A stretch of DNA of 64,000 nt from an uncultured Gammaproteobacteria bacterium (GTDB lineage: Bacteria; Patescibacteriota; Microgenomatia; Levybacterales; UBA12049): the NCBI GenBank assembly GCA_964416505.1, contig CAYQEJ010000001.1, positions 1,692 to 65,691 on the forward strand, in the 5' to 3' direction. Under the pieces are notes generated by a model. The model worked only from the letters and a program-made list of their open reading frames with translations, was not told the origin of the DNA and made no database searches. Below are positions 1-64,000 of the stretch, one piece after another (position 1 is the first letter of the stretch; the number at the start of each line of letters is the position of its first letter). The position numbers and the translations under genes were made by a program.

Positions 1-432
1 ACACCTGACAGGTATAAAGCAGTAGCTATTGTTTCAGGATCAATTGGTGGAAAAGTTTATAAAAAAATTCCTCCATATATTATTCCTAATCCGAAAAAAC
101 CAATTTCAGTTTTGGTTATCCACGGCATGAAAGACAGCAGAATTCCCTATGAGGGCGGTTTGAATACCAAGAAGGATGGTTCTTTTAAATCATTTGAGGA
201 TTCTAAAGAGCTTTGGAAAAAAATAAATGAATGTTCAAATTCTATAAATTCTGAAAATAATTTAGTAATTCATGAATCTTCTCCAGACTGCAAAGACGGT
301 GTTAAATCAGAATTTTATTCAGTAAAAAGTGGTGGACATGTTTGGCCAGGAAGTGTTTTAGAAATAGTGAAAAAAATAAAGAATCAAAGTTTTCCTGCGA
401 CAGATGTTATCTGGAATTTTTTTAGATCATAA
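1..432 (+). CDS. alpha/beta-hydrolase, esterase/PHB-depolymerase-like (5'-partial, reading frame continues from the window edge)
   Basis: Frame 1 is open from base 1 (TPDRYKAVAIVSGSIGG...). The C-terminus carries 'VLVIHGMKD...P' and 'GGHVWPG', as in LpqC/PHB-depolymerase esterases. Confidence 0.4.
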   Translation, partial: TPDRYKAVAIVSGSIGGKVYKKIPPYIIPNPKKPISVLVIHGMKDSRIPYEGGLNTKKDGSFKSFEDSKELWKKINECSNSINSENNLVIHESSPDCKDGVKSEFYSVKSGGHVWPGSVLEIVKKIKNQSFPATDVIWNFFRS

Positions 433-457
433 TTTCTGAATAAATCTATCTTCACCT

Positions 458-486
458 AGCCTCGCAAGGCCTGGCCTTGCGAGGCT
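458..486. repeat. 29-bp perfect GC-rich palindrome AGCCTCGCAAGGCCTGGCCTTGCGAGGCT (copy 1)
   Basis: Exact inverted-repeat arms of 14 bp around a central T. Recurs six times in the window. Confidence 0.9.
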
Positions 487-528
487 ATTGATTCTCCTAG
501 CAAAATTGATTAAAATTTAGCGGTTAAT

Positions 529-942
529 ATGGGAAGAAGACATGTCGAAAATGGATTTTCACTACCGCATGGCCCGAATAATGGAGAACAAAGGCCTTTA
601 ACTCCCTTGCAAAGACTTTTAGCTTACCAATATGATATTGGACATAGAGAGGCTAGTGTTGGTTTGGGGCAAGGAGGATTCCATGGGACATCTGTGCGGG
701 CAGCAACTGCTTCTGAAGTTTCAACAGTGCTAAATGGAGGAAATCATCAGCCAATTGACTCCTCGCTTCCTAAAGCTTTCCGGCTAAGTCATGGAGATTA
801 TGCTAGAGCAGCCAAACAAAGATATGCTGTTCCAGATCAGCCACCGGTTCCTTTTGAAGCAGATTTCGCAGCTCAGAAAGCAGATAGAGAGAGAAGGAAG
901 CTTGCGGAAAGAGATCGCAAGAAGCAAAGAAGAACAGGCTAA
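529..942 (+). CDS. hypothetical protein with GC-richer, atypical composition, lying between palindrome copies 1 and 2
   Basis: Complete ORF of 137 aa, rich in R/P/G/A, unlike the K/I/N-rich backbone proteins. A TTGATT-17-TAAAAT promoter lies just upstream. Confidence 0.45.
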   Translation: MGRRHVENGFSLPHGPNNGEQRPLTPLQRLLAYQYDIGHREASVGLGQGGFHGTSVRAATASEVSTVLNGGNHQPIDSSLPKAFRLSHGDYARAAKQRYAVPDQPPVPFEADFAAQKADRERRKLAERDRKKQRRTG

Positions 943-955
943 TTAAAAAAAGATT

Positions 956-984
956 AGCCTCGCAAGGCCTGGCCTTGCGAGGCT
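956..984. repeat. 29-bp palindrome (copy 2)
   Basis: Identical to copy 1. Confidence 0.9.
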
Positions 985-1020
985 GGAACTTACTACGGAT
1001 TTCTGTTAAAATCCACGTTT

Positions 1021-1704
1021 ATGTTAGAGATTGGTTATTTTCCAGATGTAAGCTTTACGTCTTTACCTCCTAGGCCGGAGCCTGAGGTAAATAAAGATAG
1101 AGCAAATTTACTAAAAGCAGATACCAGTAGAAAATCAGATGTAGAATGTGAAGTTGTTCTCTCCAGATTCAAAGGCGTTTTACATAATATGAGCGCTGAA
1201 ATGGGAGTAGCACTACCTTTAGATGGACGAAACATTTATTTTTTACCTGAAGAAACATTTATGCAAGTGGTCGATCAAGGTAGCCTTAGAGGAAGATATA
1301 GCGAATACATAATTAATAGTATTGTAGGATATACGAGGAGATTTCCCGATGGAACTTTTGATACTTACATTTTAGGTTCTGGTGAAGGCAGGGTCCCAAA
1401 TGAAGATCAAGCGATAATAACTTTGGGACATGAATATGGTCATACTATTGGTCCTTTTCTCGGTCCCCTTGAGGAGGAAGTGAAAGCTTATGCATTTCAG
1501 GCAATGTTCCTAAAACATGCATTTAGAGGAAATCCGCATAATTTAGATCAGGGTTTGTATCCAACCAGAATTCACGATGTTGCCAAGAATAGAATCGCAC
1601 AGTTAAGATCGAGAGATTTTCCCATGGAAGCAGTGATTGCTCATTTAAATGGCCAAAATTTTGGAAATTACAGACCTGATAGTAACATGAGTCTTCCCCA
1701 TTAA
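1021..1704 (+). CDS. hypothetical protein with HExxH (HEYGH) zinc-metallopeptidase-like motif
   Basis: 'ITLGHEYGHTIG' motif. Intermediate GC. Starts 37 bp after palindrome copy 2, with a TAAAAT hexamer 8 nt before the ATG. Confidence 0.45.
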   Translation: MLEIGYFPDVSFTSLPPRPEPEVNKDRANLLKADTSRKSDVECEVVLSRFKGVLHNMSAEMGVALPLDGRNIYFLPEETFMQVVDQGSLRGRYSEYIINSIVGYTRRFPDGTFDTYILGSGEGRVPNEDQAIITLGHEYGHTIGPFLGPLEEEVKAYAFQAMFLKHAFRGNPHNLDQGLYPTRIHDVAKNRIAQLRSRDFPMEAVIAHLNGQNFGNYRPDSNMSLPH

Positions 1705-1721
1705 TTTGCTATACTAAATTT

Positions 1722-1946
1722 ATGTTTCTCTTGACTCTTCCCATGAAGATCTTTGGTTTGACGGGAACCATAGTGCTTGCTGTAATTTTGTATTGGCTTT
1801 TTATCGGAACTGGCATGAATATAGATAGAGGTAAAAACTGTACGGCTTTTATGGCTCAATCTGCTAAAAATCCGGTTTCAGGAAAAACTAAAATTTTCGG
1901 GTCTATGTGTGAGGTGCCTATTGGTTGGCAAAAAGTTACCAAGTAA
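1722..1946 (+). CDS. small hypothetical membrane protein
   Basis: 74-aa ORF with one hydrophobic segment. TGcTATACT sits 6 nt upstream of the ATG. Confidence 0.3.
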   Translation: MFLLTLPMKIFGLTGTIVLAVILYWLFIGTGMNIDRGKNCTAFMAQSAKNPVSGKTKIFGSMCEVPIGWQKVTK

Positions 1947-2519
1947 TTATTTTTTTTCTACAGAATCCAAAAGTAATACGCTAGCTTCTGTAAATGATCC
2001 CGCAATACCGTCATCAAGTTTTATGTCTGATCCTTCAAGATCAATTCCCATTACTCTTCCAAGCTCAACGTTATCCATGATTCTTACTTTTCCTTTAAGA
2101 TGTACATTTTCAAGTTCTCCGATTCCTAGCTCTTTGCCTTCGGTATCCTTAGGAAGTTCAAAATTTCTAGGTGCGACCACGATTAATTGTCTACCGCCTC
2201 CGAGTAAGCTTGTATTATTTCCAACTGTGAATACTCTTTTTGTAATCCAGTCAGTAACTTTTGAATCAACTTCAACAGTAAGACCGTCATAAACAAGTGG
2301 ATCACTCATGATATTTGCCACAGGAATGAGCGCTTTATTAGCTACGATTGGGGTTCTGGAATTGCTTTGTTTATTCGTATTTGATACAACAGGCTGAATT
2401 CGGCTTAAAATGAAAAGCACGATAAAAACGACTATAAATAGTACGACACCGATGGTTATAAGAATTTCTCTACGTCCCATAGTATTGCATATTATAGGGT
2501 ATTTTTTAAAAAAAATCAA
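1947..2519 (-). CDS. hypothetical membrane-anchored protein (start possibly at internal Met 2480)
   Basis: N-terminal TM helix followed by a soluble domain. No family recognised. Confidence 0.4.
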   Translation of the reverse strand: MIFFKKYPIICNTMGRREILITIGVVLFIVVFIVLFILSRIQPVVSNTNKQSNSRTPIVANKALIPVANIMSDPLVYDGLTVEVDSKVTDWITKRVFTVGNNTSLLGGGRQLIVVAPRNFELPKDTEGKELGIGELENVHLKGKVRIMDNVELGRVMGIDLEGSDIKLDDGIAGSFTEASVLLLDSVEKK

Positions 2520-2548
2520 GTCCCGGTAATAGATGGTATAATGATTTT

Positions 2549-2998
2549 ATGTCAGAATTAACGCCAGACTTAGTTAGCTCACCTGTGCAAGAGCCAAGAG
2601 CAACTGTCCAGCCTCAGGTGTTTTATGATTCGGAAAATGGTCAAACAACACAGAGACCAGATCATGTAGGTGATTTTTCAGTTTTAATTAATCATGGAAA
2701 ATCGCCTGAACCTGAAGGGTATTTATTTGCAACTTTCATGGAAGATTTAAGAACAGTTAGAATCCAAGTCATTAGTGTAGACGAGCAAGAAAACCGCGGA
2801 AAAGGTTATGGCACTCAATTAGTTAGATCTGCAGAAGGAATAGCAAGAGAAATTGGCGCAAGTGAAATTGAGGGATTTATTGTACCAAATCCTGGGAATT
2901 CAAGGCCATTTTTCGAAAAAATGGGTTACACTATTACACAAGATAAAAGATCTGGGAGTATGAATTATCGAGTTTCAAAGGTTTTAGAAAGGAGGTGA
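2549..2998 (+). CDS. GNAT-family N-acetyltransferase
   Basis: 'ENRGKGYGTQLV' resembles the Q/RxxGxG/A acetyl-CoA motif, and 'FFEKMGY' is also typical. A TATAAT lies 6 nt before the ATG, so the transcript is leaderless. Confidence 0.5.
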   Translation: MSELTPDLVSSPVQEPRATVQPQVFYDSENGQTTQRPDHVGDFSVLINHGKSPEPEGYLFATFMEDLRTVRIQVISVDEQENRGKGYGTQLVRSAEGIAREIGASEIEGFIVPNPGNSRPFFEKMGYTITQDKRSGSMNYRVSKVLERR

Positions 2999-3001
2999 AT
3001 T

Positions 3002-3244
3002 ATGGGTATAATTTCTTGGATTATAGTTGGTCTTTTAGCAGGATGGATAGCCTCAATTATAATGAAGACAAATGAGGAGCAAGGTTTTATAAAAGACATT
3101 GTTTTTGGTGTAATCGGAGCATTTGTTGGAGGGTTTATAATGAATTTTCTGGGATATAGTGGAGTGACTGGACTTAACGTTTATAGCATAGGTGTGGCAA
3201 CTCTGGGAGCTGTTATAGTTATTTTTATCGGAAGAAGATTTTAA
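3002..3244 (+). CDS. GlsB/YeaQ/YmgE-family transglycosylase-associated membrane protein
   Basis: 80 aa with a G-rich double-TM pattern ('GIISWIIVGLLAGWIAS', 'GVIGAFVGGF'). SD AGGAGGTG upstream. Confidence 0.7.
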   Translation: MGIISWIIVGLLAGWIASIIMKTNEEQGFIKDIVFGVIGAFVGGFIMNFLGYSGVTGLNVYSIGVATLGAVIVIFIGRRF

Positions 3245-3246
3245 TT

Positions 3247-4416
3247 TTAAATCCTCTTTTTTATAAAAGACGTGATTTTCCTAACTTTTTTGGTTTTTCC
3301 TTCTTCGTAGTTTGGAATTTCAAATTCATCTTTTATATCTCCTACTAGGCTCTCAACTAGATCTTCAAGTGTTATAAGACCAACAGTTTTATTTTTATCA
3401 TTTTTTACAATTGCCATATGAACTCTTTTTTCTCGAAGAAGAATCATGGCATCATCTATTTTTTTGTTTTCAGAAATCTTGGGAATTTCTCTTATGATGT
3501 TCATTTTTGATAGCTTTCTATCTCTGTTTCTGGTTAAAAAATTTAAATAAATTTCTCTAAAACTTTCAAATTTACTTTGAGTGAATAAATTTTTATAGAC
3601 GTCTTTGACATGAATAAATCCGATAATATTGTCTATATCTTCTACGAATACCGGGAATCTACTATGTGGATGTTTTTGGAAAACTTTAATTAGATTCTTT
3701 AGTTCTGTTCCCTTTTCGAAAGAGATTATTTTGCTTCTTGGGATCATAATTTTACTTACAGGTGTGTCCCCTAGTTTTAAAACGCTATAAACCATTTCTG
3801 CTTCATTTTTTTCGATTGCACCCTCTTGTGCGCTTTCAGCCAGTATCATTTTTATCTCCTCCTCTGAGTGAACTAAGGAGTGTCCCGATGGAGCATTGAA
3901 GCCTACGAGTTTGAGAACTAAGATTCCTGCGCCATTAAGAACGAAAATAAATGGTTTAAATATTTTTGCGAAAAGAATAAGAGGCCTTATTATTAACAGA
4001 GATGTTTTTTCAGCTTTTTGAAGCGCTATGGATTTAGGAGCAAGTTCTCCTAAAACAATATGAAGAAATGTAATAATCGAAAATGCTACTCCAAATGCTG
4101 CAGCATGAGCGGAAATAAAAGCTAAATTTTTACTTAAAAAATTGCTAAAATATTTTTCAAAAAAATGTGCTAAAAAAGGTTCCCCTACCCATCCTAAAGC
4201 TAAGCTTGCAAGAGTGATCCCAAGCTGAGTTGCGGAAATATAAGTTTCAATATCATTTAAAGCTTTTTGGACGAGAAATGCTGATTTATTTCCTTTTTTA
4301 ACTAGTTCATCTATTCTGGTTTTTCTTATGGCAACTAACGCAAATTCAGAAGCAACAAAAAATCCGTTGAGGAATACCAAAAGAGCTATTAAAGCTAATT
4401 GAGGAATTATTTCCAT
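3247..4416 (-). CDS. CNNM (DUF21) transmembrane domain plus CBS pair; HlyC/CorC (TlyC)-type transporter
   Basis: N-terminal 4-TM DUF21 ('LNGFFVASEFALVA'), then tandem CBS-like segments. Confidence 0.7.
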   Translation of the reverse strand: MEIIPQLALIALLVFLNGFFVASEFALVAIRKTRIDELVKKGNKSAFLVQKALNDIETYISATQLGITLASLALGWVGEPFLAHFFEKYFSNFLSKNLAFISAHAAAFGVAFSIITFLHIVLGELAPKSIALQKAEKTSLLIIRPLILFAKIFKPFIFVLNGAGILVLKLVGFNAPSGHSLVHSEEEIKMILAESAQEGAIEKNEAEMVYSVLKLGDTPVSKIMIPRSKIISFEKGTELKNLIKVFQKHPHSRFPVFVEDIDNIIGFIHVKDVYKNLFTQSKFESFREIYLNFLTRNRDRKLSKMNIIREIPKISENKKIDDAMILLREKRVHMAIVKNDKNKTVGLITLEDLVESLVGDIKDEFEIPNYEEGKTKKVRKITSFIKKRI

Positions 4417-4500
4417 TAATCCAAGAGTATAGCATATTTTCGTAATTTAACCTCAAAACCCCCATTTTTCAGGGAGTTTTGAGAACTTGATGGATTTAAA

Positions 4501-5010
4501 TTACCTTGGTCCATGAGGACCTCCATATTTCATAAATTTACCTCCCATGAGATAATTTATGTCTATTCCATTTTCTTTTGCCCAAGCTTCAAGATCAGTT
4601 TTTTCTTTTTCCATTTGAGTTTTCATCTCTTCTGGAGTTTTATTTTTAAAACTGTCTTTATTGGCTTCATGCTTTTCTTTTAGCTCTTTCTGCTTATTTA
4701 TTATTAGTGTTTTTTGAGCTTCTGTGATCTTGCTATCTTTGACTAATTGATTTAGTTTTTCTTCCTGCTTTTTTTGCATTTCAGCCTGCCTAGCTGATCT
4801 TTCTTCATCAAATACTTTTTGAACCTCATCCTTATTGAGTCCAAATTTATCTGCTATTTTCTGAACGATTGCATCATGTGGATTTGATGAATCTGCAGCG
4901 GAAGCGTTTGTAACTGTCAGGAGCCCTCCGGCGAGAACAGCAAGCGCCATTACTGGAAAAATTAGTTTTTTGTTTTTAATATTATTCACCTCCTTTCCAT
5001 GTTTTATCAT
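4501..5010 (-). CDS. secreted coiled-coil hypothetical protein
   Basis: Signal peptide 'LIFPVMALAVLAGGLLTVTNASA', followed by a K/E-rich heptad region. Confidence 0.45.
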   Translation of the reverse strand: MIKHGKEVNNIKNKKLIFPVMALAVLAGGLLTVTNASAADSSNPHDAIVQKIADKFGLNKDEVQKVFDEERSARQAEMQKKQEEKLNQLVKDSKITEAQKTLIINKQKELKEKHEANKDSFKNKTPEEMKTQMEKEKTDLEAWAKENGIDINYLMGGKFMKYGGPHGPR

Positions 5011-5070
5011 AAAACCATATTAGTAGGTTAATCTGAAAAATGGCTTATCATGCATATCCTATAATATTTT

Positions 5071-5099
5071 AGCCTCGCAAGGCCTGGCCTTGCGAGGCT
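5071..5099. repeat. 29-bp palindrome (copy 3)
   Basis: Identical to copy 1. Preceded by 'ATCCTATAATATTTT'. Its right arm TTGCGA sits 17 nt from TAGAAT and 6 nt before the ATG of the 5125 ORF. Confidence 0.9.
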
Positions 5100-5124
5100 A
5101 AATGGTTTTTGCTAGAATCTGCAC

Positions 5125-5460
5125 ATGGTAGAACATGAAGGACATCATGAGGAGGGACAAGACCCAAGATTTAGAGGTAGGTTTGCTGGAGCTGAAAGAT
5201 TGACTCCTCCTCAAATCGACGCACCCGTCAGCGGTAGCTCCTTTTATGGAAATCCAGTTTCAGAACTTCCACACCCAGCACTTCCTGATGTTTTTAGATT
5301 TAATTTAAGAGATATGAAAACATTAATAGCTTCATGGAATGTTCTTGGCGCTATGTCTATTTTATCGAATGCTCAAGCTAGTGGAGAAGTAAATATTCAA
5401 AGAGTAGTTGTAGTTGGAGCACTAGCTGTAGCATCGATTTTCGTAGCCTCTGATAGATAA
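5125..5460 (+). CDS. hypothetical protein, atypical composition (inside palindrome-bounded cassette)
   Basis: 111 aa; His/Glu-rich N-terminus and GC-richer codons. Confidence 0.35.
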   Translation: MVEHEGHHEEGQDPRFRGRFAGAERLTPPQIDAPVSGSSFYGNPVSELPHPALPDVFRFNLRDMKTLIASWNVLGAMSILSNAQASGEVNIQRVVVVGALAVASIFVASDR

Positions 5461-5462
5461 AT

Positions 5463-6134
5463 TTACTGGATATCTGTTTCAATTGAAACCACACCGTTTA
5501 TCGTAGCTCTTTGTACTATAGTTGAGTCCCCTTCTATACCTACTCTTTGAAAATATGGAAGATTAGGATCATTTACATAATCAGGAGTTAAGTTAGTTAT
5601 TTCTTCTGGTATTAGAAAATAATCATTCATTGCATGTAATAAAAAATCAGGCTGAAATGTATAGGAAAAAAGAATAGATTCTTGTTGAGGATTGGTAAGT
5701 TTTCCTTCTTCATTGAAGTTTAGAGATAAAGATGTCCGTAGTCTTCCCGGATTTAATTCAGCAGAATCTTCTACTATTAAAAAAACAGACCAGTCATTAG
5801 GCGTGCTTGCGGAAATTGGCTTTTGACCATATAAATATCTATGAACCGGAGCTTGATCTAGGGGAGCGCCTGGATCTTTAAAGAGGTCATGGGAGAAATA
5901 ATCTTGTGGCTTATCAATAAGTCTTTGTCTAAAAGTAGCCCAGAATTCAGGTTCCTGAGATTTGTCAACCAATTGATCTATAGCATCAACAAGAATTTGA
6001 TATTCAGGCCTTATGCTTTCTCCTTTTGAAGATTGTTCAGGGGAAGGATGAGGTTCATTAGCAGAAACAGCAACTGGAACTCCAAGCATCGTGAATGCTA
6101 TACCTAGAGCAGCTGATCTTTCTTTCCAGCCCAC
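5463..6134 (-). CDS. secreted hypothetical protein, atypical composition (inside palindrome-bounded cassette)
   Basis: Sec-type signal 'AALGIAFTMLGVPVAVSANEP'. Convergent with the 5125 ORF. Confidence 0.4.
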   Translation of the reverse strand: MGWKERSAALGIAFTMLGVPVAVSANEPHPSPEQSSKGESIRPEYQILVDAIDQLVDKSQEPEFWATFRQRLIDKPQDYFSHDLFKDPGAPLDQAPVHRYLYGQKPISASTPNDWSVFLIVEDSAELNPGRLRTSLSLNFNEEGKLTNPQQESILFSYTFQPDFLLHAMNDYFLIPEEITNLTPDYVNDPNLPYFQRVGIEGDSTIVQRATINGVVSIETDIQ

Positions 6135-6196
6135 GGTAAGATTATATTTAATAATTGATATCTGTCAAGCGTGAATAATGGATCTTATAGTTCGCT

Positions 6197-6225
6197 AGCC
6201 TTGCAAGGCCAGGCCTTGCGAGGCT
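6197..6225. repeat. 29-bp palindrome (copy 4, 2-nt variant AGCCTTGCAAGGCCAGGCCTTGCGAGGCT)
   Basis: Same element with TCG->TTG and CCTGG->CCAGG. Confidence 0.85.
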
Positions 6226-6238
6226 AAGAATATAGGTC

Positions 6239-7267
6239 TTAGCCTTTTAGAGGAAAACTAACTATGAATTTGGATCCTTCTTCCAGTTTACTTTCTACTG
6301 AGATTGAGCCATTGTGGAGGTCGGTAATTTTTTTTGCAATCGAAAGGCCAAGTCCATATCCTTTTTCATTTCTTGATTTGTCACTTCTGTAAAATCTATC
6401 AAAAATATGTGGTAAATCCTTTTCTGAAATACCAATCCCTTGATCTATTATTTGAATCTGTGCTCTTCCCTTTTCCGTGTCTGAATTAATTTTTATGGTT
6501 TGGCCGTTTTTTGAATACTTTATAGCATTGTCAATTAAGATTACAAATAATTCGGTTAATCTGTCACTTACTCCAATTATTTTTGTATTCTTAATATTTT
6601 TTTCCAATTTAATATTTTTTTTCTTTGCAAAAATTTCTGTTTTTTTAATTGCTATTTCTAGTATTTCTTTTATAGATATTTCTTTTAAGTTATTTTTATT
6701 AACTAATTTTCCATTCTGGGCTAGCTCTAGAAGATTATTGGATAATGTTTGAAGTCCAATAGTTTCTTCGAGATTACTTTTTAATACGCTTTTTGATTGT
6801 TTTAAAGACAGATTTTTATTTCTTAAAGCTACTTCTATTTCTGTTCTTAGAGTTGCAATGGGAGTTCTAAGTTCGTGTGAGGAATCAGAAATAAATCTCT
6901 TTTGCTCATCCATCATTTCTTTTATGGGTTTTAATGTTCTCCCAGCCAAGAAATATCCTGAAATTCCTGCAATTGCTAGAATTGATAGATTAATAAAACC
7001 AAGCATTATTAGGAATCTTTCTCGGGCCTTTTGGATTGTATCGGAGTCATCTTGTGTAAAAATAATAAAATCTTTTCTATGATTTTCATTAGGTGGAAGC
7101 ATGAATAACTTTTTTTGATAATCTTTACTTATTCTATCTTCCATTCTTTCAAATCTATCAAATTCCATATTTGCACTTTGATAAATTACCAAGCTAAAAA
7201 GCAGGCTGATAGACATTATTATTACTAAGTACCAAGCAGTTAATTTAATTCTAGCTTTCTCAAACAT
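6239..7267 (-). CDS. sensor histidine kinase
   Basis: Two N-terminal TM segments, an H-box 'SHELRTPIATL', and a G-box 'GYGLGLSIAKKITDLHNGSISVES'. Confidence 0.85.
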   Translation of the reverse strand: MFEKARIKLTAWYLVIIMSISLLFSLVIYQSANMEFDRFERMEDRISKDYQKKLFMLPPNENHRKDFIIFTQDDSDTIQKARERFLIMLGFINLSILAIAGISGYFLAGRTLKPIKEMMDEQKRFISDSSHELRTPIATLRTEIEVALRNKNLSLKQSKSVLKSNLEETIGLQTLSNNLLELAQNGKLVNKNNLKEISIKEILEIAIKKTEIFAKKKNIKLEKNIKNTKIIGVSDRLTELFVILIDNAIKYSKNGQTIKINSDTEKGRAQIQIIDQGIGISEKDLPHIFDRFYRSDKSRNEKGYGLGLSIAKKITDLHNGSISVESKLEEGSKFIVSFPLKG

Positions 7268-7268
7268 A

Positions 7269-7928
7269 CTATGATTCTATTTTATATCCGAATCCCCTTA
7301 TTGTTTTAATGATTTCGGATTCATTCAATTTATCTCTCAAATGTTTTATGTATACTTCTACTGAATTAGGTAAAACATTACTTTCATAGTTCCAGACATG
7401 TGCGATGATCTGTTCTTTTTTGATTGTTTGATTCGGATGCCTCATGAGATATTCCAAAAGTGAAAATTCTTTATTTGATAGGTCAATTATTTTTCCTTTT
7501 TTTCTAACCTCAAAACTTACTGGATTTAGCTCTATATCTCTTATCTTCAGGACTGATCCGTTTGAATTTTTAGGTCTACGGGTTAAGGCGCGAATTCTAG
7601 CTAAAAGTTCGGTGAAGGCAAAAGGCTTAATCAGGTAATCATCTGCTCCGCTATCAAGACCTGTTATTTTATCTTCGATTTCACCTTTTGCTGTTAGGAA
7701 AAGAACGGGGGTGTGATTTTGTTTTTCTCTTATTTTTTTAAGGGTTTCAATTCCGTCAATTTTAGGAAGCATTCGGTCTAAAATTATAGCGTCGTATTCT
7801 TCTCCAAGGGCAAGATCTAAGCCCTCCTCCCCGTCATAAGCCACATCCACTGCGTATTTTTCTTGGGTTAAGCCTTGTTTTAGAGAGTTTGCAATTTTAT
7901 GTTCATCTTCTATTACAAGTATTCTCAT
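7269..7928 (-). CDS. OmpR-family response regulator
   Basis: Receiver 'MRILVIEDE...DAIILDRMLPKIDG' plus a winged-helix C-terminus. Adjacent to the kinase with a 1-nt gap. Confidence 0.9.
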   Translation of the reverse strand: MRILVIEDEHKIANSLKQGLTQEKYAVDVAYDGEEGLDLALGEEYDAIILDRMLPKIDGIETLKKIREKQNHTPVLFLTAKGEIEDKITGLDSGADDYLIKPFAFTELLARIRALTRRPKNSNGSVLKIRDIELNPVSFEVRKKGKIIDLSNKEFSLLEYLMRHPNQTIKKEQIIAHVWNYESNVLPNSVEVYIKHLRDKLNESEIIKTIRGFGYKIES

Positions 7929-7990
7929 GAGGCTAGATTATATCACTTTTCTGAAATTTCCCTGAAAATTTTATTTGATACAATATAAAT

Positions 7991-8449
7991 ATGTCAGATA
8001 TAGGTCCAGAATCAAGAAGTCGCGATTTATCTACAGTTACTATGCCGGAAGTTCCAGATCCCCAGAGGCTTACTTATGGCCAGTTTAAGAAAATGGATAT
8101 GTCGGAAGTTCAGCCTGGAGCAATCATAGGAGAGATAAGTCCCTCGAAATTATTTGCTAGTCAAACTTGGGTGGATTCGCAAAAGTTAGTTACTGCTTCA
8201 AATGCTGAAATGGGAGAAAGCCTGGATGTCCCAGTTTGGATTGGTGAGATTCCTATTAAAGACAGGCCAGGTCAATTTCAGAGAATAGTCGTATTGGGTG
8301 ATATGCATCATAGGACATTGAAAGCATGGCAGTTAGGATTAAAGGTAAATGGACATGTTATGGGAGTATTGCCAAAAGGACAAAGAGTAATTCCTTTTTC
8401 TACATTTAGAGTTAAGACAGGTGATCCTTTCGCTGGAATGCCCGAATAG
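7991..8449 (+). CDS. hypothetical protein, atypical composition
   Basis: 152 aa, no family recognised. TACAAT 6 nt before the ATG. Confidence 0.4.
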   Translation: MSDIGPESRSRDLSTVTMPEVPDPQRLTYGQFKKMDMSEVQPGAIIGEISPSKLFASQTWVDSQKLVTASNAEMGESLDVPVWIGEIPIKDRPGQFQRIVVLGDMHHRTLKAWQLGLKVNGHVMGVLPKGQRVIPFSTFRVKTGDPFAGMPE

Positions 8450-9616
8450 TTATTTCCTAACAAATAAAATTGCGTTTGGTATTGCTCGACCTGGACCTAC
8501 TCTATATCCTCCACTCCAAAGCGCAGTTGAGCCTCCACTATCTAGGTTAAGAGCATTTTGGATTCCCATGATTTGTAATACTCGAGCCATTTGCGCCGCA
8601 TTTACATTATGAACCACTCCTATGTATGCAGTTGACCCGCTTGATCCTACAAAGCTTCTTGATCCAGCTCCGGCTCTTTTAACCTCATCATCTCCTCCAA
8701 AAACTACTTGTCCAGCGGAAACCAAAAGAGGTTGATTTGCTAAAACAGAATCGATCCCAGTGTCTCTTCCCCATTGCGAACTAGCTCCGACAAATCTTGC
8801 AGAATTTCCTGAGAAAATTACAGCCGGAACATTTGAATAAATATTATTATCAGAATTAAAATATTTTTTATTTTTATTCATAAGAAGCGTATCAAATGAA
8901 TTTGTTTTTCCTGCGCAGGATGGGTATGATGCGGGACAGAAATATGATCCGTTTACACCGGCATAAGCTCCGCTTCTCCCTACATAATCTCCTAGATTTA
9001 GAACTGGACAATTGTCTTTGCAGTCTTCATCAGACGCAGTATCCACAATTACCCGTGTTGAATTTAGATCCGCTGCCACGATATCAACAACAAACTCTCC
9101 AAAATCAGTTTTAACTTTTTGCCTCGAATAGCCCGATCCTGGAGCGGTGTTGTTAACTACTACATTTGTAGTGTTTCCTACGGTATTTGAAGGCGCTGAT
9201 TTAGCAATGTCAGAATCAATTTTTGAATTTAACTTAGTTAAATCCGCTGAAGCAGATGAATAATTTCGATTAGATAATAGGCTCAAAATGCCTGCTAACG
9301 ATTTGTCATAATCAGACGTATTCTTTTTTTGATCCCTTAAGTCAACAACTTTTTCATAAGTCTTAATGGCGTCTTTATAAGTTTTTTCAATATTTTTAAT
9401 ATTTACTTCAAGAGTTTGATTTTTCTTGTATTGGTCTTCAGATTTAATTTTATTTAACTCTGAAACAGTTCTAATATTTAAATTTTTTTGGTTTTGTAAA
9501 TTCTTATATAAGACTGCGACCGAAATCACTGAAAGAGTCAGAAGCGCTATGGGAATTAGTATTAGTTTATTTGCGATTAAAGATTTAGGAAGATTTATAT
9601 TTAATTTTCCTGTCAT
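8450..9616 (-). CDS. phosphodiester glycosidase (NAGPA/DUF2233)-family protein, membrane-anchored
   Basis: N-terminal TM. 'NGSYF' and 'ALNLDSGGSTALW' resemble the NAGPA core 'NGGFF' and 'NLDGGGS'. Confidence 0.5.
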   Translation of the reverse strand: MTGKLNINLPKSLIANKLILIPIALLTLSVISVAVLYKNLQNQKNLNIRTVSELNKIKSEDQYKKNQTLEVNIKNIEKTYKDAIKTYEKVVDLRDQKKNTSDYDKSLAGILSLLSNRNYSSASADLTKLNSKIDSDIAKSAPSNTVGNTTNVVVNNTAPGSGYSRQKVKTDFGEFVVDIVAADLNSTRVIVDTASDEDCKDNCPVLNLGDYVGRSGAYAGVNGSYFCPASYPSCAGKTNSFDTLLMNKNKKYFNSDNNIYSNVPAVIFSGNSARFVGASSQWGRDTGIDSVLANQPLLVSAGQVVFGGDDEVKRAGAGSRSFVGSSGSTAYIGVVHNVNAAQMARVLQIMGIQNALNLDSGGSTALWSGGYRVGPGRAIPNAILFVRK

Positions 9617-9942
9617 TTCTTTTTATGAGAATCTTCAATATCTTTATGGAGCTCTTTTTTCAAATCATCTGCAGTTTTTTTAATTTTATCTTCAATGTGA
9701 TCCACCCTTTCAGTTAAAAGTTTCCAGATTTTTTCTTGATCATCTTCTGCTAGGAGTACTAAGAATTCCTGTTTGTCTTTTTCAGAAAGTTCCGATAAAA
9801 CTGAGTCTAGAATGGCATGATGAAGATTCTCTTGAGCAAGCTCAATGAGGTGTTTTCTTTCTTCTTGAGTAAGTTCCATCTCGGCCAGTGCAAGACTTAT
9901 TGATGAAGTTTCTACTACATGTGAATAAAAATGTGATTTCAT
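9613..9942 (-). CDS. hypothetical acidic helical protein
   Basis: 109 aa, E/K-rich. Confidence 0.35.
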   Translation of the reverse strand: MKSHFYSHVVETSSISLALAEMELTQEERKHLIELAQENLHHAILDSVLSELSEKDKQEFLVLLAEDDQEKIWKLLTERVDHIEDKIKKTADDLKKELHKDIEDSHKKK

Positions 9943-9948
9943 ATTAGT

Positions 9949-10857
9949 TTATTGTAACGTTTCTATGGGTCCTAAGGGAATAACATCATTTGGATCATCT
10001 AGAAAAAAATAAAGAACAGGTCCCCGCGCTGAACCATCTACTCTTTCAAGGTAGTTCATTACTTCTGGAGAACCACCAAGATGTTTTCCTGTCCATTCAG
10101 CTGGTCCTGCATCTCCGATCACTGCTACAACTGCTTTACCGTTTTGCGGATTTACGACTAGCATTTTTCTAAATTTAAAAAAATCTCTATATTCGGCAAC
10201 TCTAGAATTAAAATCCGGAGCAAGAAATGTTTGAACAGCTATATAATACTTTTCTCTTTCTGTGTCTTCTTCAGTCAAATTTGCCCGAGAAGTTGCAAAA
10301 TATCCCCACGCGCCCAGACCTGGTGCCATTCCCGAAGAATAATATTTCGAAGCTTCATCTTGATTTCCGTCGAAATGCGAACTCATATTGTCTCCGGGAT
10401 ATCTTGCTAAGTGCTGTTCTGCGCCAATCAGTCCATAACTTCTGTTGAGCCTAAGCCCATTTATTTCGGGTTTTACAGTTACGCCAAAGGTTTTCGAAAG
10501 AGTTGCGCTAATAGAAGCCTCTTCGTCTCCGGTTAAAGGTCTTACTAAATCTGGGAGTTCTTTGGAAAGATTCGACATAAGAAATACTCTATTGTTGATT
10601 TTTTGAGCTTCCTGGCTTGCGACAACTGCGCCTCCTGCGCTATCTTTTTTAATTGGAGAAGTTAGAAGGATAAGACTTCCTAACGAGCCTACTGCTAATT
10701 GCTTGGAATTATCCGCAAGCCATTTAAATGAGTCTTTATGTTTTTTAGCAATTCCTTCTGTGAGATCTCTGTGTCTGCTGGTCCATTTATCTTTAAGAAA
10801 TTGATAGTTGGGAGATTGCATATAAAAATTGTAGCAAAAAAGTGAACCTGCAAGCAA
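9949..10857 (-). CDS. RlpA-like double-psi beta-barrel domain protein (putative cell-wall binding/lytic)
   Basis: C-terminal 'MLVVNPQNGKAVVAVIGDAGPAE...GSPEV' matches the RlpA/expansin DPBB pattern. N-terminal hydrophobic segment. Confidence 0.4.
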   Translation of the reverse strand: MLAGSLFCYNFYMQSPNYQFLKDKWTSRHRDLTEGIAKKHKDSFKWLADNSKQLAVGSLGSLILLTSPIKKDSAGGAVVASQEAQKINNRVFLMSNLSKELPDLVRPLTGDEEASISATLSKTFGVTVKPEINGLRLNRSYGLIGAEQHLARYPGDNMSSHFDGNQDEASKYYSSGMAPGLGAWGYFATSRANLTEEDTEREKYYIAVQTFLAPDFNSRVAEYRDFFKFRKMLVVNPQNGKAVVAVIGDAGPAEWTGKHLGGSPEVMNYLERVDGSARGPVLYFFLDDPNDVIPLGPIETLQ

Positions 10858-11096
10858 TTTGCTATAATAGGTTTATGAAGGAGAGATTATTTGAAGTAGC
10901 GCTTTTCTTAGTGGGATTAATTGGACTTTTGATTTTATTTACTGTGCTATATAAAGGTCCTCGTTTTATTTTGAGTTTTATTCTTCGATACTTTAATATT
11001 TCCTAAAACATAACCTCACCCTTTTTAAATACAAGATTAAATCCTATCAAAAAGAGTGAGGTTAATAAGTGCTTATTTAGTAAGACTTAGATTGGC

Positions 11097-11327
11097 TTAC
11101 TTTTTGGACATATTCATCCACCAATCATAGAAAAGCCATAATCCGGCTGCTCCTACTAATATATACACGACCCATTCTACTTGTGGCATAGAACCTAGAA
11201 CCATATTAACTACGTTCCAGTTTGCTCCCATGAATCCACCAAGTCCTACGAGTCCCCAGTTAAGCGCACCTACTACTACAAGGAGGGTTGCTACTAGTTC
11301 TACCCATTTCATTGTGTCTTTACTCAT
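11097..11327 (-). CDS. DUF378-family small membrane protein
   Basis: 'VGALNWGLVGLGG...' two-TM signature. Confidence 0.6.
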   Translation of the reverse strand: MSKDTMKWVELVATLLVVVGALNWGLVGLGGFMGANWNVVNMVLGSMPQVEWVVYILVGAAGLWLFYDWWMNMSKK

Positions 11328-11531
11328 TTAATCTCACCTCCTTTACAAATAAAATAGCTTATATATCTAGTTAGGCATATAGCAAATTGCGTGTCAAGTG
11401 TCTCTCAAAAATGAATCTATTTGAATAATATTGTTCTACTTTTATTCTATTGATTTGCGTATAATTTTCTCGTATATTATTAATATGCAACTGCCCAAAT
11501 TCTTCAAAAAAGTTCTCCATATGTATGCTTT

Positions 11532-12800
11532 TTGGTTTTTGTTATGAGGGAAAAAGTTATACTTCATATAGATTTTGATTCTTTTTTCGCTTCATGCGAA
11601 CAACAGTTTAACCCTTCTTATAGAAATAGACCAATTGGTGTTACAGCCACAAACGGTAGAACTTGCATAATTGCGGCTTCCAGAGAGGCAAAGAAATTCG
11701 GAGTTAAAAATGTGACCAGGGTATGGGAAGCTAAGAAATTATGTCCTCAAATTATTCCGGTTCCTGCACATTTTACGAGATATTGGGAGATAACCCAGAA
11801 GTTCTTGAATATCTGTAAAGATTACTCTCCTTATGTAGAGCTTTTTTCTCTTGACGAAGTATTCATGGATATTTCATCAACAGAGCATTTGTTTGGTGGG
11901 CGTATGAAGATTATTGAAATCATTAAGAAAAGAATACGGGAGGAAATTGGCGAATACATTACCGTGTCAGTGGGCCTTTCTTATAATAAGCTTCTTGCGA
12001 AACTTGGATCAGGAATGAATAAGCCAAATGGATTTACCCATATTAAAAAAGATCAAGTTGAAGAAATTTATTCAAAGATTAAGCTTACTGATTTTTGCGG
12101 AATCGGAGAAAGAGTTGAGAAAAGATTAAATAAAATTGGAATTTTTACTCCACTTCAGCTTAGATCTGCATCTCTAGACATTCTAATTGAAGAGTTTAAA
12201 GATGTAGAAGGACATTTTTTAAAAAACTTAGGACTTGGTGAAGATGAACGTGATGTAATTCCCTATTATTTGCCTCAGGAGACAAAGTCGGTTGGTAGAA
12301 ATTATTGTATGCCGAAAAACGAATTTGATCAAAGAATAATTCTTCAAAATGTTTATGAACTTTGTGAGGAAATAGGAATAAAGCTAAGGCGTCTTAATAA
12401 GAAAGCCAGAACGATTGGTCTTTATCTAGGTGGAGCGCATACTTTTCATGGTAGAAAAACTTTAAGTTATCATATAGATAAAGGATCAGACATTTTTTCT
12501 CTTTGTAAAATTCTTTATGATTCATGGGGTTTAGCTAAGCTGCCCTACGAAGAAGGAATGGTTAGGCAAATTAGTGTTTGGGCTGGAAATTTAGAAGATA
12601 GTATAAATTTGACTCTTTCTCTTTTTGATACTCAGATAAAAACTTCTAAAATTCAACCGACAATTGATGCTTTAAATAAAAAGTTTGGACATAACACTAT
12701 AAGAAATGGTTTTGTGATGGATGGTCCAAATCTTAAAACAGTTCCAAATGGATTTATGGCAGATAGATTTGAACGAGCAAAATTAGTAGGAGTGATTTAG
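11532..12800 (+). CDS. dinB: DNA polymerase IV (Y-family)
   Basis: 'ILHIDFDSFFASCEQ' catalytic motif, 'FSLDEVFMD', and little-finger region. Confidence 0.85.
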   Translation: MVFVMREKVILHIDFDSFFASCEQQFNPSYRNRPIGVTATNGRTCIIAASREAKKFGVKNVTRVWEAKKLCPQIIPVPAHFTRYWEITQKFLNICKDYSPYVELFSLDEVFMDISSTEHLFGGRMKIIEIIKKRIREEIGEYITVSVGLSYNKLLAKLGSGMNKPNGFTHIKKDQVEEIYSKIKLTDFCGIGERVEKRLNKIGIFTPLQLRSASLDILIEEFKDVEGHFLKNLGLGEDERDVIPYYLPQETKSVGRNYCMPKNEFDQRIILQNVYELCEEIGIKLRRLNKKARTIGLYLGGAHTFHGRKTLSYHIDKGSDIFSLCKILYDSWGLAKLPYEEGMVRQISVWAGNLEDSINLTLSLFDTQIKTSKIQPTIDALNKKFGHNTIRNGFVMDGPNLKTVPNGFMADRFERAKLVGVI

Positions 12801-13606
12801 ATCAGGCAGACTTTTTTAGCTTCTGAAATTATATCGTCTCTTTTATTAAGAGGGATAGAGATTTGATTTAGGATTTCTGGATTTTCGCAAATACTTTTAA
12901 CCAAGACAACATTTTTGGCCAACAATTCTTGTTTTTGAGGCATAGAAAGAAATGATAATGCAGTTACAGGATAAAGCTTAAACTTTTCCACGAGTTCTCT
13001 CATGCTCTCTCCTTCCGGATGTTCCCAGCTTAAAACTTTTATACTTTGGCAGTCTGAGTACGCGAGTGCGTCAACTGTAACTTTTGTATTAGTAGCGAGC
13101 ATAACATCTGTAAATCCATGTTTTTCTTTCAGATCATCAAATCGGGCTTTTGTATAAAGAGCAACCTGAACATCTGATCTGGATCCGGGTCTATTGTGGA
13201 ATTTGCACTCAACCATTATTTTTTGAGTTTTATTTTTTGCAATAATATCTACTTCATGACTTACGCATTTGCCCATTAAGATTTCACCAACTTGTGTTTC
13301 ATATCCCTGAGCTTTTAAAATTTCTGCAACATATGCTTCGAATGGAAACCCCGTAGGCCCTAAATCCATGAGAGCGCGTTTTAAGGAGTATTTATTTTTA
13401 TAATAAGGGCTTTTTGTGTGTCCTAGATATTCTTCTAGATGGTAGTAGATTTCATGAGTTGGAATGTTTTCATAAAGATTTGATTTAATGTGCTCTAGAA
13501 CTTCTTCTTCAAGGTTTGCTGGAATCCCCGCTCGTCTAATTGAATCAATTAACTTTTTTTCGCTAAAATCTTCTGGTTGTCCATTTGCTTTTATAACAGT
13601 GGGCAT
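12797..13606 (-). CDS. ATP-cone domain fused to Mrr-type restriction-endonuclease-like domain
   Basis: N-terminal 'VIKANGQPEDFSEKKLIDSIRRAG' is NrdR-like ATP-cone. The central region has the Mrr_cat pattern (acidic/Lys residues 'HEVDIIAK...ECK'). Confidence 0.5.
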   Translation of the reverse strand: MPTVIKANGQPEDFSEKKLIDSIRRAGIPANLEEEVLEHIKSNLYENIPTHEIYYHLEEYLGHTKSPYYKNKYSLKRALMDLGPTGFPFEAYVAEILKAQGYETQVGEILMGKCVSHEVDIIAKNKTQKIMVECKFHNRPGSRSDVQVALYTKARFDDLKEKHGFTDVMLATNTKVTVDALAYSDCQSIKVLSWEHPEGESMRELVEKFKLYPVTALSFLSMPQKQELLAKNVVLVKSICENPEILNQISIPLNKRDDIISEAKKVCLI

Positions 13607-13618
13607 AAATTTATAATA

Positions 13619-15046
13619 TCAGGAAGAAACTTTTTTGAACATAAAGAAATTGCCTTCATTTTTTATTAGTGAAAAGTTAGGATTTTTCTTGATTTCTTCA
13701 AGTAGCATTTTTTCATCATCCTTTGTCGTATTTGTTATGAGAAATAAGACAAAGTCTGAATTTTCGATTCCTTGAGGGACTACGAAGATATTTTTTCTGT
13801 GAGAGAGATGAGAACCTAAATTATTTGAAGAGCTAACTAATGCTTCTTCAGGAATAGTTTTTAACATTTCATCAATGACGAGTCTTTCAGCCAAAGGTTT
13901 TTGGAACATATCTATATTTGGTTTTTTAGCAAATGGAAGTGGACCATAAGTATAAGAAGAAATTAAAGTTGTAATCAAAATCATAGGAATAAGCATATTG
14001 AAGGTAATTTCTGGAAAATATTTTTTAATTCCGAAAATTGCAAAAATTGCGGAAATGAAAATAAAAGGCGTAACTGTTGAGGAATATTGATAGTAAATTT
14101 GATGAAGAGGCGGGTTCTCACTTAATAAGCTTATTACTAAATCTGGTCCAGTAAATATTAAGTAAATTGGAGCAAGAAAAGAAAGATAAGAAAGAGGCAT
14201 AAATAATTGTTTGATGTAGCCCACCCTATCAGGTAAAAGAAGTGTTTCAATTGTTCTAACTGGATTTAAGAAAATATTTTTAATAATATTTCCAGGTGAA
14301 TCTCCGAAATCAGAATAATATTCAAGAGCAAAATGTGCAGATCCTAAAGAGCTTGGTATAGCAATCCAAACAAGGTAGTAAAACAAGAAACACGAGATGC
14401 TAAAAAGTAAAACTCCAAGTAGTTTCTTCTTATGAAAGAAGATTAAATAAAGCCCAAATAAAGAATTAATAAACCAAACTTGCTCTTTAGTAAGTCCTGA
14501 TAAAATGAGAAAAAATATACCAAGTGCGTAATTTTTTTTAATAAAAAAGTAAAAAGCACCTAGAATAAAAGTTGTTGCAAGCGAGACTGCATGAAAGTCA
14601 TACAGATTTACATAGTTAACTGCAGGATTTAGAAAATAGCACAAAGAAAGCGCAAGTGATAAAGTACGATTTTTTAAAATTTCTTTTGAGATAAGATAAA
14701 CAAACACTCCTCCCATTGAAAGGGTAATTGTCTGAATGAGTAAAAGCATTTTTGGATTTTCCCAAATCAAGTAAAATGGAGAAAGAAAAGCTAAGATAAA
14801 ATCTGCATGAAATGCAAGACGTGACACTTCGCGAATTCCGTTGGGGTCAGTCATTTTAAATATATTTCCATGCGCTGTGTTCCAAACAGTCTGGGCCATA
14901 TTTCCAAGGTCAAATCTTCCGGTGTAATAATTGTCGTATCTTAGAAAGCTAGCAACACTAAAATACACAGCATAAATAGCAGAAGCTAAGATTAGAATTA
15001 TCTCTTGCCAGTATAAGTTTATTTTTTTAATTTTAAATTTCTCCAT
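13619..15046 (-). CDS. DUF2079-family polytopic membrane protein (putative envelope glycosyltransferase-like)
   Basis: 'RFDLGNMAQTVWNTAHG...LAFHADFILAFLSPFY' matches the DUF2079 N-terminal motif. Paralog of the 51799 ORF. Confidence 0.5.
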   Translation of the reverse strand: MEKFKIKKINLYWQEIILILASAIYAVYFSVASFLRYDNYYTGRFDLGNMAQTVWNTAHGNIFKMTDPNGIREVSRLAFHADFILAFLSPFYLIWENPKMLLLIQTITLSMGGVFVYLISKEILKNRTLSLALSLCYFLNPAVNYVNLYDFHAVSLATTFILGAFYFFIKKNYALGIFFLILSGLTKEQVWFINSLFGLYLIFFHKKKLLGVLLFSISCFLFYYLVWIAIPSSLGSAHFALEYYSDFGDSPGNIIKNIFLNPVRTIETLLLPDRVGYIKQLFMPLSYLSFLAPIYLIFTGPDLVISLLSENPPLHQIYYQYSSTVTPFIFISAIFAIFGIKKYFPEITFNMLIPMILITTLISSYTYGPLPFAKKPNIDMFQKPLAERLVIDEMLKTIPEEALVSSSNNLGSHLSHRKNIFVVPQGIENSDFVLFLITNTTKDDEKMLLEEIKKNPNFSLIKNEGNFFMFKKVSS

Positions 15047-15951
15047 ATAATAATGATTAATAGAAAAGAAAGTTCAGAAATTATCAAAACAATTCTTGTA
15101 AAGATTGACATCGCTGCAGCATCAGATGTGCTAATAGCTTGAGATAAGCCTAGGATTACTATCAGTTCTCTAATTCCAAGCCCGGTTGGTGCTATAAAGG
15201 ATAGGTAGCCAACTAAAAGCGCAAAAGTGAACAGCGATGGTAAAACAACAATTTCTGGTTTATGAAATCCGAAAATGGAGGCAAAAACTACGTAATTTGC
15301 TAGTCCAAATATTGCATAAGTTATCAATGAGGTTAGTATTAGTTGAATTTTTCCATTTTTATTAAATCCTGGAAGAACTAAAGATGATAATATGCCTTTA
15401 TCTTTTGCATACCTATTTCTATAGAAAAAACCCGTTGCCAAAAAATAAATGGCTACGGCAATCATGCTTAATGGCACAAAAGCTTTAAGCTGACTCCAGT
15501 ATGTTGTGTTTCCAAGTATTACATAAATTATTAAAGTGGAAACTATGCCGCATCCTATTATGACTAGCTGTATGTCTGCGATTAACGCTGCTCCCAAAGA
15601 TTTATTATCTACTCCCAACTGCTTGAATAAAGCACCCCTACTTAAAAATGACCAAATATTCCCGGGCGTGTATCTTTTAACTTCAGACAAAGAAAATCTA
15701 TAGGTATTATCTAAGAAATTTATTTTATTTCCTTTTAGTTCTAAAGACCTTCTCCAGAGAACAGATCTCATCAAAAAATAAACAAAGAATAGAAAAACAC
15801 CAATGATTACGACGTATGGATTCACATCAGAGATATTAATATTTAACTTAGACTTTTGGTCTGCAATCAGCTTAATTACAAAAAATATTGAAACAATGGA
15901 AAGTGGCCAGCCAATTAAAAATTTTCCCCAGGAAATAATTCGCGAATTCAT
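15019..15951 (-). CDS. lysylphosphatidylglycerol-synthase TM-region (flippase-like, MprF/YbhN family) protein
   Basis: About 8 TM segments with the 'RYTPGNIWSFLSRG' and 'APTGLGIRE' motifs of UPF0104. Confidence 0.6.
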   Translation of the reverse strand: MNSRIISWGKFLIGWPLSIVSIFFVIKLIADQKSKLNINISDVNPYVVIIGVFLFFVYFLMRSVLWRRSLELKGNKINFLDNTYRFSLSEVKRYTPGNIWSFLSRGALFKQLGVDNKSLGAALIADIQLVIIGCGIVSTLIIYVILGNTTYWSQLKAFVPLSMIAVAIYFLATGFFYRNRYAKDKGILSSLVLPGFNKNGKIQLILTSLITYAIFGLANYVVFASIFGFHKPEIVVLPSLFTFALLVGYLSFIAPTGLGIRELIVILGLSQAISTSDAAAMSIFTRIVLIISELSFLLIIIIWRNLKLKK

Positions 15952-15999
15952 CTAACTAAATTATATCTAAAGTACTTTGCAAAACCAATCTTTTTGAAT

Positions 16000-16695
16000 T
16001 TAATTTCCAGTTTCTCCTTCGCTTCGGAATCTAAGATCAGCGCGTCTAATTTGTAAATATGGACTTTCTGAGTTATTTGCGAGAAAAGACATTACAGCTT
16101 TTCTAGCTGTTTTTAGGTTATGCCATAGCGCATGATGAGTGGTTATGTCACTTCCAAGTCTATCTAAATCACCAAGAATAAAATCTGTTGTTTGAAGTCT
16201 TCTGTTGTAAATAAAGAAGTAAGCATCACTTGGGATTAATATATTGTGATCTGCTGCCAATTTGGCATGTTGAATAATCGAATCTGTTAATGTTGATGGT
16301 ATGGCCTCGTCTTTTATTTGAGGCAGCCCGAGTTCAAATAAAGTTCTGTTGTTACTCAATGCTATTGCGGAATCTGCATTTCCATCTGTCATAAGTATGC
16401 TTGTTCTGTCTCCGCTAATTCTATATGTGGGAAATACCTTAAGACCAGCTTTTTTTGCTCTTCGATAATTATTAAATGCTCTTTCTGCACCTTGTTTTGC
16501 TCGAGTAGGGTCTCCTAAAAATTTTTTTACAATAAATCTTCTAGGACGACCAAGAACTAATGTTTCTGTTTGATAAATTCTTCCGTAAGCTCCCCCTCCG
16601 GGAATATACTTTTCACTAACGACCTGAATCCACGAAGGCGTATTGTCATATTTAGTATATTTAGCTGATTTTCCAGGTGTTAGTGTCTCAGACAT
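16000..16695 (-). CDS. hypothetical protein with protein-kinase-like motifs, atypical composition
   Basis: G-loop-like 'GGGAYGRIY', 'VKKF' lysine, and 'GDLDRLG' (DFG-like). Promoter TCCTATAG-TTGATT-17-TATAAT, with the -10 8 nt before the ATG. Confidence 0.35.
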   Translation of the reverse strand: MSETLTPGKSAKYTKYDNTPSWIQVVSEKYIPGGGAYGRIYQTETLVLGRPRRFIVKKFLGDPTRAKQGAERAFNNYRRAKKAGLKVFPTYRISGDRTSILMTDGNADSAIALSNNRTLFELGLPQIKDEAIPSTLTDSIIQHAKLAADHNILIPSDAYFFIYNRRLQTTDFILGDLDRLGSDITTHHALWHNLKTARKAVMSFLANNSESPYLQIRRADLRFRSEGETGN

Positions 16696-16703
16696 AGAGA
16701 ATG

Positions 16704-16741
16704 ATTATAAGCTATTTTAAGATCTAAATCAAACTATAGGA
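16704..16741 (-). promoter_or_regulatory. sigma70-type promoter with TCCTATAG upstream box for the 16000..16695 gene
   Basis: On the minus strand: tcctatagTTGATT-17nt-TATAAT-8nt-ATG. Confidence 0.55.
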
Positions 16742-16784
16742 TATAATTAATCCAATTTGAATATTGTTTTTAGGCATAGATTGG

Positions 16785-16825
16785 TCCTATAGTTAGTTGT
16801 AAGTACGTTTGATTTGTACTACAAT
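16785..16825 (+). promoter_or_regulatory. sigma70-type promoter with TCCTATAG box for the deacetylase gene
   Basis: tcctatagttagTTGTAA-17nt-TACAAT-7nt-ATG (16833). Confidence 0.5.
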
Positions 16826-16832
16826 ACGCATT

Positions 16833-17492
16833 ATGGAAAAATTAGCCAAATATGATCCTACAAAAGATAAACCAAGGATAGCTATTTCTTCTGATGACGG
16901 TCCGTACCCCAAAACTATAGAAGGGCTTTTGGGTGTACTGCATGATAAAAAAGTTCCGGCTACTCTCTTCTGGATTGCAGAAAACGCTAAAAGATTTCAA
17001 AAACAAGATCCTGTATGGTTTGAAAAAGTACTTTATCAGATAAACGACGAAGGACATGAGATAGGTCTTCATGGACCGAGCGATTATGAGCCGAGCGCCT
17101 GGACCAGAGCGGTTACCGCTCATGGACCACGTGAAATTAGACGTGCATATTGGGATCTGGAAGCAATGACTGGAATGGAGGTAAGGTATTTTAGACCACA
17201 TATTCTTCTCCAGCCGTTGGCGGTAGCCGCAGCAAGAATGCTCGGACTTCGAACTCCAATTCCTGATGCAGCTAACTATGCAGATGGTGCTGCTCCGGTC
17301 GATGAACAAGTTAGAAAATTTTCAGGTGGACATGAAGGAAGTATATTGGTATTTCATGACGGAATAAGTAAATATAGGCAGACCACGAATGCAGTTGCCG
17401 CTCTTCCTTTGGTAATTGATATTTTAAGAGCTAGAGGACTTGAACCAACAAATATATCAGGTCTTCCCCACGGATCCTACAGATCAATCTAA
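16833..17492 (+). CDS. polysaccharide deacetylase (NodB homology domain)
   Basis: 'IAISSDDGPY' (motif 1), 'EIGLHG' (motif 2) and 'RPH' (motif 3). The ORF-track start at 16809 is a TTG extension; the first ATG is at 16833. Confidence 0.65.
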   Translation: MEKLAKYDPTKDKPRIAISSDDGPYPKTIEGLLGVLHDKKVPATLFWIAENAKRFQKQDPVWFEKVLYQINDEGHEIGLHGPSDYEPSAWTRAVTAHGPREIRRAYWDLEAMTGMEVRYFRPHILLQPLAVAAARMLGLRTPIPDAANYADGAAPVDEQVRKFSGGHEGSILVFHDGISKYRQTTNAVAALPLVIDILRARGLEPTNISGLPHGSYRSI

Positions 17493-17530
17493 TTTGCTGT
17501 ATAATTTTATTTTGAAAGGGGGTGAATTAT

Positions 17531-17947
17531 ATGGCAAAATTAAATCCTTATTTGCATTTTAAAGATAATACTCGTGAAGCTATGAATTTTTATAAATCTA
17601 TATTTGGAGGAGAGCTCACGATGAGTACTTTCAGAGAAGGTATGAATGATAATGGTCCTGCGGCTGATAACATCATGCATGCGCAGCTTACTATTGGTCC
17701 TGAAATGACACTTATGGGATCTGATACTCCACCTGGTATGGAGATTAATCCGGGTTCAAGCGTAGGAATGTCTTTAAGCGGAGAAGCAAGTGATGAAGAG
17801 AAATTAAAAGGTTACTGGGAAGGATTATCAAACGGGGCGAATATAACTGTTCCTTTGGCTAGTTCTCCATGGGGAGATACTTTTGGAATGCTAACAGATA
17901 AATTTGGAATGGAATGGATGGTAAATATCGCTGGTAAGAAGGAATAA
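17531..17947 (+). CDS. VOC-superfamily PhnB-like protein (glyoxalase/bleomycin-resistance fold)
   Basis: 'YLHFKDNTREAMNFYKSIFGG'. SD GGGGGTG 6 nt before the ATG at 17531; the track start at 17522 is GTG. Confidence 0.55.
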   Translation: MAKLNPYLHFKDNTREAMNFYKSIFGGELTMSTFREGMNDNGPAADNIMHAQLTIGPEMTLMGSDTPPGMEINPGSSVGMSLSGEASDEEKLKGYWEGLSNGANITVPLASSPWGDTFGMLTDKFGMEWMVNIAGKKE

Positions 17948-18002
17948 TCCTTCAGTGGAAATTCTTAAAAGCTCATTTTCCGTGAGCTTTTTTGATGGGA
18001 AA

Positions 18003-18746
18003 TTAAACTTTTGCTTCTTCTGATCTAGGAAGATCAATATTTTTTAAAATATCCCTAATTCTAAATGGTCTTCCTGCCAATGCTGGTGCAGCTGATCGTA
18101 CAGGGAGAGCCAAAGCTATTTGAATTAGATTAAGATCCATATAATCTTCAGCAGCATCAATCTGGTAGCCTGGCGCATTTACGGGTGAGTTGTGTTTGTA
18201 AGGCTCAAAAGACATGGACATTATTCCATAAGGTAAAAGTCTTTCATATGGAGTAGCAAAGCGTTCAAGAGTATCTACGAGAGCCATTCCTTTTAAAGCA
18301 AGAAATCTAATTTCTTCAGGATCTACTTCGTCTTCACCTTCTGCCATTTTTGTTTCAACTACAAGCCCCTTGTCTTTAGTTGATATTCTAATAGAATTTA
18401 CTTCAGGAGCTCTTTGATCCTCAGGAATAACAATTAAGCCATTATTAGAAATACGTACAGCGCTTTTATCTTTAAAAGCTATTGCTGATAAATTTAATAT
18501 TGCTTCGTATCTAGCGAAATACATTACTGATTCGAATTCTTGCTGAAGCATTTCTCCGGATGATGAGTTTATTCTTACGACACCGTATCTTCCATCACTT
18601 AAATTACCAGTAACGATATAATGAGATGCAACATATCTTCTATTTTCCCTATCGCTTGAATTGTAAAGTCCTACTCGCACATCTGGATGCGCTTCTAGGA
18701 TTGCTTCTACTGGTGTTAATGAAGGACCTTCTATAACTCTCGACAT
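18003..18746 (-). CDS. hypothetical protein, atypical composition
   Basis: The ORF-track start at 18764 is a TTG extension; the first ATG is at 18746. It is preceded by tcctatagTTGAAA-17-TAAAAT-8-ATG. Confidence 0.45.
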   Translation of the reverse strand: MSRVIEGPSLTPVEAILEAHPDVRVGLYNSSDRENRRYVASHYIVTGNLSDGRYGVVRINSSSGEMLQQEFESVMYFARYEAILNLSAIAFKDKSAVRISNNGLIVIPEDQRAPEVNSIRISTKDKGLVVETKMAEGEDEVDPEEIRFLALKGMALVDTLERFATPYERLLPYGIMSMSFEPYKHNSPVNAPGYQIDAAEDYMDLNLIQIALALPVRSAAPALAGRPFRIRDILKNIDLPRSEEAKV

Positions 18747-18754
18747 AGATGGGA

Positions 18755-18790
18755 ATTTTACCAAAATAAGAGGTTATTTTCAACTATAGG
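18755..18790 (-). promoter_or_regulatory. TCCTATAG-box sigma70 promoter immediately downstream of tRNA-Lys(CTT)
   Basis: Minus-strand sequence tcctatagTTGAAAataacctcttattttggTAAAAT. Confidence 0.5.
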
Positions 18791-18796
18791 ACTAAG

Positions 18797-18868
18797 TGAG
18801 CCGCCAGAGACTCGAACTCTGAACCGATTCCTTAAGAGGGAATTGCTCTACCATTGAGCTAGCGGCCC
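18797..18868 (-). tRNA. tRNA-Lys (anticodon CTT)
   Basis: Cloverleaf readable: acceptor GGGCCGC/GCGGCTC, D-loop GCTCAATGGTAGAGC, anticodon stem ATTCC/GGAAT with loop CTCTTAA, T-arm GGTTCGAGTCT. No encoded CCA. Confidence 0.8.
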
Positions 18869-18914
18869 TAAAAAATTGTTCGCATTTTTTCAGGGTAAAC
18901 CCGAATTAATGCAT

Positions 18915-19169
18915 TTATTTTGTTAATTTAGCAATCAATTTCAATTTATATTCTTTTTTCCATTTTTTGATCGCTGCTTCTCTTTTCCTGGCTTCAGACT
19001 GGTTTGTATACAATTCCGAATATACTAAACTTACTGGTCTTTTGCCTCGAAGTGATTTCGCACCTCGATTACTTGTATTATGTTCTAAGACACGTCTATT
19101 TATATCTGTTGTTATGCCTGTATATAAACTTTCGTCGCTACATTTTACTATATAAACGTGCCAATTCAT
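18915..19169 (-). CDS. GIY-YIG nuclease-family protein (standalone, about 84 aa)
   Basis: 'WHVYIVKCSDESLYTGITTDINRRVLEHN...GAKSLRG...LVYSE' is a canonical GIY-YIG core. The long ORF-track form overlaps tRNA-Arg, so I trimmed it to the internal ATG at 19169. Confidence 0.7.
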   Translation of the reverse strand: MNWHVYIVKCSDESLYTGITTDINRRVLEHNTSNRGAKSLRGKRPVSLVYSELYTNQSEARKREAAIKKWKKEYKLKLIAKLTK

Positions 19170-19227
19170 AATCAACAAATGTTTGCCCTGATGTTTGCAC
19201 TGAAAAATTTCGCTAAATTTTTTAGTG

Positions 19228-19300
19228 CGCGTCTGACAGGAGTCGAACCCGCAACCCCCTGGTCCGAAGCCAGGTGCTCTATCCATTGAGCTACAGACGC
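19228..19300 (-). tRNA. tRNA-Arg (anticodon TCG, tentative)
   Basis: Acceptor GCGTCTG/CAGACGC, D-loop AGCTCAATGGATAGAGC, anticodon stem CCTGG/CCAGG with loop CTTCGGA, T-arm GGTTCGACTCC. Confidence 0.65.
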
Positions 19301-19345
19301 AGATCAATTTTATCAAATCGTCTTGTAGTACTCAAATGAGGAGTA

Positions 19346-20959
19346 TTATGATTTCAGGAGTTTCTGAGCTGTTTTTCCAGGCACTAGAACAGCATTTATT
19401 CCCTCAACGGCTCCAATCAATCTACCCTCAGAATAAACACTTACTGCCCCTTCTATTCCTCTTTTTCCTTCGCTTTTTGAAAATGAATGGTATTCTATTC
19501 CGTCCCCAGCTTTTACTCTTTCGCTCGTGAATTCTACTCTTCCTAATCTTGTAAATAATGGCACTTTACTTCCTTCATCATCTACTTGAGAAATTCCTAC
19601 TGTTTGAGCCGCCCCTTCTATTAGTTGATCTTCCAAAAGAGTATCATTCTCATCTCCTTCAAGGGGTTTTGTTTTTAGTCCAATTATTCTTGTTAATCTT
19701 TCACCTGTATCAATATTTGAAATCGTAACATTATATGCTCCATCAAGTCTTACGCCAACAGAAACAGCTATTGTTTTGCTTCCGTCAGCGGGAATTACAC
19801 CAAAAAATTCTGCGCTTTCCAAACCAGCAAGTCTTAATCTTCCATCAATTCTTCCAAGTGTTCTTTCCATTTTTTCAATAGTTTCTAAAGCGGCTCTAAT
19901 TTGCTTATGTCCTGGAAGTATTTTTGGTAATCCGTTCTCATCTGAAAAATGCCCCTCAGCGTGATCCGGTGATACATGTGAGATTCCTACCCAGGTTCTA
20001 TGATTTGGTTTTAAATCATCAATTAATTCAGGTTCTTCCCCTCTTGTAGCTTGACTAAAAGAAGCAATTGCTCTGCCTATGGTTTCTTGAACACCACCGA
20101 TTTCTACCAATCTTTGTAATGTATTTACATAAACTTGAGGTGTATCGTAAATTGTTTCAAGAGCAGTTTGTGCATCCGAAACTCCATCAAAAAATTCTGT
20201 GTATCCGCTTTTGATATCAGGATTAGATATTAAGCTAACAACTTTATTACCGACTTGCTCTGGTGTAACTTCATTTGGGAGACCTAATTTATTTGTAACT
20301 TGAGCATGTTGCGTCTCAGCGCTTGAATCTATACCATGTGCAAACCTAACGTTGTAAGTCCCGGCAACTATAGGTGGGCAAACTTCCAAGAATCTAATTC
20401 CTCTATCTTTCATCTCGGGAATTCTTCTTCTAAGAGCTTTTACATCTGGGTGTTTGCTTGCAGCTACTGCATTGTATTGTTGAAGTGAAAATGCTCTTTC
20501 AAGTTGAGGCATAAAATGCCCTGGAACACTTTGCATCCTAATCACTGTTCCTCCACTTCTCATGTGGGGTAATGCTTGATCTAAAAGATCTTGAGAAGCT
20601 TCCTGATTTAGAGCTGGGGTGGGTCCAGATGTACTAAGAATTAAGAAATCAACTTCTCCACCAAGAGTTGCTAAAGCTCCATTAAAAAAATCACTTCTAC
20701 CTTCAGGAGTTGAGATGTCTGCAGCAACTGCATGTGCTTCTCCACCGGCCTCCGCAACAGAGTCCAAAACTTTTTGTGCCCTTTTAGGTTTATCTTTATA
20801 TGAAAATACTACTCTTACTCCTTCTCTTGTAAGAGATTGAACTATAGCACCACCTACGTCTCTGCTTCCTCCTGTAAGAATTGCAGTCTTGCCTGCTAGA
20901 GGTCTATCTGCTGATCTTAAAATGTTAGGGTCTGTAGTGCCTATATGTTCTACTGCCAT
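19346..20959 (-). CDS. short-chain dehydrogenase/reductase-like N-terminal domain fused to a large unknown C-terminal region, atypical composition
   Basis: Rossmann 'GKTAILTGGSRDVGGAIV'. 537 aa. Promoter TTGACA-18-TATAAT, with the -10 7 nt before the ATG. Confidence 0.5.
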   Translation of the reverse strand: MAVEHIGTTDPNILRSADRPLAGKTAILTGGSRDVGGAIVQSLTREGVRVVFSYKDKPKRAQKVLDSVAEAGGEAHAVAADISTPEGRSDFFNGALATLGGEVDFLILSTSGPTPALNQEASQDLLDQALPHMRSGGTVIRMQSVPGHFMPQLERAFSLQQYNAVAASKHPDVKALRRRIPEMKDRGIRFLEVCPPIVAGTYNVRFAHGIDSSAETQHAQVTNKLGLPNEVTPEQVGNKVVSLISNPDIKSGYTEFFDGVSDAQTALETIYDTPQVYVNTLQRLVEIGGVQETIGRAIASFSQATRGEEPELIDDLKPNHRTWVGISHVSPDHAEGHFSDENGLPKILPGHKQIRAALETIEKMERTLGRIDGRLRLAGLESAEFFGVIPADGSKTIAVSVGVRLDGAYNVTISNIDTGERLTRIIGLKTKPLEGDENDTLLEDQLIEGAAQTVGISQVDDEGSKVPLFTRLGRVEFTSERVKAGDGIEYHSFSKSEGKRGIEGAVSVYSEGRLIGAVEGINAVLVPGKTAQKLLKS

Positions 20960-20966
20960 GTCGCGA

Positions 20967-20996
20967 ATTATAGGCTAATTTGCTGGGTTATGTCAA
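20967..20996 (-). promoter_or_regulatory. consensus sigma70 promoter for the 19346..20959 gene (leaderless spacing)
   Basis: Minus strand: TTGACA-18nt-TATAAT-tcgcgac-ATG. Confidence 0.55.
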
Positions 20997-21072
20997 TTCA
21001 AGAAAATTTATTCTTGCGCTATTATTACTTATTTTTAATCTAATAAATAAATTTTCTTTTGATAATAAATTC

Positions 21073-21468
21073 ATGTTAGAAGCGTTTCCCATGGGTGGCG
21101 CTTCATCTTTAGAAGATCAAGCTGCCCCAGAAGAATCAGATCCTGGCACTATTATCACAAGAGAAGAAGCGGAAATTCATGTCAGAAAAATACGAAATGG
21201 TTTTTGGGCTGATATGCGACCAGGAGATAGGAGAATTGCAAATGCTCATGCAAGGATGGCGATAGCAGATGTGGCTTTTGAAATTTTAGGAAGGGAAGAT
21301 TTAGATCCTACCCAGATAGTCCGCTCGACTTATCTTTTGATCGATGCCAGAGATAGGCTTATTCATTCAACATATGGGCATTTTGGAAGAGCTCAAGATT
21401 TGTGGGCTGATAAGGTCGCTGAAGTTGTAAGAATAAGATTATTATCTTCACAGAAGCCTAATGAATAA
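21073..21468 (+). CDS. hypothetical protein, atypical composition
   Basis: The ORF-track start at 20980 is a TTG extension that overlaps the divergent promoter; the first ATG is at 21073 (MLEAFPMGG...). Confidence 0.35.
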   Translation: MLEAFPMGGASSLEDQAAPEESDPGTIITREEAEIHVRKIRNGFWADMRPGDRRIANAHARMAIADVAFEILGREDLDPTQIVRSTYLLIDARDRLIHSTYGHFGRAQDLWADKVAEVVRIRLLSSQKPNE

Positions 21469-22066
21469 ATGCAGTTCTATGATGATCGCAGATTCCAAAC
21501 TTTTTAATTGCGATTCTGTGTTCGAGTGTTCCATATCCTTTATTTTGCGCGAAATTATAATCTGGAAATTTATCATGAAGTTTTGTCATGAGACTGTCTC
21601 TATGAACTTTAGCAATTATAGAAGCTGCAGCGATTGAAATCGATTTGGAATCCCCTTTTATAATAGTTTTTTGGTTTGGTAATCTTAAATCAAACCCATC
21701 TACCAAAATAAAATGGTTGGATAATTTTGGAATTAATTTTTTTAAAATTCTACTAAAGACTTCGAAATTTGCTTTCCCAATCCCCTCTCGATTTATAAAA
21801 TCTAATTCTACTTCAGCAATTTCCCAAATAGAATTTTGTTTGATTAATTCGGAAAGTTTCTCTCTTAGTTTTGGTTTAAGTAGTTTAGAATCATTTATTT
21901 CATCTAGGAAGTTATGTCGAAAATTTGGCTTAAAAATTACACCGGCAGCAACAATCGGGCCTGCAAAAGCTCCACGTCCCACTTCATCAAGTCCAATTAC
22001 ATTTTCAATTCCCCGGTTCCAGTGAATTAGCTCTTCAGTAAATGTTGGTTTGTTCTGAATTTTCAT
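21458..22066 (-). CDS. rnhB: ribonuclease HII
   Basis: 'GLDEVGRGAFAGPIVAAGVIF' has the catalytic DEVGRG motif, and 'ASIIAKVHRD' is also typical. Confidence 0.85.
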   Translation of the reverse strand: MKIQNKPTFTEELIHWNRGIENVIGLDEVGRGAFAGPIVAAGVIFKPNFRHNFLDEINDSKLLKPKLREKLSELIKQNSIWEIAEVELDFINREGIGKANFEVFSRILKKLIPKLSNHFILVDGFDLRLPNQKTIIKGDSKSISIAAASIIAKVHRDSLMTKLHDKFPDYNFAQNKGYGTLEHRIAIKKFGICDHHRTAFIH

Positions 22067-23168
22067 CAGTTAAAAGTGGTGTTTCTATTTCTTCAAGTTC
22101 TGGAAGATTGGAGACGTTAGTTTTTAGTTCTCCGTAAAAGTTGGTCATATTGATATCAAGTTTTTTAATCAAGTCTTCCTGTTTTTTCCATCTAAGAGTT
22201 GTGGCTCTTTGGTCAGCTTGAAGAGAGGCGCGAAGTGCATTTACATTATCAAAATGACTTTGCATTCTATGTTTGAAAGCGTCACTCATCATGTAGTCTC
22301 TTATTTTTCCCCATTCTTCTTCTGTGTGATTTGCTCCCGATTTGGCATGTGACACACTGGTAATGAGGAATCTGACGTATCTACAAATACTAAGAGCATG
22401 CTCATAAGTGGTTATCCAGACTCCGTCAATTCTGTCAAAGGAGCTTGAATCTTGAGGGAGCACTTGTGAAACTATTATGGCTTCCGTTGCTGAAATTTTT
22501 CCTGCATCTTCTTTAAGTTTTGTAAGCCAACCTTTACTCCATGCTTTTGTTCTTTTTGTTTCCCAGATTATAGATCCAACCACTTTTCCGTTAAACTTAA
22601 CCTTCTGCCAGATATCTCCGCCTTCAACGCCTTTTGGAATAGGAGTAAATTCATCATTTGGAAATGTTTCTTTTAGTTTTTCTTCGAGATTTAATTCAAG
22701 TGCTTCTCCTTGAAGCTGTTGTGATCCTTGCTCAAGCTTTTTCTTTAGATCTTCATTTGCGCGCCTTAAGTCTTCTGCAAGGCGTTTGATCTGGTCCATT
22801 TGAATATCTTTTTCTTTTAATTTCAGTGCCTGAGATTCTTGCGCTTCTTTTTGAGCCTGTTTCATCGCTTCTTCTTTTATTTTTTCTTCAGCCTTCTCGC
22901 GCTCAGCTTGCTCTTTTTCCAGTTTTTCTAAAAGTTCTTCTTGTTTTCTCTTTGCTAATAATAGAGCGTCTGAATTTTCCTTAGCTTCTTTTTGAAACTC
23001 TTCTCTAAGTTCTTTTTCCCTTTTAGCAGCTTCTTTGGCTTTTTCTTCTTCAAATTGGGCTTTAAGTTTTTTGCTTTCCTCGTCTCTAACTTGTGCTTGA
23101 AGTTCATGTACTATAGCTTCGGAAAGTTCTACTTGTTTACCGCAATGAGGACATTTAACTGAATCCAT
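22035..23168 (-). CDS. DUF2130-family protein (N-terminal zinc ribbon, long coiled coil, C-terminal globular domain)
   Basis: Begins 'MDSVKCPHCGKQVELSEA', then E/K-rich coiled coil. Overlaps rnhB by 32 nt. Confidence 0.55.
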   Translation of the reverse strand: MDSVKCPHCGKQVELSEAIVHELQAQVRDEESKKLKAQFEEEKAKEAAKREKELREEFQKEAKENSDALLLAKRKQEELLEKLEKEQAEREKAEEKIKEEAMKQAQKEAQESQALKLKEKDIQMDQIKRLAEDLRRANEDLKKKLEQGSQQLQGEALELNLEEKLKETFPNDEFTPIPKGVEGGDIWQKVKFNGKVVGSIIWETKRTKAWSKGWLTKLKEDAGKISATEAIIVSQVLPQDSSSFDRIDGVWITTYEHALSICRYVRFLITSVSHAKSGANHTEEEWGKIRDYMMSDAFKHRMQSHFDNVNALRASLQADQRATTLRWKKQEDLIKKLDINMTNFYGELKTNVSNLPELEEIETPLLTDENSEQTNIY

Positions 23169-23230
23169 AATTCTACCTATGATACGCGCCTGAGCTTTTC
23201 ATTTCAAGTCTAATTTGTTAGGATTTAGTT

Positions 23231-23635
23231 ATGCATGGAATTTTAAGAAATATAACGTTTAATTCTATTTCACTTTTTCTTCTCGCAGAAATAATCTCAG
23301 GCGTAAAAATAATGGGAGGATATCAGGCGATCATAGCTGCTGGGATAATTCTTACTATTCTAAATATGGTAGTAAAGCCAATTATAAATATTTTCTCAAT
23401 TCCTTTTAATATGGTAACTCTGGGTCTTTTCTCTTTTCTTACAAATGCAATAGTTTTGTATCTTCTAACAATTTTTGCGCCAAATATTTCTGTGTCAGCT
23501 TTTACATTTAGTGGTTATACTTGGGCTGGGTTTGTAATTCCTGCTATGAAATTTAATACTTTATTTGCTTTTATAGTATCGGCTGCAGTTTTATCTATAA
23601 TCATTCATTTCTTCAAGTGGCTCACTAAAGAATAA
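23231..23635 (+). CDS. DUF360 / phage-holin-superfamily-IV-like 4-TM membrane protein
   Basis: 'GGYQAIIAAGIILTILNMVVKPII' pattern. Confidence 0.5.
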   Translation: MHGILRNITFNSISLFLLAEIISGVKIMGGYQAIIAAGIILTILNMVVKPIINIFSIPFNMVTLGLFSFLTNAIVLYLLTIFAPNISVSAFTFSGYTWAGFVIPAMKFNTLFAFIVSAAVLSIIIHFFKWLTKE

Positions 23636-23637
23636 AT

Positions 23638-24132
23638 TTATCTTCTAAATCCAAAAGAATCCATTCCTTCATAATAAATTCCGTATGCAAATTCACTTAC
23701 ATCTTCCTCAACATCTTCGCTTGGCATACTTCCTCTTAATTTGTCGAATCGAATTATTATTCTTTGAAGTTGAAAAGGTGTAAGGACTCCAAATTTTATA
23801 GCAAAGTAAAAATCATTTGAAATTATATCTTTAACTACTGAAGTATCTATGGCATCATTTTCTACATTGGCTGAAAACTTTCTATGCGCTTTTTCTGCAT
23901 CAGCCTTGGCTTTTTCAATTGCTTGCTGGTCATTTACGAGAGCATCTCTAACTTTCCCCAAGTCATATCCAAGTGAAAAGTTCTCTATAGCCATATGTAT
24001 TCCTTGTGCTGTGACAGAAGCTGGACACCTCATGCTTGCTCTCACAAACATCCCAAGTCCTACATTTGCTAAAGTTCCCCTTGTTTCGGGTGGCTGTGGG
24101 ATTCCATATAATAGTGGTCTGTCTGGGCTCAT
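23638..24132 (-). CDS. hypothetical protein, atypical composition
   Basis: 164 aa. Promoter TTGCAA-17-TAGAAT-8-ATG shares the palindromic ATTTGCAAAT with the divergent secG promoter. Confidence 0.4.
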   Translation of the reverse strand: MSPDRPLLYGIPQPPETRGTLANVGLGMFVRASMRCPASVTAQGIHMAIENFSLGYDLGKVRDALVNDQQAIEKAKADAEKAHRKFSANVENDAIDTSVVKDIISNDFYFAIKFGVLTPFQLQRIIIRFDKLRGSMPSEDVEEDVSEFAYGIYYEGMDSFGFRR

Positions 24133-24199
24133 GACGGGTTATTCTACAGATTTCCAAATTTATTTGCAAATGAAGAGCATTTGAAGGTATAATAGCCTC

Positions 24200-24409
24200 A
24201 TGATCTTATCTATTCTTGAAGCAGTAGTTGCAGTACTTCTTATAGCAGTTATTCTTTTACAGGTTCAGGGTTCAGGGCTCTCAGCAAGTTTTGGTGGAAG
24301 TGGAGAATCTTTCCGAAGTAGAAGAAGTGTTGAAAAACTGCTGGTTTATTTAACAATAATTTTAGCAATAATTTTCGCATTCTTATCACTTTTACTTCTA
24401 CTCTCCTAA
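24200..24409 (+). CDS. secG: preprotein translocase subunit SecG
   Basis: 'LLIAVILLQ..GSGL...FGGSGES...RRS.EK' two-TM pattern typical of SecG. Confidence 0.7.
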   Translation: MILSILEAVVAVLLIAVILLQVQGSGLSASFGGSGESFRSRRSVEKLLVYLTIILAIIFAFLSLLLLLS

Positions 24410-24418
24410 GTAGGCTTT

Positions 24419-25789
24419 ATGATTTTTTTAAAAAGAAAAAGATTGATCCTTTGGCTTCTAAAAGCTTATTTGAAAAAGTGGGGAAAAACTATTTTAACTT
24501 CATTTGTTCTCGGATTTGGTGTAATTTTAATTTTATTTTTAAATCGTAATTTTTTAATTTCTTTCATTCCTAATCTAAATGAAGAGACTGTTGGAATTGC
24601 AGGGATTTATTCAAGAAGAGATCTTCCAAATAATCTACCAGAAGTTATTCAGTCAGAAGCCTCTAGAGGACTTACTAAAGTAAATGAAAAAGGAGAAGTA
24701 AAACCTGATCTGGCGAAGTCTTGGGAAGTAAAAGATGATGGGAAAACTTTTGTTTTTTATATAAAAGAAAATGAAACTTTTTCTGATGGGCGTGAAGTGG
24801 ATTCAAAATCTATAAATTATAACTTCGCAGATGTAACTATTGAGCGTCCTGCAAAGCATGTAATCGTATTCAAATTAAAAGTTAAATATTCTCCTTTCCT
24901 AGTTACTCTTTCAAATTATAAAGTTTATAAGAAGAATCTGGTGGGAGTTTCAGACTATAAAATAAATGATATCACTACAAACGGTGACTTTATAAGAAGC
25001 ATAGAACTTCTAAATGTTAAAAATAAGAAAAAAATAAAATATGTTTTCTACGATACGCAGGAAGCTTTAAAGAATGCATATGTTTTAGGAGAAGTGACCT
25101 CGATTATTGATATAAATGATTTGTCTTATCACAGAGGAGTTAACTTAGGTTCATTTAAAAATACAAATGTTTTAAAAAATACTAATTCTAATAAAATTGT
25201 GACATTATTTTTTAATACAACTGATTCAGTAGTCTCAGATAAAAAAATTAGAAAAGCTTTAGCATACTCCTTACCAGATAATTTTAAAGACGGTAAGAGA
25301 ACGCATACGCCATATAAAGAAGAATATTGGTTTAATAATTCAGAAGAAAAATATCAAAGAGATTTGGAATATGTAAAAATTCAATTGGAGCAAACTGATG
25401 CTTCAAAAAGCGGAGGCCTTACGCTAAATATAAAAGCTTTACCGCAATATGAATCTTTAGCTAAAGAGATTTCTAAATACTGGAAAGAAATTGGAATCAA
25501 AACAAAAATTGAAGTAGTTGCTGGAGTTCCATCTGATTTTCAAATATTCTTAGGAGAACTTCCGGTTCTTAAAGATCCTGATCAATATACGATTTGGCAT
25601 ACTGGTCAGGATAGTAATATCACAAATTATAAAAACTTGAGAATTGATAAACTTCTTGAAGATGGAAGGCAAACATATGCGTTTGAAGAAAGAAAAAAAA
25701 TCTATGAAGATTTCCAGAAATATCTTATTGATGACATGCCTGCAGCTTTCCTCTTCTACCCTTATACTTATACACTAGTAAGAAAATAA
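24419..25789 (+). CDS. solute-binding protein family 5 (peptide/nickel-type) like, membrane-anchored
   Basis: 'LAKSWEVKDDGKTFVFYIKENETFSDGREV' resembles the SBP_bac_5 signature. N-terminal TM. Confidence 0.4.
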   Translation: MIFLKRKRLILWLLKAYLKKWGKTILTSFVLGFGVILILFLNRNFLISFIPNLNEETVGIAGIYSRRDLPNNLPEVIQSEASRGLTKVNEKGEVKPDLAKSWEVKDDGKTFVFYIKENETFSDGREVDSKSINYNFADVTIERPAKHVIVFKLKVKYSPFLVTLSNYKVYKKNLVGVSDYKINDITTNGDFIRSIELLNVKNKKKIKYVFYDTQEALKNAYVLGEVTSIIDINDLSYHRGVNLGSFKNTNVLKNTNSNKIVTLFFNTTDSVVSDKKIRKALAYSLPDNFKDGKRTHTPYKEEYWFNNSEEKYQRDLEYVKIQLEQTDASKSGGLTLNIKALPQYESLAKEISKYWKEIGIKTKIEVVAGVPSDFQIFLGELPVLKDPDQYTIWHTGQDSNITNYKNLRIDKLLEDGRQTYAFEERKKIYEDFQKYLIDDMPAAFLFYPYTYTLVRK

Positions 25790-27085
25790 TTATTTTAGAG
25801 TGTTGTTTAGAAAATATTTTGCTCTTAATTTCTTGTGATATGTAATTGCGAATCTGTGAGCTTCATCTCTAATTCTTCTAACAAGAGTTAAACCTCCTGA
25901 AGTTCTCGGAAGCCTAATCACATTAAAATCAGAAGTTATGAGAAGCTCTTCTCTTTTTGCAATTCCTATTAGAGGAATTTCCAGATTCATTTCAAATAAG
26001 GCCTTTTTAGCTGAAGAGATTTGTCCTTTTCCTCCATCCACTATTACTAAATCTGGAAAAGGCCATTCAGAGTGGGAAAATCTTCTTTTAATTACTTCTC
26101 TCATCATGGCAAAATCGTTTGGTACAACGCGCGGAGGTCGTTTGATCTGAAATCTCCTGTATTCCGAAGAATCTTTCTCACCGTTTATAAAAACTACCAT
26201 AGATCCTGTAGCAAATTTTCCAGAGATATTTGAAATATCATAACATTCAATTCTTTCTAATTTTTTTAATTTTAATCCGTTTGCATTTAAAGCATCTATG
26301 AGTTCATTTGTTTCAGCTGATCTGATGTCTGCTCTTAGGTTTGGATTTTGCTCATATTCAAAAGCGCTTCTTCTAGGAGTTGTGATTAAAACTATTGAAT
26401 CAATTTTCTTTTGAATTTCGGAGGCTTTTTCAAAATTTTCATTTTTACTTTCATTGTCTCTTTCCTTTTCTAATTCCTTAATTATTTTTTTTGACTCTCC
26501 GCTAAAAAATTGAACTATATGTTTTATATTTTTTCTATATTCTTTAAATTCATCTTCTGTTTTAAACATCGGTGGACAAGGACAAAGTCCTATGTGATAG
26601 TAAAGGCAATGTCTATTTGGATGATTTAAAACTGACTGGTACGGGAAAATCTTTCTGATTAGTTTTAGAACAATTTTTAAATCATTCGAAGATGGAAAAG
26701 GACCGAAAAAAATTGCATTTTTATCTTCTTCACGTCTAGCTAATAAAATCTTAGGAGCTTTATCTTTTATTGTAATTTTTGCTCTGATATAACTCTTTCC
26801 GTCCGTGAGTCTTATATTGTATTTGGGATTATATTTTTTAATTAAATTTGCTTCAAGAAGAAGCGATTCAAGCTCAGAAGAAGTGTTTATGGTTTTAATT
26901 TTCTTAATTTTTTCAACAAGAGCTTGGGTTTTGGGACCTAAATCTTTATTTAGAAAATAAGAGGAAACTCTTTTTTTAAGGTTTTTGGCTTTTCCCACAT
27001 AAATGACTTCCCCCTTTTCGTCAAGAAATAGGTATACGCCTTCTTTTGTAGATAAAGATTGATATGATAAGCGTGAACGTTCCAA
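25790..27085 (-). CDS. uvrC: excinuclease ABC subunit C, short form lacking C-terminal HhH
   Basis: GIY-YIG 'GVYLFLDEKGEVIYVGKAKNLKKR' and endonuclease-domain 'IRDEAHRFAI'. Only 431 aa. Confidence 0.75.
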   Translation of the reverse strand: MERSRLSYQSLSTKEGVYLFLDEKGEVIYVGKAKNLKKRVSSYFLNKDLGPKTQALVEKIKKIKTINTSSELESLLLEANLIKKYNPKYNIRLTDGKSYIRAKITIKDKAPKILLARREEDKNAIFFGPFPSSNDLKIVLKLIRKIFPYQSVLNHPNRHCLYYHIGLCPCPPMFKTEDEFKEYRKNIKHIVQFFSGESKKIIKELEKERDNESKNENFEKASEIQKKIDSIVLITTPRRSAFEYEQNPNLRADIRSAETNELIDALNANGLKLKKLERIECYDISNISGKFATGSMVVFINGEKDSSEYRRFQIKRPPRVVPNDFAMMREVIKRRFSHSEWPFPDLVIVDGGKGQISSAKKALFEMNLEIPLIGIAKREELLITSDFNVIRLPRTSGGLTLVRRIRDEAHRFAITYHKKLRAKYFLNNTLK

Positions 27086-28850
27086 CTGTAATAACTCCTC
27101 CTAAAATAAAAGTGAAAAATATATGTCGGTAAAAAGGAAGCACTTCAAGATTTTTTTCAATTGAGCTTCTACCGATCGATATTTTAATAGTATCAGTTTC
27201 ATTTGTCAAAAGTGGTTTGGAATTAAAACTTACCGGAATTACTTTTTTACCATATGGAGGGATTCTGTCGAAATATAAGTTTTGAGGAACAGGTGACATA
27301 TTATTTGATGTTATATTTACTGTTTGATTAGGAGCTATAACCCCTGAATTATTTGCAATAACTATTTCTCCTTTTATTGGAAGCCCACCTAGGTATTTTT
27401 CAGAGAAATTTGTAGATATAGAAAGAGATGGTAAAACTTTTTCAAAATTTGATTTTGTTTCTACTAATACATCTTGTGTGCTTTTTTGTCCAGCTATCTT
27501 GTATCCTCCCGCTGGAATTGGATATTCGCTGTCGCTTCCCTTTATGACAAATGCAAAATGATCAAAGTCGAAAGTATTAAAATAATCAATTCCTTCTGTA
27601 GTATTCTCCCATGTTGGATCAATCATTATCCATGCTCCCCTCTTGAAATCATAGTACTCTGGCCAGGAGTGCAATACGTCTTTAAGAAGTGAAAGTGGAC
27701 GTTTTGCTGAATTGCTGGTGTTTGCATATCCTTCTACAGCTCGGGCTGGAATTCCTGCTGCTCTGGAAAGTGCGACAAATAGATCTGTGAATTCTAAGCA
27801 AACCGCTGATTTTTTATTTGCTAAAACTCCGCTTGCGCCGGCTCTTTCTTGAGTTTCTTTAACTCTTTCTGAATCATAAGTAAGATTACTGACAACATAT
27901 TTGTAAATTGCCTCTGGAGTTTTAAGTTCTTTCGCAAGCTTTTTTACTTCCGGGTCGTTAACTTCCCAGTATTTTTGAGGTTTTAAATAATTATTTTTTT
28001 GATTTTCATTTAGTGCCTCTTTCTTGGGAATATAATTTATTTTTCCTTCACCCTTAACGATAACATTGTAATCTTCAGATGGTAAAAGTCTGTATTTTGC
28101 AAGCCAATTTCCGTCGCGATCTATATAAACATCCAAAGGTTTTGGATTCATATCAGTAATTTTTATTTCCTGATAATTATTATTTGATGGAATTGCTATT
28201 TCTGTAACAACAGGATAAAGGTTACCGTTTCTTAAATGATATGTTAAGTCAAATTTATAAATTTGGTTTTCCCCATATGCAATTGATACTCCGGAATTTC
28301 CAAGATCTTTTTTACTGAATTTTATAGAGTTGGTTGATATTTGAGCATCTGTAGTACTAGGTTTAATTATTGTTGGTTTTCCAAATGATGGGGGTACATT
28401 TACAGTTGTATTAAATGATTGATATGCATTCTGTTTATCGATACCAGGAATATTTACTTCCCAAATATTTCCAAACTTTTTTGATATTTCCTTTGTTTCA
28501 AAACTAACGCTAAAATTTTGAACTTTATTTATTCCCACAGCTTTATTATTGAATTCCATTGAAAGTTCGATTCCTTTATTGTTTTTGGTTTTGTTCACTA
28601 AAATTTGCCCGCCCGAATCCTTTGCTGATGCATTCTCAATGTCTTTATAACCTAGCTGAATCCTATAAGAGGAAGCATAAAAATTTGTAGATAAATTCTT
28701 AAGACTTATATCAAATGTTACTTTTGTATTTTCGTTTTCTTGGACTTGATAAGTGACATTGTAGCTTGTGGCAAAATTATCTGCTGCGTATGATGCTTTT
28801 GGAAAAATTAAAAAAATTAAAAAAAGGAAAAGGGACAGGATTTTTTTCAT
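27021..28850 (-). CDS. transglutaminase-like domain protein with signal peptide and C-terminal TM
   Basis: 'SAVCLEFTDLFVALSRAAGIPARAVEGY' (Cys-containing core). C-terminal hydrophobic helix followed by KRRR. Confidence 0.6.
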   Translation of the reverse strand: MKKILSLFLFLIFLIFPKASYAADNFATSYNVTYQVQENENTKVTFDISLKNLSTNFYASSYRIQLGYKDIENASAKDSGGQILVNKTKNNKGIELSMEFNNKAVGINKVQNFSVSFETKEISKKFGNIWEVNIPGIDKQNAYQSFNTTVNVPPSFGKPTIIKPSTTDAQISTNSIKFSKKDLGNSGVSIAYGENQIYKFDLTYHLRNGNLYPVVTEIAIPSNNNYQEIKITDMNPKPLDVYIDRDGNWLAKYRLLPSEDYNVIVKGEGKINYIPKKEALNENQKNNYLKPQKYWEVNDPEVKKLAKELKTPEAIYKYVVSNLTYDSERVKETQERAGASGVLANKKSAVCLEFTDLFVALSRAAGIPARAVEGYANTSNSAKRPLSLLKDVLHSWPEYYDFKRGAWIMIDPTWENTTEGIDYFNTFDFDHFAFVIKGSDSEYPIPAGGYKIAGQKSTQDVLVETKSNFEKVLPSLSISTNFSEKYLGGLPIKGEIVIANNSGVIAPNQTVNITSNNMSPVPQNLYFDRIPPYGKKVIPVSFNSKPLLTNETDTIKISIGRSSIEKNLEVLPFYRHIFFTFILGGVITVGTFTLIISIFIYKRRRIPIS

Positions 28851-31724
28851 TTAAAGTATTTTTTTGAGAAACGCTCCAGTGTGAGATCTTGGATTATCGG
28901 CAATTTCCCGTGGGGTTCCTGTTGCAACTATATTTCCTCCGCCTTCTCCACCTTCTGGTCCTAAATCTATTATATAATCTGCGTTTTTAATAATATCAAG
29001 GTTATGTTCAATAACGATCACGCTATTTCCAATATCTACCAATTTTCTAAGAACGTGAAGTAATTTTTCTAGATCTGCAAAATGTAATCCTGATGTTGGT
29101 TCATCCAAAAGATAGAGTGATTTCGCTCCTCTTTTGGAAAGTTCGGATGCTAATTTTACTCGCTGTGCTTCTCCTCCTGAAAGAGTTGGGGCGGGTTGAC
29201 CGAGTTTTACATATGAAAGCCCTACGTCATTTAAAGTTAAGAGTCTATTTGATAAGGAAGGAATGAAGTTGAAGAATTCTGCAGCTTCTAAAACGCTCAT
29301 ATCTAATACATCGGCAATGTTTTTTCCATTAAACATTACTTCCAATGCTTCTTTGTTATATTGCTTTCCTTCACAAACTTCGCATGTTATATAAACATCT
29401 GGTAAGAATTGCATTTCAATTTTGATTTGGCCTTCTCCCTCGCAAGCTTCACATCTTCCACCTTTTACATTGAAGGAAAATCTGCCGGGTGCATATCCTT
29501 TAAGTCTAGCGTCCTTTGTTTTTGCAAAAATATCCCTGATGTAATTAAACGATCCGGTATATGTTGCCGGATTACTCCTAGGGGTTCTTCCAATTGGAGA
29601 TTGATCAATTGAGTAAATGTGTTTTATATGCTCATATCCTTGAATACTTGTGTGTTTTCCTGGTTTTTCTCTGTGGAAAGGATCTTCTAATTGTTTTAAA
29701 CCATGGTATAAAATATCGTTAATCAAAGTTGATTTTCCGCTTCCTGAAACGCCTGTCACTACGATTAATTTTCCTAGTGGAAATTCTACATCTATATTTT
29801 TTAGATTATGCTCACTTGCTCCTCTTATGATTAGTTTTTCATTTATTCCATTTTCCATTTTTTTCTCTACTTTTATTTTTCTTTTTTTGGAAAGATATGC
29901 ACCTGTTAGGGAAGCTTCATCTTTTTTAATTTCATCTATTGTTCCTTCAAATATAATATTTCCTCCACCCTCTCCTGCCTGAGGACCAAAGTCTACAATG
30001 TAATCTGACGCTTCCATCGTCTCTTCATCATGTTCAACAACAAGAACTGTATTTCCTAAATTCTTGAGCTTTATCAAGGTTTCTATAAGTTTTTTATTAT
30101 CTCTTTGATGAAGTCCTATCGAAGGTTCATCCAAAACATATAGAACTCCAGTAAGTCCCGAGCCAATTTGAGATGCTAGCCTAATGCGTTGTGCTTCTCC
30201 TCCGGCTAAGGTATCCGCTCCACGAGAAAGAGTAAGGTAATCAAGTCCAACATTTGTTAAGAAGGTAAGACGCTGTATTATTTCTTTGAGAATTAATCTT
30301 CCGATTGTCTCTTCACGAGATGAGATGCTTGCTGGGAGTGTCTCAAAAAATTTTAGAGCTTTATCAATAGAAACATCCGAAATTTCCATGATCGACTTTC
30401 CATTTATTGTTACCATGAGTGCCTCTTTCCTAAGGCGTGAGCCTTTACAGGATGGACAGGTTTCATATTTCATGAATTTTTCAATTTGGGATTTGAAAAA
30501 AGTTGATTCTGTATTCTGATATCTATTTGTAAGTTCCTGAAGAATTCCCGGAAATTTTTCTGAAATTGTCGTATTTCTTCCCCACCTGTTTTCTCCGTGA
30601 ACAAAATATTCTCTATCCCCCGTTCCTTCTAGAAGTATTTGTTTTTTCTCAGGAGAAATTTCTGATAGCCTTTGGCTAAGTGGAATCCCATTGTTTTCAG
30701 CAAATGTCTTAAAAGTTCTAGTAAACCATGTATCATGAGATAAAAGATTTGAGAATGGAAGAACCCCACCTTCTAGAATTGTAAGATTATTATTGAATAC
30801 AAGTTCTTTATCTACTGTAAGAATGTTACCCAAGCCATCGCAGGTGGGACATGCTCCATGTGGAGTATTAAAAGAAAAGATGCGTGGTTCTACTTCTGCT
30901 ATAGAAATATTACATACAGGACAGGCAAATTTAGTGGAATATAAATTATCTTCCATTTTTTTTGGTTTATCTGGAATTTCAAATCCTGGGTCTTTAATAA
31001 TTGTTAGTATTATTTCCCCGTCACCAAATTTGAGTGCTTGTTCTACGTCACTTGATACTCTTGAGCGATCAGTTTTATCTGAGAGCATGAGCTTATCAAT
31101 TATTACTTCGATTGAGTGTTTATTAGTTTTTATAAGCACTAGATCATCAGATAAGTCAAATATATGACCATCAACTCTAACCTGCTTGTAGCCTCTTTTT
31201 CTTAAATCTTCAAAAAGATCACGATATTCACCCTTTCTGTCTTTAACCATTGGAGAAAGGATCATTGCTTTTGTTTGTTTGGAATTTTGCATTGCTGAAA
31301 AATTCATTATCATGTCTGTAATTTGATCAGGCGATACACGAGAAATTTCTCTTCCGCAGTTAGGGCAATGTGGGTGCCCTATACGAGCAAATAGAAGTCT
31401 TAAATAATCATAGATTTCAGTGACGGTTCCAACTGTTGATCTGGGATTTCTGGATGTTGATTTTTGATCAATTGAAATTGCAGGAGAGAGCCCTTCTATG
31501 AGATCCACATCTGGTTTTTTCATTACGCCTAAGAATTGTCTTGCGTAAGAAGATAGAGATTCTACATATCTTCGTTGACCTTCTGCGTAAATGGTGTCAA
31601 AGGCCAATGAAGATTTTCCACTACCTGACAGACCGGTAAAAACGACCAGTTTATTTTTAGGAATTTTAAGATCAATATTTTTGAGGTTATGCTCTCTAGC
31701 GCCTTTTACAATAATTTCGTCCAT
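28851..31724 (-). CDS. uvrA: excinuclease ABC subunit A
   Basis: Two ABC ATPase modules ('GLSGSGKSSLAFDTIYAEGQRRY', 'GVSGSGKSTL') and zinc-finger Cys clusters. 957 aa. Confidence 0.95.
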   Translation of the reverse strand: MDEIIVKGAREHNLKNIDLKIPKNKLVVFTGLSGSGKSSLAFDTIYAEGQRRYVESLSSYARQFLGVMKKPDVDLIEGLSPAISIDQKSTSRNPRSTVGTVTEIYDYLRLLFARIGHPHCPNCGREISRVSPDQITDMIMNFSAMQNSKQTKAMILSPMVKDRKGEYRDLFEDLRKRGYKQVRVDGHIFDLSDDLVLIKTNKHSIEVIIDKLMLSDKTDRSRVSSDVEQALKFGDGEIILTIIKDPGFEIPDKPKKMEDNLYSTKFACPVCNISIAEVEPRIFSFNTPHGACPTCDGLGNILTVDKELVFNNNLTILEGGVLPFSNLLSHDTWFTRTFKTFAENNGIPLSQRLSEISPEKKQILLEGTGDREYFVHGENRWGRNTTISEKFPGILQELTNRYQNTESTFFKSQIEKFMKYETCPSCKGSRLRKEALMVTINGKSIMEISDVSIDKALKFFETLPASISSREETIGRLILKEIIQRLTFLTNVGLDYLTLSRGADTLAGGEAQRIRLASQIGSGLTGVLYVLDEPSIGLHQRDNKKLIETLIKLKNLGNTVLVVEHDEETMEASDYIVDFGPQAGEGGGNIIFEGTIDEIKKDEASLTGAYLSKKRKIKVEKKMENGINEKLIIRGASEHNLKNIDVEFPLGKLIVVTGVSGSGKSTLINDILYHGLKQLEDPFHREKPGKHTSIQGYEHIKHIYSIDQSPIGRTPRSNPATYTGSFNYIRDIFAKTKDARLKGYAPGRFSFNVKGGRCEACEGEGQIKIEMQFLPDVYITCEVCEGKQYNKEALEVMFNGKNIADVLDMSVLEAAEFFNFIPSLSNRLLTLNDVGLSYVKLGQPAPTLSGGEAQRVKLASELSKRGAKSLYLLDEPTSGLHFADLEKLLHVLRKLVDIGNSVIVIEHNLDIIKNADYIIDLGPEGGEGGGNIVATGTPREIADNPRSHTGAFLKKIL

Positions 31725-31767
31725 TTTGATGAGCTACTATTATAAAGGAAATTTTTACTTATAACAA

Positions 31768-32442
31768 TCATGGACGCCAGGCTTCATAAGCATAGTAGTC
31801 TCCACTTTTTCCAACACATGCATAAGGAGTATCTTTAAGCATGTTTGCATGATGTCCTGGAGAATCAATCCAGCCTTGTACAATTTTTGTAATATCTCCA
31901 CCCATTGCTATGTTTTCTACAACCTCACGATAAGAAGGATATGGAAGTGATTTTGAATTAACTCTGTTCGAGAATCCATCATGATTAAAGCCATTTACGA
32001 TTTCACCTGCTCTTGTAATTGCGAAGCCACATGTATATGGATCCGAGGATACACTAGAAAGACCATTTGATGCCCGAAAATTATTAATTTCATTTAAAAG
32101 TTCGCTTTCCCCGCCAGAGTATGAGCTGGGAGGGTTGTTATTTGTAGAATTTTCTGATGGAGCTTTGGTCGGTTCGGGTTTTGGTGTTGGTGAAGGAGTA
32201 ATCGAGATTGGTTTGGTAGGGATAAGTGTTATAGTTCTGTTAGCAACTCTACTAGAAACTACAGAATAATTTGAAGCTTCATTTGTGTTTAGTGTGACCG
32301 TTTTTGGACTTTCAATTGTGGTTTTTTGGTAGCTATTTTTTTTCTGAATATCGAATATTAGAAGTACATCTAGAATTAATAAGCAACTTATCAAAAAGGT
32401 TCGATTGATAGTCCAAAACACACATTGATAATAACAAATCAA
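31768..32442 (-). CDS. CAP (SCP/PR-1/YkwD-like) domain secreted protein
   Basis: 'GWIDSPGHHANML' and 'NFRASNGL' are CAP-domain motifs. N-terminal hydrophobic anchor and a P/T-rich linker. Confidence 0.65.
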   Translation of the reverse strand: MICYYQCVFWTINRTFLISCLLILDVLLIFDIQKKNSYQKTTIESPKTVTLNTNEASNYSVVSSRVANRTITLIPTKPISITPSPTPKPEPTKAPSENSTNNNPPSSYSGGESELLNEINNFRASNGLSSVSSDPYTCGFAITRAGEIVNGFNHDGFSNRVNSKSLPYPSYREVVENIAMGGDITKIVQGWIDSPGHHANMLKDTPYACVGKSGDYYAYEAWRP

Positions 32443-32508
32443 TATTAATTTTCAACACCTAAAATGACATTTATAGGATTTGTTTTTAATTGATATATTT
32501 TGTGCATA

Positions 32509-32537
32509 TTGACTTGAAATTTTTCACAGCATAATAT
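32509..32537 (+). promoter_or_regulatory. sigma70 promoter of the 32780 repeat-protein gene (start of an ~235-nt leader)
   Basis: TTGACT-17-TAATAT. Confidence 0.45.
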
Positions 32538-32654
32538 CTTAAAATAATCAAAAATTCTTGATTGTCGAGTATTAACAACATAATCAAGAAAAGTTCTGAC
32601 CGCAAACGGAAGAATGAAATTAACTGTCCAAATTAATTTAGACTATTAGAGAAA

Positions 32655-32687
32655 AGCCTAGTATAGAAATATACGGGCTTTTTTTGT
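32655..32687 (+). terminator. leader-internal intrinsic terminator (GAAA tetraloop hairpin plus U7), putative attenuator
   Basis: AGCCtaGTATA-GAAA-TATACGGGCT followed by TTTTTTT, about 95 nt upstream of the SD/ATG. Confidence 0.5.
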
Positions 32688-32779
32688 GCTTTTACGGTTG
32701 CAATTGCTGATTAATTTGGAAACACCGGTTGGAAAAAGCTGCCCTTTTTCTAACCACATCATGAAAGGAGGTGAATAAA

Positions 32780-33382
32780 ATGATAAGTTATACAAAAAAA
32801 TTAGGAACAGCATTTGCTACTGCAACATTAATTGCTTCAGTATTTGCTCCTATTGCAAGCGCAGATACAAATGTTACTGTAAGCGATAATGGTCATGCTT
32901 CAAATAATACAGTTAATGTTACAAATAACAATACTGTTAACGTAACCCAATCAAACGTAATGACTGTGGGTTTGAACATAAATTCTTCTGCAAATACAGG
33001 AGGAAATAGTGCAAATGGTAACACGGGTGGAAATGTAACAATTTCTACCGGGAATGCTACAAGCAATGTAACCGTTGCTGTCGAAGGAGGATCAAACACA
33101 GCTGATCTATCAAACTGTGGATGTGGAACTACCAACGATACTGTAGAAATAAAAGATAACGGAGGCAAATCTAAGAATAAAGTTACTATAAATAACAAAA
33201 ATTCTAAGAAGGTAACTCAAACAAGCGTAGTTACTGTTTCCGCAGGTGTAAATTCTAAAGCAAAGACAGGATACAATAAAGCGAACAAAAACACTCAGGG
33301 AAATGTAAATGTCACAACTGGTGACTCTGAGTCTACTGTTGATGTTTTGGTGAGTGCACCATCTAATGATGTTAGTCTCTAA
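32780..33382 (+). CDS. secreted Asn/Thr/Gly-rich modular repeat protein (family member 1 of 4)
   Basis: Signal peptide, then repeated 'NTGGNSANGNTGGNVTISTGNATSNVTV' modules with a 'NCGCG' Cys pair. SD AAAGGAGG 7 nt upstream; the track start at 32771 is GTG. Confidence 0.55.
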   Translation: MISYTKKLGTAFATATLIASVFAPIASADTNVTVSDNGHASNNTVNVTNNNTVNVTQSNVMTVGLNINSSANTGGNSANGNTGGNVTISTGNATSNVTVAVEGGSNTADLSNCGCGTTNDTVEIKDNGGKSKNKVTINNKNSKKVTQTSVVTVSAGVNSKAKTGYNKANKNTQGNVNVTTGDSESTVDVLVSAPSNDVSL

Positions 33383-33400
33383 AAAGGGATTGCATTTTCA

Positions 33401-33430
33401 AAAACCCTGCCCTGTGCAGGGTTTTTGGGT
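33401..33430 (+). terminator. rho-independent terminator
   Basis: AAAACCCTGCcctgtGCAGGGTTTTTGGGTTTT. Confidence 0.6.
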
Positions 33431-33440
33431 TTTAAGAAGA

Positions 33441-33483
33441 TTTTGCAAAGACGAGTAGGCGTTTGAATGAAGTTCCGATTGGC
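33441..33483. repeat. 43-bp direct repeat A: displaced copy of the sortase 3' coding end (5 mismatches)
   Basis: The reverse complement encodes PIGTSFKRLLVFAK, matching the sortase C-terminus PIGTSFKRLLIFAKPV encoded at 34333..34375. Confidence 0.8.
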
Positions 33484-33594
33484 ACGCCCGCAACTGCTCG
33501 CAGTTTTGCATTTCGGGCGAGACAGTTATTAACAAAGACTTACTTTTCAGGTGAAGTAAATATTAAAATTATTTTGAATGGGGTTTCTACTCAG

Positions 33595-33632
33595 TCCTAT
33601 AGTTTGACATTTTTAGCCTCGATTGATATACT
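33595..33632 (+). promoter_or_regulatory. TCCTATAG-box consensus promoter of the cassette gene
   Basis: tcctatagtTTGACA-17nt-TATACT-11nt-ATG (33644). Confidence 0.55.
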
Positions 33633-33643
33633 TTCGGACTATT

Positions 33644-34321
33644 ATGACAAGAAAAGAAGTTTTGTCTGGAGAATCCGTTGTTGAAGGACGAGAATCAGTA
33701 CCAGATGATAGACTAATTGCCTTATGGCAAAAGTTAAATTACGGGTCTCATATAGCTGGTGAAGTTGCAAATAGAAATTTATTTACCCATGCGTTTAGGC
33801 ATTCAGGATATAGTATAGAGGGAAAAAAAGTATCAATATCTTTTGGATATAAACGACCTGGAGTCATTTATAGATTACTAGACACTTATGGATATAAATA
33901 TACTCTCAAACCAGGAGTTGTTCTTGATGCAAGACAGACTGCTGCTTTTTACCAAGGAGTTGCTGGAATAAGCATTATAGAGCAAGTAGATGAATTATCG
34001 GAGCGAAGACTAGATTTAGCTGTTAGAAGAGATGGGCAGATCATAGAATCTGCTGTCGCTGAATCTACGCATGGGTTAAGTACTCAGGGCGTAGGCTTGG
34101 TAACATCTCTATGGCAAGAAAATGATTATTATAGAGACTTGTTAGATGGAGATTGCGAAGGTAGGATAGATGCGCAAACTCATGCTTTTGTAGCAAGACG
34201 AGGTATTACGTTAAGTGAAATAGAGCCTGCGGAAAGATATTTAGGTGCGATTGTTGGATATCTCCAAGGTTTACGCCGTGGTCCTCAACCATTTTTTCCA
34301 GTATCCCCTTCTGTTAAATAA
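33644..34321 (+). CDS. hypothetical protein (cassette passenger), atypical composition
   Basis: The ORF-track start at 33623 is a TTG that overlaps the -10; the first ATG is at 33644 (MTRKEVLSGES...). No family recognised. Confidence 0.45.
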   Translation: MTRKEVLSGESVVEGRESVPDDRLIALWQKLNYGSHIAGEVANRNLFTHAFRHSGYSIEGKKVSISFGYKRPGVIYRLLDTYGYKYTLKPGVVLDARQTAAFYQGVAGISIIEQVDELSERRLDLAVRRDGQIIESAVAESTHGLSTQGVGLVTSLWQENDYYRDLLDGDCEGRIDAQTHAFVARRGITLSEIEPAERYLGAIVGYLQGLRRGPQPFFPVSPSVK

Positions 34322-34323
34322 GT

Positions 34324-34899
34324 TTACACGGGTTTTGCAAAGATTAGGAGGCGTTTGAATGAAGTTCCGATGGGCCAGCATGTTTGGATAATTAATTGAT
34401 CTTTCGTTTCTTTTAGATACTTAACTTCTGAAGGAGAAACAATTTTTTTTTCAAAAACTTTATACTTAAATTCTTTTCCGTCCTTTTTAATAATTATTTG
34501 ATCATTTTTATTTAATTCTCCAAGACGTAGGAAAATTGTATTATATCTTGTGATTTCTAAAGGATTTCCTGATGAGTGTGCAAAAACAAATATACTCCCC
34601 TTTTCTCCAGGTTTTGCTGTTCCTTTGGCTTGGGCCACACCTGTTTTTAAAACTTCCTGATAAACCTTTTCGTTAAAAGGGTCTACATCCATTTTCAATG
34701 GAGCTTGAGCATTTATTTTGGGAATCGTTATAAATGATCCATTTAGCTCATTTTGAGATTTAATTTTTGGAGGAAAAAGATAAGTAGAAATAACTGGAGT
34801 AAAAATAATAAATAGTAAGAAAAGAGATGTGATAATTAAAAAATTTCCTACATGGTAGGAAAGATTTTTTTGTTTTTTTTGAATTTTCTTCTTTTTCAC
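34324..34899 (-). CDS. sortase (transpeptidase)
   Basis: N-terminal TM, 'FVFAHSSGN' (His), 'LIIQTCWP' (TLxTC Cys) and a conserved Arg near the C-terminus. Adjacent to an LPXTG substrate. The last 14 codons coincide with direct repeat B. Confidence 0.8.
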   Translation of the reverse strand: MKKKKIQKKQKNLSYHVGNFLIITSLFLLFIIFTPVISTYLFPPKIKSQNELNGSFITIPKINAQAPLKMDVDPFNEKVYQEVLKTGVAQAKGTAKPGEKGSIFVFAHSSGNPLEITRYNTIFLRLGELNKNDQIIIKKDGKEFKYKVFEKKIVSPSEVKYLKETKDQLIIQTCWPIGTSFKRLLIFAKPV

Positions 34900-34917
34900 G
34901 AGGAGAATTCTACCAGA

Positions 34918-36024
34918 TTACCTGGCAAATAGATAGTTTGGAGATCTTCCAGACCGTAGCCGCAAGTACCCACCCATAAAAAGCATTACTATATTTCCAA
35001 TTAGTAGGAAAAGAAGAGAAAAGTTACCTGTTATTGGAAGTATTTGTCCTGTGGTAGTTCCTGCTGTAGTTCCCCCTGATCCTCCTCCGTTATTACCATT
35101 TCCATTATTGTTGTTGCCGTTGTTTGAAGATGGTGGTGGAGTTGAGTCTGGTGGATTTTTTGTCGGGTCTTCATGGCAGCAGTCAACGTCTACAATTCCT
35201 CCGTTTATGTCTTTATTATCGATGGTTGTTGTGAGATAAATATCTCCTGTATTTATGTCTACGTTCCCATTGTTGTTATTTGCGCTGTTTTTTCCAGTAT
35301 TTAAATCCCAGTTAGAATTATTTACGATATTTGCGCTACTTTCGATATTTATATTTAGTGGATTCGAGTTGCTGTAGTTAACTTGATTATCAGATTTTGC
35401 TCCGTTTCCTTTTATAACTATATACGCACTTGCCCCGCTTGGATTTCCTGCGTGAACATTATAGATATTTATTCCTGAATTATTAATTATATCTGTTACG
35501 TAAATACTTCCTGTGTTTATGCTTACATTCCCAAGATTATTATTTGCACTATTGTAGCCGGTATTTGCTTTTCCTTTTACGTTGTTAGTTATGTTTGCAT
35601 TATTTGATACGTTTACATTTGTCGTTGAATTGGAATTAAAGTTAATCGAATTATCAGAATATGTCCCATTACCGGAAATATTGAATGTTTGATCATTCGT
35701 ACAGCAACCAAGCTCAACTGAGCTTTGATTTATATTTTCATTGTTAATTTGGGAATTTACTGTTGCATTTCCGGTATTTATATTTGTTTCTCCTGAGTTA
35801 TTGTTCGCGCTGTTTCCACCAGTATTAGCGGTGGTATTTACAGTATTAGTTATATTTGCATTATTTTCTTGATTTACAGTAGTAGTTTGAGTAGACGTGA
35901 CCGAAACATTGTTATCTGCTCCAGATCCATTATTTTCAATTACAATTGTCTCTGCAAATACTTTATATGGATTTGCAAGCAAAACTACAGATAAAAGACC
36001 CAATAAAATTTTTTTGTTTAACAT
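34918..36024 (-). CDS. LPXTG-anchored Asn/Thr/Gly-rich repeat surface protein (family member 2)
   Basis: Signal peptide. C-terminus 'LPITGNFSLLFLLIGNIVMLFMGGYLRLRSGR' has LPxTG, a hydrophobic stretch and a basic tail. Cys pairs 'GCC' and 'DCCHED'. Gly/Asn-rich pre-anchor spacer. Confidence 0.7.
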   Translation of the reverse strand: MLNKKILLGLLSVVLLANPYKVFAETIVIENNGSGADNNVSVTSTQTTTVNQENNANITNTVNTTANTGGNSANNNSGETNINTGNATVNSQINNENINQSSVELGCCTNDQTFNISGNGTYSDNSINFNSNSTTNVNVSNNANITNNVKGKANTGYNSANNNLGNVSINTGSIYVTDIINNSGINIYNVHAGNPSGASAYIVIKGNGAKSDNQVNYSNSNPLNINIESSANIVNNSNWDLNTGKNSANNNNGNVDINTGDIYLTTTIDNKDINGGIVDVDCCHEDPTKNPPDSTPPPSSNNGNNNNGNGNNGGGSGGTTAGTTTGQILPITGNFSLLFLLIGNIVMLFMGGYLRLRSGRSPNYLFAR

Positions 36025-36071
36025 AACTATATTTAGGCAGGAATTTACTAAATCCGAGGCAGAGGATTTAA

Positions 36072-38246
36072 TTAGACAGATTTAACTTTAATATATAATT
36101 TTCGACTTATTATAAATATTGCTAAAACAGGTAGTGCTAAGATAGCCCATGCTAAATTGACTGTTGGTTTTCCTGAATCATTTATTCCTTTTGTAAGTGA
36201 TCCCATTATTTTTGCTGTGTTTGCTCCTGCAACTTTTATATCTACATTTGGAGTAAATCCGTTTGAAGTAAATGTTGCAACTCCACCATTTGATCCACCC
36301 ACTGCTGCCACAGTTGTTGATTTAGTTGTATTTGTGCTTTCTGTTGATGAGTTATTGTTGCTAGAGTTATTTGATCCGGTTCCGCCCTGAGCGAGCACTT
36401 CATTGTTTTCTTTATGTTCTTTTGAGCTTCCTGGAGTAATAAAGTCTCCAATCCAGCTTCCAAAAACATTTACAACAGTTACTACTAATTTTCCATTTCC
36501 TACAATATTGTTGTTTACGAAATTCACTAAGTTAGCTACGATATTTGCATCTCCAGTTGTAATATTTGAATTTCCTCCTGTGTTGTAGTTAGTGGTGTTG
36601 TTTCCTGTGTTTGCTGACAAATTGAGAGTGTTATTTATGTCTGCAGTATTTGTTTGAGTGGTCGTATTATTAACTGTAGTTGATCCGTTAGCTACGTTGG
36701 TAGAATCTGCTCCATTTCCTGAATTTGTTGCAGTTATGCTTCCGGTTACAGGATTTATTAAGAATTGGAATAGTGGAGAACCAGCGAAGTTATTTCCATC
36801 TTGAGATCCAAACAATTTTCCAACCCAGTTTCCTGCTTCGTTCACTATTACTAACCACATGGTTCCTCCCATAAGATTCATGTTTGCAATATTTAAGATG
36901 TTTGCATCAATGTTTGAAGATCCGGTAGATATATTGTTGTCTCCACCAGTATTGAATTTGGAATCATTGTTTCCTGTATTTGCATCAAGTACTAATGTGT
37001 TTGTGATGTTGGCATCATTTGATTGGAATGTGTTGTTGTTAATAGTCGAATCAGAATTTGTTGTATTGCTCGATCCTGCTCCGTTTCCTGTATTTGAAAG
37101 CATTGTTGTGTCTCCACAGCTTCCTCCACAGATTGCATCCATCATTTCTTGGGTTAATATAATGTCTCCGACTAAATTTCCAAAAATATTTACTACGCCG
37201 TAAATTACGTTGCCCGCGATATTGTTGTTGGCAAATGTAACTGCATTTGCTGAAACATTTGCGTCACCAGTAGTGATGTTTGAGTCTCCACCTGTATTAA
37301 AGCTTGCTCCGTTGTTTCCGCTATTTGATGCAAGATTTAAGTTATTCCCTACAGTTGCGCTGTTGGTTTGATTTGTGTTGTTGTTTACTGTTGAGTCATT
37401 GGTTGCTTCATTGTAGGAGAATGCTCCATTTGCATCATTTTCTAAAGCTAGGCTTTGTCCACATCCTGCGATGCATCCTGCGTTGAAGTCCAAGATTATG
37501 TCTCCTTGATGGTCGTCTACTATATTGAACTCAGCTACAGCTACTCCATCCACGTTTGTATTTACAGATGTAACTACTGTTCCAGTTGTATTTGCGTCGC
37601 CTGTTGTTATTGAAGAATTCCCTACGTTAAATGAAGAATCATTATTTCCTGTAACGGTTGAGGAATTCATATTGTTGGATACGTTTGCGCTATTTCCCTG
37701 ATTTGTATTATTGTTTGTTGTTGATGAAGAATCGCCAATATTTGTTGAACCTGCACCATTTTCTGAATTAGAAATTGAAGTGCTTCCTCCACCACAGCAT
37801 CCGCTTGATGAAGTATTATTATTTCCGGTCGTTATTATTGATGAAGAATTGCTTCCATCCCCTGTGTTTATAGATGTATCTCCAACATTTCCATTTGAAG
37901 AGGTTCCTGTTCCTGATGAAGTAGGAGTTTGAGTTGTATCTGTTGTATTTGATGAAGCTGCTGGTGTAGGAGCTGGTTTTTCTTTTGGTTTATAGTTATC
38001 TGGATTCCAGGTTGGAGCTGTTGGTGCAGTAGGTGCAGTTGGCGCTGTAGGAGCCGTAGGAGCACTTGGTGCAGTTGGCGCTGTAGGAGCAACCGGTTCT
38101 TGTGGAGCAGTAGGTTCAGGAGTAGGTTGTACGGATGATGTATCGGCTGGAGTGGATTCTTCTGCAAGAACTGCAAAAGATGTACCCATTCTTCCGAAGA
38201 GCATAATTCCTATTAATAATATTGCGATTGATTTTTTAATTTTCAT
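36072..38246 (-). CDS. large secreted Asn/Thr/Gly-rich repeat protein with Pro-rich (TAP)n linker and C-terminal TM anchor (family member 3)
   Basis: Signal peptide; 'APTAPTAPSAPTAPTAPTAPTAPTAPT'; about 8 repeat modules with CC/CG Cys pairs; C-terminus 'LAWAILALPVLAIFIISRK'. Confidence 0.6.
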   Translation of the reverse strand: MKIKKSIAILLIGIMLFGRMGTSFAVLAEESTPADTSSVQPTPEPTAPQEPVAPTAPTAPSAPTAPTAPTAPTAPTAPTWNPDNYKPKEKPAPTPAASSNTTDTTQTPTSSGTGTSSNGNVGDTSINTGDGSNSSSIITTGNNNTSSSGCCGGGSTSISNSENGAGSTNIGDSSSTTNNNTNQGNSANVSNNMNSSTVTGNNDSSFNVGNSSITTGDANTTGTVVTSVNTNVDGVAVAEFNIVDDHQGDIILDFNAGCIAGCGQSLALENDANGAFSYNEATNDSTVNNNTNQTNSATVGNNLNLASNSGNNGASFNTGGDSNITTGDANVSANAVTFANNNIAGNVIYGVVNIFGNLVGDIILTQEMMDAICGGSCGDTTMLSNTGNGAGSSNTTNSDSTINNNTFQSNDANITNTLVLDANTGNNDSKFNTGGDNNISTGSSNIDANILNIANMNLMGGTMWLVIVNEAGNWVGKLFGSQDGNNFAGSPLFQFLINPVTGSITATNSGNGADSTNVANGSTTVNNTTTQTNTADINNTLNLSANTGNNTTNYNTGGNSNITTGDANIVANLVNFVNNNIVGNGKLVVTVVNVFGSWIGDFITPGSSKEHKENNEVLAQGGTGSNNSSNNNSSTESTNTTKSTTVAAVGGSNGGVATFTSNGFTPNVDIKVAGANTAKIMGSLTKGINDSGKPTVNLAWAILALPVLAIFIISRKLYIKVKSV

Positions 38247-38351
38247 TTTTTTTATTTTTAGTTTTAATTTTAATTTTTTCCTTATTTAGTTTATGTTTGG
38301 TGGCAGGGGTTCTTGTTGAAGTGCTAACAAGAGCGCCCCTACCGCCTTACA

Positions 38352-39617
38352 TTAGAATGACATTCCGAAGAAAGCCATCATTGCTGCGAAATTGAAAGAA
38401 AAATCAACTTCTGGCATTGTTGGCCATTCCCATGTTGGCATGTCACCAACGACGTTAACGTTGCCTGAGTTCGAAACTCCTGAATTTACAGTAGCATCTC
38501 CTGTCACGATGGAAGGATCTGTTTCTGGTGTTCCAGTGTTTGAATCAGCACCGTTATAGCCGGTTTTTGCGTTTAAATCACCGAGATCATTGTAAAGACC
38601 TGCATTATTTCCTTGTCCAACAGCTTGAACGCTATCGAGATTTAAAGTAATAATGTTGTCTGCATGATTGTGGTGTTTGTAGTGATGTGATGATGCATCA
38701 GCTCCGTTTCCAGAGATTTTTGCAGTAACATCCCATACACATCCGCAGTCAACATCTGCAAAGTTGAAGTTAACTGAATTGTCAACGTCAGCATTTACAG
38801 TTGCATTTCCAGTGTCGATCATTACATCTCCACCTGTGTTGAAGTTTGCATCGTTTCCACCTGTCTTTGCGTCTGCATCGACGTCGTTAGAAACGCTTGC
38901 ATTGTTCGACTGGCCTACTGTTGTAGTTTTAGCTAAGTCAGCGGTAATATAATTATCGCTTCCTGCGCCGTTACCAGAAATGATGAAGGATGCTGATGGA
39001 TTTGATCCACCATGATTCGAGCTAACTCTTGCGGAGTTAACGTTTGCTACAGTTGAAACGCTAACGTTTGATTTAGCATTTCCAGTGACGATTGAAACAT
39101 CTCCACCTGTATTCTTATAAGCATCGTTACCACCTGTTTTTGCGTTAGCATCAACATTGTTGTTAACATTTGCGTTATTAGATTGATTTACTGCTGTAAC
39201 TGTTCCCTGATTTAACTGGACACCATTGTCAGAATAAGCTCCGTTTCCAGAGATATTAACTGTGGTATTTCCAGATTGGCAACAATTAACTTCAGCTTGG
39301 TTAGAGTTGAGAACGTTAGTCACTGTTGTATTTGTTGTAGCATTACCTGTAGAAATAGTTGTATTTCCACCGGTATTGAAATTTGCATTATTTCCGCCTG
39401 TTGAAGCGTTTGAAGTAACGTTATTGTTAACGCTAGCTGTATTGTTCTGATTTACAACTGTTGTAGTGTTTTGTGAAACATTAGCCCAATTATCAGATCC
39501 TGCTCCATTGCCGGAAATTTCGATTGTTGTACCTGCGAAAGCTACTGGTGCGAAACCATTAGCTAATATTGCTACGGTTGCAATTGCTGTACCTAATCTT
39601 TTTTTGTAATCTGTCAT
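38352..39617 (-). CDS. secreted Asn/Thr/Gly-rich repeat protein (family member 4)
   Basis: Signal peptide. About 5 modules '[I]SGNGA.SDN...NTGGN.AN.NTGG...I.TGNA' with Cys pairs 'NCCQ' and 'DCGC'. SD GGGGGTG. Confidence 0.6.
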   Translation of the reverse strand: MTDYKKRLGTAIATVAILANGFAPVAFAGTTIEISGNGAGSDNWANVSQNTTTVVNQNNTASVNNNVTSNASTGGNNANFNTGGNTTISTGNATTNTTVTNVLNSNQAEVNCCQSGNTTVNISGNGAYSDNGVQLNQGTVTAVNQSNNANVNNNVDANAKTGGNDAYKNTGGDVSIVTGNAKSNVSVSTVANVNSARVSSNHGGSNPSASFIISGNGAGSDNYITADLAKTTTVGQSNNASVSNDVDADAKTGGNDANFNTGGDVMIDTGNATVNADVDNSVNFNFADVDCGCVWDVTAKISGNGADASSHHYKHHNHADNIITLNLDSVQAVGQGNNAGLYNDLGDLNAKTGYNGADSNTGTPETDPSIVTGDATVNSGVSNSGNVNVVGDMPTWEWPTMPEVDFSFNFAAMMAFFGMSF

Positions 39618-39696
39618 AAATATTTCACCCCCTCTCTTTTATAGGATCCGCTCGCCTAGGCGAACGCACTTCTAGTTCCCGCCTGTTTTCTTTTCG

Positions 39697-39746
39697 AAAA
39701 AAAACGGAGGCCTTCCCACATCAATACTGATGTGAAAAAGCCTCCG
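39697..39746 (-). terminator. leader-internal intrinsic terminator, putative attenuator, of the 38352 gene
   Basis: Minus strand: CGGAGGC-[27-nt loop with its own hairpin]-GCCTCCG followed by TTTTTTTT, about 80 nt upstream of the ATG and downstream of TTGACA-16-TATATC. Confidence 0.5.
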
Positions 39747-39802
39747 TTTGCGGTCAGCTTGCTAGTTGTTAGTACAACGATATAACACTAAATAGCTTGT
39801 TG

Positions 39803-40018
39803 TCAATACTTAAAATTTAGGTTTATACCGGATCCTGAACCTTTTCGAATAATCGTTCCTGAAAATTGTTTTGTAGGTTTTGGAGTAAGATTAGTTTTTT
39901 TAATTATTCTTGTGGAGATTTGTGTTACTTCACCATTTTGTACGATAACTTCAACACTTCCGAAGGTGATATTATCAATTGCCTGACTGATTTCTTCAAT
40001 TATGGTTTTGTCTGCCAT
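39803..40018 (-). CDS. YezD/DUF2292-family small protein
   Basis: 'IIEEISQAIDNITFGSVEVIVQNGEVTQI' resembles B. subtilis YezD '...LKYGSVVITVHDGQVVQIE'. Confidence 0.55.
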   Translation of the reverse strand: MADKTIIEEISQAIDNITFGSVEVIVQNGEVTQISTRIIKKTNLTPKPTKQFSGTIIRKGSGSGINLNFKY

Positions 40019-40021
40019 GAA

Positions 40022-40672
40022 TTATCTTTTTAAGTCGAGCGCAACGACTTCTTTTTTACCTTGTAGTTCTCCGATTAAAAGAACAATGTTTTTATCAGTA
40101 TCATTTATAGGAAGTCCGATTCTTGTGTATTTTGTGGATTTTGCTTGGATTTGAACAGGATCATTGTGAATTTCAGGAGCTAGCTGTTCGCTTGATCCGT
40201 TGACTTTTACTCTGACATAATCCTTTGCATTTACTTCAATTGTCTTTGTATAAGGGTTTGTGATTTTAAGATTAAAAATTAAGAAAGTTCTTCCTTGAAC
40301 TGCAGTTGCCAATTTTCCTTGATAAATAAATGAATCCTGAATATTTGCAGATTCAATTAGATAAGAAATATTTGCAACTGTTTTATTTTTGTCATCTTTA
40401 AGTGGAAATTCAAATTTCTTGTTTAATTCTTGAGTTGCGATTGGACTTGGTGCTGTGGTTCTAACATCAGAACTTGAGCCTTTGAAAAATATAGCCTTAG
40501 CTAAAAGAGTACCTAATACTAAAATTACCAATACGCCAAGAATTATTAAATAGTTTTTCTTTAAAGGAAGATTGATTTTTCGGGTTGTTAAGTTCTGTCT
40601 AAAAGTTGCAGTTTTTCCCTGCACTACTTCGAAAGATCTGGTGTAATAATTTGTAAATTGTTGTCTGCTCAT
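40022..40672 (-). CDS. membrane-anchored beta-sandwich protein (DUF4352-like)
   Basis: N-terminal TM, then a soluble domain of about 150 aa. Weak resemblance only. Confidence 0.3.
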   Translation of the reverse strand: MSRQQFTNYYTRSFEVVQGKTATFRQNLTTRKINLPLKKNYLIILGVLVILVLGTLLAKAIFFKGSSSDVRTTAPSPIATQELNKKFEFPLKDDKNKTVANISYLIESANIQDSFIYQGKLATAVQGRTFLIFNLKITNPYTKTIEVNAKDYVRVKVNGSSEQLAPEIHNDPVQIQAKSTKYTRIGLPINDTDKNIVLLIGELQGKKEVVALDLKR

Positions 40673-40803
40673 TTAATAAAAAAGCCCCTAAAACGGGGCA
40701 AGTTTTTTCTTTCGAAGATATTAACAAATGAACGAAATGAATGTCAATAGGAAAATTGTAAGAATTTTCAAAGTTTAATACTCTGCTATAATGAGCTCGA
40801 AAA

Positions 40804-42276
40804 ATGATTAAAAAAATAAAAATATTTCCTATTCTATTAAGTCTAATTTTGTTTTCGGCCGTATTTATCGGGTCTCTTTTTCCTCCATCAGACCCGGATT
40901 TGGGATGGCATTTAAAATATGGTCAGTACTTTTTCGAAAATAAAAGTGTATTAAAAGATAATACTTTTTCGCGACTTATGCCGGATTATAAATGGAATAA
41001 TTCTTCTTGGGGAACAGATCTTATTACCTTTAAATCTTATGATCTAGCTGGCTTTTTAGGTATTTCAATAGTTGGCGCTTTTGTTGTTACGCTTAGCTTT
41101 TATTTTATTACAAAATCAGCAAAATATGATTTATTTGAAAAATCCATTCTTTTCCCTATTCTTCTATTTTTAACTCTTCCGGTAAATCAAGTGTCTTTTA
41201 GAGGGCAAATTTTGAGCTTACTTTTGATGTCTATGATGTATTACTTTCTAACAAAATACGAAGAAAATGATAGAAGAATTTTATTATTAATTCCTTTTTT
41301 CACTCTCTGGGCTAATTTACATGGAGAATTTGTAATGGGTCTTGGATTATTTCTTTTATGGATAATTATTTATCTTATCAAAGAGTGGTATTTAAATTAC
41401 CAGAAAAAATTTAAAGAATTGTTTGTTAATAATAAATATTTATTTTTAACTTTTTTTGGTTCAGTAATTTCTTCAGTAATTAGTCCATTTGGGATTGGAG
41501 TTTATGAAGAGTCATTTGGACATTTTAGTGATCCTTTGCAGGCATCAATCGTAGAGTTTCTCCCACCTCAATCTTTTTCTCATGTATGGTGGCATCAGTT
41601 AATTATAGGAGTTGTGATTTCAATGGGAATTGTTATGGTAGGGTTATCTAAAAAGAATTTTGATTTGGCACCTTTTTCACTCCCCTCTTTTCTCCTTTTT
41701 ATTTTCTCTCTCTGGATCAGAAGATACATTTGGCCATTTTACTATAGTGCAATCTTTCTCATAAAACCTGTAATCAGCTTTTTAAAACCTCCCAGCAGAA
41801 AACATCAAGAAATTGTTGCTTTAGCTTTAAGTCTGGTATTTTTATTTGCAACAATATATCTAAAAAAAGATACTCTTATTAAAATTAAAAATATGACCTG
41901 GGAAGATTATTGTCAGATATCAGTATCCTGTTCTGCTAAATCTGTAGAATTTATCACTAAAAATAAATTGAACAATGAAAAGCTTTTAACGATTTATGAT
42001 TATGGTGGATGGATCATTTGGAATTATCCAGAAATTAAACCTACAATTGATGGAAGAATGCATTTATGGAGAAATGAAAAAAATTATAGCGCATTTGAAT
42101 ATTACTATCCCATTGAGCAAAACGAAAAAGGAGCAGATATAAATAAAACTTCCTTTGATTCTGTTTTAACCTCCAGACAAAAACCAATTTATTTTAAGCT
42201 CAATAATCTAGTAGCACAAGGATTATGGAAAAAGGTTTATGAAGATGCTAACTCTTCTGTCTTTATTAGAAATTAA
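40804..42276 (+). CDS. large polytopic membrane protein (possible GT-C-type glycosyltransferase)
   Basis: About 11 TM segments; 'DPDLGWHLKYGQYF' periplasmic-loop motif. Confidence 0.35.
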   Translation: MIKKIKIFPILLSLILFSAVFIGSLFPPSDPDLGWHLKYGQYFFENKSVLKDNTFSRLMPDYKWNNSSWGTDLITFKSYDLAGFLGISIVGAFVVTLSFYFITKSAKYDLFEKSILFPILLFLTLPVNQVSFRGQILSLLLMSMMYYFLTKYEENDRRILLLIPFFTLWANLHGEFVMGLGLFLLWIIIYLIKEWYLNYQKKFKELFVNNKYLFLTFFGSVISSVISPFGIGVYEESFGHFSDPLQASIVEFLPPQSFSHVWWHQLIIGVVISMGIVMVGLSKKNFDLAPFSLPSFLLFIFSLWIRRYIWPFYYSAIFLIKPVISFLKPPSRKHQEIVALALSLVFLFATIYLKKDTLIKIKNMTWEDYCQISVSCSAKSVEFITKNKLNNEKLLTIYDYGGWIIWNYPEIKPTIDGRMHLWRNEKNYSAFEYYYPIEQNEKGADINKTSFDSVLTSRQKPIYFKLNNLVAQGLWKKVYEDANSSVFIRN

Positions 42277-42316
42277 GTATTGAAATAACAATTTTTAAAA
42301 TGCCATACTAATTCTT

Positions 42317-43726
42317 ATGGCGCTTAAACCACTTGACGTAAAAGAACTTCCCCCACCCCCATCTTTTAAAAAATTAATAGGACCAAGTTTTATATTTTTA
42401 GGTTTGGGACTTGGAAGCGGGGAAATTATTCTCTGGCCATATCTTACAGCCAATTATGGCATGGGAATAATTTGGGCTGCAATCTTAGGAGTTACTTTTC
42501 AATTCTTCATGAATATGGAAATTGAAAGATATGCTCTTGTGCATGGGGAAAGTGTTTTTGTAGGGCTAGCTAGAAAAGTAAAACTCATCCCTTATTGGTT
42601 TCTTTTATCAACATTTATTCCATGGATTTGGCCTGGAATTGTAGCTTCTTCAGCAAAATTGTTCGGATCTACGATTGGGATCACAGACACAACTTATTTA
42701 ACGATTGGACTTCTGGTTCTTATTGGACTAATTCTTTCTTTTGGACCAGTTCTTTATAAAACTGTCGAAAACTTCCAGAAAGTTTTGGTACTTATCGGTG
42801 TTCCATCAATATTTATATTTACATTCGTAGTTTCAAAGTTTTCGGATTATCATGCTCTCGCACGAGGTGCAGTAGGTTTAGGAGAAAACTATTTTCTTTT
42901 TCCAGAAGGGATAATTATGGCATCTTTCCTAGCTGCATTTGCGTATGCTGGAGCCGGAGGTAATCTTAATTTAGCTCAGTCATTCTATGTGAGAGAAAAA
43001 GGATATGGAATGGGTAAATATGCTGGAAGAATTACCAGTCTTTTTATGAAAAAAGATGAAAGCATGAGTCTAACAGGCGCAAGATTTGAAGTAAATGAAT
43101 TAAGTTTAAATAATTTTAAAATTTGGTGGAAACATATAAATATAGAGCATCTAATAATTTTCTGGCTGCTGGGTGGTTTTACAATTGCATTTTTAGGACT
43201 TCTTGCTTACGCTTCTTCTTTTGGTAGAGAAAATATCCAAGGAATAGGATTTGTTCTGAATGAAGGAAAAGCTATAGGAGAAGCGTTATTTCCTTTTGCT
43301 GGGACTTTTTTTCTGATTATTGCAGGACTTATGCTTTTTGGAACTCAACTTACTGTTTTTGATGCGACATCCAGAATATTGTCCGAAAATATTGTACTCG
43401 CGGGTCATCAAAAGTTGTCTGAAAAGCATATTCCGAAAACATATTATTTTGTTTTATGGATTCAGATAATTGCGGGAATTTTCATTTTGCTTCTTGGTTT
43501 TACAGAACCATTAGCGCTTCTAACTACGGCTGCGATACTTAATGCTGTAGCCATGTTTGCCCATATAGGATTGACTCTCTGGCTCAACTCTACAAGTCTT
43601 CATAAGTTACTTAGGCCAAGTTTGTTAAGAAAAGTTGTAATGCTTGCAGCCTTTACTTTTTATGGTGGATTTAGTGCTTTTGTTGTTTTCGATAGGTTCA
43701 TAAAATCTTTTTTCCTAACCCAATAA
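42317..43726 (+). CDS. Nramp/MntH-related transporter, divergent (lacks DPGN and MPH motifs)
   Basis: Topology and N-terminus 'GPSFIFLGLGLGSGEIILW' align to Nramp TM1, but DPGN is GSGE and the TM6 MPH is MFAH. Confidence 0.4.
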   Translation: MALKPLDVKELPPPPSFKKLIGPSFIFLGLGLGSGEIILWPYLTANYGMGIIWAAILGVTFQFFMNMEIERYALVHGESVFVGLARKVKLIPYWFLLSTFIPWIWPGIVASSAKLFGSTIGITDTTYLTIGLLVLIGLILSFGPVLYKTVENFQKVLVLIGVPSIFIFTFVVSKFSDYHALARGAVGLGENYFLFPEGIIMASFLAAFAYAGAGGNLNLAQSFYVREKGYGMGKYAGRITSLFMKKDESMSLTGARFEVNELSLNNFKIWWKHINIEHLIIFWLLGGFTIAFLGLLAYASSFGRENIQGIGFVLNEGKAIGEALFPFAGTFFLIIAGLMLFGTQLTVFDATSRILSENIVLAGHQKLSEKHIPKTYYFVLWIQIIAGIFILLLGFTEPLALLTTAAILNAVAMFAHIGLTLWLNSTSLHKLLRPSLLRKVVMLAAFTFYGGFSAFVVFDRFIKSFFLTQ

Positions 43727-43768
43727 GACTTATAGTAATTTAAGTAAATTTATAGTATAATTCCCCAA

Positions 43769-44635
43769 ATGAAAGAATCACCAAGAAATCAGGGGTTAGA
43801 ACCTGTTTCGCAAAGATTATCAAGACGTTGGGAAACCGTTCGTAGAAGAGCCGGAGCTTCTGTGCTGTCAACAGCATTAGCGCTTACAGCTGTCGGATGT
43901 GCTCCATCTGATCCTGTTCCGACAGCGGAACCAACCCCTCGAGTAATTGATTTTGAAAGAGTTACAATCCCGGATTTAGGAATATCTTTAGAAACTCAAA
44001 AAGATTTAAAAATTGAAGATACTCCCCTATCAAAAGAAAATGTAAGAGAAGGCATAGTTTCAGTTTTAACTTTTCCACAAAAATCACCTGAATTACAACT
44101 ATTGGTAGGTCAGGGAAAAAGAATTGTGAAATTCAAAGCTAGTCTCGTTCCCTTAATAGATATAGATCATAATATTGTTATTACTGAATCAAGTGAAGTA
44201 AGTTCTCAATTGGCAGATTATCAAACATCTGTAGATGCGTTTACAGTTATGTCAGATGCTGATAGTAGAACAAGCTTTATTTCTCCAGTAGGTGAAGGGC
44301 AAGGAAGATACAAAGTTCCAGTGAACAGGGATCAATATAATCTAAGCGTAGAATTATGTAATAATTTTATAGCTATAGTGCCCGTAGGTGGAGCTAAGGA
44401 TGCTTTAAATCTTACTTTTGGTGAAGAGCAAAGAGACGGAGCGTTAACATGGGAATTAATTGGAAATGAAGTAGTGTGTAATTCATATGCTTTAGCAGTT
44501 GCTTCAAAAAAAGAAGGAGTAACATATGAAGATTATGCAGAGGCAGCCAGAGCAGAAAGTCTTCAAGATTTTGCATCACGCGGATTTTATGTTCCTTTTG
44601 TAGTTTTTCCTCAGGAAATCTGGTCTACTTTGTAA
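43769..44635 (+). CDS. putative lipoprotein with Tat-like signal, atypical composition
   Basis: 'RRRAGASVLSTALALTAVGC' has a twin Arg and an AVGC lipobox. TATAAT 7 nt before the ATG. Confidence 0.4.
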   Translation: MKESPRNQGLEPVSQRLSRRWETVRRRAGASVLSTALALTAVGCAPSDPVPTAEPTPRVIDFERVTIPDLGISLETQKDLKIEDTPLSKENVREGIVSVLTFPQKSPELQLLVGQGKRIVKFKASLVPLIDIDHNIVITESSEVSSQLADYQTSVDAFTVMSDADSRTSFISPVGEGQGRYKVPVNRDQYNLSVELCNNFIAIVPVGGAKDALNLTFGEEQRDGALTWELIGNEVVCNSYALAVASKKEGVTYEDYAEAARAESLQDFASRGFYVPFVVFPQEIWSTL

Positions 44636-45767
44636 AAGCTTCAGGGTGTCTTTCTTTTGCTCTCTGAATGATTCTCTCATACATCTTGTAACTAAGAACT
44701 TCTTGTGAAGTTGTTTCTGGTTCCCCCAAAGCTTTACTAGATAAAAAAGGTCCTCTATTTACTTCAAGTAAGACAAAGCTTCCATCCGATCTTTGCATAA
44801 AATCTATTCCCATGAAAGGAATGCCGGCTCTTAAAGCTAACCCAATCTTAGATGCTGCTTCAGTTAATTCTATTGGAATTACAGGAAGATCTGGATTTAT
44901 TCCCAGAGCTTTCAAGATATCTCTTTCTTCCTCTTCACTTTTTGGATCTCCATCAAGAAGCACCCTTCTTTTATCAGATGGGTTATTTGATACTATGCTC
45001 TTAGAATTTAAGAAAAACGGGCTTCTAGGGTCAGTTAATAAAATTGTTTTCTCGTCAGGTGAAGTAGGATTTATATCTTGAAGAGGCTTAGTCGGTTCAA
45101 TAGTAAGTCTTTTTTTATCTAATTTTCTGCGACCAGATCTAACAACTAGTCCATAATGAATTGCTCCATAAGCATCGACCAAGACTCTAAATGATGAATA
45201 TTGATCTCCAGGGGTTTCTACAAATTCTTCAAAAATCCATGATCTATTCCAATTAGGATTTGCGCCAGTATTTAGATAAAAATGTCCTGAAGAAGTTTCT
45301 CTTATAAGCTTTTCAATATAGTCTTGATCATGAAGTCTACCTTCGCTAAATCTTTGAATATATAGCATCCATGCCGAGAAACGAATTCTTTGTTCATGGG
45401 TTTCGAGGAAAAATTTATTTTTACCATTATTTTCAAAAGTATCTTTAGCAACAACTGGAATTCCTGAGTTAACCGCATCTCCAAGTTGAAAATTATGAGG
45501 TAAAGGTACTCCGGATACTGCTTCGGCAATTTGTCTTCTTTCCAACGCTGTAGGAATCTTGTGGGAAGTAAATGAATCAATTGATAATTCAAGCTGATTT
45601 TGTAAATTATGTCTTCCTCCTACTACTAAGCTATATCCATTTCTAAAAAATAAATTCTGAATTCCATCATGATCAAATTCTTCAAACCTATCATGTACTC
45701 TTAAAACTGGTACAGGAGATTTATGTAAATCTTCAGGCCTAACTGGAGGCCCCCATCTGTCTTGCAT
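44625..45767 (-). CDS. ATP-grasp-fold protein, atypical composition
   Basis: C-terminal 'GIPFMGIDFMQRSDGSFVLLEVNRGPF' matches the ATP-grasp motif (DF...vlEVN.sP). Confidence 0.45.
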   Translation of the reverse strand: MQDRWGPPVRPEDLHKSPVPVLRVHDRFEEFDHDGIQNLFFRNGYSLVVGGRHNLQNQLELSIDSFTSHKIPTALERRQIAEAVSGVPLPHNFQLGDAVNSGIPVVAKDTFENNGKNKFFLETHEQRIRFSAWMLYIQRFSEGRLHDQDYIEKLIRETSSGHFYLNTGANPNWNRSWIFEEFVETPGDQYSSFRVLVDAYGAIHYGLVVRSGRRKLDKKRLTIEPTKPLQDINPTSPDEKTILLTDPRSPFFLNSKSIVSNNPSDKRRVLLDGDPKSEEEERDILKALGINPDLPVIPIELTEAASKIGLALRAGIPFMGIDFMQRSDGSFVLLEVNRGPFLSSKALGEPETTSQEVLSYKMYERIIQRAKERHPEAFTK

Positions 45768-45809
45768 AGCCTCGTATTATAGGGTTAATTAAGATAGCAG
45801 TCAATTAAA

Positions 45810-46502
45810 TTATTTGATGCTTTTTATGAAGCCTTCTATCTGATCCAGGAATCCTGATTCTCTTATATCATGAAGGTGCCATTTGTGATTGTATTTATTT
45901 GTTGTGAAAATCTGAGCATTTGGAAGCAGTTTTAAAACATTTTCTCCCATTTTAGAAGATGCCATTCTGTCTTTTGAAGAGTAATAAAGCAATACTGGAA
46001 TATCTATTTTAGAAAAATTAATTTTATTAATGAATTTGAATTCACTTAGTGCCTTTGAAATATTAAGCTTATTAACTACCGGAAATCTCAATACATTTAC
46101 AGCTTTTCGAAAACCGAAGAAATGTGGCATTCCTGCAATTATTATTCCTTTTGTTTTTTCAGGATATTTTAAATAGTATTTTAGGGATAAAAGTCCTCCA
46201 TAGCTTGTTCCAAATAAGACAAATTTTCTACCATTGGATGAAGATTCTATTATCTGAGCTATATATTCAACACGATCTTTTTTAAAATCTTTCATTACAC
46301 CAAATCCAGGAAGATCAAAAGCTATTACACAGTAATTTTTCATAAGATGACGGGGCGGCAAATCTCCTATGTAATCAGAAAAACCATTAAAGTATCCATG
46401 AATAAAATAAATTAATGGGTTTTTAGGATCTCCATAAATCCAGATAGGAATTTCTCTTCCCCAGAGATTTAAATATTTTGTTTCTTTCTCGTCAGAAATC
46501 AT
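45810..46502 (-). CDS. alpha/beta hydrolase
   Basis: 'HGYFNG' oxyanion region and 'FGTSYGG' GxSxG nucleophile elbow. Confidence 0.6.
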   Translation of the reverse strand: MISDEKETKYLNLWGREIPIWIYGDPKNPLIYFIHGYFNGFSDYIGDLPPRHLMKNYCVIAFDLPGFGVMKDFKKDRVEYIAQIIESSSNGRKFVLFGTSYGGLLSLKYYLKYPEKTKGIIIAGMPHFFGFRKAVNVLRFPVVNKLNISKALSEFKFINKINFSKIDIPVLLYYSSKDRMASSKMGENVLKLLPNAQIFTTNKYNHKWHLHDIRESGFLDQIEGFIKSIK

Positions 46503-46542
46503 ATGTTGATTATAACAATTATATTTGTGCTATATTTAATTT

Positions 46543-46740
46543 ATGGCAAAGAATTGGAAATATATTTTATTTGTAATTTTACTTTTAATTGGAATTTATA
46601 TGCTTACCGATCATTATCCTCCACTTCCTTTTAATCATGAGCAAATGGGACTGGGTGCAAATCATATGGCTCACCGAGGAGTAGGAATATTATTTATACT
46701 TGCCTCAATTTTCGTTTTCTGGAAACGAAAAAAAGCCTAG
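46543..46740 (+). CDS. small 2-TM membrane protein
   Basis: 65 aa with two hydrophobic helices. Confidence 0.3.
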   Translation: MAKNWKYILFVILLLIGIYMLTDHYPPLPFNHEQMGLGANHMAHRGVGILFILASIFVFWKRKKA

Positions 46741-47489
46741 GAATTTTGGATAATTCGTGATTTTCTGCCTAGTATAGGTAATTCAGGAATTCCAGGAATT
46801 CTATCAATTCTTAAAAGTCCGTATTTATTTCCAAAATCTGTTATGGATTCATACTCAGGAATATGGGTAAATGGTACTCCTTGCATAACCAATTCTTCCA
46901 ACCACCTATCTATAGGTACTCCAAAATTTTTTAAAACAGAAGCTGGTGGAATTTGAACCAGCATAGGTCTGTAGTCTTTAAGTAAGCCGTATGCTTCGTT
47001 TAATGCCTGATAGCCAAATACGCCTTCAGTAGGAACATAATAAAGACCTGCTAAAGCTCTAGATATGACAAGATCTGCATCATTTCCTTCAAGTTCGGTT
47101 CTTAATCTTTGCCAAGTGCTCATGTCTCTTATATCTCCGGCTACCATTTTTATTCCCAAGGCATCATCTCTATCCTTACGGAATCCAAATCTATTATCAT
47201 GATTTCCGACGGCTACAAATTTTCCTGGTTTGCGCTGAAGTTCTCTTACGTGAAGGTCTTGGAGCATGCCCGTAGATGCCATAACATCAACTACCACAGG
47301 AAAATCAGATCCACGTAAAATATCTAGTATTTCTCCATCGTACTCTTCGAGCGGGTTAAGATCTTCCATATAGTGAGGAAGTCTTGTTTCGTAAGCTCCC
47401 CATGCGCCGCCTCCAGGACTAGTAAAATGACGATCTTGATATCTATCAAGCCTTCTACCATCTTTTGTAAAAGTTATTTTTTCTTGCAT
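46737..47489 (-). CDS. hypothetical protein (weak metallophosphoesterase-like 'GNHD'), atypical composition
   Basis: 'FVAVGNHDNRFG'. The other MPE motifs are not evident. Confidence 0.3.
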   Translation of the reverse strand: MQEKITFTKDGRRLDRYQDRHFTSPGGGAWGAYETRLPHYMEDLNPLEEYDGEILDILRGSDFPVVVDVMASTGMLQDLHVRELQRKPGKFVAVGNHDNRFGFRKDRDDALGIKMVAGDIRDMSTWQRLRTELEGNDADLVISRALAGLYYVPTEGVFGYQALNEAYGLLKDYRPMLVQIPPASVLKNFGVPIDRWLEELVMQGVPFTHIPEYESITDFGNKYGLLRIDRIPGIPELPILGRKSRIIQNS

Positions 47490-47576
47490 TGCGGTATTAT
47501 ACTATAAGTCTAAAATTAGTTCAAAGTTGTATTTATTTTTGAATAAGACTAAAATGATTGCGTAATTTAAAAAAAT

Positions 47577-48167
47577 ATGGAAAGAGCACCAATCTCCGTC
47601 CCGATTGGTGGGCAAACGAAAACCCCGGGCGGAGAATTAATAAGAGTAGACTTCGTAAACAGAAAAGTCGCCAGAAGAGACAGCGCGATTGTAAAGGATG
47701 TTCATGATCATGAAGCGCATCATGCTGGAGTAGCCTTAGCTACAGATACGAGAGTGCTTCATTTAACAACCATAAGAGACGGTAATACCTTAGGTTCAGT
47801 AACTACAGATCAGGCAAATAAGCATGTAGCTGCTGTGACTTGGGGTAGACCAGGAGCTGGAAGTGATGAATTTAAAACCATGCTTATGGGTGGAGATGAA
47901 GCTACTGCTATGGCTGCAAGAAGCATAGCCTCAAGTGTTTCAGATGGGATCAGTGAAATTGCAAAAGCTGCTGCAGTACAAGGTGAGCTCAGTGAGCGAG
48001 AAGTTACTGAAGCTTTTGAGGATGGTATAAAAGGTCGAGAGATTGTGGTTTATACTACAAATCAAGATGGATCAGTTACGCAGGAAAGAAAACGAACTAA
48101 AGGAAAATTTGTTGAAGTTATTCCCCTTTTTCCCGGTATCGAGGAGGAAATCCCCGAGGCAGCATAA
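47577..48167 (+). CDS. hypothetical protein, atypical composition
   Basis: 196 aa, no family recognised. Confidence 0.4.
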   Translation: MERAPISVPIGGQTKTPGGELIRVDFVNRKVARRDSAIVKDVHDHEAHHAGVALATDTRVLHLTTIRDGNTLGSVTTDQANKHVAAVTWGRPGAGSDEFKTMLMGGDEATAMAARSIASSVSDGISEIAKAAAVQGELSEREVTEAFEDGIKGREIVVYTTNQDGSVTQERKRTKGKFVEVIPLFPGIEEEIPEAA

Positions 48168-48228
48168 TATTACTTTCTTCTTGCACAATTTTTAACAATT
48201 CTTAATTGCTAATCGTTAGTATGAATTT

Positions 48229-48408
48229 ATGCCGAAGTATGGAAAAGGTGCAGGAAAGAAAGTAGAGATGGCCATGCACGAGATGCATGAAGGAAAACTA
48301 AAAAGCGGAAAATCAGGAAAAAAAGTCACCAATCCAAAGCAAGCCATAGCAATCGGTCTGTCCGAAGCTAGAGAACGAGGCATAAAGGTTCCTAGAAAGA
48401 AAAAATAA
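48229..48408 (+). CDS. small basic protein (59 aa), absent from the ORF track
   Basis: ATG...TAA ORF: MPKYGKGAGKKVEMAMHEMHEGKLKSGKSGKKVTNPKQAIAIGLSEARERGIKVPRKKK. Confidence 0.4.
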   Translation: MPKYGKGAGKKVEMAMHEMHEGKLKSGKSGKKVTNPKQAIAIGLSEARERGIKVPRKKK

Positions 48409-48409
48409 T

Positions 48410-48760
48410 ATGAAAAATTCTAAAAATGAAAACGCACGGGACATACTTATAAAAGGAGCAGTGGGGGCTGCTACCGCTGCAGGGGTAGTAGCTGCTGGAG
48501 TGGCCCTTGCTGACAAAGATACTCGAAAAAAAATAATAAAAGGAGTGAAATCAGCAATTGATTCAATAGACGATGTTAAAAATAATATTAAAGATAGCGT
48601 GGCAGATAATTCTCCTGTATCTATGGATGAGGCGAAGAAGCTCCCCGAAAAAGCTAAAGACAAGTTAAAAGATGTAAAAGAAGATGCGAAGGTAGAAGTA
48701 AAAGAAAAGGTTGAGAAAGAATCCAAGGAAACCTCCAAATCATCTAAAGCCTCAAAATAA
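48410..48760 (+). CDS. hypothetical protein with Gly/Ala-rich hydrophobic N-terminus and Lys/Glu-rich tail (YtxH-like?)
   Basis: 'GAVGAATAAGVVAAGVALA', then a charged helical region. Confidence 0.35.
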   Translation: MKNSKNENARDILIKGAVGAATAAGVVAAGVALADKDTRKKIIKGVKSAIDSIDDVKNNIKDSVADNSPVSMDEAKKLPEKAKDKLKDVKEDAKVEVKEKVEKESKETSKSSKASK

Positions 48761-48784
48761 ATCTCTAACTGCTATACTCTTCTT

Positions 48785-49537
48785 ATGTCACTTTCAGCTA
48801 AAGAACCTTTACGGTCTCCTGAAAATCCCTTTAATAAAGCAGTAATTGATTCGTTAAGAAGCGTTGATCAGGTCCTTTCTCCGAGAGATAAATCCCCTCT
48901 TTCATTTGATCAAAACGGCGTATCTCTTATGTCAGGAGGAAGTCCTCTAGCGCGAATTACTTCTTCAGATTTAGTAATAGCAGGGGAAAGTTTTCAGAAA
49001 AGAATCGCATCTGATCCAGGTGCAATTCCTAAGATGAAAGGAAATTTTGGAGCATTTTTGACGGAGCTTGGAGACGATTTAAAAGCTCTTAATCATCTTG
49101 GTATAAGTTACTTTGATCCAAATCTCGAGCAAGAACACAAAAATCTAATGCATGCAGTGGACGATGCAGGCATAGAAGCTCATGTGGATCCAGATGCGCC
49201 TGAAGGTCAAGAATGGATATTCTTAGGCCATGTTGATGATTGGCGCTCTCCTCTTTTTGAAATGGTTCTTAATCAAGGAGAAGCCGATCCATCTGATTTT
49301 TGGAGACCTCATTTTCAGATAGATTTGGATACTCATCTTCCCTGGGATCAGCTCAAAGCGCTAACAGAAAAGCATTTTGGAGATGATTTTTTCCAGTGGA
49401 CTTTGGATGTTCCTGAAGTGGGGGTAGTTGTGGGGATGGGAGTAATTGGAAAAGTAGGAGATTCCAAAATTGCTTTAGGCTTGGGGCCAACTAAGAGAAA
49501 TACCGAATATCACCGCCGCAGCCTCCAAAGTCATTAG
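48785..49537 (+). CDS. hypothetical protein, atypical composition
   Basis: 250 aa with a Ser/Pro-rich N-terminus. TATACT 6 nt before the ATG. Confidence 0.4.
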   Translation: MSLSAKEPLRSPENPFNKAVIDSLRSVDQVLSPRDKSPLSFDQNGVSLMSGGSPLARITSSDLVIAGESFQKRIASDPGAIPKMKGNFGAFLTELGDDLKALNHLGISYFDPNLEQEHKNLMHAVDDAGIEAHVDPDAPEGQEWIFLGHVDDWRSPLFEMVLNQGEADPSDFWRPHFQIDLDTHLPWDQLKALTEKHFGDDFFQWTLDVPEVGVVVGMGVIGKVGDSKIALGLGPTKRNTEYHRRSLQSH

Positions 49538-49538
49538 C

Positions 49539-50024
49539 TTACTGAATAGGGCTTAAGATAAATGCATGATGGTGGACTACTGTTCCTTTATATTCTATGG
49601 TTTCTAATCCAGTTGTAACATGTGTTTGAGGATATTCTCCTGTGATTCTGTAATCATATTGCCAGTCTCCATCAGGATCCGGCCTGCAATCTGATGTGAG
49701 TCTAGTCTTTTCAGCTAATTCAGAAATTTTTTTGATAAGATATTTTCCTACATCGTTGGTTGTAATACCTAAAGCGGAGAGTGTTGGTTCATCTGGAGTT
49801 CCACCTGCATATAATCGAGTAAATGAAAGATCTCCTACTTTAACTAGCTCTTGTCCTCCGCCCGAATGAGTCGCAAACCATTCATCGTGATAAATTTCTC
49901 CATCAGGTAGTGAGACGTGACTAGAGTTTCCACTAAATCCTCCACGATCCACCCTATCGATTGTTCCGCCGGCATATCCAGCTAAGAGTCCTTGCGTGAG
50001 TGCTGATTCAATTTTTTTATTCAT
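49539..50024 (-). CDS. hypothetical protein, atypical composition
   Basis: 161 aa. Ends 20 bp from tRNA-Lys(TTT). Confidence 0.4.
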   Translation of the reverse strand: MNKKIESALTQGLLAGYAGGTIDRVDRGGFSGNSSHVSLPDGEIYHDEWFATHSGGGQELVKVGDLSFTRLYAGGTPDEPTLSALGITTNDVGKYLIKKISELAEKTRLTSDCRPDPDGDWQYDYRITGEYPQTHVTTGLETIEYKGTVVHHHAFILSPIQ

Positions 50025-50044
50025 AGAAGATTAGGAAGTTTTTG

Positions 50045-50116
50045 TGAGCCGGCAGGGGATCGAACCCTGGACCAAGAGCTTAAAAGGCTCCTGCTCTACC
50101 GCTGAGCTACCGGCCC
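50045..50116 (-). tRNA. tRNA-Lys (anticodon TTT)
   Basis: Acceptor GGGCCGG/CCGGCTC, D-loop AGCTCAGCGGTAGAGC, anticodon stem GGAGC/GCTCT with loop CTTTTAA, T-arm GGTTCGATCCC. Confidence 0.8.
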
Positions 50117-50255
50117 TGAACAATTTCTTTAGAAATTTTCAGGGCAAACCCTATATTTCTAATGAGCCTATTATATAGGATTAGGCGTGAGGTTGACAAG
50201 TTAAACCTTTTCTAACAAAATTTGCAATTTTTTTATCCTGTAGTATAATCCAGCC

Positions 50256-50978
50256 ATGGGAATTGAGGATGAAATCAGGAAAATTAGAGCGCAGGCTGCT
50301 CACAGAGAAAGAGTGGCTAGGAATCTTGTAGCTAAGGCACAGAGAGAAAAGGATGCAGTTGTAAACCAGGAGCTTAAGGAAAAACTTGAAAGAGAAGCTA
50401 AAGAAAGAGCTAGAGAATTTGCTAATCAGAGATTTTACGATGCTTACATGTCAGGTGTAATGCTCCCTCTAATGTTGAGAGCGCTAGATGAACTAAATGG
50501 TTATAGTGACGCTGGAGGAGGATGGAGAATGACGAAAGTCTCGGGTACTGAAAGTTATCCGACAGGAGAATTTGAGGATACAGGATATGATAACACTCCA
50601 TCGAGGATATATGCATCTGCTAGCTATAAGGGCTTTGCTCTAGAAAGGCCAGAAATAGATTTTCTGGGAATTGCTAAAAGCCAATTTGGAGATTTAATCT
50701 TTGCTGGAGAGATAAATGGTTCGTTTACTGTCGTGCAGGTAGGAGGTAAAAGAAAACCAGGTATTTTAGGACATTTTATGCCTATGACTCCAAATGTTAG
50801 TAGACTTGTTTCATCATCAAAAATTTTAACTCCTTATGTTTCCCCAGAAAGTATAGCTGGAATATTAAATGATTTAGGAAATTCTGAATCAGCGCTTTTT
50901 ACTGATTTAAAAAATGTAACTGAAAAAGCTATGGTTGGAGCGGTAGCATCTCTTCCTGAATATAGAATTGCTAAATAA
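50256..50978 (+). CDS. hypothetical protein, atypical composition
   Basis: 240 aa. TTGCAA-16-TATAAT-6-ATG. Confidence 0.4.
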   Translation: MGIEDEIRKIRAQAAHRERVARNLVAKAQREKDAVVNQELKEKLEREAKERAREFANQRFYDAYMSGVMLPLMLRALDELNGYSDAGGGWRMTKVSGTESYPTGEFEDTGYDNTPSRIYASASYKGFALERPEIDFLGIAKSQFGDLIFAGEINGSFTVVQVGGKRKPGILGHFMPMTPNVSRLVSSSKILTPYVSPESIAGILNDLGNSESALFTDLKNVTEKAMVGAVASLPEYRIAK

Positions 50979-51020
50979 AACTTGCCTTGAAAATCAGTTT
51001 TAAGCTATAATATAGGGTAC

Positions 51021-51094
51021 GCCGTGTTCGTCTAGTGGCCTAGGACACCTGGTTTTCAGCCAGGGAATCAGGGGTTCGACTCCCCTACACGGTA
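51021..51094 (+). tRNA. tRNA-Glu (anticodon TTC)
   Basis: D-arm TCGTCTAGTGGCCTAGGACA (tRNA-Glu-type), anticodon stem CCTGG/CCAGG with loop TTTTCAG, T-arm GGGGTTCGACTCCCC, acceptor GCCGTGT/ACACGGT. Confidence 0.8.
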
Positions 51095-51099
51095 CTAAT

Positions 51100-51741
51100 T
51101 TACCAACCCCCGGAATTCCAAGACTCATATCTTGATGGATCTTCATCGGTATTTATTGGATGGCTTACCACATATGTTGATGGTTTTCTGAAATTTCTTT
51201 CTATGGCGGCATCAACTTTTAGTACATTTCTCGCATCAGAAGGTTTTAAAATTCTATCACCTAGCATAACTGATCCATCTTCTAATCCATATGCAATAAT
51301 TGCATCATACCAATCCTCATAACTTTTCATGTCATTTGATAATACATCTACTTGGATTGGTATATCAGATAGTAACGCACACAAGCGTGATCCTTCTCTT
51401 CTTAAAGAAAGACCTAGCTCTTGAGACAATTGTCCTAGTAAATTTGGAACTTCGCTTGTATCAAGTGCTTCATTTCTCAATCTCGCTTTTTCTGCTTCTA
51501 GCACAGCTTGCCTTGTAGCTTCTGCTTGCATCGTTTCTTGCTGTAACCTTCTGGCATCATCTTCAATTCTTGCTCTTTCTTTTCTTTCAGTCTCATTTTT
51601 TTCTATATCTTTGAGTCTTTGTGCTTCCTCGATAGCTCTTTGTTCTCTCAATCTGGGTAAGAAATTTCCATCACCAATATATCCATCTGGCCCAGATCTA
51701 ATTATATGCCGTAAGCCTTTTCTTATGTATTCCATGCGCAA
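51100..51741 (-). CDS. hypothetical protein with central coiled coil, atypical composition
   Basis: 213 aa, R/E-rich helix 'EAQRLKDIEKNETERKERARIEDDARRLQQE'. Confidence 0.4.
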   Translation of the reverse strand: MRMEYIRKGLRHIIRSGPDGYIGDGNFLPRLREQRAIEEAQRLKDIEKNETERKERARIEDDARRLQQETMQAEATRQAVLEAEKARLRNEALDTSEVPNLLGQLSQELGLSLRREGSRLCALLSDIPIQVDVLSNDMKSYEDWYDAIIAYGLEDGSVMLGDRILKPSDARNVLKVDAAIERNFRKPSTYVVSHPINTDEDPSRYESWNSGGW

Positions 51742-51798
51742 ATTATACTACAGGACATTTTTATAATCAAATAAAAATGATTCTATAGTAAATAAAAC

Positions 51799-53223
51799 AT
51801 GTATTTTGATAGAATCAGTTTAATGCTTAGCATTAGGAATTTATTAACGTTTTTTATTTATTCCACCTTTCTAGTTCTTTTCTTTCTGATTTCTCTTAAC
51901 CGTTATTTTTCATTTCAGATTTTTCAATACGACTTCGGGATATTTTCTTCAACCATTTATCAGCTCAGTCAATTTAAAATGGCTTATATTGAGCATATAA
52001 GCCTGGGAAATATAGCTTTTCTTGGAGATCATTTTCAGCCAAGCTTAGCTCTCCTATCTCCGCTATTTTGGATATTCAAAGATATTCGGATTCTGATATT
52101 TGAGCAGACTTTTAGTATTGTAGCGACTGGTTTTGTCATTCAAAGGATTGCTTTAAAAAAAGGACTCAAATTCTTGCCTAGTCTTTCAATTGCTATAATT
52201 TTTCTTTTGTATGCTGGTATTGAAAATCCGCTTGTCACGGATTGGCATCCTGAACCTACTGCAGGTCTTTTCCTAGTTCTTTTTGTTTATTTCTTTTTGT
52301 ATAGCAAGAAAAAATTCATTGCTCCAATTCTCGCTTTAGTATTTCTTGGATTTAAAGAAAGTAACGCTATTACTTTATCTTTTTTTCTATTCTCAAGCTT
52401 ATTTGTCTTACCTAAAAGAAGAAGAGAAATTACTATTTATTTAATTGGAGCTTTTGCATGGTTTTTTGCAACTATCAAACTTCTAATTCCACATTTTTCC
52501 GGAAGAGAATATTTTTATTCCCCCGAGCTTCCAAAAAGCATGCTTGATTTAAGACTTTCGCTCGAAAAAACAGCTAAATATGAATTTGTCTGGAAATCTT
52601 TATTTTCTTTTGGGTTATTGCCTCTTCTTGCCCGCTTTAGCCTCATTCCAATAGTAGGAGAAATTTTTATAAGAGTATTCCCTCTCCATTCATTCTTCGA
52701 AAGTTTTAATTTAAGCATGCACTACAATGTTTATCTTGGAATTTTCCTAGCTCTTGCTAGCATCGACGCACTACTCTTGGGTTTTAAAAAATTTAAATTT
52801 GAGAATATAGAAGTATTTGTCTCATTTGCTTTAATTTTATTTACTCTCTTCTTTGCTAAGAAATTTACAAATTCTCCTATAGTTTTAGCTACAAATCCTA
52901 CATTTTGGAAAGAGTTAAAACCCAGACAGGATCTCTTTAACAGTTTGAAATTTGTTCCAAAAAATGGCTTTTTAGCTTCCCAAAATAATTTACTTCCCTA
53001 TTTATCCTTGCGTGACGACAAGCTCATATCTATGAGTAAAGGTTATCGAATGAAAAATCCAGAAATAGTAGTTTTTGATCTTTCGGAAGGACAAAATCCA
53101 AATAACTTTTATCCAGAAAATTATCAATTTCTAGTTAAAGAGAAAACATTTTACGAAAAAAGTAAAAAATTTAAAAGGATTGATACGGGCAATAAAAACT
53201 TTTATGTATTTGTGAGGAACTAA
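51799..53223 (+). CDS. DUF2079-family polytopic membrane protein (paralog of the 13619 ORF)
   Basis: 'QYDFGIFSSTIYQ...GDHFQPSLALLSPLFW' parallels 'RFDLGNMAQTVW...HADFILAFLSPFY'. Confidence 0.5.
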   Translation: MYFDRISLMLSIRNLLTFFIYSTFLVLFFLISLNRYFSFQIFQYDFGIFSSTIYQLSQFKMAYIEHISLGNIAFLGDHFQPSLALLSPLFWIFKDIRILIFEQTFSIVATGFVIQRIALKKGLKFLPSLSIAIIFLLYAGIENPLVTDWHPEPTAGLFLVLFVYFFLYSKKKFIAPILALVFLGFKESNAITLSFFLFSSLFVLPKRRREITIYLIGAFAWFFATIKLLIPHFSGREYFYSPELPKSMLDLRLSLEKTAKYEFVWKSLFSFGLLPLLARFSLIPIVGEIFIRVFPLHSFFESFNLSMHYNVYLGIFLALASIDALLLGFKKFKFENIEVFVSFALILFTLFFAKKFTNSPIVLATNPTFWKELKPRQDLFNSLKFVPKNGFLASQNNLLPYLSLRDDKLISMSKGYRMKNPEIVVFDLSEGQNPNNFYPENYQFLVKEKTFYEKSKKFKRIDTGNKNFYVFVRN

Positions 53224-53789
53224 ACTTCGACGTCTTTATTTTCTTCTTCGCCTTCTGGCTCTGGAGGTAAAAATTCTTCTCCACCACTGTCATTTGATTC
53301 TTCTACTTTTTTATATTCTGGTTTTAACCACTCTACATAAGTGCATCCTGTGGCTTTCCTAGCTTCCCTATCCCAGCCTGCGGTAGAGCATTTTTTCATT
53401 CGCTTTCCTGCATTCGTAGTAAATAAAACAAGTGGGCTTCCGCACTCAGGGCAAGCTTCATCAAGTTTTTCAGTAGTGCCATTTATCCACTCTACATAGT
53501 CACATCCTTCAGATTTTTTTGTATCCTTATTCCAGACATTTGTAGAACACTTTTTCATTTTTTTACCAAATCTTGTTGTTTGAAGTATTAATGGGGATCC
53601 GCATTTAGGACACTTTTCATTTAGAGTCTCAGGAGGAGTTTCTAACCATTTTACATAGTCACATCCTTCATTTTGTTTGGTTTCTGGATTCCAGCTTCCA
53701 GTTGAGCACCTCTGTAGCCTCTTACCTGATGCTGTAGTTGTAACTTCTGCTAAAGGGCTTCCGCACTTAGGACAAATTTCTTCTGACAT
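53220..53789 (-). CDS. standalone protein with three tandem topoisomerase-type C4 zinc-ribbon repeats
   Basis: Three repeats of 'CP(K/E)CGSPL...(K/R)CST..W......GC.YVEWL'. Acidic tail. Confidence 0.5.
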   Translation of the reverse strand: MSEEICPKCGSPLAEVTTTASGKRLQRCSTGSWNPETKQNEGCDYVKWLETPPETLNEKCPKCGSPLILQTTRFGKKMKKCSTNVWNKDTKKSEGCDYVEWINGTTEKLDEACPECGSPLVLFTTNAGKRMKKCSTAGWDREARKATGCTYVEWLKPEYKKVEESNDSGGEEFLPPEPEGEEENKDVEV

Positions 53790-53844
53790 AAGATACTAGA
53801 ATAGCTCATTTATTTAAAATTGACAATATCTTATAATGCAAAGC

Positions 53845-54144
53845 ATGTTAGAAGCTGATGAAGTAAGAGATCCATTTAAATGTGCAGCTGTTCCGGATAT
53901 TGCAGTTGATCCTATTGATGGGCCAGGTGCGGAAGTAGGAATTTCTATAGTTTGTCTTCTTATTGAAGAGTGCGGTGCAAATCTCGAATTATCCACTACG
54001 GTTGTAGCTGAAGAAATAGAAACTCAGTTATCTTTTATAAGACATCAGTTGGCTCGTGAAGTTCCAAGAGTTTGTCTTGCTAATAAAGCCGCTCAGGAAG
54101 CAGGAGTATTGGAGAAATTTACTCCTCCCCCAGGGCTTTCCTAG
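53845..54144 (+). CDS. hypothetical protein, atypical composition
   Basis: The ORF-track ATG at 53836 lies inside the TATAAT hexamer; the second ATG at 53845 is more likely. TTTATT-17-TATAAT. Confidence 0.35.
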   Translation: MLEADEVRDPFKCAAVPDIAVDPIDGPGAEVGISIVCLLIEECGANLELSTTVVAEEIETQLSFIRHQLAREVPRVCLANKAAQEAGVLEKFTPPPGLS

Positions 54145-54348
54145 TATTGGTCTGGTTTGTTCTACTTTGTCTTATTGATCAGTTGATTAAATAGGTTTAT
54201 CATAGCTTTTACCCTTAATACGTAAGTATTAAATGGCAGGAACCTTTCGCAAGATAGGTACCCCGAAAGAACCCCAGCAATGGGGTTTTTTTGCGGCCGT
54301 TAATTCCTATATCCATTCCTTGGATGTCCTCTCCTATCCTATAACATT

Positions 54349-54377
54349 AGCCTCGCAAGGCCTGGCCTTGAGAGGCT
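54349..54377. repeat. 29-bp palindrome (copy 5, 1-nt variant ...CTTGAGAGGCT)
   Basis: Preceded by 'TCCTATCCTATAACATT'. Confidence 0.85.
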
Positions 54378-54413
54378 AGGTGAATTCAAACTTATCTTAT
54401 ATACCAAATACTA

Positions 54414-54452
54414 TCCTATAGTTTGACTTTTAGCTTCGTTTTTTGATAAAAT
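54414..54452 (+). promoter_or_regulatory. TCCTATAG-box promoter of the 54458 gene
   Basis: tcctatagtTTGACT-16nt-GATAAA-7nt-ATG. Confidence 0.5.
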
Positions 54453-54457
54453 AGCTT

Positions 54458-55594
54458 ATGCAAAATAGAGAAAAATCTCCAGCTCGAGTAAATCCAAGAG
54501 AAAATATGGTAAGTCTGCCTTTAGTGCCTTCGGAAAGACGAAGTCGGTTATCAAGTAGAAGAAATTTTTTTGCGGCATCAACACTAGGTCTAGCTGCATT
54601 AGGGGCTGTTTCTGGACAATTGTACTCAGATAATGCTCTTTTAATTCCTGAAATTGGACTGGAGCTACTTATGGATCAGGATTGTACAGTAATTCCTGAA
54701 TCTGCGAAAGAAAAAGTTATTTTAAATTTTGAATCTCCAAATAATCCACGTATGGATAGAATCTTAAAGCGTGCTGAGAGAGCAATTGATAGAGGAAATG
54801 AAGCAGGAATCCAAAGAGCTATAGGGCAAATTGAAGGATTCAGGATAGATATGGCGGAAAATTATGGACTGACTTTGCATGATCCTTCTCTAGCGCTTGA
54901 AGCAATTGATTCCGCAGATTCGTCAAGCGTTGTTTTTTCTGAGCTTCAGGGATATATGGAAGGTTTTGGAATAGCGCTTACAACAGAAAGAGATTTTATA
55001 AAAGATATGGCAGTTATAGGAGAAGCTTTAGATTTGGATAGTCTTCCTCCTGAAATATTTAGAATAGCTTCTAAAAATTTAATAACAATTTTTTCAAGAT
55101 TACCCGAAGAGCTAGTAAGTTTAGCCGACGTTAGAAGAATAGTTTTATGGAGTAGTATTTTTAACAATGAAAAAGTTGGAGGAACAAATAAATTTAATAA
55201 CACCATGCATCTTCCTGTCAGCATATTGATAGATCCTGAGGAGGGATCAAATACAGTCAATCATGAATTGGGGCACTCAATAGATAATGCTATTTGCGGA
55301 AGAATAGGAGCAACTAGAGATGCTGAGTATAGTGACTTAAATTCAGCGGAAACAACTTATGGAGCGCATAATTCATCGACAGATTTTATGTACTCATATG
55401 GAGGAGTTAGCGTTGAAGAGGATAAAGCAACTGTGTATGAATTTATGCTGGATTTGATTAGGAATCCACATGATTTAAGTCCAGTAGTACAAGAAAAACA
55501 GAAACTTCTTCTCGCAAGACTTGAAGCAAATATTCCAGTTATTTCTGACTATTTAAGAGCTGTAAGCAATTTTAGCTCAGAAGGAAATTCTTAG
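54458..55594 (+). CDS. Tat-signal secreted protein with HExxH (HELGH) zinc-metallopeptidase-like motif, atypical composition
   Basis: 'SSRRNFFAASTLGLAALGAVSG' is a twin-arginine signal. 'TVNHELGHSIDN'. Flanked by palindrome copies 5 and 6. Confidence 0.5.
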   Translation: MQNREKSPARVNPRENMVSLPLVPSERRSRLSSRRNFFAASTLGLAALGAVSGQLYSDNALLIPEIGLELLMDQDCTVIPESAKEKVILNFESPNNPRMDRILKRAERAIDRGNEAGIQRAIGQIEGFRIDMAENYGLTLHDPSLALEAIDSADSSSVVFSELQGYMEGFGIALTTERDFIKDMAVIGEALDLDSLPPEIFRIASKNLITIFSRLPEELVSLADVRRIVLWSSIFNNEKVGGTNKFNNTMHLPVSILIDPEEGSNTVNHELGHSIDNAICGRIGATRDAEYSDLNSAETTYGAHNSSTDFMYSYGGVSVEEDKATVYEFMLDLIRNPHDLSPVVQEKQKLLLARLEANIPVISDYLRAVSNFSSEGNS

Positions 55595-55606
55595 GCCTAT
55601 AACGCT

Positions 55607-55635
55607 AGCCTTGCAAGGCCTGGCCTTGCGAGGCT
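55607..55635. repeat. 29-bp palindrome (copy 6, variant AGCCTTGCAAGG...)
   Basis: Preceded by 'GCCTATAACGCT'. Confidence 0.85.
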
Positions 55636-55697
55636 AGATGAAGTCAATCTTTTTAAAAGCTAAAAATTGTTTGAATTTGGGTATTTATATATAATAG

Positions 55698-56837
55698 ATG
55701 TCCATGAAAAAAGTAATTTTTATACTTCTTTTTATTATTTTTAATTTTCTATTCATAAATAGAACAAAAGCTTCTTATGATCCCCTGTCTGTTCCGAATA
55801 ATAAAGTTGGGGTTCATATACTTTTTCCTGCAGAAATTGAAGATGCAAGCAGATTGGTAAATTCAAATGATGGAGATTGGGGATATGTTACTATTCCGAT
55901 CCAAGCTGGAGATAGAGACATTAAGAAATGGCAGGAATTTATGGATAAATGTAAAAAACTCCATATAAATCCACTCATCAGGCTTGCAACTCAAGGAGAT
56001 TATTTTAATAAGGCTTCCTGGCAGAAACCAACAGAAGAAGATATTGTTGATTTTTCGAATTTTCTAAATTCCCTAGAATGGCCTACAAAAAACAGGTACG
56101 TTATTGTATATAACGAGGTAAATCGATCAGATGAATGGGCTGGTGAAGCAAACCCTTCTGAATATGCTGAAATTCTTTCTTATGCAGTTACTGTTTTTAA
56201 ATCAAAAAACCAGGATTTTTTTATAATTTCCGGAGGCATGGATAATGCTTCAATCACTTCAAATGGCACCTACAATCAGTTTGATTTCTTTAGACTGATG
56301 AATCAAGCAGTACCAGGAATTTTTAATCAAATTGATGGGTATTCTTCTCATTCATATCCAAATCCAGCTTTCTCTTCCCCACCCGATGCAAATACGCCAA
56401 GAAGTATTTCAAGTTTTAAATATGAATTAGATGAAATATCCAGATTCTCAAATAAAAATCTTCCAGTTTTTATTACCGAAACAGGATGGAGTCAGGAAGA
56501 AATATCTAAAGTAGTCGTAGGAAATTATTTCAAAGAAGCATTTGAAAATGTTTGGAACGACTCACGAATCGTAGCTGTTACTCCATTTATTCTTACAGCT
56601 GGTCCTGGTTCATTTGAAAAGTTTTCTTTGACTAATGGAGGTAGTGAAAAAAATGAGGTTTATAAAGCCATCGAATCTATATCGAAAACAAATGGTTCCC
56701 CTAAGATAAATCCAATAAAAAAAGTATTGGGTGAAAAAGAAGAAGAAAAATTGCCAATTAAAGACTTTTCAAATAAAAAAAACAGAACCGATAAGGGCAC
56801 GAAAGCACTTATAAAATTATTATTCCTTGGTTTTTAG
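55698..56837 (+). CDS. secreted clan GH-A (TIM-barrel) glycoside hydrolase-like protein
   Basis: Signal peptide. 'VIVYNEVN' (acid/base Glu in NEx) and 'FITETGW' (nucleophile Glu). Confidence 0.5.
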   Translation: MSMKKVIFILLFIIFNFLFINRTKASYDPLSVPNNKVGVHILFPAEIEDASRLVNSNDGDWGYVTIPIQAGDRDIKKWQEFMDKCKKLHINPLIRLATQGDYFNKASWQKPTEEDIVDFSNFLNSLEWPTKNRYVIVYNEVNRSDEWAGEANPSEYAEILSYAVTVFKSKNQDFFIISGGMDNASITSNGTYNQFDFFRLMNQAVPGIFNQIDGYSSHSYPNPAFSSPPDANTPRSISSFKYELDEISRFSNKNLPVFITETGWSQEEISKVVVGNYFKEAFENVWNDSRIVAVTPFILTAGPGSFEKFSLTNGGSEKNEVYKAIESISKTNGSPKINPIKKVLGEKEEEKLPIKDFSNKKNRTDKGTKALIKLLFLGF

Positions 56838-56859
56838 TGTGTTATAATCTTCGAATCTG

Positions 56860-57381
56860 ATGGAAGCAGAAAACATAGATAATTTAAAATTTGAAAGCAT
56901 AACATTTGGTACATTATCAGCCTCTGAAGTTCTTACACAAATTAAAGATTTTTTAGAAGAAAAGCCAAATATGGAATACAGCCTCGTCATTGGAACAGAT
57001 TCTCATGAAGTTGAAGGATCAGATCTTAAAAACAGAAAAATTAAATTGATCACAGCTGTTTTGGTTCACAGAAAGGGATTTGGTGGAAGATATTTCTGGG
57101 TAAGAAGGCATGCTTCACAAATCCATTCCTTAAGAGAGAAAATTTATGCTGAAACATTGGTTTCATTAGATTTTGCGGCTTCTTTTGTGCCACTTCTTAA
57201 AAAAATCCTTGACGGAAACTCACTCAACTATAATTTAGAAATTCACATTGATGTCGGAGAGCATGGCGAAACTCGCGACATGATAAAAGAAGTAGTAGGA
57301 ATGGTCACGGGAAGTGGATATGTGGCAAAGACAAAACCATATGCATATGGAGCCAGTTATGTAGCTGATAAACACACATGA
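56860..57381 (+). CDS. YkuK/DUF458-family RNase H-like fold protein
   Basis: 'YSLVIGTDSHE' core. Confidence 0.4.
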   Translation: MEAENIDNLKFESITFGTLSASEVLTQIKDFLEEKPNMEYSLVIGTDSHEVEGSDLKNRKIKLITAVLVHRKGFGGRYFWVRRHASQIHSLREKIYAETLVSLDFAASFVPLLKKILDGNSLNYNLEIHIDVGEHGETRDMIKEVVGMVTGSGYVAKTKPYAYGASYVADKHT

Positions 57382-57785
57382 GAAGAAAAAAATCAGTAAA
57401 ACTTGAATGGGAAGAAGCATCAGATGTAAGATCTGAACTAGAAAATATTGTCAAAACATTAGATTTTGACCACATACTTCTTGATCGTGTTTTTTGCTAC
57501 AGAACAGAAGGAAGTAGCGCAAGAGCTTATGCTAGAACATGGATGATGCCCAAAATATTCCAGCATGCATTAGGAATCCAACCTGCATATGTTATAGAAG
57601 TTCTTTCGAAATATTATGACAAGCTAAATGACGATGAAAAATCTAAAGTTTTAATTCATGAACTCTTGCATATACCAAAAAATTTTTCAGGTGCTCTACT
57701 CTCTCATCGAGGAGTTGGAAGGCATATTGGACACGATTCAAACGATTTATTTAAAAAGTACAAAAAATTAAAAAAATCATGGTAA
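57378..57785 (+). CDS. putative SprT-like zinc metallopeptidase
   Basis: 'VLIHELLHI' HExxH. Small (135 aa). Confidence 0.45.
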   Translation: MRRKKSVKLEWEEASDVRSELENIVKTLDFDHILLDRVFCYRTEGSSARAYARTWMMPKIFQHALGIQPAYVIEVLSKYYDKLNDDEKSKVLIHELLHIPKNFSGALLSHRGVGRHIGHDSNDLFKKYKKLKKSW

Positions 57786-58447
57786 CTCTTATTCACGGAA
57801 ATGATACTTTAACTTCACGAAAGTTTTTTCAAGATCAAAAAGACAAAGACAGCCTTTCCTTTGATGCGGAAAACATAAATCTTGTTGAATTTGCTCAATC
57901 TCTTTCAGGATCATCTTTATTTGGTGAATCAAAAAAGGTTTTTATTGAAAATTGGTTTTCAAGGAAAGCAAAAAATTTAAAAGAAATTTCTGAAATTATA
58001 AATAACTCAGATAACGAGATTTTTTTATGGGCAGAAAAAGAGGTTGGAGTTAAAACTTTAGATTTAAAAAAAATTGAAAATAAAAATTTTAAAATCCCTC
58101 AAAATATTTGGAATTTTTTAGATTCAATTAGGCCAAATAATAAAAATAATGTACTTAATTTTCATAAAACTCTACCTGAATCGGATCCAGAAATTATCTT
58201 CGCAATGATTGTTCGTCAATTTAGATTGATGCTTGGAATAATAGAAGCATCTCAAGAGGCTATTGATGAAATTAAAAGAATTGCTCCATGGCAAAAAACA
58301 AAATTAACTAAACAAGCAAATTTATTTGGAATAGAAAATTTAAAGAAAATCTATAAAAAACTTTATAAAATCGATAAGAACATAAAAACTGGAAAAGGAA
58401 ATTTAAATCTCATCCAAAATATTGACATTCTTCTCCTTGAAATATAA
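57779..58447 (+). CDS. holA: DNA polymerase III delta subunit-like (short)
   Basis: N-terminal 'LIHGNDTL...' and 'SLFGESKKVFIEN' resemble the HolA N-domain. Confidence 0.45.
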   Translation: MVTLIHGNDTLTSRKFFQDQKDKDSLSFDAENINLVEFAQSLSGSSLFGESKKVFIENWFSRKAKNLKEISEIINNSDNEIFLWAEKEVGVKTLDLKKIENKNFKIPQNIWNFLDSIRPNNKNNVLNFHKTLPESDPEIIFAMIVRQFRLMLGIIEASQEAIDEIKRIAPWQKTKLTKQANLFGIENLKKIYKKLYKIDKNIKTGKGNLNLIQNIDILLLEI

Positions 58448-58458
58448 GATTACTGAGT

Positions 58459-59856
58459 ATGAATATCGATCCTGCAATTTTTAAATCTTACGATATTAGA
58501 GGAAGATACCCTGAAAAAATAAATGAAGATATAGCCTCAGAAATTGCAAAAGCTATACATGCTTTTTTTGCAAAAAAACTTGGAAAAGAAGATTTCACAA
58601 TTGCACTTTCAAGAGACATGAGACTCTCCTCCCCTGCTCTATTTGAATCCATAAAAGATGTTTTGGTTAATCGAGGTGCAAATGTAATTGATTTAGGTAT
58701 GTGCTCTACTCCTACCTTCTACTTTGCTGTTTCTTATTATAAATATGACGCCGGAATTCAAATTACTGCCTCACATAATCCTAAAGATGATAATGGAATA
58801 AAATTTGTGATGAATACTCCACAAGGACTTCTAAAAATAGGCAAACCCACAGGAATGGAAGAAGTTAGAGATATGACAATTTCTGGAGTAGCAGATAATA
58901 ACGCTCCAAAAGGAACTGTTTCCCAAAAAACAGGAATACTTGAAGATGAGGTAAAAAATGCACTTAACTTATTCGGCAACCCAGAAATCAAGAAATTTAA
59001 GATTGCCGCTGATACTGCGAATGCTATGGGTGCATTATACATAGAAGCTTTAGCAAAAGTACTTCCTATTGAGCTTGTAAAAATGAACTTTGAGCTAGAT
59101 GGAAGCTTCCCTGTCCATCAGGCTGATCCGATGCAGCCGGAAAATTTAGTAGACATTCAGAAAAAAGTTGTAGAAGTTGGTGCTGATTTAGGTCTTGCAC
59201 CAGATGGAGATGGAGACAGGCTTTTTATAATTAACGAAAAAGGAGAAGTTGTTCCACCACCACAGATAGTTGGAATGCTATCTAAAGAATTATTAAAAGA
59301 TTCCCCTGGATCAAAAATAGTAGTTGATCAAAAATATTTTCTCACAGCTAAAAAAATAGTTGAAGAATGTGGTGGTGAATTGGTCCTTTCAAAAACAGGA
59401 CATGCATACATTACAGAAACTATGACCAAAACGGGAGCAATTTTTGGTGGCGAAGCTTCAGCTCACTATTACTACAAAGCTACAGGAAATGCTGAATCAC
59501 AAGTTATGACAATAGTTGGTGTGCTTAAAGTGCTTACTGAGGAAGATAAACCTATTTCAGAAGTGGCTGAAGAATTCAGAAGGAGCTATGAATCCGGAGA
59601 ATTTAATTATGAAGTATCTAATACACCTGAAATCATGACTCATTTGAGAGAAGTTTACTCAGAAGGGCAACTTTCTGAATTGGATGGAATCGCTATTAAT
59701 TTTCCAGATTGGAGATTTAGCGCAAGATCATCAAATACAGAACCTCTCTTAAGGATAAATGTGGAAGGAACTACTCGAGAAAAAGTAGATGAAGAGACTA
59801 GAAAAATTAAAGAAGAAATTGAATCTGTTGCTCATATAGAAAATTCCTCTCATTAA
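58459..59856 (+). CDS. phosphoglucomutase/phosphomannomutase
   Basis: Active-site 'TASHNPKDDNGIK', metal loop 'APDGDGDR', sugar-binding 'GGEASAH'. Confidence 0.85.
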   Translation: MNIDPAIFKSYDIRGRYPEKINEDIASEIAKAIHAFFAKKLGKEDFTIALSRDMRLSSPALFESIKDVLVNRGANVIDLGMCSTPTFYFAVSYYKYDAGIQITASHNPKDDNGIKFVMNTPQGLLKIGKPTGMEEVRDMTISGVADNNAPKGTVSQKTGILEDEVKNALNLFGNPEIKKFKIAADTANAMGALYIEALAKVLPIELVKMNFELDGSFPVHQADPMQPENLVDIQKKVVEVGADLGLAPDGDGDRLFIINEKGEVVPPPQIVGMLSKELLKDSPGSKIVVDQKYFLTAKKIVEECGGELVLSKTGHAYITETMTKTGAIFGGEASAHYYYKATGNAESQVMTIVGVLKVLTEEDKPISEVAEEFRRSYESGEFNYEVSNTPEIMTHLREVYSEGQLSELDGIAINFPDWRFSARSSNTEPLLRINVEGTTREKVDEETRKIKEEIESVAHIENSSH

Positions 59857-59857
59857 A

Positions 59858-60601
59858 ATGGCAAGCTTGTTTGATATTGCATTCAAGGCCTCGCAAAATG
59901 GAGCATTAGAAGCATTAAAATATTTTGATACTTCACTTGAGATTAGTTATAAAAGCGACAATACTCCTGTAACAATTGCAGATAAAAACACCGAGAAAAT
60001 TATTAGAGACACAATTCTCTCATTTGATAAAAATGCTAAATTCGTAGGAGAAGAAGGCGGAGGGGATTTAAAAGAAAAAAACTTTTGGATAATAGATCCG
60101 ATTGATGGAACAAGGAGTTTCTCAAGAGGAATTCCTTTATGGAGAATTTTAATTGGATATATAGAAGATGGCAAACCAAAATTTGGACTTAGTTATGATC
60201 CAGTTTCGAAAAATTTACTTTGGGGAGAAAAGGGAAAAGGAGCATTTTTCAATGAAAAAAAATGCAAAGTATCGAATGTTTCTGATCTTTCAAAAGCATA
60301 TCTTTATTACGGAAATCCAAAATATTTTCCAAAATTTGAAAATTTGATAGAACTTATCAAATCTGTCCAAACAGCAAGAAGCACAGACATAGGAAACCAA
60401 TTACTAGCAACGGGTAAAATTGACGTGTTAATAGATCCTTATGGAAGATCTTGGGACATTGCTCCATATAAAGTAATCATTGAAGAATCAGGAGGAATGA
60501 TTACAAATAGAAATGGTGGGGAATGGAAATTTGATGATGTAGGGTGTGTTGCGAGCAATGGACTTTTTCATAAAGATGTGATAAAAATATTGAATAAATG
60601 A
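59858..60601 (+). CDS. inositol monophosphatase-family (SuhB/CysQ-like) phosphatase
   Basis: 'GEEGG' and 'WIIDPIDGT' motifs. Confidence 0.8.
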   Translation: MASLFDIAFKASQNGALEALKYFDTSLEISYKSDNTPVTIADKNTEKIIRDTILSFDKNAKFVGEEGGGDLKEKNFWIIDPIDGTRSFSRGIPLWRILIGYIEDGKPKFGLSYDPVSKNLLWGEKGKGAFFNEKKCKVSNVSDLSKAYLYYGNPKYFPKFENLIELIKSVQTARSTDIGNQLLATGKIDVLIDPYGRSWDIAPYKVIIEESGGMITNRNGGEWKFDDVGCVASNGLFHKDVIKILNK

Positions 60602-61608
60602 ATCCGAAAGATCCCTCAAATTTCAGGCAATTTATACTAGACACTCCTAATCAATTTAAAGTAGGATTTGAATTAGCAAAAAACGCAAAAGTAGAAGGAG
60701 AATTCGATTCCCTAACAGTTTCTGGAATGGGAGGCTCTGCTCTTCCCGTAAATCTTCTTCAATCTTATATAAATTCAATATCAGAAAATCCAATAAATAT
60801 TTTTATAAATAGAACTTACAATTTGCCTCCTCAGGCAAAGCAACCTGGATCATTAAATTTTGTTTCATCTTATTCTGGAACTACAGAAGAAACAATTTCA
60901 TCACTTGAAGAAATTCACTCTTTGGGAAAACCCTTTGTAGGATTTTCCAGTGCAGGAAATATTGAAGAATTGTGCGGTAAATATGGTATGCCACATGTAA
61001 AACTACCTATCCCCTATCCAAATTATCAACCAAGAATGGGAACAGGATACTTTTTCGCTTCCATGCTTAAAACTCTAATTAATCATAATATGGTGGAAGA
61101 TAAAACAGAAGATTTGTTAAAAGATGCACAAAGTTTTAATGAATTAATGCAAGGCTATGAAACAAAAGGTAAGGAGCTTGCTTCAAAGATCAAAGGAAAA
61201 ACACCTATTATTTACAGTTCTTCAAATCTCTCACCAGTAGCAATGGTTTGGAAAATTAAAATAAATGAAAATTCAAAAACTCCAGCATATTGGAATTATT
61301 TTCCTGAACTAAATCATAATGAAATGGTAGGCTATACTAATCCCCAGGCAAAATTTATTATAGTTATGCTTAGGGATCCAAAGGATCATCCAAGAAATCT
61401 AAAAAGATATGAGGTAACAGCAAAACTTTTGGAAAGCAAAGGAATAGAATCAGAGATTATTGATATTGATGGAGAAAGCACCTTCTCTAAAATGTTTTCA
61501 AGCATAACTCTTGCTGATTGGACATCATATTATTTAGCTTTAGAATACGACCAAGACCCTACTCCAGTTCATATGGTTGAGGAACTCAAGAAAATACTTG
61601 TTTCTTAA
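60598..61608 (+). CDS. bifunctional phosphoglucose/phosphomannose isomerase (SIS domain, archaeal-type)
   Basis: 'VSGMGGSALP'. Operonic with the PGM/PMM and IMPase genes. Confidence 0.65.
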   Translation: MNPKDPSNFRQFILDTPNQFKVGFELAKNAKVEGEFDSLTVSGMGGSALPVNLLQSYINSISENPINIFINRTYNLPPQAKQPGSLNFVSSYSGTTEETISSLEEIHSLGKPFVGFSSAGNIEELCGKYGMPHVKLPIPYPNYQPRMGTGYFFASMLKTLINHNMVEDKTEDLLKDAQSFNELMQGYETKGKELASKIKGKTPIIYSSSNLSPVAMVWKIKINENSKTPAYWNYFPELNHNEMVGYTNPQAKFIIVMLRDPKDHPRNLKRYEVTAKLLESKGIESEIIDIDGESTFSKMFSSITLADWTSYYLALEYDQDPTPVHMVEELKKILVS

Positions 61609-61677
61609 CTCTTTTTTATCTCTTACGTCAAGCATATTCTAGCTTTATATTTCTCCTTTAGAATAAATAAAAAGGAG

Positions 61678-61902
61678 GTGATTAAATTGGCTAGGGTTAT
61701 TGAAGATACAGGAGACACTCACATAATTCACGAACACACTGATGGAAGCGGATCCAACAGTCTTATGCTTATATTAGGACTTGTATTGTTGGCGATATTT
61801 GTCTTCATATTTTTCTATTATGGACTACCAGCGCTTAAAAGCACTATGAGTCCTCAGATAAATGTTCCAGGACAAGTTGACGTGAACGTAAACAGGAAGT
61901 AA
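61678..61902 (+). CDS. small membrane protein
   Basis: 74 aa, single TM. SD AAGGAGGTG. Confidence 0.35.
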   Translation: MIKLARVIEDTGDTHIIHEHTDGSGSNSLMLILGLVLLAIFVFIFFYYGLPALKSTMSPQINVPGQVDVNVNRK

Positions 61903-61942
61903 AGACTTGTAAAAAAACTTCCTAGGACCGATAATACAAATA

Positions 61943-64000
61943 ATGCCTGCGCGAAGTGTAGTTTGGTTTAAAGAAGTCGATAAGGAAGATATTCCTCTTG
62001 TTGGCGGAAAAGGAGCAAATCTTGGAGAAATGACCAGGGCGGGGTTTCCTGTACCTAATGGTTTTATAGTTACTGCTCATGCTTTCTTCGAATTCATAAA
62101 AGAAAATAATCTCGAGAAAAAAATAAAAAATATCCTCAATACGGTCAATTTTGATAATTCACACTCTTTGAAACAAGTTTCAGAACACATAAAGCGTGAA
62201 ATTATGTCTTCTAAGATGTCTGATGAGCTGATTAAAGAAATCTATCTATCCTATAAAGCGCTAGGCACAGTATCGGAGGACGCTTTAGTGGCTGTACGTT
62301 CTTCAGCAACGGCTGAAGATTTACCCAATGCCTCTTTCGCCGGACAACAAGAAACTTTTCTAAATGTTAGAGGCGAATCCAACCTTATTCTAAAAATTAA
62401 GGAGTGCTGGGCTTCTCTTTACGAAGAAAGAGCTATTTTTTACAGGCATGAAAACAAATTTGATGCTGTTAAAGTTGGTATCGCAGTTCCAGTTCAAAAA
62501 ATGGTTGAATCTGAAAAATCAGGAGTGATGTTTACAATCGACCCTGTTTCAAATGATAAAAATAAAATCGTAATTGAAGCAGTTTTCGGACTTGGGGAAA
62601 TGATTGTTCAGGGAATGGTTAAGCCGGATCATTATGAAGTTTCTAAATCTGACGATAAAATAATTTTGAAAGAAATTTCTTCACAAGCAAAAATGCTTAA
62701 AAAACATGGAGATGGAAATAAAGAAGTCAGAGTCCCCTTTTTAAAAAGAAAAAAACAAAAGATTACAGATAAGCAAATATTGGAGCTTTATAAGCTAGGA
62801 AGAAAACTTGAAAAACATTATTATTTTCCTCAAGATGTTGAGTGGGCAGTCTCAGGAGATGATGTCTATTTAGTTCAAACCCGTCCAATTACGACAATTA
62901 AAGAAGTTAAAACTTCTGACTCCAAACAAAACGTTAGAGTAGACTTCGGAGAGCTATTGGTAAAAGGCGATGGAGCGAGTCCGGGTATAATAACAGGCCC
63001 AGTAAAAATCATAAAAAGTGCGTCTCAAATCGGAGATGTAAAACCTGGAGATATTTTAGTTGCACCTCAAACTAACCCTGATTATGTTCCAGCTATGAAG
63101 AAAGCAAATGCAATAGTAACTGATTTAGGCGGAAGAACTTCGCATGCAGCTATTGTATCTAGAGAGATAGGAATTCCAGCTGTGGTGGGAACTGAAAAAG
63201 CTACAAAAGTTCTAAAAAATGGTCTAGTAGTTACAGTAAATGGTGCCACAGGAGAAATATTTAAAGGAGGAGACGTTTCTTTAAACGTTAAAGATGAAGC
63301 TTTCTCCGAAGATGAATCTATAAAAACAGCTACCAAAGTATATATGAATCTAGCGGAGCCGGATTTAGCAGCAAAACAGTCTCAAAGAAAAGCGGATGGA
63401 GTAGGACTACTTAGAGCTGAATTCATGATGGCTGGCATTGGAACTCATCCAAAAAAAATGATTAGAGATGGAAAGAAAAATGTATTCATAAAACAGTTAG
63501 CAGATAATCTTGAGGAATTCTGTAAATCATTTAACCCACGTCCAGTTGTATACAGAGCTTCAGATTTCAAAACAAATGAATACCGAAATTTAGTAGGAGG
63601 AAAAGAGTTTGAGCCTGTTGAGCCAAATCCAATGCTAGGTTACAGAGGTGCATTTAGATATATTCATGATTCTCAAGTTTTCAGGCTTGAATTAGAAGCT
63701 ATAAAACATGTGAGAGATATTAGAGGTTACAAAAATTTATGGCTAATGATTCCTTTTGTAAGAACTGTAAAGGAACTTCAAGATGTGAAAAAACTGATAG
63801 CCGAATCTGGTTTATCCCGCTCCCCTAGTTTCAAGCTTTGGATGATGGTCGAAATTCCAAGCAACGTAATTCTACTCGATAAATTCATTGAAACAGGAAT
63901 TGATGGAGTTTCTATTGGGACAAATGATTTAACCATGCTTATTCTAGGTACAGATCGAGACAATAATGAAGTTGCACATGAATATGATGAAAGAAATGAT
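61943..64000 (+). CDS. ppsA: phosphoenolpyruvate synthase / pyruvate,water dikinase (3'-partial, runs off the window end)
   Basis: N-terminal 'VVWFKEVDKEDIPLVGGKGANLGEMTRAGFPVPNGF' (PPDK_N), mobile His domain 'GGRTSHAAIVSREIGIPAVVG', open frame to base 64000. Confidence 0.8.
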   Translation, partial: MPARSVVWFKEVDKEDIPLVGGKGANLGEMTRAGFPVPNGFIVTAHAFFEFIKENNLEKKIKNILNTVNFDNSHSLKQVSEHIKREIMSSKMSDELIKEIYLSYKALGTVSEDALVAVRSSATAEDLPNASFAGQQETFLNVRGESNLILKIKECWASLYEERAIFYRHENKFDAVKVGIAVPVQKMVESEKSGVMFTIDPVSNDKNKIVIEAVFGLGEMIVQGMVKPDHYEVSKSDDKIILKEISSQAKMLKKHGDGNKEVRVPFLKRKKQKITDKQILELYKLGRKLEKHYYFPQDVEWAVSGDDVYLVQTRPITTIKEVKTSDSKQNVRVDFGELLVKGDGASPGIITGPVKIIKSASQIGDVKPGDILVAPQTNPDYVPAMKKANAIVTDLGGRTSHAAIVSREIGIPAVVGTEKATKVLKNGLVVTVNGATGEIFKGGDVSLNVKDEAFSEDESIKTATKVYMNLAEPDLAAKQSQRKADGVGLLRAEFMMAGIGTHPKKMIRDGKKNVFIKQLADNLEEFCKSFNPRPVVYRASDFKTNEYRNLVGGKEFEPVEPNPMLGYRGAFRYIHDSQVFRLELEAIKHVRDIRGYKNLWLMIPFVRTVKELQDVKKLIAESGLSRSPSFKLWMMVEIPSNVILLDKFIETGIDGVSIGTNDLTMLILGTDRDNNEVAHEYDERND

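Follow-up and report, generated by a model that had tools for sequence, protein, structure and literature searches.

A GC-rich palindrome that recurs within a single stretch of bacterial DNA raises the question of what the repeat is and whether the genes between its copies travel with it. Our window (the whole 64-kb stretch analysed) contains six matches to the 29-bp consensus AGCCTCGCAAGGCC-N-GGCCTTGCGAGGCT, starting at 458, 956, 5071, 6197, 54349, and 55607; these are the six palindromes reported in a first-pass annotation, and we recovered all of them. Three are perfect and three carry one mismatch, the chance expectation is zero (shuffled sequence gave no matches), and a search of the window for extra half-sites or degenerate copies found none. 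The palindrome mostly reaches 31 bp when extended (T...A), and 35 bp at copy 3. The annotation also held that the copies pair up, and indeed three pairs among 47 intergenic regions (intra-pair gaps of 469, 1097, and 1229 nt) give P ~3.5e-4 by simulation, indicating that the grouping is non-random. We think it likely that the six palindromes are members of the REP family of a REP/RAYT system in a Patescibacteria (Microgenomates-like) lineage. The copies and the elements around them are as follows.

458..486, unstranded: REP copy 1, a perfect 29-bp palindrome (31 bp with its T/A flanks, 457-487), 26 nt past the stop of ORF 112..432, with the ATG at 529 43 nt further on
956..984, unstranded: REP copy 2, perfect, 14 nt past the stop of 529..942, with the ATG at 1021 37 nt further on
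5058..5064, plus strand: CCTATAA box beside copy 3
5071..5099, plus strand: REP copy 3, perfect, part of a 35-bp palindrome (5068-5102) that separates the divergent ORFs 4501..5010 (minus) and 5125..5460 (plus)
5090..5118, plus strand: promoter-like TTGCGA-17-TAGAAT with TG before the -10, its -35 inside the right arm of copy 3
6141..6168, minus strand: perfect TTGACA-16-TATAAT promoter (12 of 12 matches) of 5463..6134 (minus), between copy 4 and the gene
6197..6225, minus strand: REP copy 4, one mismatch (a T-G wobble), 13 nt past the stop of the histidine-kinase gene 6239..7267 (minus) and upstream of the promoter of 5463..6134 (minus)
6230..6236, minus strand: CCTATAT box, 3 nt ahead of the foot of copy 4 and 2 nt past the kinase stop codon
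About 54255-54295: hairpin plus T-run, a terminator-like element upstream of copy 5, seen by eye and unflagged by the terminator scan
54338..54344, plus strand: CCTATAA box, 3 nt ahead of the T-AGCC foot of copy 5
54349..54377, plus strand: REP copy 5, one mismatch, 205 nt past ORF 53836..54144, with the ATG at 54458 81 nt further on
55596..55602, plus strand: CCTATAA box, 3 nt ahead of the foot of copy 6 and directly after the stop TAG at 55592-55594
55607..55635, plus strand: REP copy 6, one mismatch (a T-G wobble), 13 nt past the stop of 54458..55594, with the ATG at 55698 63 nt further on

A CCTATAR box had been described ahead of four of the six copies. This is the case for three on the plus strand (boxes at 5058, 54338, and 55596), whereas the fourth, at 6197, has CCTATAT instead, on the other side and strand, and it is from this box (6230-6236) that we read the orientation of copy 4. 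Complementarity between the left flank of copy 1 and the right flank of copy 5 makes a minus orientation probable for copy 1, and as far as the flanks permit the pairs are oriented -/-, +/-, and +/+. Copies 5 and 6 share a 56-nt unit with 88% identity. As RNA, the palindromes fold into very stable hairpins (copy 1, -27.9 kcal/mol, z -7.0), and the DNA hairpin is also stable (-19.7 kcal/mol, z -8.0). None of the six is intragenic; a stop codon lies 13-26 nt before four of them, and a start codon 26-81 nt downstream of every one. The reported lack of a U tract holds for most copies, but copies 1 and 3 match a loose terminator pattern. The claim that the right arm of copy 3 supplies a TTGCGA -35 is well founded: the -10 of this promoter ends 6 nt short of the ATG at 5125, from which we think the mRNA is probably leaderless, and in the syntenic metagenome-assembled genome (MAG) locus L018 both the promoter geometry and an orthologue of copy 3 are kept, the latter at an identical 26-nt distance from the orthologous gene.

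An exact-pattern scan placed the palindrome in 30 stretches from eight species-level MAGs and 14 metagenome contigs, such that at least eight other Patescibacteria/Microgenomates-like MAGs carry it, with 1-14 exact copies per assembly. Intergenic copies occur between genes in tandem (++ 8, -- 6), divergent (-+ 6), and convergent (+- 4) arrangement, and about eight copies lie in-frame inside genes; in housekeeping genes of relatives they add about 10 residues (SLARPGLARL or LAFQGLALEG) and leave the ORF intact. Of 64 copies, 14-17 have a CCTATAR box on one side, always 3 nt away. Double changes are found at 4 of 13 stem pairs and 95.5% of cells are paired, a value equalled in 0 of 500 shuffles; the orthologue of copy 6 in L045 and L046 differs by a compensatory C>T/G>A double change. 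Copy 5 is present in L046, a 90% relative, and absent from L047, a 49% relative.

The annotation had likened the palindromes to REP-like or IS200/IS605-type hairpins, a comparison that the relatives bear out, in that an identical palindrome occurs on both sides of a single Y1/HUH transposase gene. A gene of 216-236 aa always adjoins the palindrome, which stands on both sides of this gene in each of five of these MAGs and on several metagenome contigs. Among the loci, L007, L010, L016, L024, and L028 have it on both sides; L032 carries a variant upstream, and L031 a copy downstream. Lineage-specific variants surround the RAYT genes of L049, L051, and L053: AAGGT-GAG-ACCTT in L049, and a degenerate one downstream in L051. 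TTCC/GGAA variants of the palindrome likewise flank the own RAYT gene of CAYILI and of Levybacteria. The protein matches Pfam Y1_Tnp (E 6.8e-12, 46 bits, cut-off 23) and has invariant H95-F-H97 (HUH) and Y155 (YIHKQA) residues; its sole NCBIfam match is REP_Tyr_transpos at 38 bits, below the equivalog cut-off of 80. Foldseek with an AF2 model returned the TnpA proteins of IS608, ISDra2, and IS200 among its matches, with weak E-values (~1e-3), as well as 4ER8, in which the RAYT of E. coli is in complex with a REP hairpin, at the lowest rmsd (4.6 A); a profile search of PDB sequences with the RAYT found no match. The loci retrieved showed no more than one RAYT copy per genome. The gene is often beside a Peptidase_M50 gene (immediately adjacent in L010, L024, L051, and L052, one gene apart in L053, and ~3 kb away in L028), which suggests from synteny that it is vertically inherited. 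The search for a RAYT gene that the annotation called for thus succeeded in relatives, beside the palindrome, whereas tblastn and profile searches found none inside the 64-kb window; the link to the window palindromes runs through relatives, the closest syntenic one being CAZMGC at ~74-78% DNA identity, and we infer that the RAYT lies elsewhere in the source genome.

Could the pairs instead be the hairpin ends of non-autonomous IS200/IS605-like elements that carry passenger genes and are mobilised in trans? The non-random pairing fits this idea, as does the palindrome-gene-palindrome layout of the RAYT gene itself and of a 301-aa gene in L027. Divergence also starts right past a palindrome in L046 versus the window and in L029 versus L028, although the breaks in Logan contigs may have arisen when sequences were joined at the 31-nt repeat during assembly. 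The named ORFs exist, with an SRRNFF twin-arginine motif and the two HExxH motifs. That the enclosed ones are ORFans, for which 5.8 billion proteins include 2-3 homologues, would also suit a cassette. Their supposed foreign composition, however, is contradicted by GC3 values typical of the window (z -0.97 to +0.49 against 74 window ORFs); total GC is raised only in 529..942 (0.454, z 2.5), where GC3 is normal, and this is an amino-acid effect. The 378-aa HExxH gene has a counterpart in L047 (49% identity) at the same locus, with a shared upstream terminator and promoter and no palindromes, and a 48% homologue of the 137-aa gene is palindrome-free in L054 and L055. L018 keeps gene 5125..5460 with copy 3 and lacks the 223-aa gene with copy 4, an absence that belongs to a 2.46-kb indel that overruns copy 4 and extends over the genes for the kinase and the regulator. 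The paired units show no consistent orientation, unlike defined left and right transposon ends, and a second genomic location was found for none of the intervals. The proposal of three foreign cassettes therefore fails, the enclosed genes being resident, lineage-specific ORFans and not cargo, and we regard mobilisation of this kind as very improbable.

Stable RNA hairpins just past stop codons would suit host-encoded terminators or 3' or 5' stabilisers selected at gene boundaries, with the transposase link incidental. Two copies pass the loose terminator pattern, and orthologous copies are kept, with compensatory changes, in 90% and ~75% relatives. Most copies nevertheless have no T-run, copy 3 sits in a divergent promoter region, copy 5 lies behind the terminator-like element noted by eye (unflagged by the scan), and relatives carry copies within coding sequences. 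Independent terminators would not be expected to be near-identical across unrelated loci and species, and the two-sided flanking of the RAYT gene would also need accounting for. We therefore consider this explanation very improbable on its own, although a transcript-hairpin function can coexist with the REP/RAYT explanation as a secondary role. Least credible of all, to the point of being extremely improbable, is that a dimeric transcription factor binds the palindrome as double-stranded DNA and so controls a regulon of downstream genes. The position of all six copies upstream of a start codon, the abutting or overlapping of a -35 by copies 1 and 3, and the symmetric covariation, which a co-evolving dimeric binder could also produce, are in keeping with an operator; but relatives have copies between convergent genes (as in L020) and inside ORFs, the neighbouring genes share no function (RecG, HhH-GPD, EamA, APH, MurT-like), and a perfect palindrome of 29-31 bp whose centre base is free to vary would make an unusually long operator.

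Under the REP/RAYT explanation, a single-stranded copy would form a GC-rich hairpin, with 13-16 bp in the stem and 3 nt in the loop, and be recognised by a domesticated, single-copy, vertically inherited HUH/Y1 transposase, whose RAYT gene is itself flanked by two repeats. The scheme is modelled on E. coli TnpA-REP and IS200/IS605 TnpA: the enzyme would act catalytically on these hairpins, cutting and rejoining beside them so that copies are seeded and maintained. Landing sites would fall mostly between a stop codon and the next promoter, and in relatives sometimes in-frame within genes. Once placed, the hairpins may be passive or mildly useful as transcript features: the four that lie 13-26 nt past stops, with hairpins of -23 to -29 kcal/mol, could protect 3' ends, and copy 3 has been recruited as a -35 element. 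This model leaves the close pairing (P ~3.5e-4) unexplained. Also counting against it are the lack of a RAYT gene in the window, the missing canonical REP tag, the perfect form of the palindromes, singletons in place of REPIN doublets, low copy number, the sub-cut-off NCBIfam score, the weak Foldseek E-values, and the empty PDB profile search.

REP/RAYT systems (REPtrons; TnpA-REP of E. coli, Pseudomonas, and Stenotrophomonas) were reportedly described by Nunvar in 2010, Bertels and Rainey in 2011, and Ton-Hoang in 2012. Like them, the present system has a short GC-rich palindrome scattered mostly through intergenic DNA, one Y1/HUH transposase gene between copies of the same repeat, lineage-to-lineage covariation of repeat and enzyme, a conserved transposase neighbourhood suggestive of vertical descent, and 4ER8 among the fold matches. 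REPtron architecture and the co-evolution of tnpA-REP with cognate REPs have been documented (PMC6006769, PMC5581495). The palindrome here is perfect (13-16 bp stem), whereas REPs are imperfect; a 5' GT[AG]G or CGTC tag is missing from the foot of its hairpin, a subset of copies having the CCTATAR box instead; the copies are singletons 0.5-1.2 kb apart, unlike REPIN doublets or BIMEs, and few in number; and the protein is longer (~220 aa), with a score below the NCBIfam RAYT cut-off. Larger genomes are reported to be favoured by tnpA-REP genes (PMC6006769), whereas the candidate-phyla host here has a small one. We are thus probably dealing with a REP/RAYT system in a new lineage. Its repeats are atypical, being perfect palindromes of 29-31 bp that lack the GTAG tag and do not form doublets.

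With IS200/IS605 elements and PATEs the system shares the HUH/Y1 TnpA fold predicted for the relatives' enzyme and, by analogy, hairpin ends that would be recognised as single-stranded DNA; the short conserved motif that some copies carry 5' of the hairpin is reminiscent of a target or guide sequence. It differs from them in having the same symmetric palindrome on both sides of the gene rather than distinct left and right ends, a transposase gene that appears single-copy and syntenic rather than multi-copy, no tnpB, and dispersed copies that are solo hairpins of 29-56 nt and not paired left and right ends. Rickettsia palindromic elements (RPEs) are 100-150 bp long and are not known to have a dedicated transposase; in-frame insertion into relatives' housekeeping genes, with ~10 residues added, recalls them, whereas the window copies are never intragenic. 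Genes between palindromic sites that would act as single-stranded hairpins also bring to mind integron attC cassettes, but here a contiguous cassette array is absent, the sites, as short perfect palindromes, lack the asymmetry of attC, the enclosed genes have their own promoters, and the relatives' enzyme is of the HUH/Y1 type rather than an IntI-type tyrosine recombinase.

The palindrome reported by the first-pass annotation is present in six copies in the window (copies 1–6), and that observation is largely right. A search for AGCCTCGCAAGGCC-N-GGCCTTGCGAGGCT with up to three mismatches allowed returned six sites, at 458, 956, 5071, 6197, 54349 and 55607, three of them perfect and three with one mismatch; none of 100 shuffles of the window held a match, and searches of the window for half-sites and degenerate copies found nothing beyond the six. 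When the copies are aligned with their flanks, only the palindrome and the T that precedes it are conserved in all of them. The palindrome is usually 31 bp long (T...A), reaches 35 bp at copy 3, and each copy folds into a hairpin of 13–16 bp with a 3-nt loop (−23 to −29 kcal/mol as RNA, z −4 to −7; −19.7 kcal/mol as DNA, z −8). Rfam scans by gathering score and by E-value gave no match at the palindromes, and none of the tRNA genes of the window adjoins one. All six copies (6 in 64 kb) are intergenic and form three pairs, each no more than 1.3 kb apart (P about 3.5e-4 against random placement among 47 intergenic regions). The ORFs named in the annotation also exist; those enclosed by the pairs are:

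458 and 956, pair 1 (copies 1 and 2), enclosing ORF 529..942 (137 aa)
5071 and 6197, pair 2 (copies 3 and 4), enclosing ORFs 5125..5460 and 5463..6134 (the latter 223 aa)
54349 and 55607, pair 3 (copies 5 and 6), enclosing ORF 54458..55594 (378-aa HExxH protein)

The same palindrome occurs in related genomes. An exact-pattern scan covering one genome per species found it in 30 stretches from eight MAGs, namely Candidatus Woykebacteria, one 'Patescibacteria group' MAG and six MAGs titled 'uncultured Gammaproteobacteria' (34–47% GC), with 1–14 exact copies per assembly, and a scan of metagenomes added 14 further palindrome-bearing contigs. The 'uncultured Gammaproteobacteria' label (record titles of loci L001–L030) looks like a placeholder, since this GC content fits Patescibacteria better, since the MAG CAZMGC is syntenic with the window, and since the neighbourhood of a Peptidase_M50 gene and a REP-associated tyrosine transposase (RAYT) gene in the MAGs CAZBFH, CAZMGC and CAYILI is common to Levybacteria. 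The hairpin foot is T-AGCC in 111 of 128 flanks, and lineages carry their own variants: TTCC...GGAA instead of TCGC...GCGA in all copies of CAYILI, including those that flank its RAYT gene, TTGC...GCAA in Woykebacteria, and AAGGT-GAG-ACCTT in locus L049. Among 31 distinct palindromes, two-sided changes occur at 4 of 13 stem pairs and pairing holds in 95.5% of cells, a level that no shuffle or slid register reaches. A 90%-identity relative of the window has copies 5 and 6 in place, copy 6 with a compensatory C>T/G>A pair. Symmetry by itself does not separate a hairpin from a dimer-binding site; we favour the hairpin because enzymes of the associated class work on hairpins of single-stranded DNA.

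Clustering all ORFs of the palindrome loci into families revealed one family that always touches a palindrome (216–236 aa; motifs YYHxYNRG, LMPNHFHF and YIHKQA). In the relatives this protein matches Pfam Y1_Tnp (PF01797) with E 6.8e-12, above the gathering score, and its sole NCBIfam match, below that model's equivalog cut-off, is 'REP-associated tyrosine transposase'. Searching PDB sequences with a profile built from the RAYT alignment returned nothing at E<=1. With an AF2 model (pLDDT 70), Foldseek retrieved the TnpA proteins of IS608, ISDra2 and IS200, as well as 4ER8, in which the E. coli RAYT is complexed with a repetitive extragenic palindrome (REP) hairpin and which had the lowest rmsd (4.6 Å). 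The relatives' protein thus places an HUH motif and a catalytic tyrosine in a TnpA-like fold, and both the HFH and Y155 are invariant. In five of the MAGs the gene has the palindrome on both sides, and several metagenome contigs carry a single copy or a variant beside it; in the Levybacteria loci L051 and L052, and in L049 and L053, the flanking repeats are lineage-specific variants. This REPtron layout, in which a Y1/HUH gene is flanked by the same repeat, is found in at least eight related genomes or contigs and not in the window, where tblastn and profile searches of all six frames for a RAYT gave only noise; the link between the window palindromes and a RAYT rests on the relatives. Among the fetched loci there is one RAYT-like gene per genome, and a Peptidase_M50 gene lies beside or near it in six loci, a pattern that would mark the RAYT as domesticated and passed on vertically, not as an active IS (for comparison, PMC5581495 and PMC6006769). 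The protein family is large (at least 7,992 matches at E<=1e-5; 686 50%-identity clusters at E<=1e-30), and its members in Levybacteria, Woykebacteria and Patescibacteria are named only 'transposase' or 'hypothetical'.

The window palindromes are probably those of a REP/RAYT system of a Patescibacteria lineage, in which the RAYT would cleave and rejoin the hairpins as single-stranded DNA; the annotation's suggestion of such a system was right, in that the relatives' copies of the same palindrome flank a Y1/HUH RAYT-like gene. As in known REP/RAYT systems, a short palindromic, mostly extragenic repeat is present in multiple copies. These REPs are atypical in being perfect palindromes, in having no GTAG tag and in forming no doublets. 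Whereas canonical REPs carry a 5' GT[AG]G or CGTC tag, neither is present at the hairpin foot in the flanks examined, and whereas REP/RAYT systems have REPIN/BIME doublets (two REPs in inverted orientation, separated by a few tens of nt), the closest neighbouring copies in the window are 469–1229 nt apart and stand as singletons. To our knowledge, what is known of REP/RAYT systems comes almost wholly from Proteobacteria and a handful of other phyla, and text searches of the literature found no description of them in candidate-phyla bacteria. Untagged atypical REP structures are known for subclass 2.6, and tnpA-REP genes are reported to be commoner in larger genomes (PMC6006769); in the present case small-genome Patescibacteria carry a large RAYT-like family associated with one specific, atypical REP. 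For work on RAYT recognition without a GTAG guide, the palindrome is also a compact REP substrate, with a perfect 13-bp stem and a 3-nt loop.

The annotation had read the three pairs as brackets around cassettes of foreign-composition genes, a reading that the comparisons do not bear out. The 74 window ORFs have a mean GC of 0.359 ± 0.038 and a mean GC3 of 0.239 ± 0.044, and the enclosed ORFs, at GC3 z −0.97 to +0.49, show no codon-level anomaly relative to them. Total GC is high in 529..942 alone (0.454, with normal GC3), which is accounted for by the high Gly, Ala, Arg and Pro content of its protein and not by a foreign origin of the DNA. Some homologues of the enclosed genes do without palindromes: the 137-aa protein of pair 1 has one homologue, at 48%, whose gene (loci L054 and L055) has no palindrome on either side and different surroundings. 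The HExxH protein of pair 3 has three homologues. Both palindromes are present in the two 90% relatives (L045 and L046). The 49% relative, L047, shares with the window the upstream hairpin and T-run element (94% identical over 34 nt) and the CCTATAGTTTGAC...TAAAAT promoter, and it lacks the ~120-nt copy-5 segment as well as any downstream palindrome. At pair 2, locus L018 of CAZMGC is syntenic with window 5069–10557 (74–86% DNA identity) and keeps 5125..5460 together with copy 3, with the 26-nt spacing between them and the TTGCGA-17-TAGAAT geometry unchanged. It lacks window 5463–7928, which holds the 223-aa ORF, copy 4, a histidine kinase and a response regulator (2.46 kb replaced by 76 nt, L018:3118–3194), so that the indel overruns the supposed cassette end and L018 has only half of the pair-2 interval. 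The synteny also stops at copy 3.

Unit orientations, assigned by flank similarity, argue in the same direction. Copies 5 and 6 have a common 56-nt unit (88% identity) that copy 1 matches in reverse, and copy 4 matches copy 6 in reverse, which gives −/− for pair 1, +/− for pair 2 and +/+ for pair 3, not the arrangement that left and right transposon ends require. An IS200/IS605-derived non-autonomous element (PATE) with cargo would have distinct left and right hairpins in fixed orientation, and its whole interval would be present, absent or relocated between genomes; we find the same symmetric palindrome at both ends, and no such whole-interval difference in L018, L045–L047, L054 or L055. The pair comparisons and the orientations instead indicate that the enclosed genes are resident ORFans and that the palindromes arrived in their intergenic spacers. 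Two further candidates were dropped: a 49-kb inversion between copies 4 and 6, hinted at by L046, for which the match beyond the palindrome is 11 nt, and kinship of the two HExxH proteins, which have the motif region alone in common (E 0.09).

The places where the palindromes lie argue against an operator role and against a purely terminator role. Across loci, copies are in tandem (++ 8, −− 6), divergent (6) or convergent (4) settings, and in the relatives about eight are in-frame inside genes, adding ~10 residues (SLARPGLARL or LAFQGLALEG). The hosts, judged by eye, are genes for a MurT-like ligase, a P-type-ATPase-like protein, a DHFR-like protein and the RAYT itself:

L002:6751, L011:3200, L013:4347 and L036:923, in-frame copies in the MurT-like gene (three species, same site)
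L012:3690, L003:1882 and L023:1361, in-frame copies inside coding genes
L028:4912, L032, L031, L051:10482 and L053:10486, in-frame copies inside the RAYT gene

The convergent and intra-ORF copies, together with the functionally unrelated genes that adjoin palindromes (e.g. RecG, HhH-GPD, EamA and APH), led us to reject an operator serving a regulon. In the window, four copies lie 13–26 nt past a stop codon, copy 3 lies in a divergent region, and copy 5 lies behind a terminator-like hairpin and T-run seen by eye and not flagged by the terminator scan. A loose terminator pattern on the plus strand picks out only copies 1 and 3, the latter without an upstream plus-strand gene, and the scan reported none at copies 5 or 6; an intrinsic terminator would have a GC-rich hairpin with a U tract directly behind it in the transcribed strand, an arrangement that the copies do not show. 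An integron was rejected on architecture. The hairpin and T-run accccgaaagaaccccagcaatggggttttttt itself (window 54255–54295) is 94% identical to L047:9–42, although the proteins encoded next to it are no more than 49% identical; either a terminator or a small-RNA 3' end has been conserved here, and Rfam at E<=1 gave only noise for it.

A CCTATAR box had been described ahead of four copies. It is present at three copies on the plus strand; copy 4 has CCTATAT, on the opposite side and strand. Among 64 non-redundant copies, CTATA[AGT] occurs on exactly one side in 17 and never on both, and 14 of the 17 boxes lie at a fixed offset, 3 nt ahead of the T-AGCC foot. In the window as a whole CCTATAR is not significantly enriched (24 occurrences against 17 ± 4 expected), and general enrichment was rejected in favour of enrichment at the fixed palindrome offset and in the promoter-like context of CCTATAGTTTGAC. 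At the palindromes the box either belongs to a longer asymmetric REP unit or marks a preferred insertion target, the latter comparable to the GTAG found in E. coli REPs and to the short target/guide sequences that IS200/IS605 elements use. At promoter-like sites the heptamer lies directly ahead of the −35, in CCTATAGTTTGAC at window 33596–33608 and 54415–54427. In the window and in L047, where CCTATAGTTTGAC occurs twice, its TTGAC serves as the −35, e.g. in TTGACA-17-TATACT at 33603–33631, and a variant, CCTATAGTTTGG, lies upstream of 6970 in L054; CCTATAGTTTGAC/CCTATAGTTTGG looks like a lineage-specific promoter-proximal motif. At three other predicted promoters the −10 box ends 6–8 nt ahead of the start codon, which suggests leaderless mRNAs:

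6141–6168, minus strand, promoter of 5463..6134 (6168..6141, a perfect TTGACA-16-TATAAT)
5090–5118, plus strand, promoter of 5125..5460
about 1006–1012, plus strand, −10 region of 1021..1704

Recognising the palindromes as REPs prevents their mis-annotation as cassette boundaries, terminators or operators, and marks them as repeats at which metagenome assemblies break into separate contigs and may be wrongly joined. L046 and the window, otherwise near-identical, diverge downstream of a palindrome (L046:1306–1363 against window 55636 onwards), L029 and L028, also near-identical elsewhere, diverge upstream of one (L029:720 onwards against L028:5135 onwards), and L045 begins inside a palindrome. 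The L046 and L029 breaks are either REP rearrangements or assembly joins or breaks at the 31-nt repeat.

At the MurT-like site the insert is SLARPGLARL in two species and SLPRPGLGRL in CAYILI, in each case matching the genome's own REP variant, which implies repeated insertion at one site or concerted replacement. It is conceivable, if improbable, that the RAYT does more than scatter hairpins, with REP copies acting as RAYT-dependent exchange points and copies at fixed orthologous sites being repeatedly overwritten by the master sequence current in that genome. Exchange points would explain the tight pairing around fast-evolving ORFans, the palindrome breaks (L018, L046 and L029) and the copy-4 indel; overwriting is suggested by SLPRPGLGRL occurring in a species whose whole REP population and RAYT flanks are TTCC/GGAA. 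If both were true, REP/RAYT would actively drive the turnover of gene content, and concerted evolution, in bacteria of candidate phyla.

The window also contains a second repeat, of 43 nt, in two copies with 91% identity (TTTTGCAAAGAC and TTAGGAGGCGTTTGAATGAAGTTCCGAT, at 33441–33483 and 34333–34375), each 3' of a plus-strand gene and together bracketing ORF 33623..34321. On the minus strand at 34918–39617, large paralogous genes form a cluster; they contain internal repeats, among them a 9-nt tandem array (38011–38109), and probably encode repetitive surface proteins.

Follow-up and report, generated by a model that had tools for sequence, protein, structure and literature searches.

The segment between an MprF-like gene and rnhB in the 64,000-nt stretch of DNA that we analyzed (the window) is native, fast-changing DNA of a Microgenomates-type Patescibacteria (CPR) genome. 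As a whole, it is best explained (at a probability of roughly 70%) by two layers: a conserved tRNA/nuclease core and a plastic accessory slot with a FAS-like remnant, in which accessory genes would have been gained, lost, and reshuffled singly around the core. An initial annotation had described the region as a tRNA-linked island; its observations were partly confirmed and its interpretation partly supported. Comparisons were made with related contigs and loci (L001-L004, L081-L085, L087, L088, L090, L097, L154, and L169), which are phylogenetically non-independent and whose taxonomy is drawn from few named matches.

Both flanks were as initially annotated. On the right, rnhB (21458-22066, minus strand) encodes RNase HII (PF01351, E = 6.6e-34). 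The left flank is an ORF for an MprF-like (LPG_synthase_TM-type) membrane protein (15019-15951, minus strand); it had no match of its own in a Pfam search, and its orthologues in L001-L003 and L081 are 35-51% identical. Since the L081 orthologue carries PF03706 (LPG_synthase_TM), the label is acceptable. Besides the nuclease gene, the initial annotation counted five genes, three with recognizable motifs and two unknowns, while we found six: kinase-like, NodB, VOC/PhnB-like, unk253, SDR fusion, and unk162. The gene that was missed, or else taken as one of the unknowns, encodes a VOC/glyoxalase-fold, PhnB/YjdN-like protein (17522-17947, plus strand; PF06983, 2e-11; PF00903, 1.9e-7) that also matched NF007537 (6e-12, under that model's cutoff) and has 74-78% identical orthologues in L002, L003, and L004. 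Among the three motifs, those of NodB (PF01522) and the N-terminal SDR domain (PF00106) held. The kinase-like protein (16000-16695, minus strand; 231 aa, 244 representative clusters) belongs to an uncharacterized family and had no match in Pfam, NCBIfam, or PADLOC; weak matches to protein kinases were the only ones obtained. In its family K57, D157, and D176 are invariant and G35 and G38 near-invariant, and L001, L003, and L088 each have an orthologue in this slot. The NodB/CE4-type polysaccharide deacetylase (16833-17492, plus strand; 5e-15) is 219 aa long from its ATG, the mechanical ORF beginning at TTG 16809, and has nine homologues (63-98% identity); in L087 and L088 a gene of this kind also fills this slot. 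The species-restricted ORFan unk253 (18003-18746, minus strand; 247 aa from ATG) gave a single match, 100% identical, among 5.8 billion clusters; it had no family match in Pfam, NCBIfam, or PADLOC and is absent from L001-L004 and L081. Finally, unk162 (20980-21468, plus strand) is a small conserved gene of unassigned function, without a family match in the same three collections, and its true start is probably ATG 21073 or 21091. A 57% identical homologue lies in the same place beside rnhB in L004, and contigs L083-L085, at 92-96% identity, lack 20983-21485, a strain-level indel.

The SDR fusion (19346-20959, minus strand) joins a FabI/FabL-type enoyl-reductase SDR to a double-hotdog dehydratase-like domain in 537 aa. 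It matched PF00106 (1.7e-14, N-terminal) and PF13561, and carries a Y162-x6-K169 motif among the invariant residues identified. Its 21 homologues are all 404-574 aa long, and the named ones come from Levybacteria/Microgenomates. Structure models reached pLDDT values of 89.8 and 90.4, and a Foldseek search with the C-terminal model returned PKS/FAS DH domains and ACOT thioesterases (E 3e-9 to 5e-7), the thioesterase folds scoring as well as the DH folds. The resemblance to type II FAS lies in the Yx6K motif and PF13561 match shared with FabI/FabL, in the likeness of the C-terminal model to double-hotdog dehydratases (FabZ/FabA or PKS DH), and in the KR, KAS, KAS III, and methyltransferase genes beside the fusion in relatives. 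However, in the window the reductase and hotdog form one chain, a fusion found in only ~21 Levybacteria/Microgenomates-type sequences. A five-gene FAS-like cluster (KR, ER-DH, KAS, methyltransferase, KAS III) was found in L082 and L169; the fusion lies inside the cluster in L082 and adjoins rnhB in the window, L081, and L083-L085. In closer relatives the spot beside rnhB is taken by a different lone member, KAS or KAS III. These remnants are 31-36% identical to the cluster genes, and independent gains are possible. No ACP or other FAS gene was found in the 64-kb window. The SDR fusion is probably one survivor of a FAS-like cluster such as stands beside rnhB in a distant relative.

A comparison of synteny, as proposed with the initial annotation, showed that relatives carry different genes between rnhB and the MprF-like/DUF2079 genes, and the region is therefore a variable slot; the same genes in the same order were not found in relatives. 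The cargo is different in each relative, yet the same genes recur in the slot in other orders, from a lineage-restricted pool (kinase-like, NodB, VOC, 188-aa, 200-aa, unk162, and an ORFan). Single-gene indels and reshuffling separate even strains with 92-99% identity. Conceivably, the change in cargo was mostly gene gain, by cassette-like exchange among Patescibacteria through recombination at conserved flanks, with the FAS-like genes acquired independently. Gain contrasts here with differential loss from an ancestral set. Most of the variable slot genes have their own native promoter, unk253 is an ORFan, insertions and deletions occur at the strain level, and the KAS/KAS III remnants are highly divergent, all of which would suit gain. 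Published work moreover finds that HGT in Patescibacteria stays mostly within the phylum, glyoxalase and GIY-YIG genes being among those transferred (PMC12455944). However, the same genes occupy the same slot in relatives of graded distance, the fusion keeps its place at rnhB or within the cluster, and codon usage is native; predominant gain is a tentative alternative, tenable but the less probable direction of change.

The core was borne out as initially described, an 84-aa standalone GIY-YIG ORF bracketed by two tRNAs: tRNA-Arg(TCG) (19227-19300; ARAGORN; Rfam, 67.6 bits; CCA not encoded), the nuclease gene (18915-19169; PF01541, E = 4.8e-18), and tRNA-Lys(CTT) (18796-18868; ARAGORN; Rfam, 66.5 bits), all on the minus strand. 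The protein is a minimal GIY-YIG nuclease of the UPF0213/prokaryotic Slx1-like type. It matches PDB entries 1zg2 (B. halodurans BH0048; 3.6e-13) and 1ywl (E. faecalis EF2693; 1.4e-12), likewise single domains of 80-100 aa with conserved GIY, YIG, Arg, and Glu residues, and differs from these in that its gene sits between two tRNAs with co-evolving spacers and a box. Y16, G18, R26, H30, and E64 are conserved, and the catalytic residues are invariant. The order and strand of tRNA-Arg(TCG), GIY-YIG, and tRNA-Lys(CTT) are kept in L001, L002, L003, L081, L085, L087, and 13 metagenome loci. The nuclease is 57-78% identical to that of the window, while rnhB of those genomes is 66-74% identical to its window counterpart; the nuclease gene was found in every close relative having the cassette region; L004 has no tRNA/GIY-YIG cassette within 20 kb of rnhB. 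The initial annotation had taken the gene for a homing-type passenger. Instead, nothing else in the segment is so well conserved: it is kept between the same tRNAs clade-wide under purifying selection (dN/dS 0.07-0.21), and a Pfam search for a DNA-binding domain in the protein found none. Upstream, a promoter-like TTGAGT-N17-TAAAAT (19307-19335, minus strand) ends 6 nt before tRNA-Arg +1 and is a candidate operon promoter; its -10 element and the junction with tRNA-Arg are conserved in L085 despite a different upstream gene.

Linkage to tRNAs extends across the nuclease family. A tRNA lies within 250 nt of the gene in 33 of 80 metagenomic relatives, where ~2% would be expected by chance (from 11 tRNAs in 374 kb of flanks), a 20-fold enrichment that recurs with many tRNA species. 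A co-oriented tRNA is upstream in 31/80 and tRNAs are on both sides in 14/80. In an NJ tree, proteins with the same tRNA partner cluster together, giving Arg/Lys, Gln, and Ser clades. The prokaryotic Slx1-like family has been described as vertically inherited and of unassigned function, a fusion to TrmH giving a hint of a role in RNA metabolism (PMC1564403), and neither that survey nor full-text literature searches yielded a mention of a nuclease between two tRNAs with co-evolving spacers and a box. Our results hint at a tie between tRNA operons and this orphan nuclease family.

In the window, the spacers on either side of the ORF are complementary. The right arm (18865-18902, minus strand) consists of a GGGTTTACCCTGA box (18890-18902) and a palindrome whose 3' strand extends into nt 1-3 of tRNA-Lys; the left arm (19193-19228, minus strand), its inverted copy, begins with a palindrome from the 3' end of tRNA-Arg, after which comes a CAGTGCAAAC box (consensus CAG[C/T]GTAAAC). 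Together they make up inverted repeat I1 (36 nt, 78% complementary), which abuts both tRNAs. The minimum-free-energy fold of this region uses the long-range stem (z = -3.5), whereas the spacers of L001 each form a hairpin locally. At a given locus the spacers have evolved together: the energy of the 5'/3' spacer duplex averaged -27.1 kcal/mol when the pair was cognate and -20.2 when it was non-cognate (permutation P = 1e-4), and the junction-proximal bases form three complementary types (CTAAAAAAT/ATTTTTTAG, GAATA/TATTC, and TTCG/CGAA). Moreover, TTTACCCTGA occurs 18 times in 525 kb against 1 expected; 15 of the 18 copies are within 300 nt of the nuclease ORF, every one on the ORF strand, and 0 copies were found in control loci (1.2 Mb). 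In some loci the inverted boxes beside the ORF are tandemly multiplied.

Most likely, this core is a tRNA operon whose processing would free the nuclease mRNA. tRNA-Arg(TCG), the nuclease, and tRNA-Lys(CTT) would form one transcription unit, with the nuclease mRNA bracketed by the complementary spacers exactly from the 3' end of tRNA-Arg to the 5' end of tRNA-Lys. Maturation of the tRNAs, by RNase Z at tRNA-Arg and RNase P at tRNA-Lys, would release or limit this mRNA, RNase III possibly acting on the spacer duplex, and nuclease expression would be coupled to transcription of the tRNA operon. In mitochondrial transcripts, tRNAs punctuate the RNA, and in bacterial rrn operons RNase III processing stems flank the rRNAs. 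The window's arrangement is similar in that an RNA is delimited by tRNAs and complementary flanks can form a long stem from the mature ends. Only 0-5 nt separate the ORF from its tRNAs in L002, L087, and L154, as in tRNA punctuation. The arrangement differs in that the RNA would come from a bacterial protein-coding gene, rather than being an organellar mRNA or rRNA. Alternatively, the nuclease may simply hitch-hike on a strong tRNA promoter, the spacers being independent trailer and leader hairpins and the nuclease, spacers, and tRNAs having no functional link. Since a near-copy of the box, with a hairpin, precedes a tRNA-Lys(TTT) that has no GIY-YIG gene, the spacers could be ordinary pre-tRNA trailer/leader structures; each is palindromic and can fold locally, and since L002 and L087 are entirely without spacers, these are not essential. 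However, independent hairpins would sit poorly with the co-evolution of the spacers, with the box accompanying the GIY-YIG gene into tRNA-Leu and tRNA-Ser contexts, with the enriched linkage to many tRNA species, and with the fusion of family members to tRNA methyltransferase-type domains (PMC1564403), and we consider hitch-hiking doubtful.

Less probable still is a homing origin, in which the nuclease would be a free-standing homing endonuclease like SegB of phage T4, or a descendant of one, that had invaded tRNA clusters. The tRNA gene cluster of T4 encodes SegB, a homing enzyme of the GIY-YIG type (PMC2330249), and the segB gene, like the nuclease gene of the window, lies between tRNA genes on the same strand. 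In favor of homing, the tRNA contexts of the nuclease gene number at least eight, L081, L090, and L097 have additional paralogues interspersed with tRNAs, inverted and sometimes multiplied boxes flank the ORF, and putative viral contigs carry relatives with up to 68% identity. On the homing reading, the spacers and GGGTTTACCCTGA/CAGCGTAAAC boxes would be recognition or insertion sites and the varied tRNA partners a trace of past mobility. SegB, however, is a protein of ~220 aa with DNA-binding modules, belongs to the homing-endonuclease/UvrC branch, and is sporadic among phages. The window's protein is an 84-aa Slx1-branch domain lacking such a module and conserved clade-wide under strong purifying selection, in every close relative with the cassette region. 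Further against homing, clades are faithful to a single tRNA partner, the box also precedes the nuclease-less tRNA-Lys(TTT), viral copies have neither tRNAs nor boxes, and the Slx1-like branch has been described as vertically inherited and separate from that of the homing endonucleases (PMC1564403).

Composition and integration features likewise indicated native DNA. Mean GC was 0.381 in the supposed island genes and 0.355 ± 0.039 across the remaining 59 ORFs (Mann-Whitney P = 0.066). All of the island genes fall inside the window's GC range (0.26-0.45); they are GC-richer, as initially annotated, only relative to the two adjacent membrane-protein genes. The extra GC resides in codon positions 1 and 2, while GC3 (0.245 in the segment and 0.232 elsewhere in the window; P = 0.68) and synonymous-codon typicality (P = 0.68) are native, and four segment genes have promoter elements in common with backbone genes. 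No integrase or recombinase families were found among the ORFs at 12.8-24.1 kb, no partial tRNA copies >12 nt or att-like repeats in the window, and no block-wise presence/absence among relatives; a defense-system search of the segment gave no matches, and those in phage and plasmid collections were limited to the tRNAs. A classical tRNA-integrated island, in which a site-specific recombinase brought in five or six genes together from a GC-richer donor with the GIY-YIG gene as a co-travelling homing gene, would fit tRNAs inside a segment of variable content unlike that of relatives and slightly above its two neighbors in GC, and islands have been reported in Patescibacteria (PMC12455944), but it is very improbable, largely refuted by the tested lack of integrase, att or tRNA-fragment repeats, compositional bias, and block structure, by tRNAs lying mid-segment rather than at an edge, by genes varying one by one, and by homologues of each gene confined to the same lineage and slot.

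The promoter box that the initial annotation placed against tRNA-Lys is a TCCTATAG box (18784-18791, minus strand), 5 nt from the tRNA 3' end and followed by TTGAAA-N17-TAAAAT (18783-18755), which together form the unk253 promoter (18755-18791, minus strand). This 8-mer has 7 copies in the window compared with 1.98 expected (0/100 shuffles reached 7). The box is not a -10 element; it precedes a -35-like TTGnnn hexamer by 0-4 nt. Two further boxes (16734-16741, minus strand, and 16785-16792, plus strand) make up a divergent promoter region (16734-16792), each preceding a TTGnnn-N17-TAnAAT promoter with the ATG 7-8 nt past the -10. The SDR fusion has a perfect TTGACA-N18-TATAAT (20967-20996, minus strand), conserved in L084, and its ATG lies 7 nt past the -10 (leaderless).

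The DNA between a left-flank gene for a 310-aa membrane protein (15019-15951), whose orthologue carries LPG_synthase_TM, and the RNase HII gene rnhB on the right (21458-22066; E=6.6e-34) is flanked as the initial annotation had described it, i.e., by an MprF-like gene and rnhB. On the minus strand, ARAGORN and Rfam placed tRNA-Lys(CTT) at 18796-18868 and tRNA-Arg(TCG) at 19227-19300, and the GIY-YIG gene said to lie between them was found there, also on this strand, as an 84-aa ORF (18915-19169; Pfam GIY-YIG PF01541, E=4.8e-18). The other genes of the segment number six rather than five: a kinase-like protein (231 aa), a NodB deacetylase (PF01522, 5e-15), a VOC/PhnB-like protein (PF06983, 2e-11), an ORFan of 247 aa (unk253), a 537-aa SDR fusion, and unk162, a small gene without a family name. 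Although the NodB protein scored 56 bits against PF01522 (gathering cutoff 23.1), it is not assignable to a specific enzyme, since its scores against the NCBIfam equivalog models were all far under cutoff. The kinase-like protein has invariant K57, D157, and D176 and near-invariant G35 and G38, and matched kinase profiles weakly (E 0.0007-0.6), while unk253 had a single match, identical to itself, among 5.8 billion clusters. No paralogues turned up when the window was searched for them. At the right border, unk162 is convergent with rnhB, the 3' ends overlapping by 11 nt (21458-21468), and the rnhB C-terminus departs from that of a sister strain exactly at the unk162 insertion/deletion point; a DUF2130 gene and the start of rnhB overlap by 32 nt (22035-22066).

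Using rnhB as a probe, we found four species-level relatives (67-74% identity); more loci, among them near-identical strains (92-99% nucleotide identity), came in through SDR-fusion and NodB homologues. The four rnhB-probe relatives (L001-L004; CAZAZU010000001.1 and others) were deposited as 'uncultured Gammaproteobacteria' MAGs. That label is probably wrong, since their gene repertoire is Patescibacteria-like, the main contig measures 785 kb, and their nearest named homologues belong to Levybacteria, Microgenomates, and Patescibacteria UBA10001, all of which indicates Patescibacteria. The order tRNA-Arg(TCG), GIY-YIG, tRNA-Lys(CTT), hereafter the cassette, was kept in every relative showing the region. 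In the proposed synteny comparison, the genes around it differ between relatives and do not recur with the same content in the same order. Between rnhB and the MprF-like/DUF2079 genes (the slot), L001 has KAS III, cassette, kinase-like gene, and a 188-aa gene; L002 and L003 have KAS, VOC, cassette, (kinase-like gene), and the 188-aa gene; L081 has the SDR fusion, cassette, a second GIY-YIG gene, and genes of 208 and 186 aa; L087 has a 188-aa gene, NodB, and an inverted cassette; L088 has NodB, a 187-aa gene, the kinase-like gene, and tRNA-Lys; and L004 has unk162, KAS, MBL, and VOC, without a cassette within 20 kb. Even the 92-99% identical strains vary by indels, as they lack unk162 (window 20983-21485), a further gene of 200 aa separates their SDR fusion from tRNA-Arg, and a 164-aa gene (d164; 23638-24132, in the window stretch 23638-24186) is absent from two of them (L083 and L084) and present in L001 and L003. 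Since both the gene sets of relatives and those of strains differ, the slot is plastic, yet its genes are drawn from one lineage-restricted pool. The 164-aa gene, another single-gene indel, lies just outside the reported segment, and an ATP-cone + Mrr_cat (restriction-endonuclease-like) fusion at 12797-13606 adjoins DUF2079 in all relatives, with 85% identity in L001 and L003.

PF01541 spans residues 2-73 of the 84-aa protein, i.e., the GIY-YIG catalytic domain is present. Searches of the PDB matched 1zg2 (3.6e-13) and 1ywl (1.4e-12), and Y16, G18, R26, H30, and E64 were invariant in 8 sequences. By sequence, the protein is assigned to UPF0213, the prokaryotic Slx1-like branch, which is described as minimal, vertically inherited, and without known function, with a fusion to TrmH as a hint of a role in RNA metabolism (PMC1564403). 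The gene had been taken for a homing-type passenger. GIY-YIG homing endonucleases of the I-TevI / Seg type possess extra DNA-binding domains and are sporadic or decaying, whereas here the catalytic domain fills the 84 aa, the gene is present in all cassette-bearing relatives, and its dN/dS against them is 0.07-0.21. The passenger reading is not supported. The nuclease might conceivably descend from a SegB-like homing gene (PMC2330249), but homing would not be its present behaviour.

Scanning metagenomes with an alignment of these GIY-YIG proteins gave 80 loci, of which 33 have a tRNA within 250 nt, as compared to ~2% expected from tRNA density in the flanks of the same loci. The tRNA was upstream and co-oriented in 31 loci, tRNAs lay on both sides in 14, and an opposite-strand tRNA occurred in one. 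Partners include Arg/Lys(CTT), Gln(TTG/CTG), several Ser, Glu/Lys(TTT), Met/Met, Ala, and Leu tRNAs. Since the proteins cluster by tRNA partner in a neighbour-joining tree, each tRNA association is long-standing and stable. None of nine relatives from putative viral contigs was linked to a tRNA. L081 (9587-9859), L090 (1244-1453), and L097 (4311-4508) contain a second GIY-YIG paralogue, divergent in sequence (31-42% identity), which lies among the same tRNAs, either after tRNA-Lys or before tRNA-Arg. Literature searches on YhbQ/UPF0213/COG2827 brought up no relevant work on linkage to tRNAs.

The GIY-YIG ORF is enclosed by an inverted repeat of 36 nt (18865-18900 / 19193-19228) that overlaps both tRNA ends, and the minimum-free-energy fold of the window cassette uses the long-range stem formed by this repeat (z=-3.5). 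Among 13 loci, duplexes of the spacers separating the ORF from its tRNAs had energies of -27.1 kcal/mol for cognate 5'/3' pairs vs -20.2 kcal/mol for non-cognate ones (permutation p=1e-4), and the spacer bases beside the tRNAs alternate among three mutually complementary types. Local hairpins were preferred in the L001 spacers, and z-scores were mixed when similar complementary flanks were sought in the Gln and Ser clades. The spacers also carry a conserved box, which reads CAG(C/T)GTAAAC after tRNA-Arg (12/21) and GGGTTTACCCTGA before tRNA-Lys(CTT) (13/19), and its copies are sometimes tandemly multiplied. The 10-mer TTTACCCTGA occurs 18 times in 525 kb, where 1 copy is expected; 15 copies lie within 300 nt of a GIY-YIG ORF, all on the strand of that ORF, and 1.2 Mb of control loci contained none. 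Tandem box units (3-5 copies, period ~20 nt) are found on both sides of the ORF in L101, L125, L106, and L109, the last of these having a 4-copy repeat downstream of the GIY-YIG ORF.

The inverted repeats could conceivably be transposon-like ends of a mobile GIY-YIG element. This possibility is weakened by two observations. The leader of tRNA-Lys(TTT) (50044-50116, minus strand), in an upstream region (50117-50255) with a clear TTGTCA-N17-TATAAT promoter, contains the one-mismatch box GGGTTTGCCCTGA (50139-50151) with no nuclease gene there. Moreover, spacers are altogether missing from L002 and L087, where the ORF starts 3-4 nt past tRNA-Arg and its stop codon lies within tRNA-Lys. The tRNA-Lys(TTT) leader also forms a hairpin whose 3' strand ends in tRNA nt 1-3, a design shared with the tRNA-Lys(CTT) leader. 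The spacers and the box may act for the nuclease, for the tRNAs, or for both.

The best-supported reading is that the nuclease gene is embedded in a native tRNA operon, where tRNA processing would delimit the nuclease mRNA. The operon sits in a plastic slot, among accessory genes specific to the lineage. More tentatively, at a probability of roughly three in ten, UPF0213/Slx1-like nucleases might be integral, co-processed parts of tRNA operons in Microgenomates-type and related bacteria, accompanied by co-evolving complementary spacers as a dedicated cis element. The nuclease or the tRNA-processing machinery would then recognise the GGGTTTACCCTGA/CAGCGTAAAC box pair in these spacers. If true, a universally distributed nuclease family would be tied to tRNA gene expression, precursor processing, or tRNA-locus maintenance. 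The tRNA linkage is 20-fold enriched, clade-stable, and co-oriented; along with the co-evolving flanks and the conserved box of 10-13 nt, it offers a lead that can be tested for a nuclease family that is widespread and has solved structures but no known function, and the tRNA-operon arrangement is a concrete handle on what Slx1-like GIY-YIG proteins do. We found no description in the literature of such proteins embedded in tRNA operons with co-evolving flanks and box.

The segment had been read as a classical island integrated at the tRNAs. A Pfam scan of all ORFs from 12797 to 24132 detected no integrase-type families, and PADLOC reported no integrase and no defence system. The suggested search for tRNA 3'-end duplications delimiting the island, performed by blastn-short with all four tRNAs against the window, showed no partial copy >12 nt in 15-22 kb, and a repeat search of the window gave no att-like direct repeat of a tRNA 3' end. 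Phage and plasmid collections matched only the two tRNA genes by blastn, while Rfam, even at E<=1, returned tRNAs only for 18600-19500, all further RNA families, group I introns included, giving no match. Presence and absence in relatives was not block-wise; the genes vary one by one. The genes had also been called GC-richer, which is true relative to the two membrane-protein neighbours only and not to the window (mean GC 0.381 vs 0.355 +/- 0.039, p=0.066; 66 window ORFs). The proposed codon-usage analysis likewise indicated native rather than foreign composition, as GC3 (0.245 vs 0.232, p=0.68; the same 66 ORFs) and synonymous-codon typicality (p=0.68) did not distinguish these genes from other window ORFs. 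Since the GC surplus over the window is confined to codon positions 1 and 2, it reflects the amino-acid composition of soluble proteins, and differences of this kind can imitate foreign DNA. With no integrase, no att repeat, native composition, and no block pattern, the classical island model is essentially refuted and the segment, considered as an island, is ordinary. It illustrates that small CPR genomes vary through single genes, turned over as lineage-specific cassettes with native promoters, rather than through integrase-borne islands.

Homologues of the SDR fusion (n=21) are all 404-574 aa, and the named ones are Levybacteria/Microgenomates. Its N-terminal domain contains LTGGSRDVGG, a Rossmann TGxxxGxG motif, and matched PF13561 (6.8e-13), and Y162-x6-K169, the FabI/FabL spacing, is invariant in 22 sequences; these features suggest an enoyl-ACP reductase of the FabI/FabL type. 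Since Foldseek with the full-length model was swamped by SDR matches, the C-terminal 263 aa were modelled alone and gave a predicted double hotdog fold (pLDDT 90.4), which matched FAS/PKS DH domains and ACOT thioesterases (E 3e-9 to 5e-7, TM 0.5-0.66). G336, H337, P345, and P349 of this domain are invariant or near-invariant, and ACOT thioesterases score as well as dehydratases. Microgenomates-type bacteria are usually regarded as unable to make fatty acids. The data point to a compact FAS-like set in such bacteria, comprising a KR-type SDR, the ER + double-hotdog (ER-DH) fusion, KAS, a SAM methyltransferase, and KAS III. On the 1.14-Mb contig L082 (9100-15194) these five genes stand in that order, followed by obg and rnhB, and L169 (7074-15550) has the same five. 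L082 and L169 are two distant Microgenomates-type contigs, and no ACP gene was identified with their FAS-like set. The lone KAS or KAS III adjoining rnhB in L001-L004 is homologous to the cluster genes (31-36% identity). Differential retention of an ancestral FAS-like cluster is the simplest reading of these similarities, though the lone genes beside rnhB may instead have been gained independently.

The window contains 7 copies of the sequence TCCTATAG, as compared to 1.98 expected. Its five intergenic copies, at 16734-16741(-), 16785-16792(+), 18784-18791(-), 33595-33602(+), and 54414-54421(+), all lie 0-4 nt upstream of TTGnnn-N17/18-TAnAAT and precede the kinase-like gene, NodB, unk253, and two unlinked family-less genes (33623 and 54458), which may together form a regulon of accessory genes. 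A role of TCCTATAG/CCTATART as the -10 box was rejected, as a promoter scan placed TCCTATAG just upstream of the -35. Since the ATG follows the -10 by 5-11 nt, the mRNAs would be leaderless or near-leaderless. The SDR fusion has a perfect TTGACA-N18-TATAAT promoter. The genes of the segment thus rely on promoter elements that also serve the rest of the window. A promoter-like TTGAGT-N17-TAAAAT ends 6 nt upstream of tRNA-Arg.

Follow-up and report, generated by a model that had tools for sequence, protein, structure and literature searches.

The window examined here, a 64,000-nt stretch from a Candidatus Levybacteria genome (Microgenomates, CPR), holds five genes whose promoters share a short box next to the -35 hexamer (Table 1). 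The first-pass annotation had described the element as tcctatag followed by TTGA in five promoters, and this was borne out by five intergenic copies, each followed by a strong sigma-70-type promoter with its -10 lying 5–11 nt before the ATG and the box 43–47 nt from the ATG. Four of its five hexamer sets stood as given, although at site 2 the box-to--35 spacing is off (4 nt), while at site 5 the proposed GATAAA with a 16-nt spacer is better read as TG-A-TAAAAT, a region where the g5 orthologues retain TGGTAAAAT and TGATAAAAT. A promoter scan of 16600–18900 returned, as its best three promoter-like matches, exactly the three box promoters located there.

Table 1. Box promoters, their genes, and adjacent features (positions within the window)
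Feature	Position	Strand	Description
Site 1 box	16734–16741	-	TCCTATAG; module 16693–16741: box, then T, then -35
Site 1 promoter	16693–16732	-	TTGATT 16727–16732, 17 nt, TATAAT 16704–16709, 8 nt, ATG 16693–16695
g1	16000–16695	-	231 aa
Site 2 box	16785–16792	+	TCCTATAG; then 4 nt (TTAG) before -35
Site 2 promoter	16797–16833	+	TTGTAA 16797–16802, 17 nt, TACAAT 16820–16825, 7 nt, ATG 16833
g2	16833–17492	+	219 aa, polysaccharide deacetylase (Pfam PF01522, 4.6e-15)
VOC/glyoxalase gene	17531–17947		within ~2-kb segment 16742–18783, with g2 and g3
g3	18003–18746	-	247 aa
Site 3 promoter	18744–18783	-	TTGAAA 18778–18783, 17 nt, TAAAAT 18755–18760, 8 nt, ATG 18744–18746
Site 3 box	18784–18791	-	TCCTATAG; adjoins -35 without gap
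tRNA-Lys(ctt)	18796–18868		3' end 4 nt before site 3 box
Site 4 box	33595–33602	+	TCCTATAG; then T, then -35
Site 4 promoter	33604–33644	+	TTGACA 33604–33609, 17 nt, TATACT 33627–33632, 11 nt, ATG 33644
g4	33644–34321	+	225 aa, ORFan
Site 5 box	54414–54421	+	TCCTATAG; then T, then -35
Site 5 promoter	54423–54458	+	TTGACT 54423–54428, 18-nt spacer, TAAAAT 54447–54452, 5 nt, ATG 54458
g5	54458–55594	+	378 aa

The five genes had been said to lack a recognizable backbone function, which agrees with our Pfam searches: only the deacetylase g2 was matched, and the other four were not. Pfam matches are also missing for many other ORFs of the window. For g1, which matched neither Pfam nor PDB sequences, an AF2 model (pLDDT 70.7) gave PRPK and Rio1 as best Foldseek matches (E 1e-5, TM about 0.5), and the model thus suggests a small atypical protein-kinase-like fold (Bud32/PRPK, Rio1-like). 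No family was detectable for g3, homologues of g4 form one cluster among 5.8 billion proteins, and g5, with only 3 database homologues, has by sequence reading a Tat-like N-terminus (SRRNFF) and a HELGH motif. A foreign composition, also proposed for these genes, was not upheld: their GC (0.362–0.427) is not significantly above that of the other 66 ORFs (0.356 ± 0.040; one-sided Mann-Whitney p=0.07), nor is their GC3 (p=0.95). The suggested positioning for leaderless translation is correct as geometry, but it is not special to these genes, since 36 of the 71 window ORFs, uvrA included, have TAnnnT 5–9 nt before the start (vs 12.6% of all ATGs), making it a genome-wide property rather than a hallmark of box genes. 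SD-like sequences precede only 4 of the 71 ORFs. With the -10 so near the ATG, transcription is predicted to start at the start codon or a few bases off, as for about half of this genome's genes.

The box, CCTATAGT, is 8 bp long and built around the palindrome CTATAG, with a purine two positions upstream and asymmetric outer flanks (C...T). TCCTATAG occurs 7 times in the window (1.98 expected) and CCTATAGTTTGA 3 times (0.00 expected); besides the five intergenic copies, two (43272 on the minus strand and 52875 on the plus strand) lie within genes, have no TTGA, and seem accidental. The motif in the window is genuine. For four of the five genes, the motif also persists beside the orthologues, at protein identities as low as 49%, even though the spacers have diverged. 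The g5 orthologues L081 and L082 (90% aa) and L083 (49% aa) retain CCTATAGTTTGAC and the -10 with a changed spacer, the g1 orthologues (67–70%; L001, L235, L237, and L238) retain TCCTATAGTTTGATTT and TATAAT with diverged spacers, and the g4 orthologue at locus L231 (69%) retains agTCCTATAGTTTGAC and TATACT. In L237, a g2 orthologue (82.7% identical) at a different position has the canonical arrangement (CCTATAG, TTGAAT, 17 nt, TATAAT, 7 nt, ATG), and relatives at 61–71% UvrA identity (L019, L052, and L060) also have the box architecture.

The box is a discrete, all-or-none element, not a graded promoter feature: box-less promoters have no base bias upstream of the -35, and variants with one mismatch exceed expectation only where the offset is correct (8 vs about 1.2 expected). 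Its position against the -35 is fixed, with ±1 nt play, and the inverted box ACTATAGG is found at this same position. Among NCTATAGN+TTGA sequences, the only recurrent flank pair besides C...T is A...G, seen 7 times, which corresponds to the inverted 8-mer, and this inverted form accompanies good promoters in L033, L086, and L158. Further, -35-like hexamers flank one box on both sides in L160, L169, and L170, with full promoters in both directions in L169. As judged from these sequence contexts, the box is orientation-independent.

Scanning metagenomic contigs, which carry no taxon assignment, with a pattern that itself forced the box, the -10, and the ATG yielded 120 loci, and in 73 of these an ORF of 80 aa or more starts at the ATG (from 40 aa for a few at contig ends), as compared to 3 of 27 in a viral-contig control (Fisher p=2.6e-6). 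Only 20 Pfam families were matched by 61 box-driven proteins (including 6 SAM methyltransferases, GT2, GNAT, HTH, and M10), with no core functions among the matches, while 46 box-less leaderless genes of the same loci matched 45 families, including PGK, GAPDH, L21, L28, NDK, SOD, and QueA, and 108 neighbour genes matched 98, mostly housekeeping. Just 3 homologous pairs were found among 78 box-driven proteins, and an N-terminal hydrophobic segment occurs in 5% of the products, which are thus predicted to be mostly soluble and without signal sequence. By these comparisons, the box genes appear as a distinct class of single, accessory genes, mostly of no known function.

As the box adjoins the -35 of unrelated variable genes and marks single genes in relatives, it is most likely a docking site for a regulator, and we lean, with modest confidence, towards a putative site of a sequence-specific DNA-binding protein that tags single, mostly lineage-specific accessory genes. 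Of the three sources considered in the first-pass annotation (a common regulator, an alternative sigma factor, or promoter-plus-ORF modules), the common regulator fits best because the box is conserved while the promoter drifts, is all-or-none and invertible, and keeps a fixed position, although no such regulator was found in the window, where the search returned only an OmpR-type two-component pair (6239–7928) without link to the box. In this scheme, an ordinary housekeeping-type (sigma-70) promoter, of the form TTGAC(A/T), 17-nt spacer, and (TGn)TATAAT 5–11 nt before the ATG, would carry the box just upstream of the -35. A DNA-binding protein would occupy the box, its core centred near -40, and would either make contact with region 4 of sigma or with the alpha subunits, leading to class-II-type activation, or block the -35, leading to repression. 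A set of mostly lineage-specific single genes may thereby stand under one control, with box-tagged accessory genes shuffled between close relatives. A lineage-specific flavour of the box, i.e., T at -1 in all 5 window boxes and in the g1 and g4 orthologue boxes (22% in the metagenome set) and GG in both boxes of L083, fits co-evolution with each lineage's own factor. Against a regulator, the conserved core is very small for a site bound by a dimeric bacterial protein, the asymmetric outer flanks are contrary to the prediction for a symmetric dimer, no conserved distal half-site was found in the 73 metagenome promoters, and the targets in one genome hardly ever have orthologues among those in another, which is unusual for a conserved regulon.

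A regulator site is more likely than an alternative sigma factor, a phage promoter, or a recombination site. Mobility nonetheless has several observations in its favour: on this view, recombination in or close to CCTATAG(T)TTGA would insert, excise, or shuffle cassettes made up of a promoter and an ORF, and the sequence they share would reflect a recombination site, or descent from one travelling promoter, instead of a regulatory signal, though we consider both unlikely. g4 occurs in the window and in L231 but is missing from L001 and L064 at similar distance; two direct box copies enclose ~2 kb (g3, the VOC gene, and g2) found in the window only, and four related lineages lack this segment between their tRNA-Lys and g1; and the homology break with L001 coincides with the box. 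In addition, the g1 and g2 modules are differently placed relative to each other in L237, direct repeats flank some modules (g4, 43 nt; g5, 56 nt; L100, 25 nt; L121, 28 nt; and L174, 20 nt, adjoining the box), and the box density of the window is ~25 times that of relatives' uvrA neighbourhoods. However, neither flanking repeats (4/62 box vs 6/224 box-less genes, p=0.23) nor tRNA adjacency (4/66 vs 5/235 controls, p=0.11) is significantly enriched, integrases make up 1 of 108 neighbours with box genes standing singly among housekeeping genes, and g4 in L231 lacks a target duplication. Module-to-module similarity is limited to the box and promoter hexamers, simple descent cannot yield an inverted 8-mer in an otherwise normal promoter, and the box keeps its place beside distant orthologues. 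The earlier idea of disseminated modules thus holds in part, as a description of single, variable genes that change position between near relatives, while no evidence was found for the box as their mover.

It is similarly improbable that RNA polymerase itself reads the box, whether as an extended -35, through an alternative or second primary-like sigma, or through the alpha C-terminal domain, which would give especially strong or specially timed promoters. The fixed position and the good TTGA -35 that always accompanies the box are in line with such contact, as is a second, small class of promoters in which a related TRTAG pentamer stands directly before the -10 (CCTGTAGTATAAT at 50237 and 51754; TTATAGTATAAT before 43769 and 47489). 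Yet the -35, 17-nt spacer, and TGn-TATAAT of box promoters are identical to those of the clade's box-less promoters, indicating the same sigma, and the latter lack any graded bias towards the box. The inverted box and two-sided -35-like hexamers misfit an orientation-specific sigma or alpha contact, and the box is missing from core genes, including those for ribosomal proteins, which are the ones expected to carry strength elements. An alternative sigma factor is accordingly unlikely.

Very unlikely is that TATAGT within the box serves as the -10 of a second, upstream promoter giving a ~40-nt leadered transcript: TATAGT is one base off TATAAT, CCTATAAT is a common -10 context in the window (2480, 20959, and 45767), and the promoter scan includes TTCAAA-17-TATAGT among its site 1 matches, but in the 73 promoters neither a -35 nor a TGn is conserved at the needed distance upstream of the box, inverted ACTATAGG offers no hexamer resembling a -10 in the direction of reading, and the predicted leader lacks a Shine-Dalgarno sequence. 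Chance, or a side effect of AT-rich intergenic composition, has a negligible probability despite the two accidental-looking intragenic copies, and is already refuted for the five promoter-linked ones, given that 0 of 100 shuffles reached the TCCTATAG and CCTATAGTTTGA counts, that orthologues conserve the box, and that the metagenome vs viral contrast is strong.

If read as a regulator site, the box resembles several known systems in part. In class II activator-dependent promoters, CRP/FNR-type sites are centred near -41.5, and here too a (putative) protein site, with CTATAG at a predicted centre of about -39.5, adjoins or overlaps the -35 of a housekeeping-sigma promoter at fixed distance from the start. 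Unlike those sites, the box is conserved over a 6-bp palindrome and one or two bases beside it instead of a 16–22 bp inverted repeat and has no distal half-site, and its -35 and -10 already come close to consensus, so activator dependence is not obvious. C-protein genes are often linked to mobile DNA, and as in C-protein operators, a (here putative) regulator site lies upstream of a leaderless gene. The C.PvuII-type operators of restriction-modification systems drive leaderless transcripts from C-boxes that are about 35-bp double palindromes, 17–18 nt from the start codon, with no recognizable -10 (PMC2632904). The present box differs in its 8-bp length, its distance of 43–47 nt from the ATG, and its strong -35 and -10, and the genes it drives are not C proteins (1 HTH among 61). 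UP elements, A/T-rich and graded features that are typical of promoters for rRNA and ribosomal proteins, and the extended -10 (TRTGn, which TRTAG resembles) likewise place extra conserved bases beside a core hexamer, but the box, unlike an UP element, contains G/C, is all-or-none and orientation-independent, and is missing from core genes.

Integron cassettes have no promoter, form arrays of a single orientation beside intI, and terminate in attC. Box genes are similarly single, diverse, mostly of unknown function, and variable between close relatives, and acetyltransferases, methyltransferases, and VOC/glyoxalase proteins are among the recognizable ones, but they are scattered singly among core genes, each with its own promoter, and neither a common 3' element (module flanks compared) nor an integrase typifies them. 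Finally, the hrp box (HrpL, Pseudomonas syringae) is an ECF sigma promoter and the PIP box (HrpX, Xanthomonas) an AraC-type direct repeat, both with secreted effectors as targets. There, as here, one short box lies at fixed distance from the -10 before many non-homologous, strain-variable genes, while the present promoter is sigma-70-type and its products are predicted to be mostly soluble and without signal sequence. As with the hrp and PIP boxes, the box could serve to find members of the gene set.

An 8-base box with the palindromic core CTATAG abuts the −35 of five promoters in the window, where TCCTATAG occurs seven times against 1.98 expected and CCTATAGTTTGA three times against 0.00 expected. 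The first-pass annotation had described a shared element ahead of five genes (g1 to g5), and this arrangement held: five intergenic boxes are each followed by a −35 of the form TTG(A/T).., a 17–18-nt spacer, a TAnnnT −10, and an ATG 5–11 nt farther on, and a promoter scan of 16600–18900 returned the three box promoters there as its top three matches. Details had to be revised at two sites. For the promoter of the gene starting at 54458, the box and −35 stood but the −10 needed another reading: judged from orthologues, it is a TAAAAT preceded by TG and lies 5 nt before the ATG. The box at 16785 does precede a promoter but lies 4 nt farther from the −35 than at the other sites, and because the orthologous promoter in the related locus L237 has the canonical arrangement, the window copy is read as having acquired a small insertion. 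Two further boxes, at 43272 and 52875, lie within ORFs, lack TTGA, and look accidental.

Positions of the principal features (window coordinates unless a related metagenome locus, L-number, is named)
Feature	Position	Strand	Remark
g1	16000-16695	−	
g2	16833-17492	+	polysaccharide deacetylase
g3	18003-18746	−	
g4	33644-34321	+	
g5	54458-55594	+	
uvrA	28851-31724	−	
43-nt direct repeat	33441-33483; 34333-34375		91% identical; brackets box and g4
31-nt palindrome, TAGCCTCGCAAGGCC-TG-GCCTTGCGAGGCTA	457-487; 954-984; 5070-5100; 6196-6226; 54348-54378; 55606-55636		six intergenic copies
(CC)TRTAG promoters	50237-50249; 51742-51754; upstream of 43769; upstream of 47489	+; −; +; −	
Double-sided boxes	L169 near 5856-5864; L160 near 2387; L170 near 863-871		

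The sequence is 64 kb of bacterial chromosome with ~35% GC, and its UvrA is nearest to those of MAGs of Candidatus Levybacteria/Levyibacteriota (Microgenomates group, candidate phyla radiation [CPR]), with identities of 87% (L001), 86% (L002), 84% (L064), and 86.8% (L231). Many ORFs have no Pfam match; recognizable ones include uvrA, a dinB-like polymerase IV, RNase HII, Nramp, a single two-component pair of OmpR type, and a sortase accompanied by large, repetitive surface proteins, and four tRNA genes are present with no other Rfam families in the window. To our knowledge, gene regulation is almost wholly unexplored in CPR bacteria, which are uncultured and possess very few recognizable regulators.

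At all five sites the −10 lies 5–11 nt before the start codon with no Shine-Dalgarno (SD) sequence, i.e., the promoters are leaderless in type. This positioning had been taken as special to the five genes, a view we abandon because 36 of the 71 window ORFs (uvrA and the Nramp gene included) have a −10 5–9 nt before the start, against a background of 12.6% over all ATGs. A loose SD-like pattern precedes only 4 window ORFs, and by eye (A)GGAGGTG- or GGGGGTG-type SD sequences stand ahead of five starts (3002, 11327, 17531, 32780, and 39617). Leaderless geometry was seen at 461 ORFs in the window plus 80 related loci, where the −35 is generally TTG and the −10 is extended by TGn. Read from sequence, this documents putative leaderless-type promoters at about half of the genes of this Levybacteria genome, which would bear on gene calling and start-codon assignment in such genomes; the searchable literature yielded no description of leaderless promoters in CPR bacteria. 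Examples of starts with TAnnnT 5–9 nt upstream are 2549, 7928, 7991, 20959, 31724, 42317, 45767, and 56860, and divergent leaderless-type promoters stand back to back in several 46–62-nt intergenic regions (7928/7991, 23168/23231, and 53789/53836). Nor are the five genes compositional outliers of foreign, GC-richer origin, as had been proposed: their GC of 0.362–0.427 compares with 0.356 ± 0.040 (p = 0.07), and their GC3 is if anything lower.

Orthologous loci retain the box while other promoter parts change. Only three homologues of g5 were found among 5.8 billion proteins, and the orthologue contigs (90% and 49% identity) keep the box-bearing sequence CCTATAGTTTGAC, TG-n-TAAAAT, and the short gap to the ATG, with a changed spacer; L083, the locus of the 49% orthologue, contains another box promoter 1.2 kb downstream. 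All loci with g1 orthologues (67–70% identity; L001, L235/L236, L237, and L238/L239) share one order, namely tRNA-Lys, ~19 nt, TCCTATAGTTTGATTT, a variable spacer, TATAAT, 7 nt, and ATG. The box is likewise retained by the single homologue of g4 (69%, L231) and by the g2 orthologue (83%, L237). The five proteins have no homology to one another, and a PDB sequence search gave nothing for g1, g3, and g4 and only insignificant matches for g5 (E of at least 0.36). A model of g1 suggests a small Bud32/Rio-like kinase fold, the sole fold assignable among the box proteins searched, with g3 and g4 lacking any match.

A metagenome scan with the pattern CCTATAGTTTGA-N18-20-TANNNT-N5-11-ATG matched at least 120 loci, and among the matches listed the ATG opens a qualifying ORF (at least 80 aa, or from 40 aa for a few ending at a contig end) in 73. 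The same pattern gave 27 matches in viral contigs, of which 3 (one sequence) had a qualifying ORF (Fisher p = 2.6e-6 vs metagenome); nearly all of the others lack an ORF, and many are identical copies. We therefore rejected a phage or mobile-element promoter set, the viral matches being chance-like. The logo of the 73 promoters (among the matches listed) conserves R-N-CCTATAGT with a purine at −2, the −35 TTGAC(A/T), a short T-rich tract, a spacer of strictly 17 nt, and TGn-TATAAT, with no conservation farther upstream of the box, and strict leaderless promoters without a box show no base preference upstream of the −35. Boxes that nearly match are in excess at the correct offset only (8 vs about 1.2 expected).

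The genes behind these promoters are diverse, single, and accessory. Just three homologous pairs occur among 78 downstream proteins from the matches listed, and 61 of the listed box proteins gave hits to just 20 Pfam families (NCBIfam agrees), including six SAM methyltransferases, a glycosyltransferase, GNATs, one HTH, and one M10 peptidase, with no core genes among these 61 targets. By comparison, 46 box-less leaderless control genes from the same contigs gave hits to 45 families (e.g., PGK, GAPDH, L21, L28, NDK, SOD, and QueA), and the 108 immediate neighbors of box genes match 98 largely housekeeping families, with one integrase and no recurrent regulator among them. A secreted-effector theme was rejected, as the box proteins are mostly soluble and just 5% have an N-terminal hydrophobic segment, and so was a defense role, for which PADLOC gave only the generic methyltransferase model mad2 (5/67).

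The box occurs in either orientation relative to the promoter. Only two of the 16 flank pairs that NCTATAGN + TTGA could have are found repeatedly, C...T and, as its reverse complement, A...G (seven occurrences), and the inverted 8-mer ACTATAGG is found at the same offset in good promoters, so the palindromic core holds its distance from the −35 either way. Complete leaderless-type promoters follow ACTATAGGTTGAC in L033, L086, and L158. Further, three loci have −35-like hexamers (TTGAC/TTGAG) on both sides of a single CCTATAGT box, arranged divergently, and the L169 box appears to be common to two promoters because full leaderless-type promoters run from it in both directions.

On balance, we lean towards the box being a discrete site for a predicted sequence-specific DNA-binding protein, centered near −40 on ordinary sigma-70-type leaderless promoters, because of its fixed position at the −35, its conservation despite promoter divergence, its all-or-none occurrence, its orientation independence, and the unchanged core hexamers. 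Class II activators and −35-occluding repressors act near −40. Weighing against a protein site, the core is very short, its targets in different genomes are hardly ever orthologous, and a search found no candidate factor. Its closest known counterparts would be the sites of class II activators, together with regulon tags like the hrp box and the PIP box. A class II (CRP/FNR-type) site is centered about −41.5, overlaps or abuts the −35, and is a 16–22 bp inverted repeat with two conserved half-sites, whereas the box core, placed by the −10/−35 geometry, would be centered at ~−39.5, and the 73-promoter logo keeps a single short element beside the −35. An hrp- or PIP-type tag is one box at a fixed promoter position ahead of many non-homologous, strain-variable genes, which the present box resembles in its fixed offset, its nearly unrelated downstream proteins (3 homologous pairs among 78), and its variable presence. 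UP elements are A/T-rich tracts from −38 to −59, graded and enriched at highly expressed core genes, and differ from the box, which has three G/C, is without core genes among 61 targets, and has no corresponding bias in box-less promoters. The searchable literature held no description of the motif. As a short searchable string, the box sets single accessory or ORFan genes apart from surrounding housekeeping genes, flags those likeliest to serve strain-specific biology, and defines a candidate regulon that could be traced in metatranscriptomes; the box could also serve as bait for its predicted binding protein.

Direct reading of the box by RNA polymerase or an alternative sigma factor seems unlikely to us, given the ordinary hexamers and the inverted boxes. 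Box promoters (TTGAC(A/T)-17-TGn-TATAAT) are not distinct from the general TTG plus TGn-TAnnnT form of the clade, and orientation-specific recognition, as expected of a sigma factor, sits poorly with ACTATAGG at the same offset and with boxes that have −35-like hexamers on both sides.

Box-gene presence varies among relatives of 84–87% UvrA identity, and boxes are ~25 times as dense in the window as in 1.4 Mb of sequence around the uvrA genes of relatives. For example, the window and L231 both have g4, L001 lacks it, and L064 has another gene in its place. Between tRNA-Lys and g1, the window alone among the relatives compared has g3, a VOC-family gene, and g2, a segment bounded by two direct box copies, and L237 carries the g2 module on the opposite side of g1. 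Such shuffling would be accounted for if the box were a product of recombination or a mobile promoter, an explanation we nevertheless regard as improbable, as it leaves unexplained the inverted copies, the long in-place conservation, and the absence of recombinases. The protein-site reading and rearrangement are compatible, because repeated boxes could be incidental rearrangement substrates.

Integron cassettes are promoterless ORFs with attC, arrayed beside an integron integrase, whereas box genes each have their own promoter and housekeeping neighbors (1 integrase/108); they share no 3′ element, and only g5 is flanked by a hairpin repeat (two 56-nt copies). Repeats flank g4, g5, L174, L100, and L121, but their reading as target-site duplications was rejected, as such repeats surround box-less genes at a similar rate (p = 0.23) and none accompanies g4 in L231, where the syntenic gene is present and the 43-nt duplication absent. 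Site 3 (the box ahead of g3) and the g1 orthologues lie just after tRNA-Lys, but tRNA-linked integration was rejected because, over all box genes, tRNA adjacency is not significant (4/66 vs 5/235, p = 0.11).

A broader and distinctly speculative proposal, to which we give even less weight, is that across the Microgenomates the very short, orientation-independent box might be a lineage-wide label on single genes of recent acquisition or recent origin, through which one predicted factor would switch on or silence the rapidly turning-over accessory pool as a unit, with boxes also providing short homologies for swapping promoter-plus-gene modules between strains. If true, it would resemble a cassette system that lacks an integrase and whose modules bring their own promoters.

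C-protein operators likewise drive leaderless transcripts, and were rejected on geometry: the C-box is a ~35-bp double box 17–18 nt from the start codon, with no −10 and a downstream Xre-type C gene (PMC2632904), and the present box differs in every measurable feature, being 8 bp, 43–47 nt from the ATG, and followed by a strong −10. An HTH domain occurs in 1/61 targets of the present box. A T7-like single-subunit polymerase promoter (..CTATAG) was rejected because the bases ahead of the box show no conservation, and a restriction-modification or methylation palindrome because CTATAG is not avoided in the window (23 observed vs 21.5 expected), and hence gives no sign of a cognate endonuclease.

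Several other features accompany these loci. Rearrangement has a hot spot at 16000–19300, downstream of tRNA-Arg(tcg) and tRNA-Lys(ctt), in which the order and content of g1, g2, g3, VOC/glyoxalase, 187-aa, and GIY-YIG genes differ in each relative examined (L001, L064/L235, L237, and L238). Of the two copies of the 43-nt repeat, one forms the genuine 3′ end of the sortase gene (34324–34899, minus strand); the second, a displaced pseudo-3′ end, carries a separate stop codon. Box-less single genes also lie between long direct repeats (44–145 nt) in L201 (145 nt), L135 (87 nt), L188, L169, and L025, which suggests that repeat-bounded, gene-sized insertions or duplications are common in these genomes generally.

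In a second, small class of promoters, (CC)TRTAG lies directly against the −10 (two with CCTGTAGTATAAT, two with TTATAGTATAAT); each of the four precedes a gene for a protein without a Pfam match, and TRTAG directly before the −10 recurs in several related loci at ~7 times a rough expectation. The 31-nt palindrome is perfect, lacks a T-run, and is restricted to this genome and its closest relatives (L081 and L082), where one copy has a compensatory C-G to T-A change. Several of these hairpins are preceded by CCTATAA or CCTATAT plus 3–4 nt, with TAGCCTCG-like strings in some spacers, sequences weighed as a possible tie between hairpin and box, and the element may be REP-like, an unusual terminator, or a small RNA. 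Beside the sortase gene, 34918–39617 (minus strand) encodes three large proteins (368, 724, and 421 aa) with internal Asn/Gly/Thr-rich repeat units, including a 9-nt tandem array at 38011–38109; these are probably sortase-anchored surface proteins and diverge strongly among relatives. Finally, 12797–13606 (minus strand) joins an N-terminal ATP-cone and an Mrr-type PD-(D/E)XK nuclease domain in one protein, whose gene is kept beside the dinB-like gene in L235 and L238.
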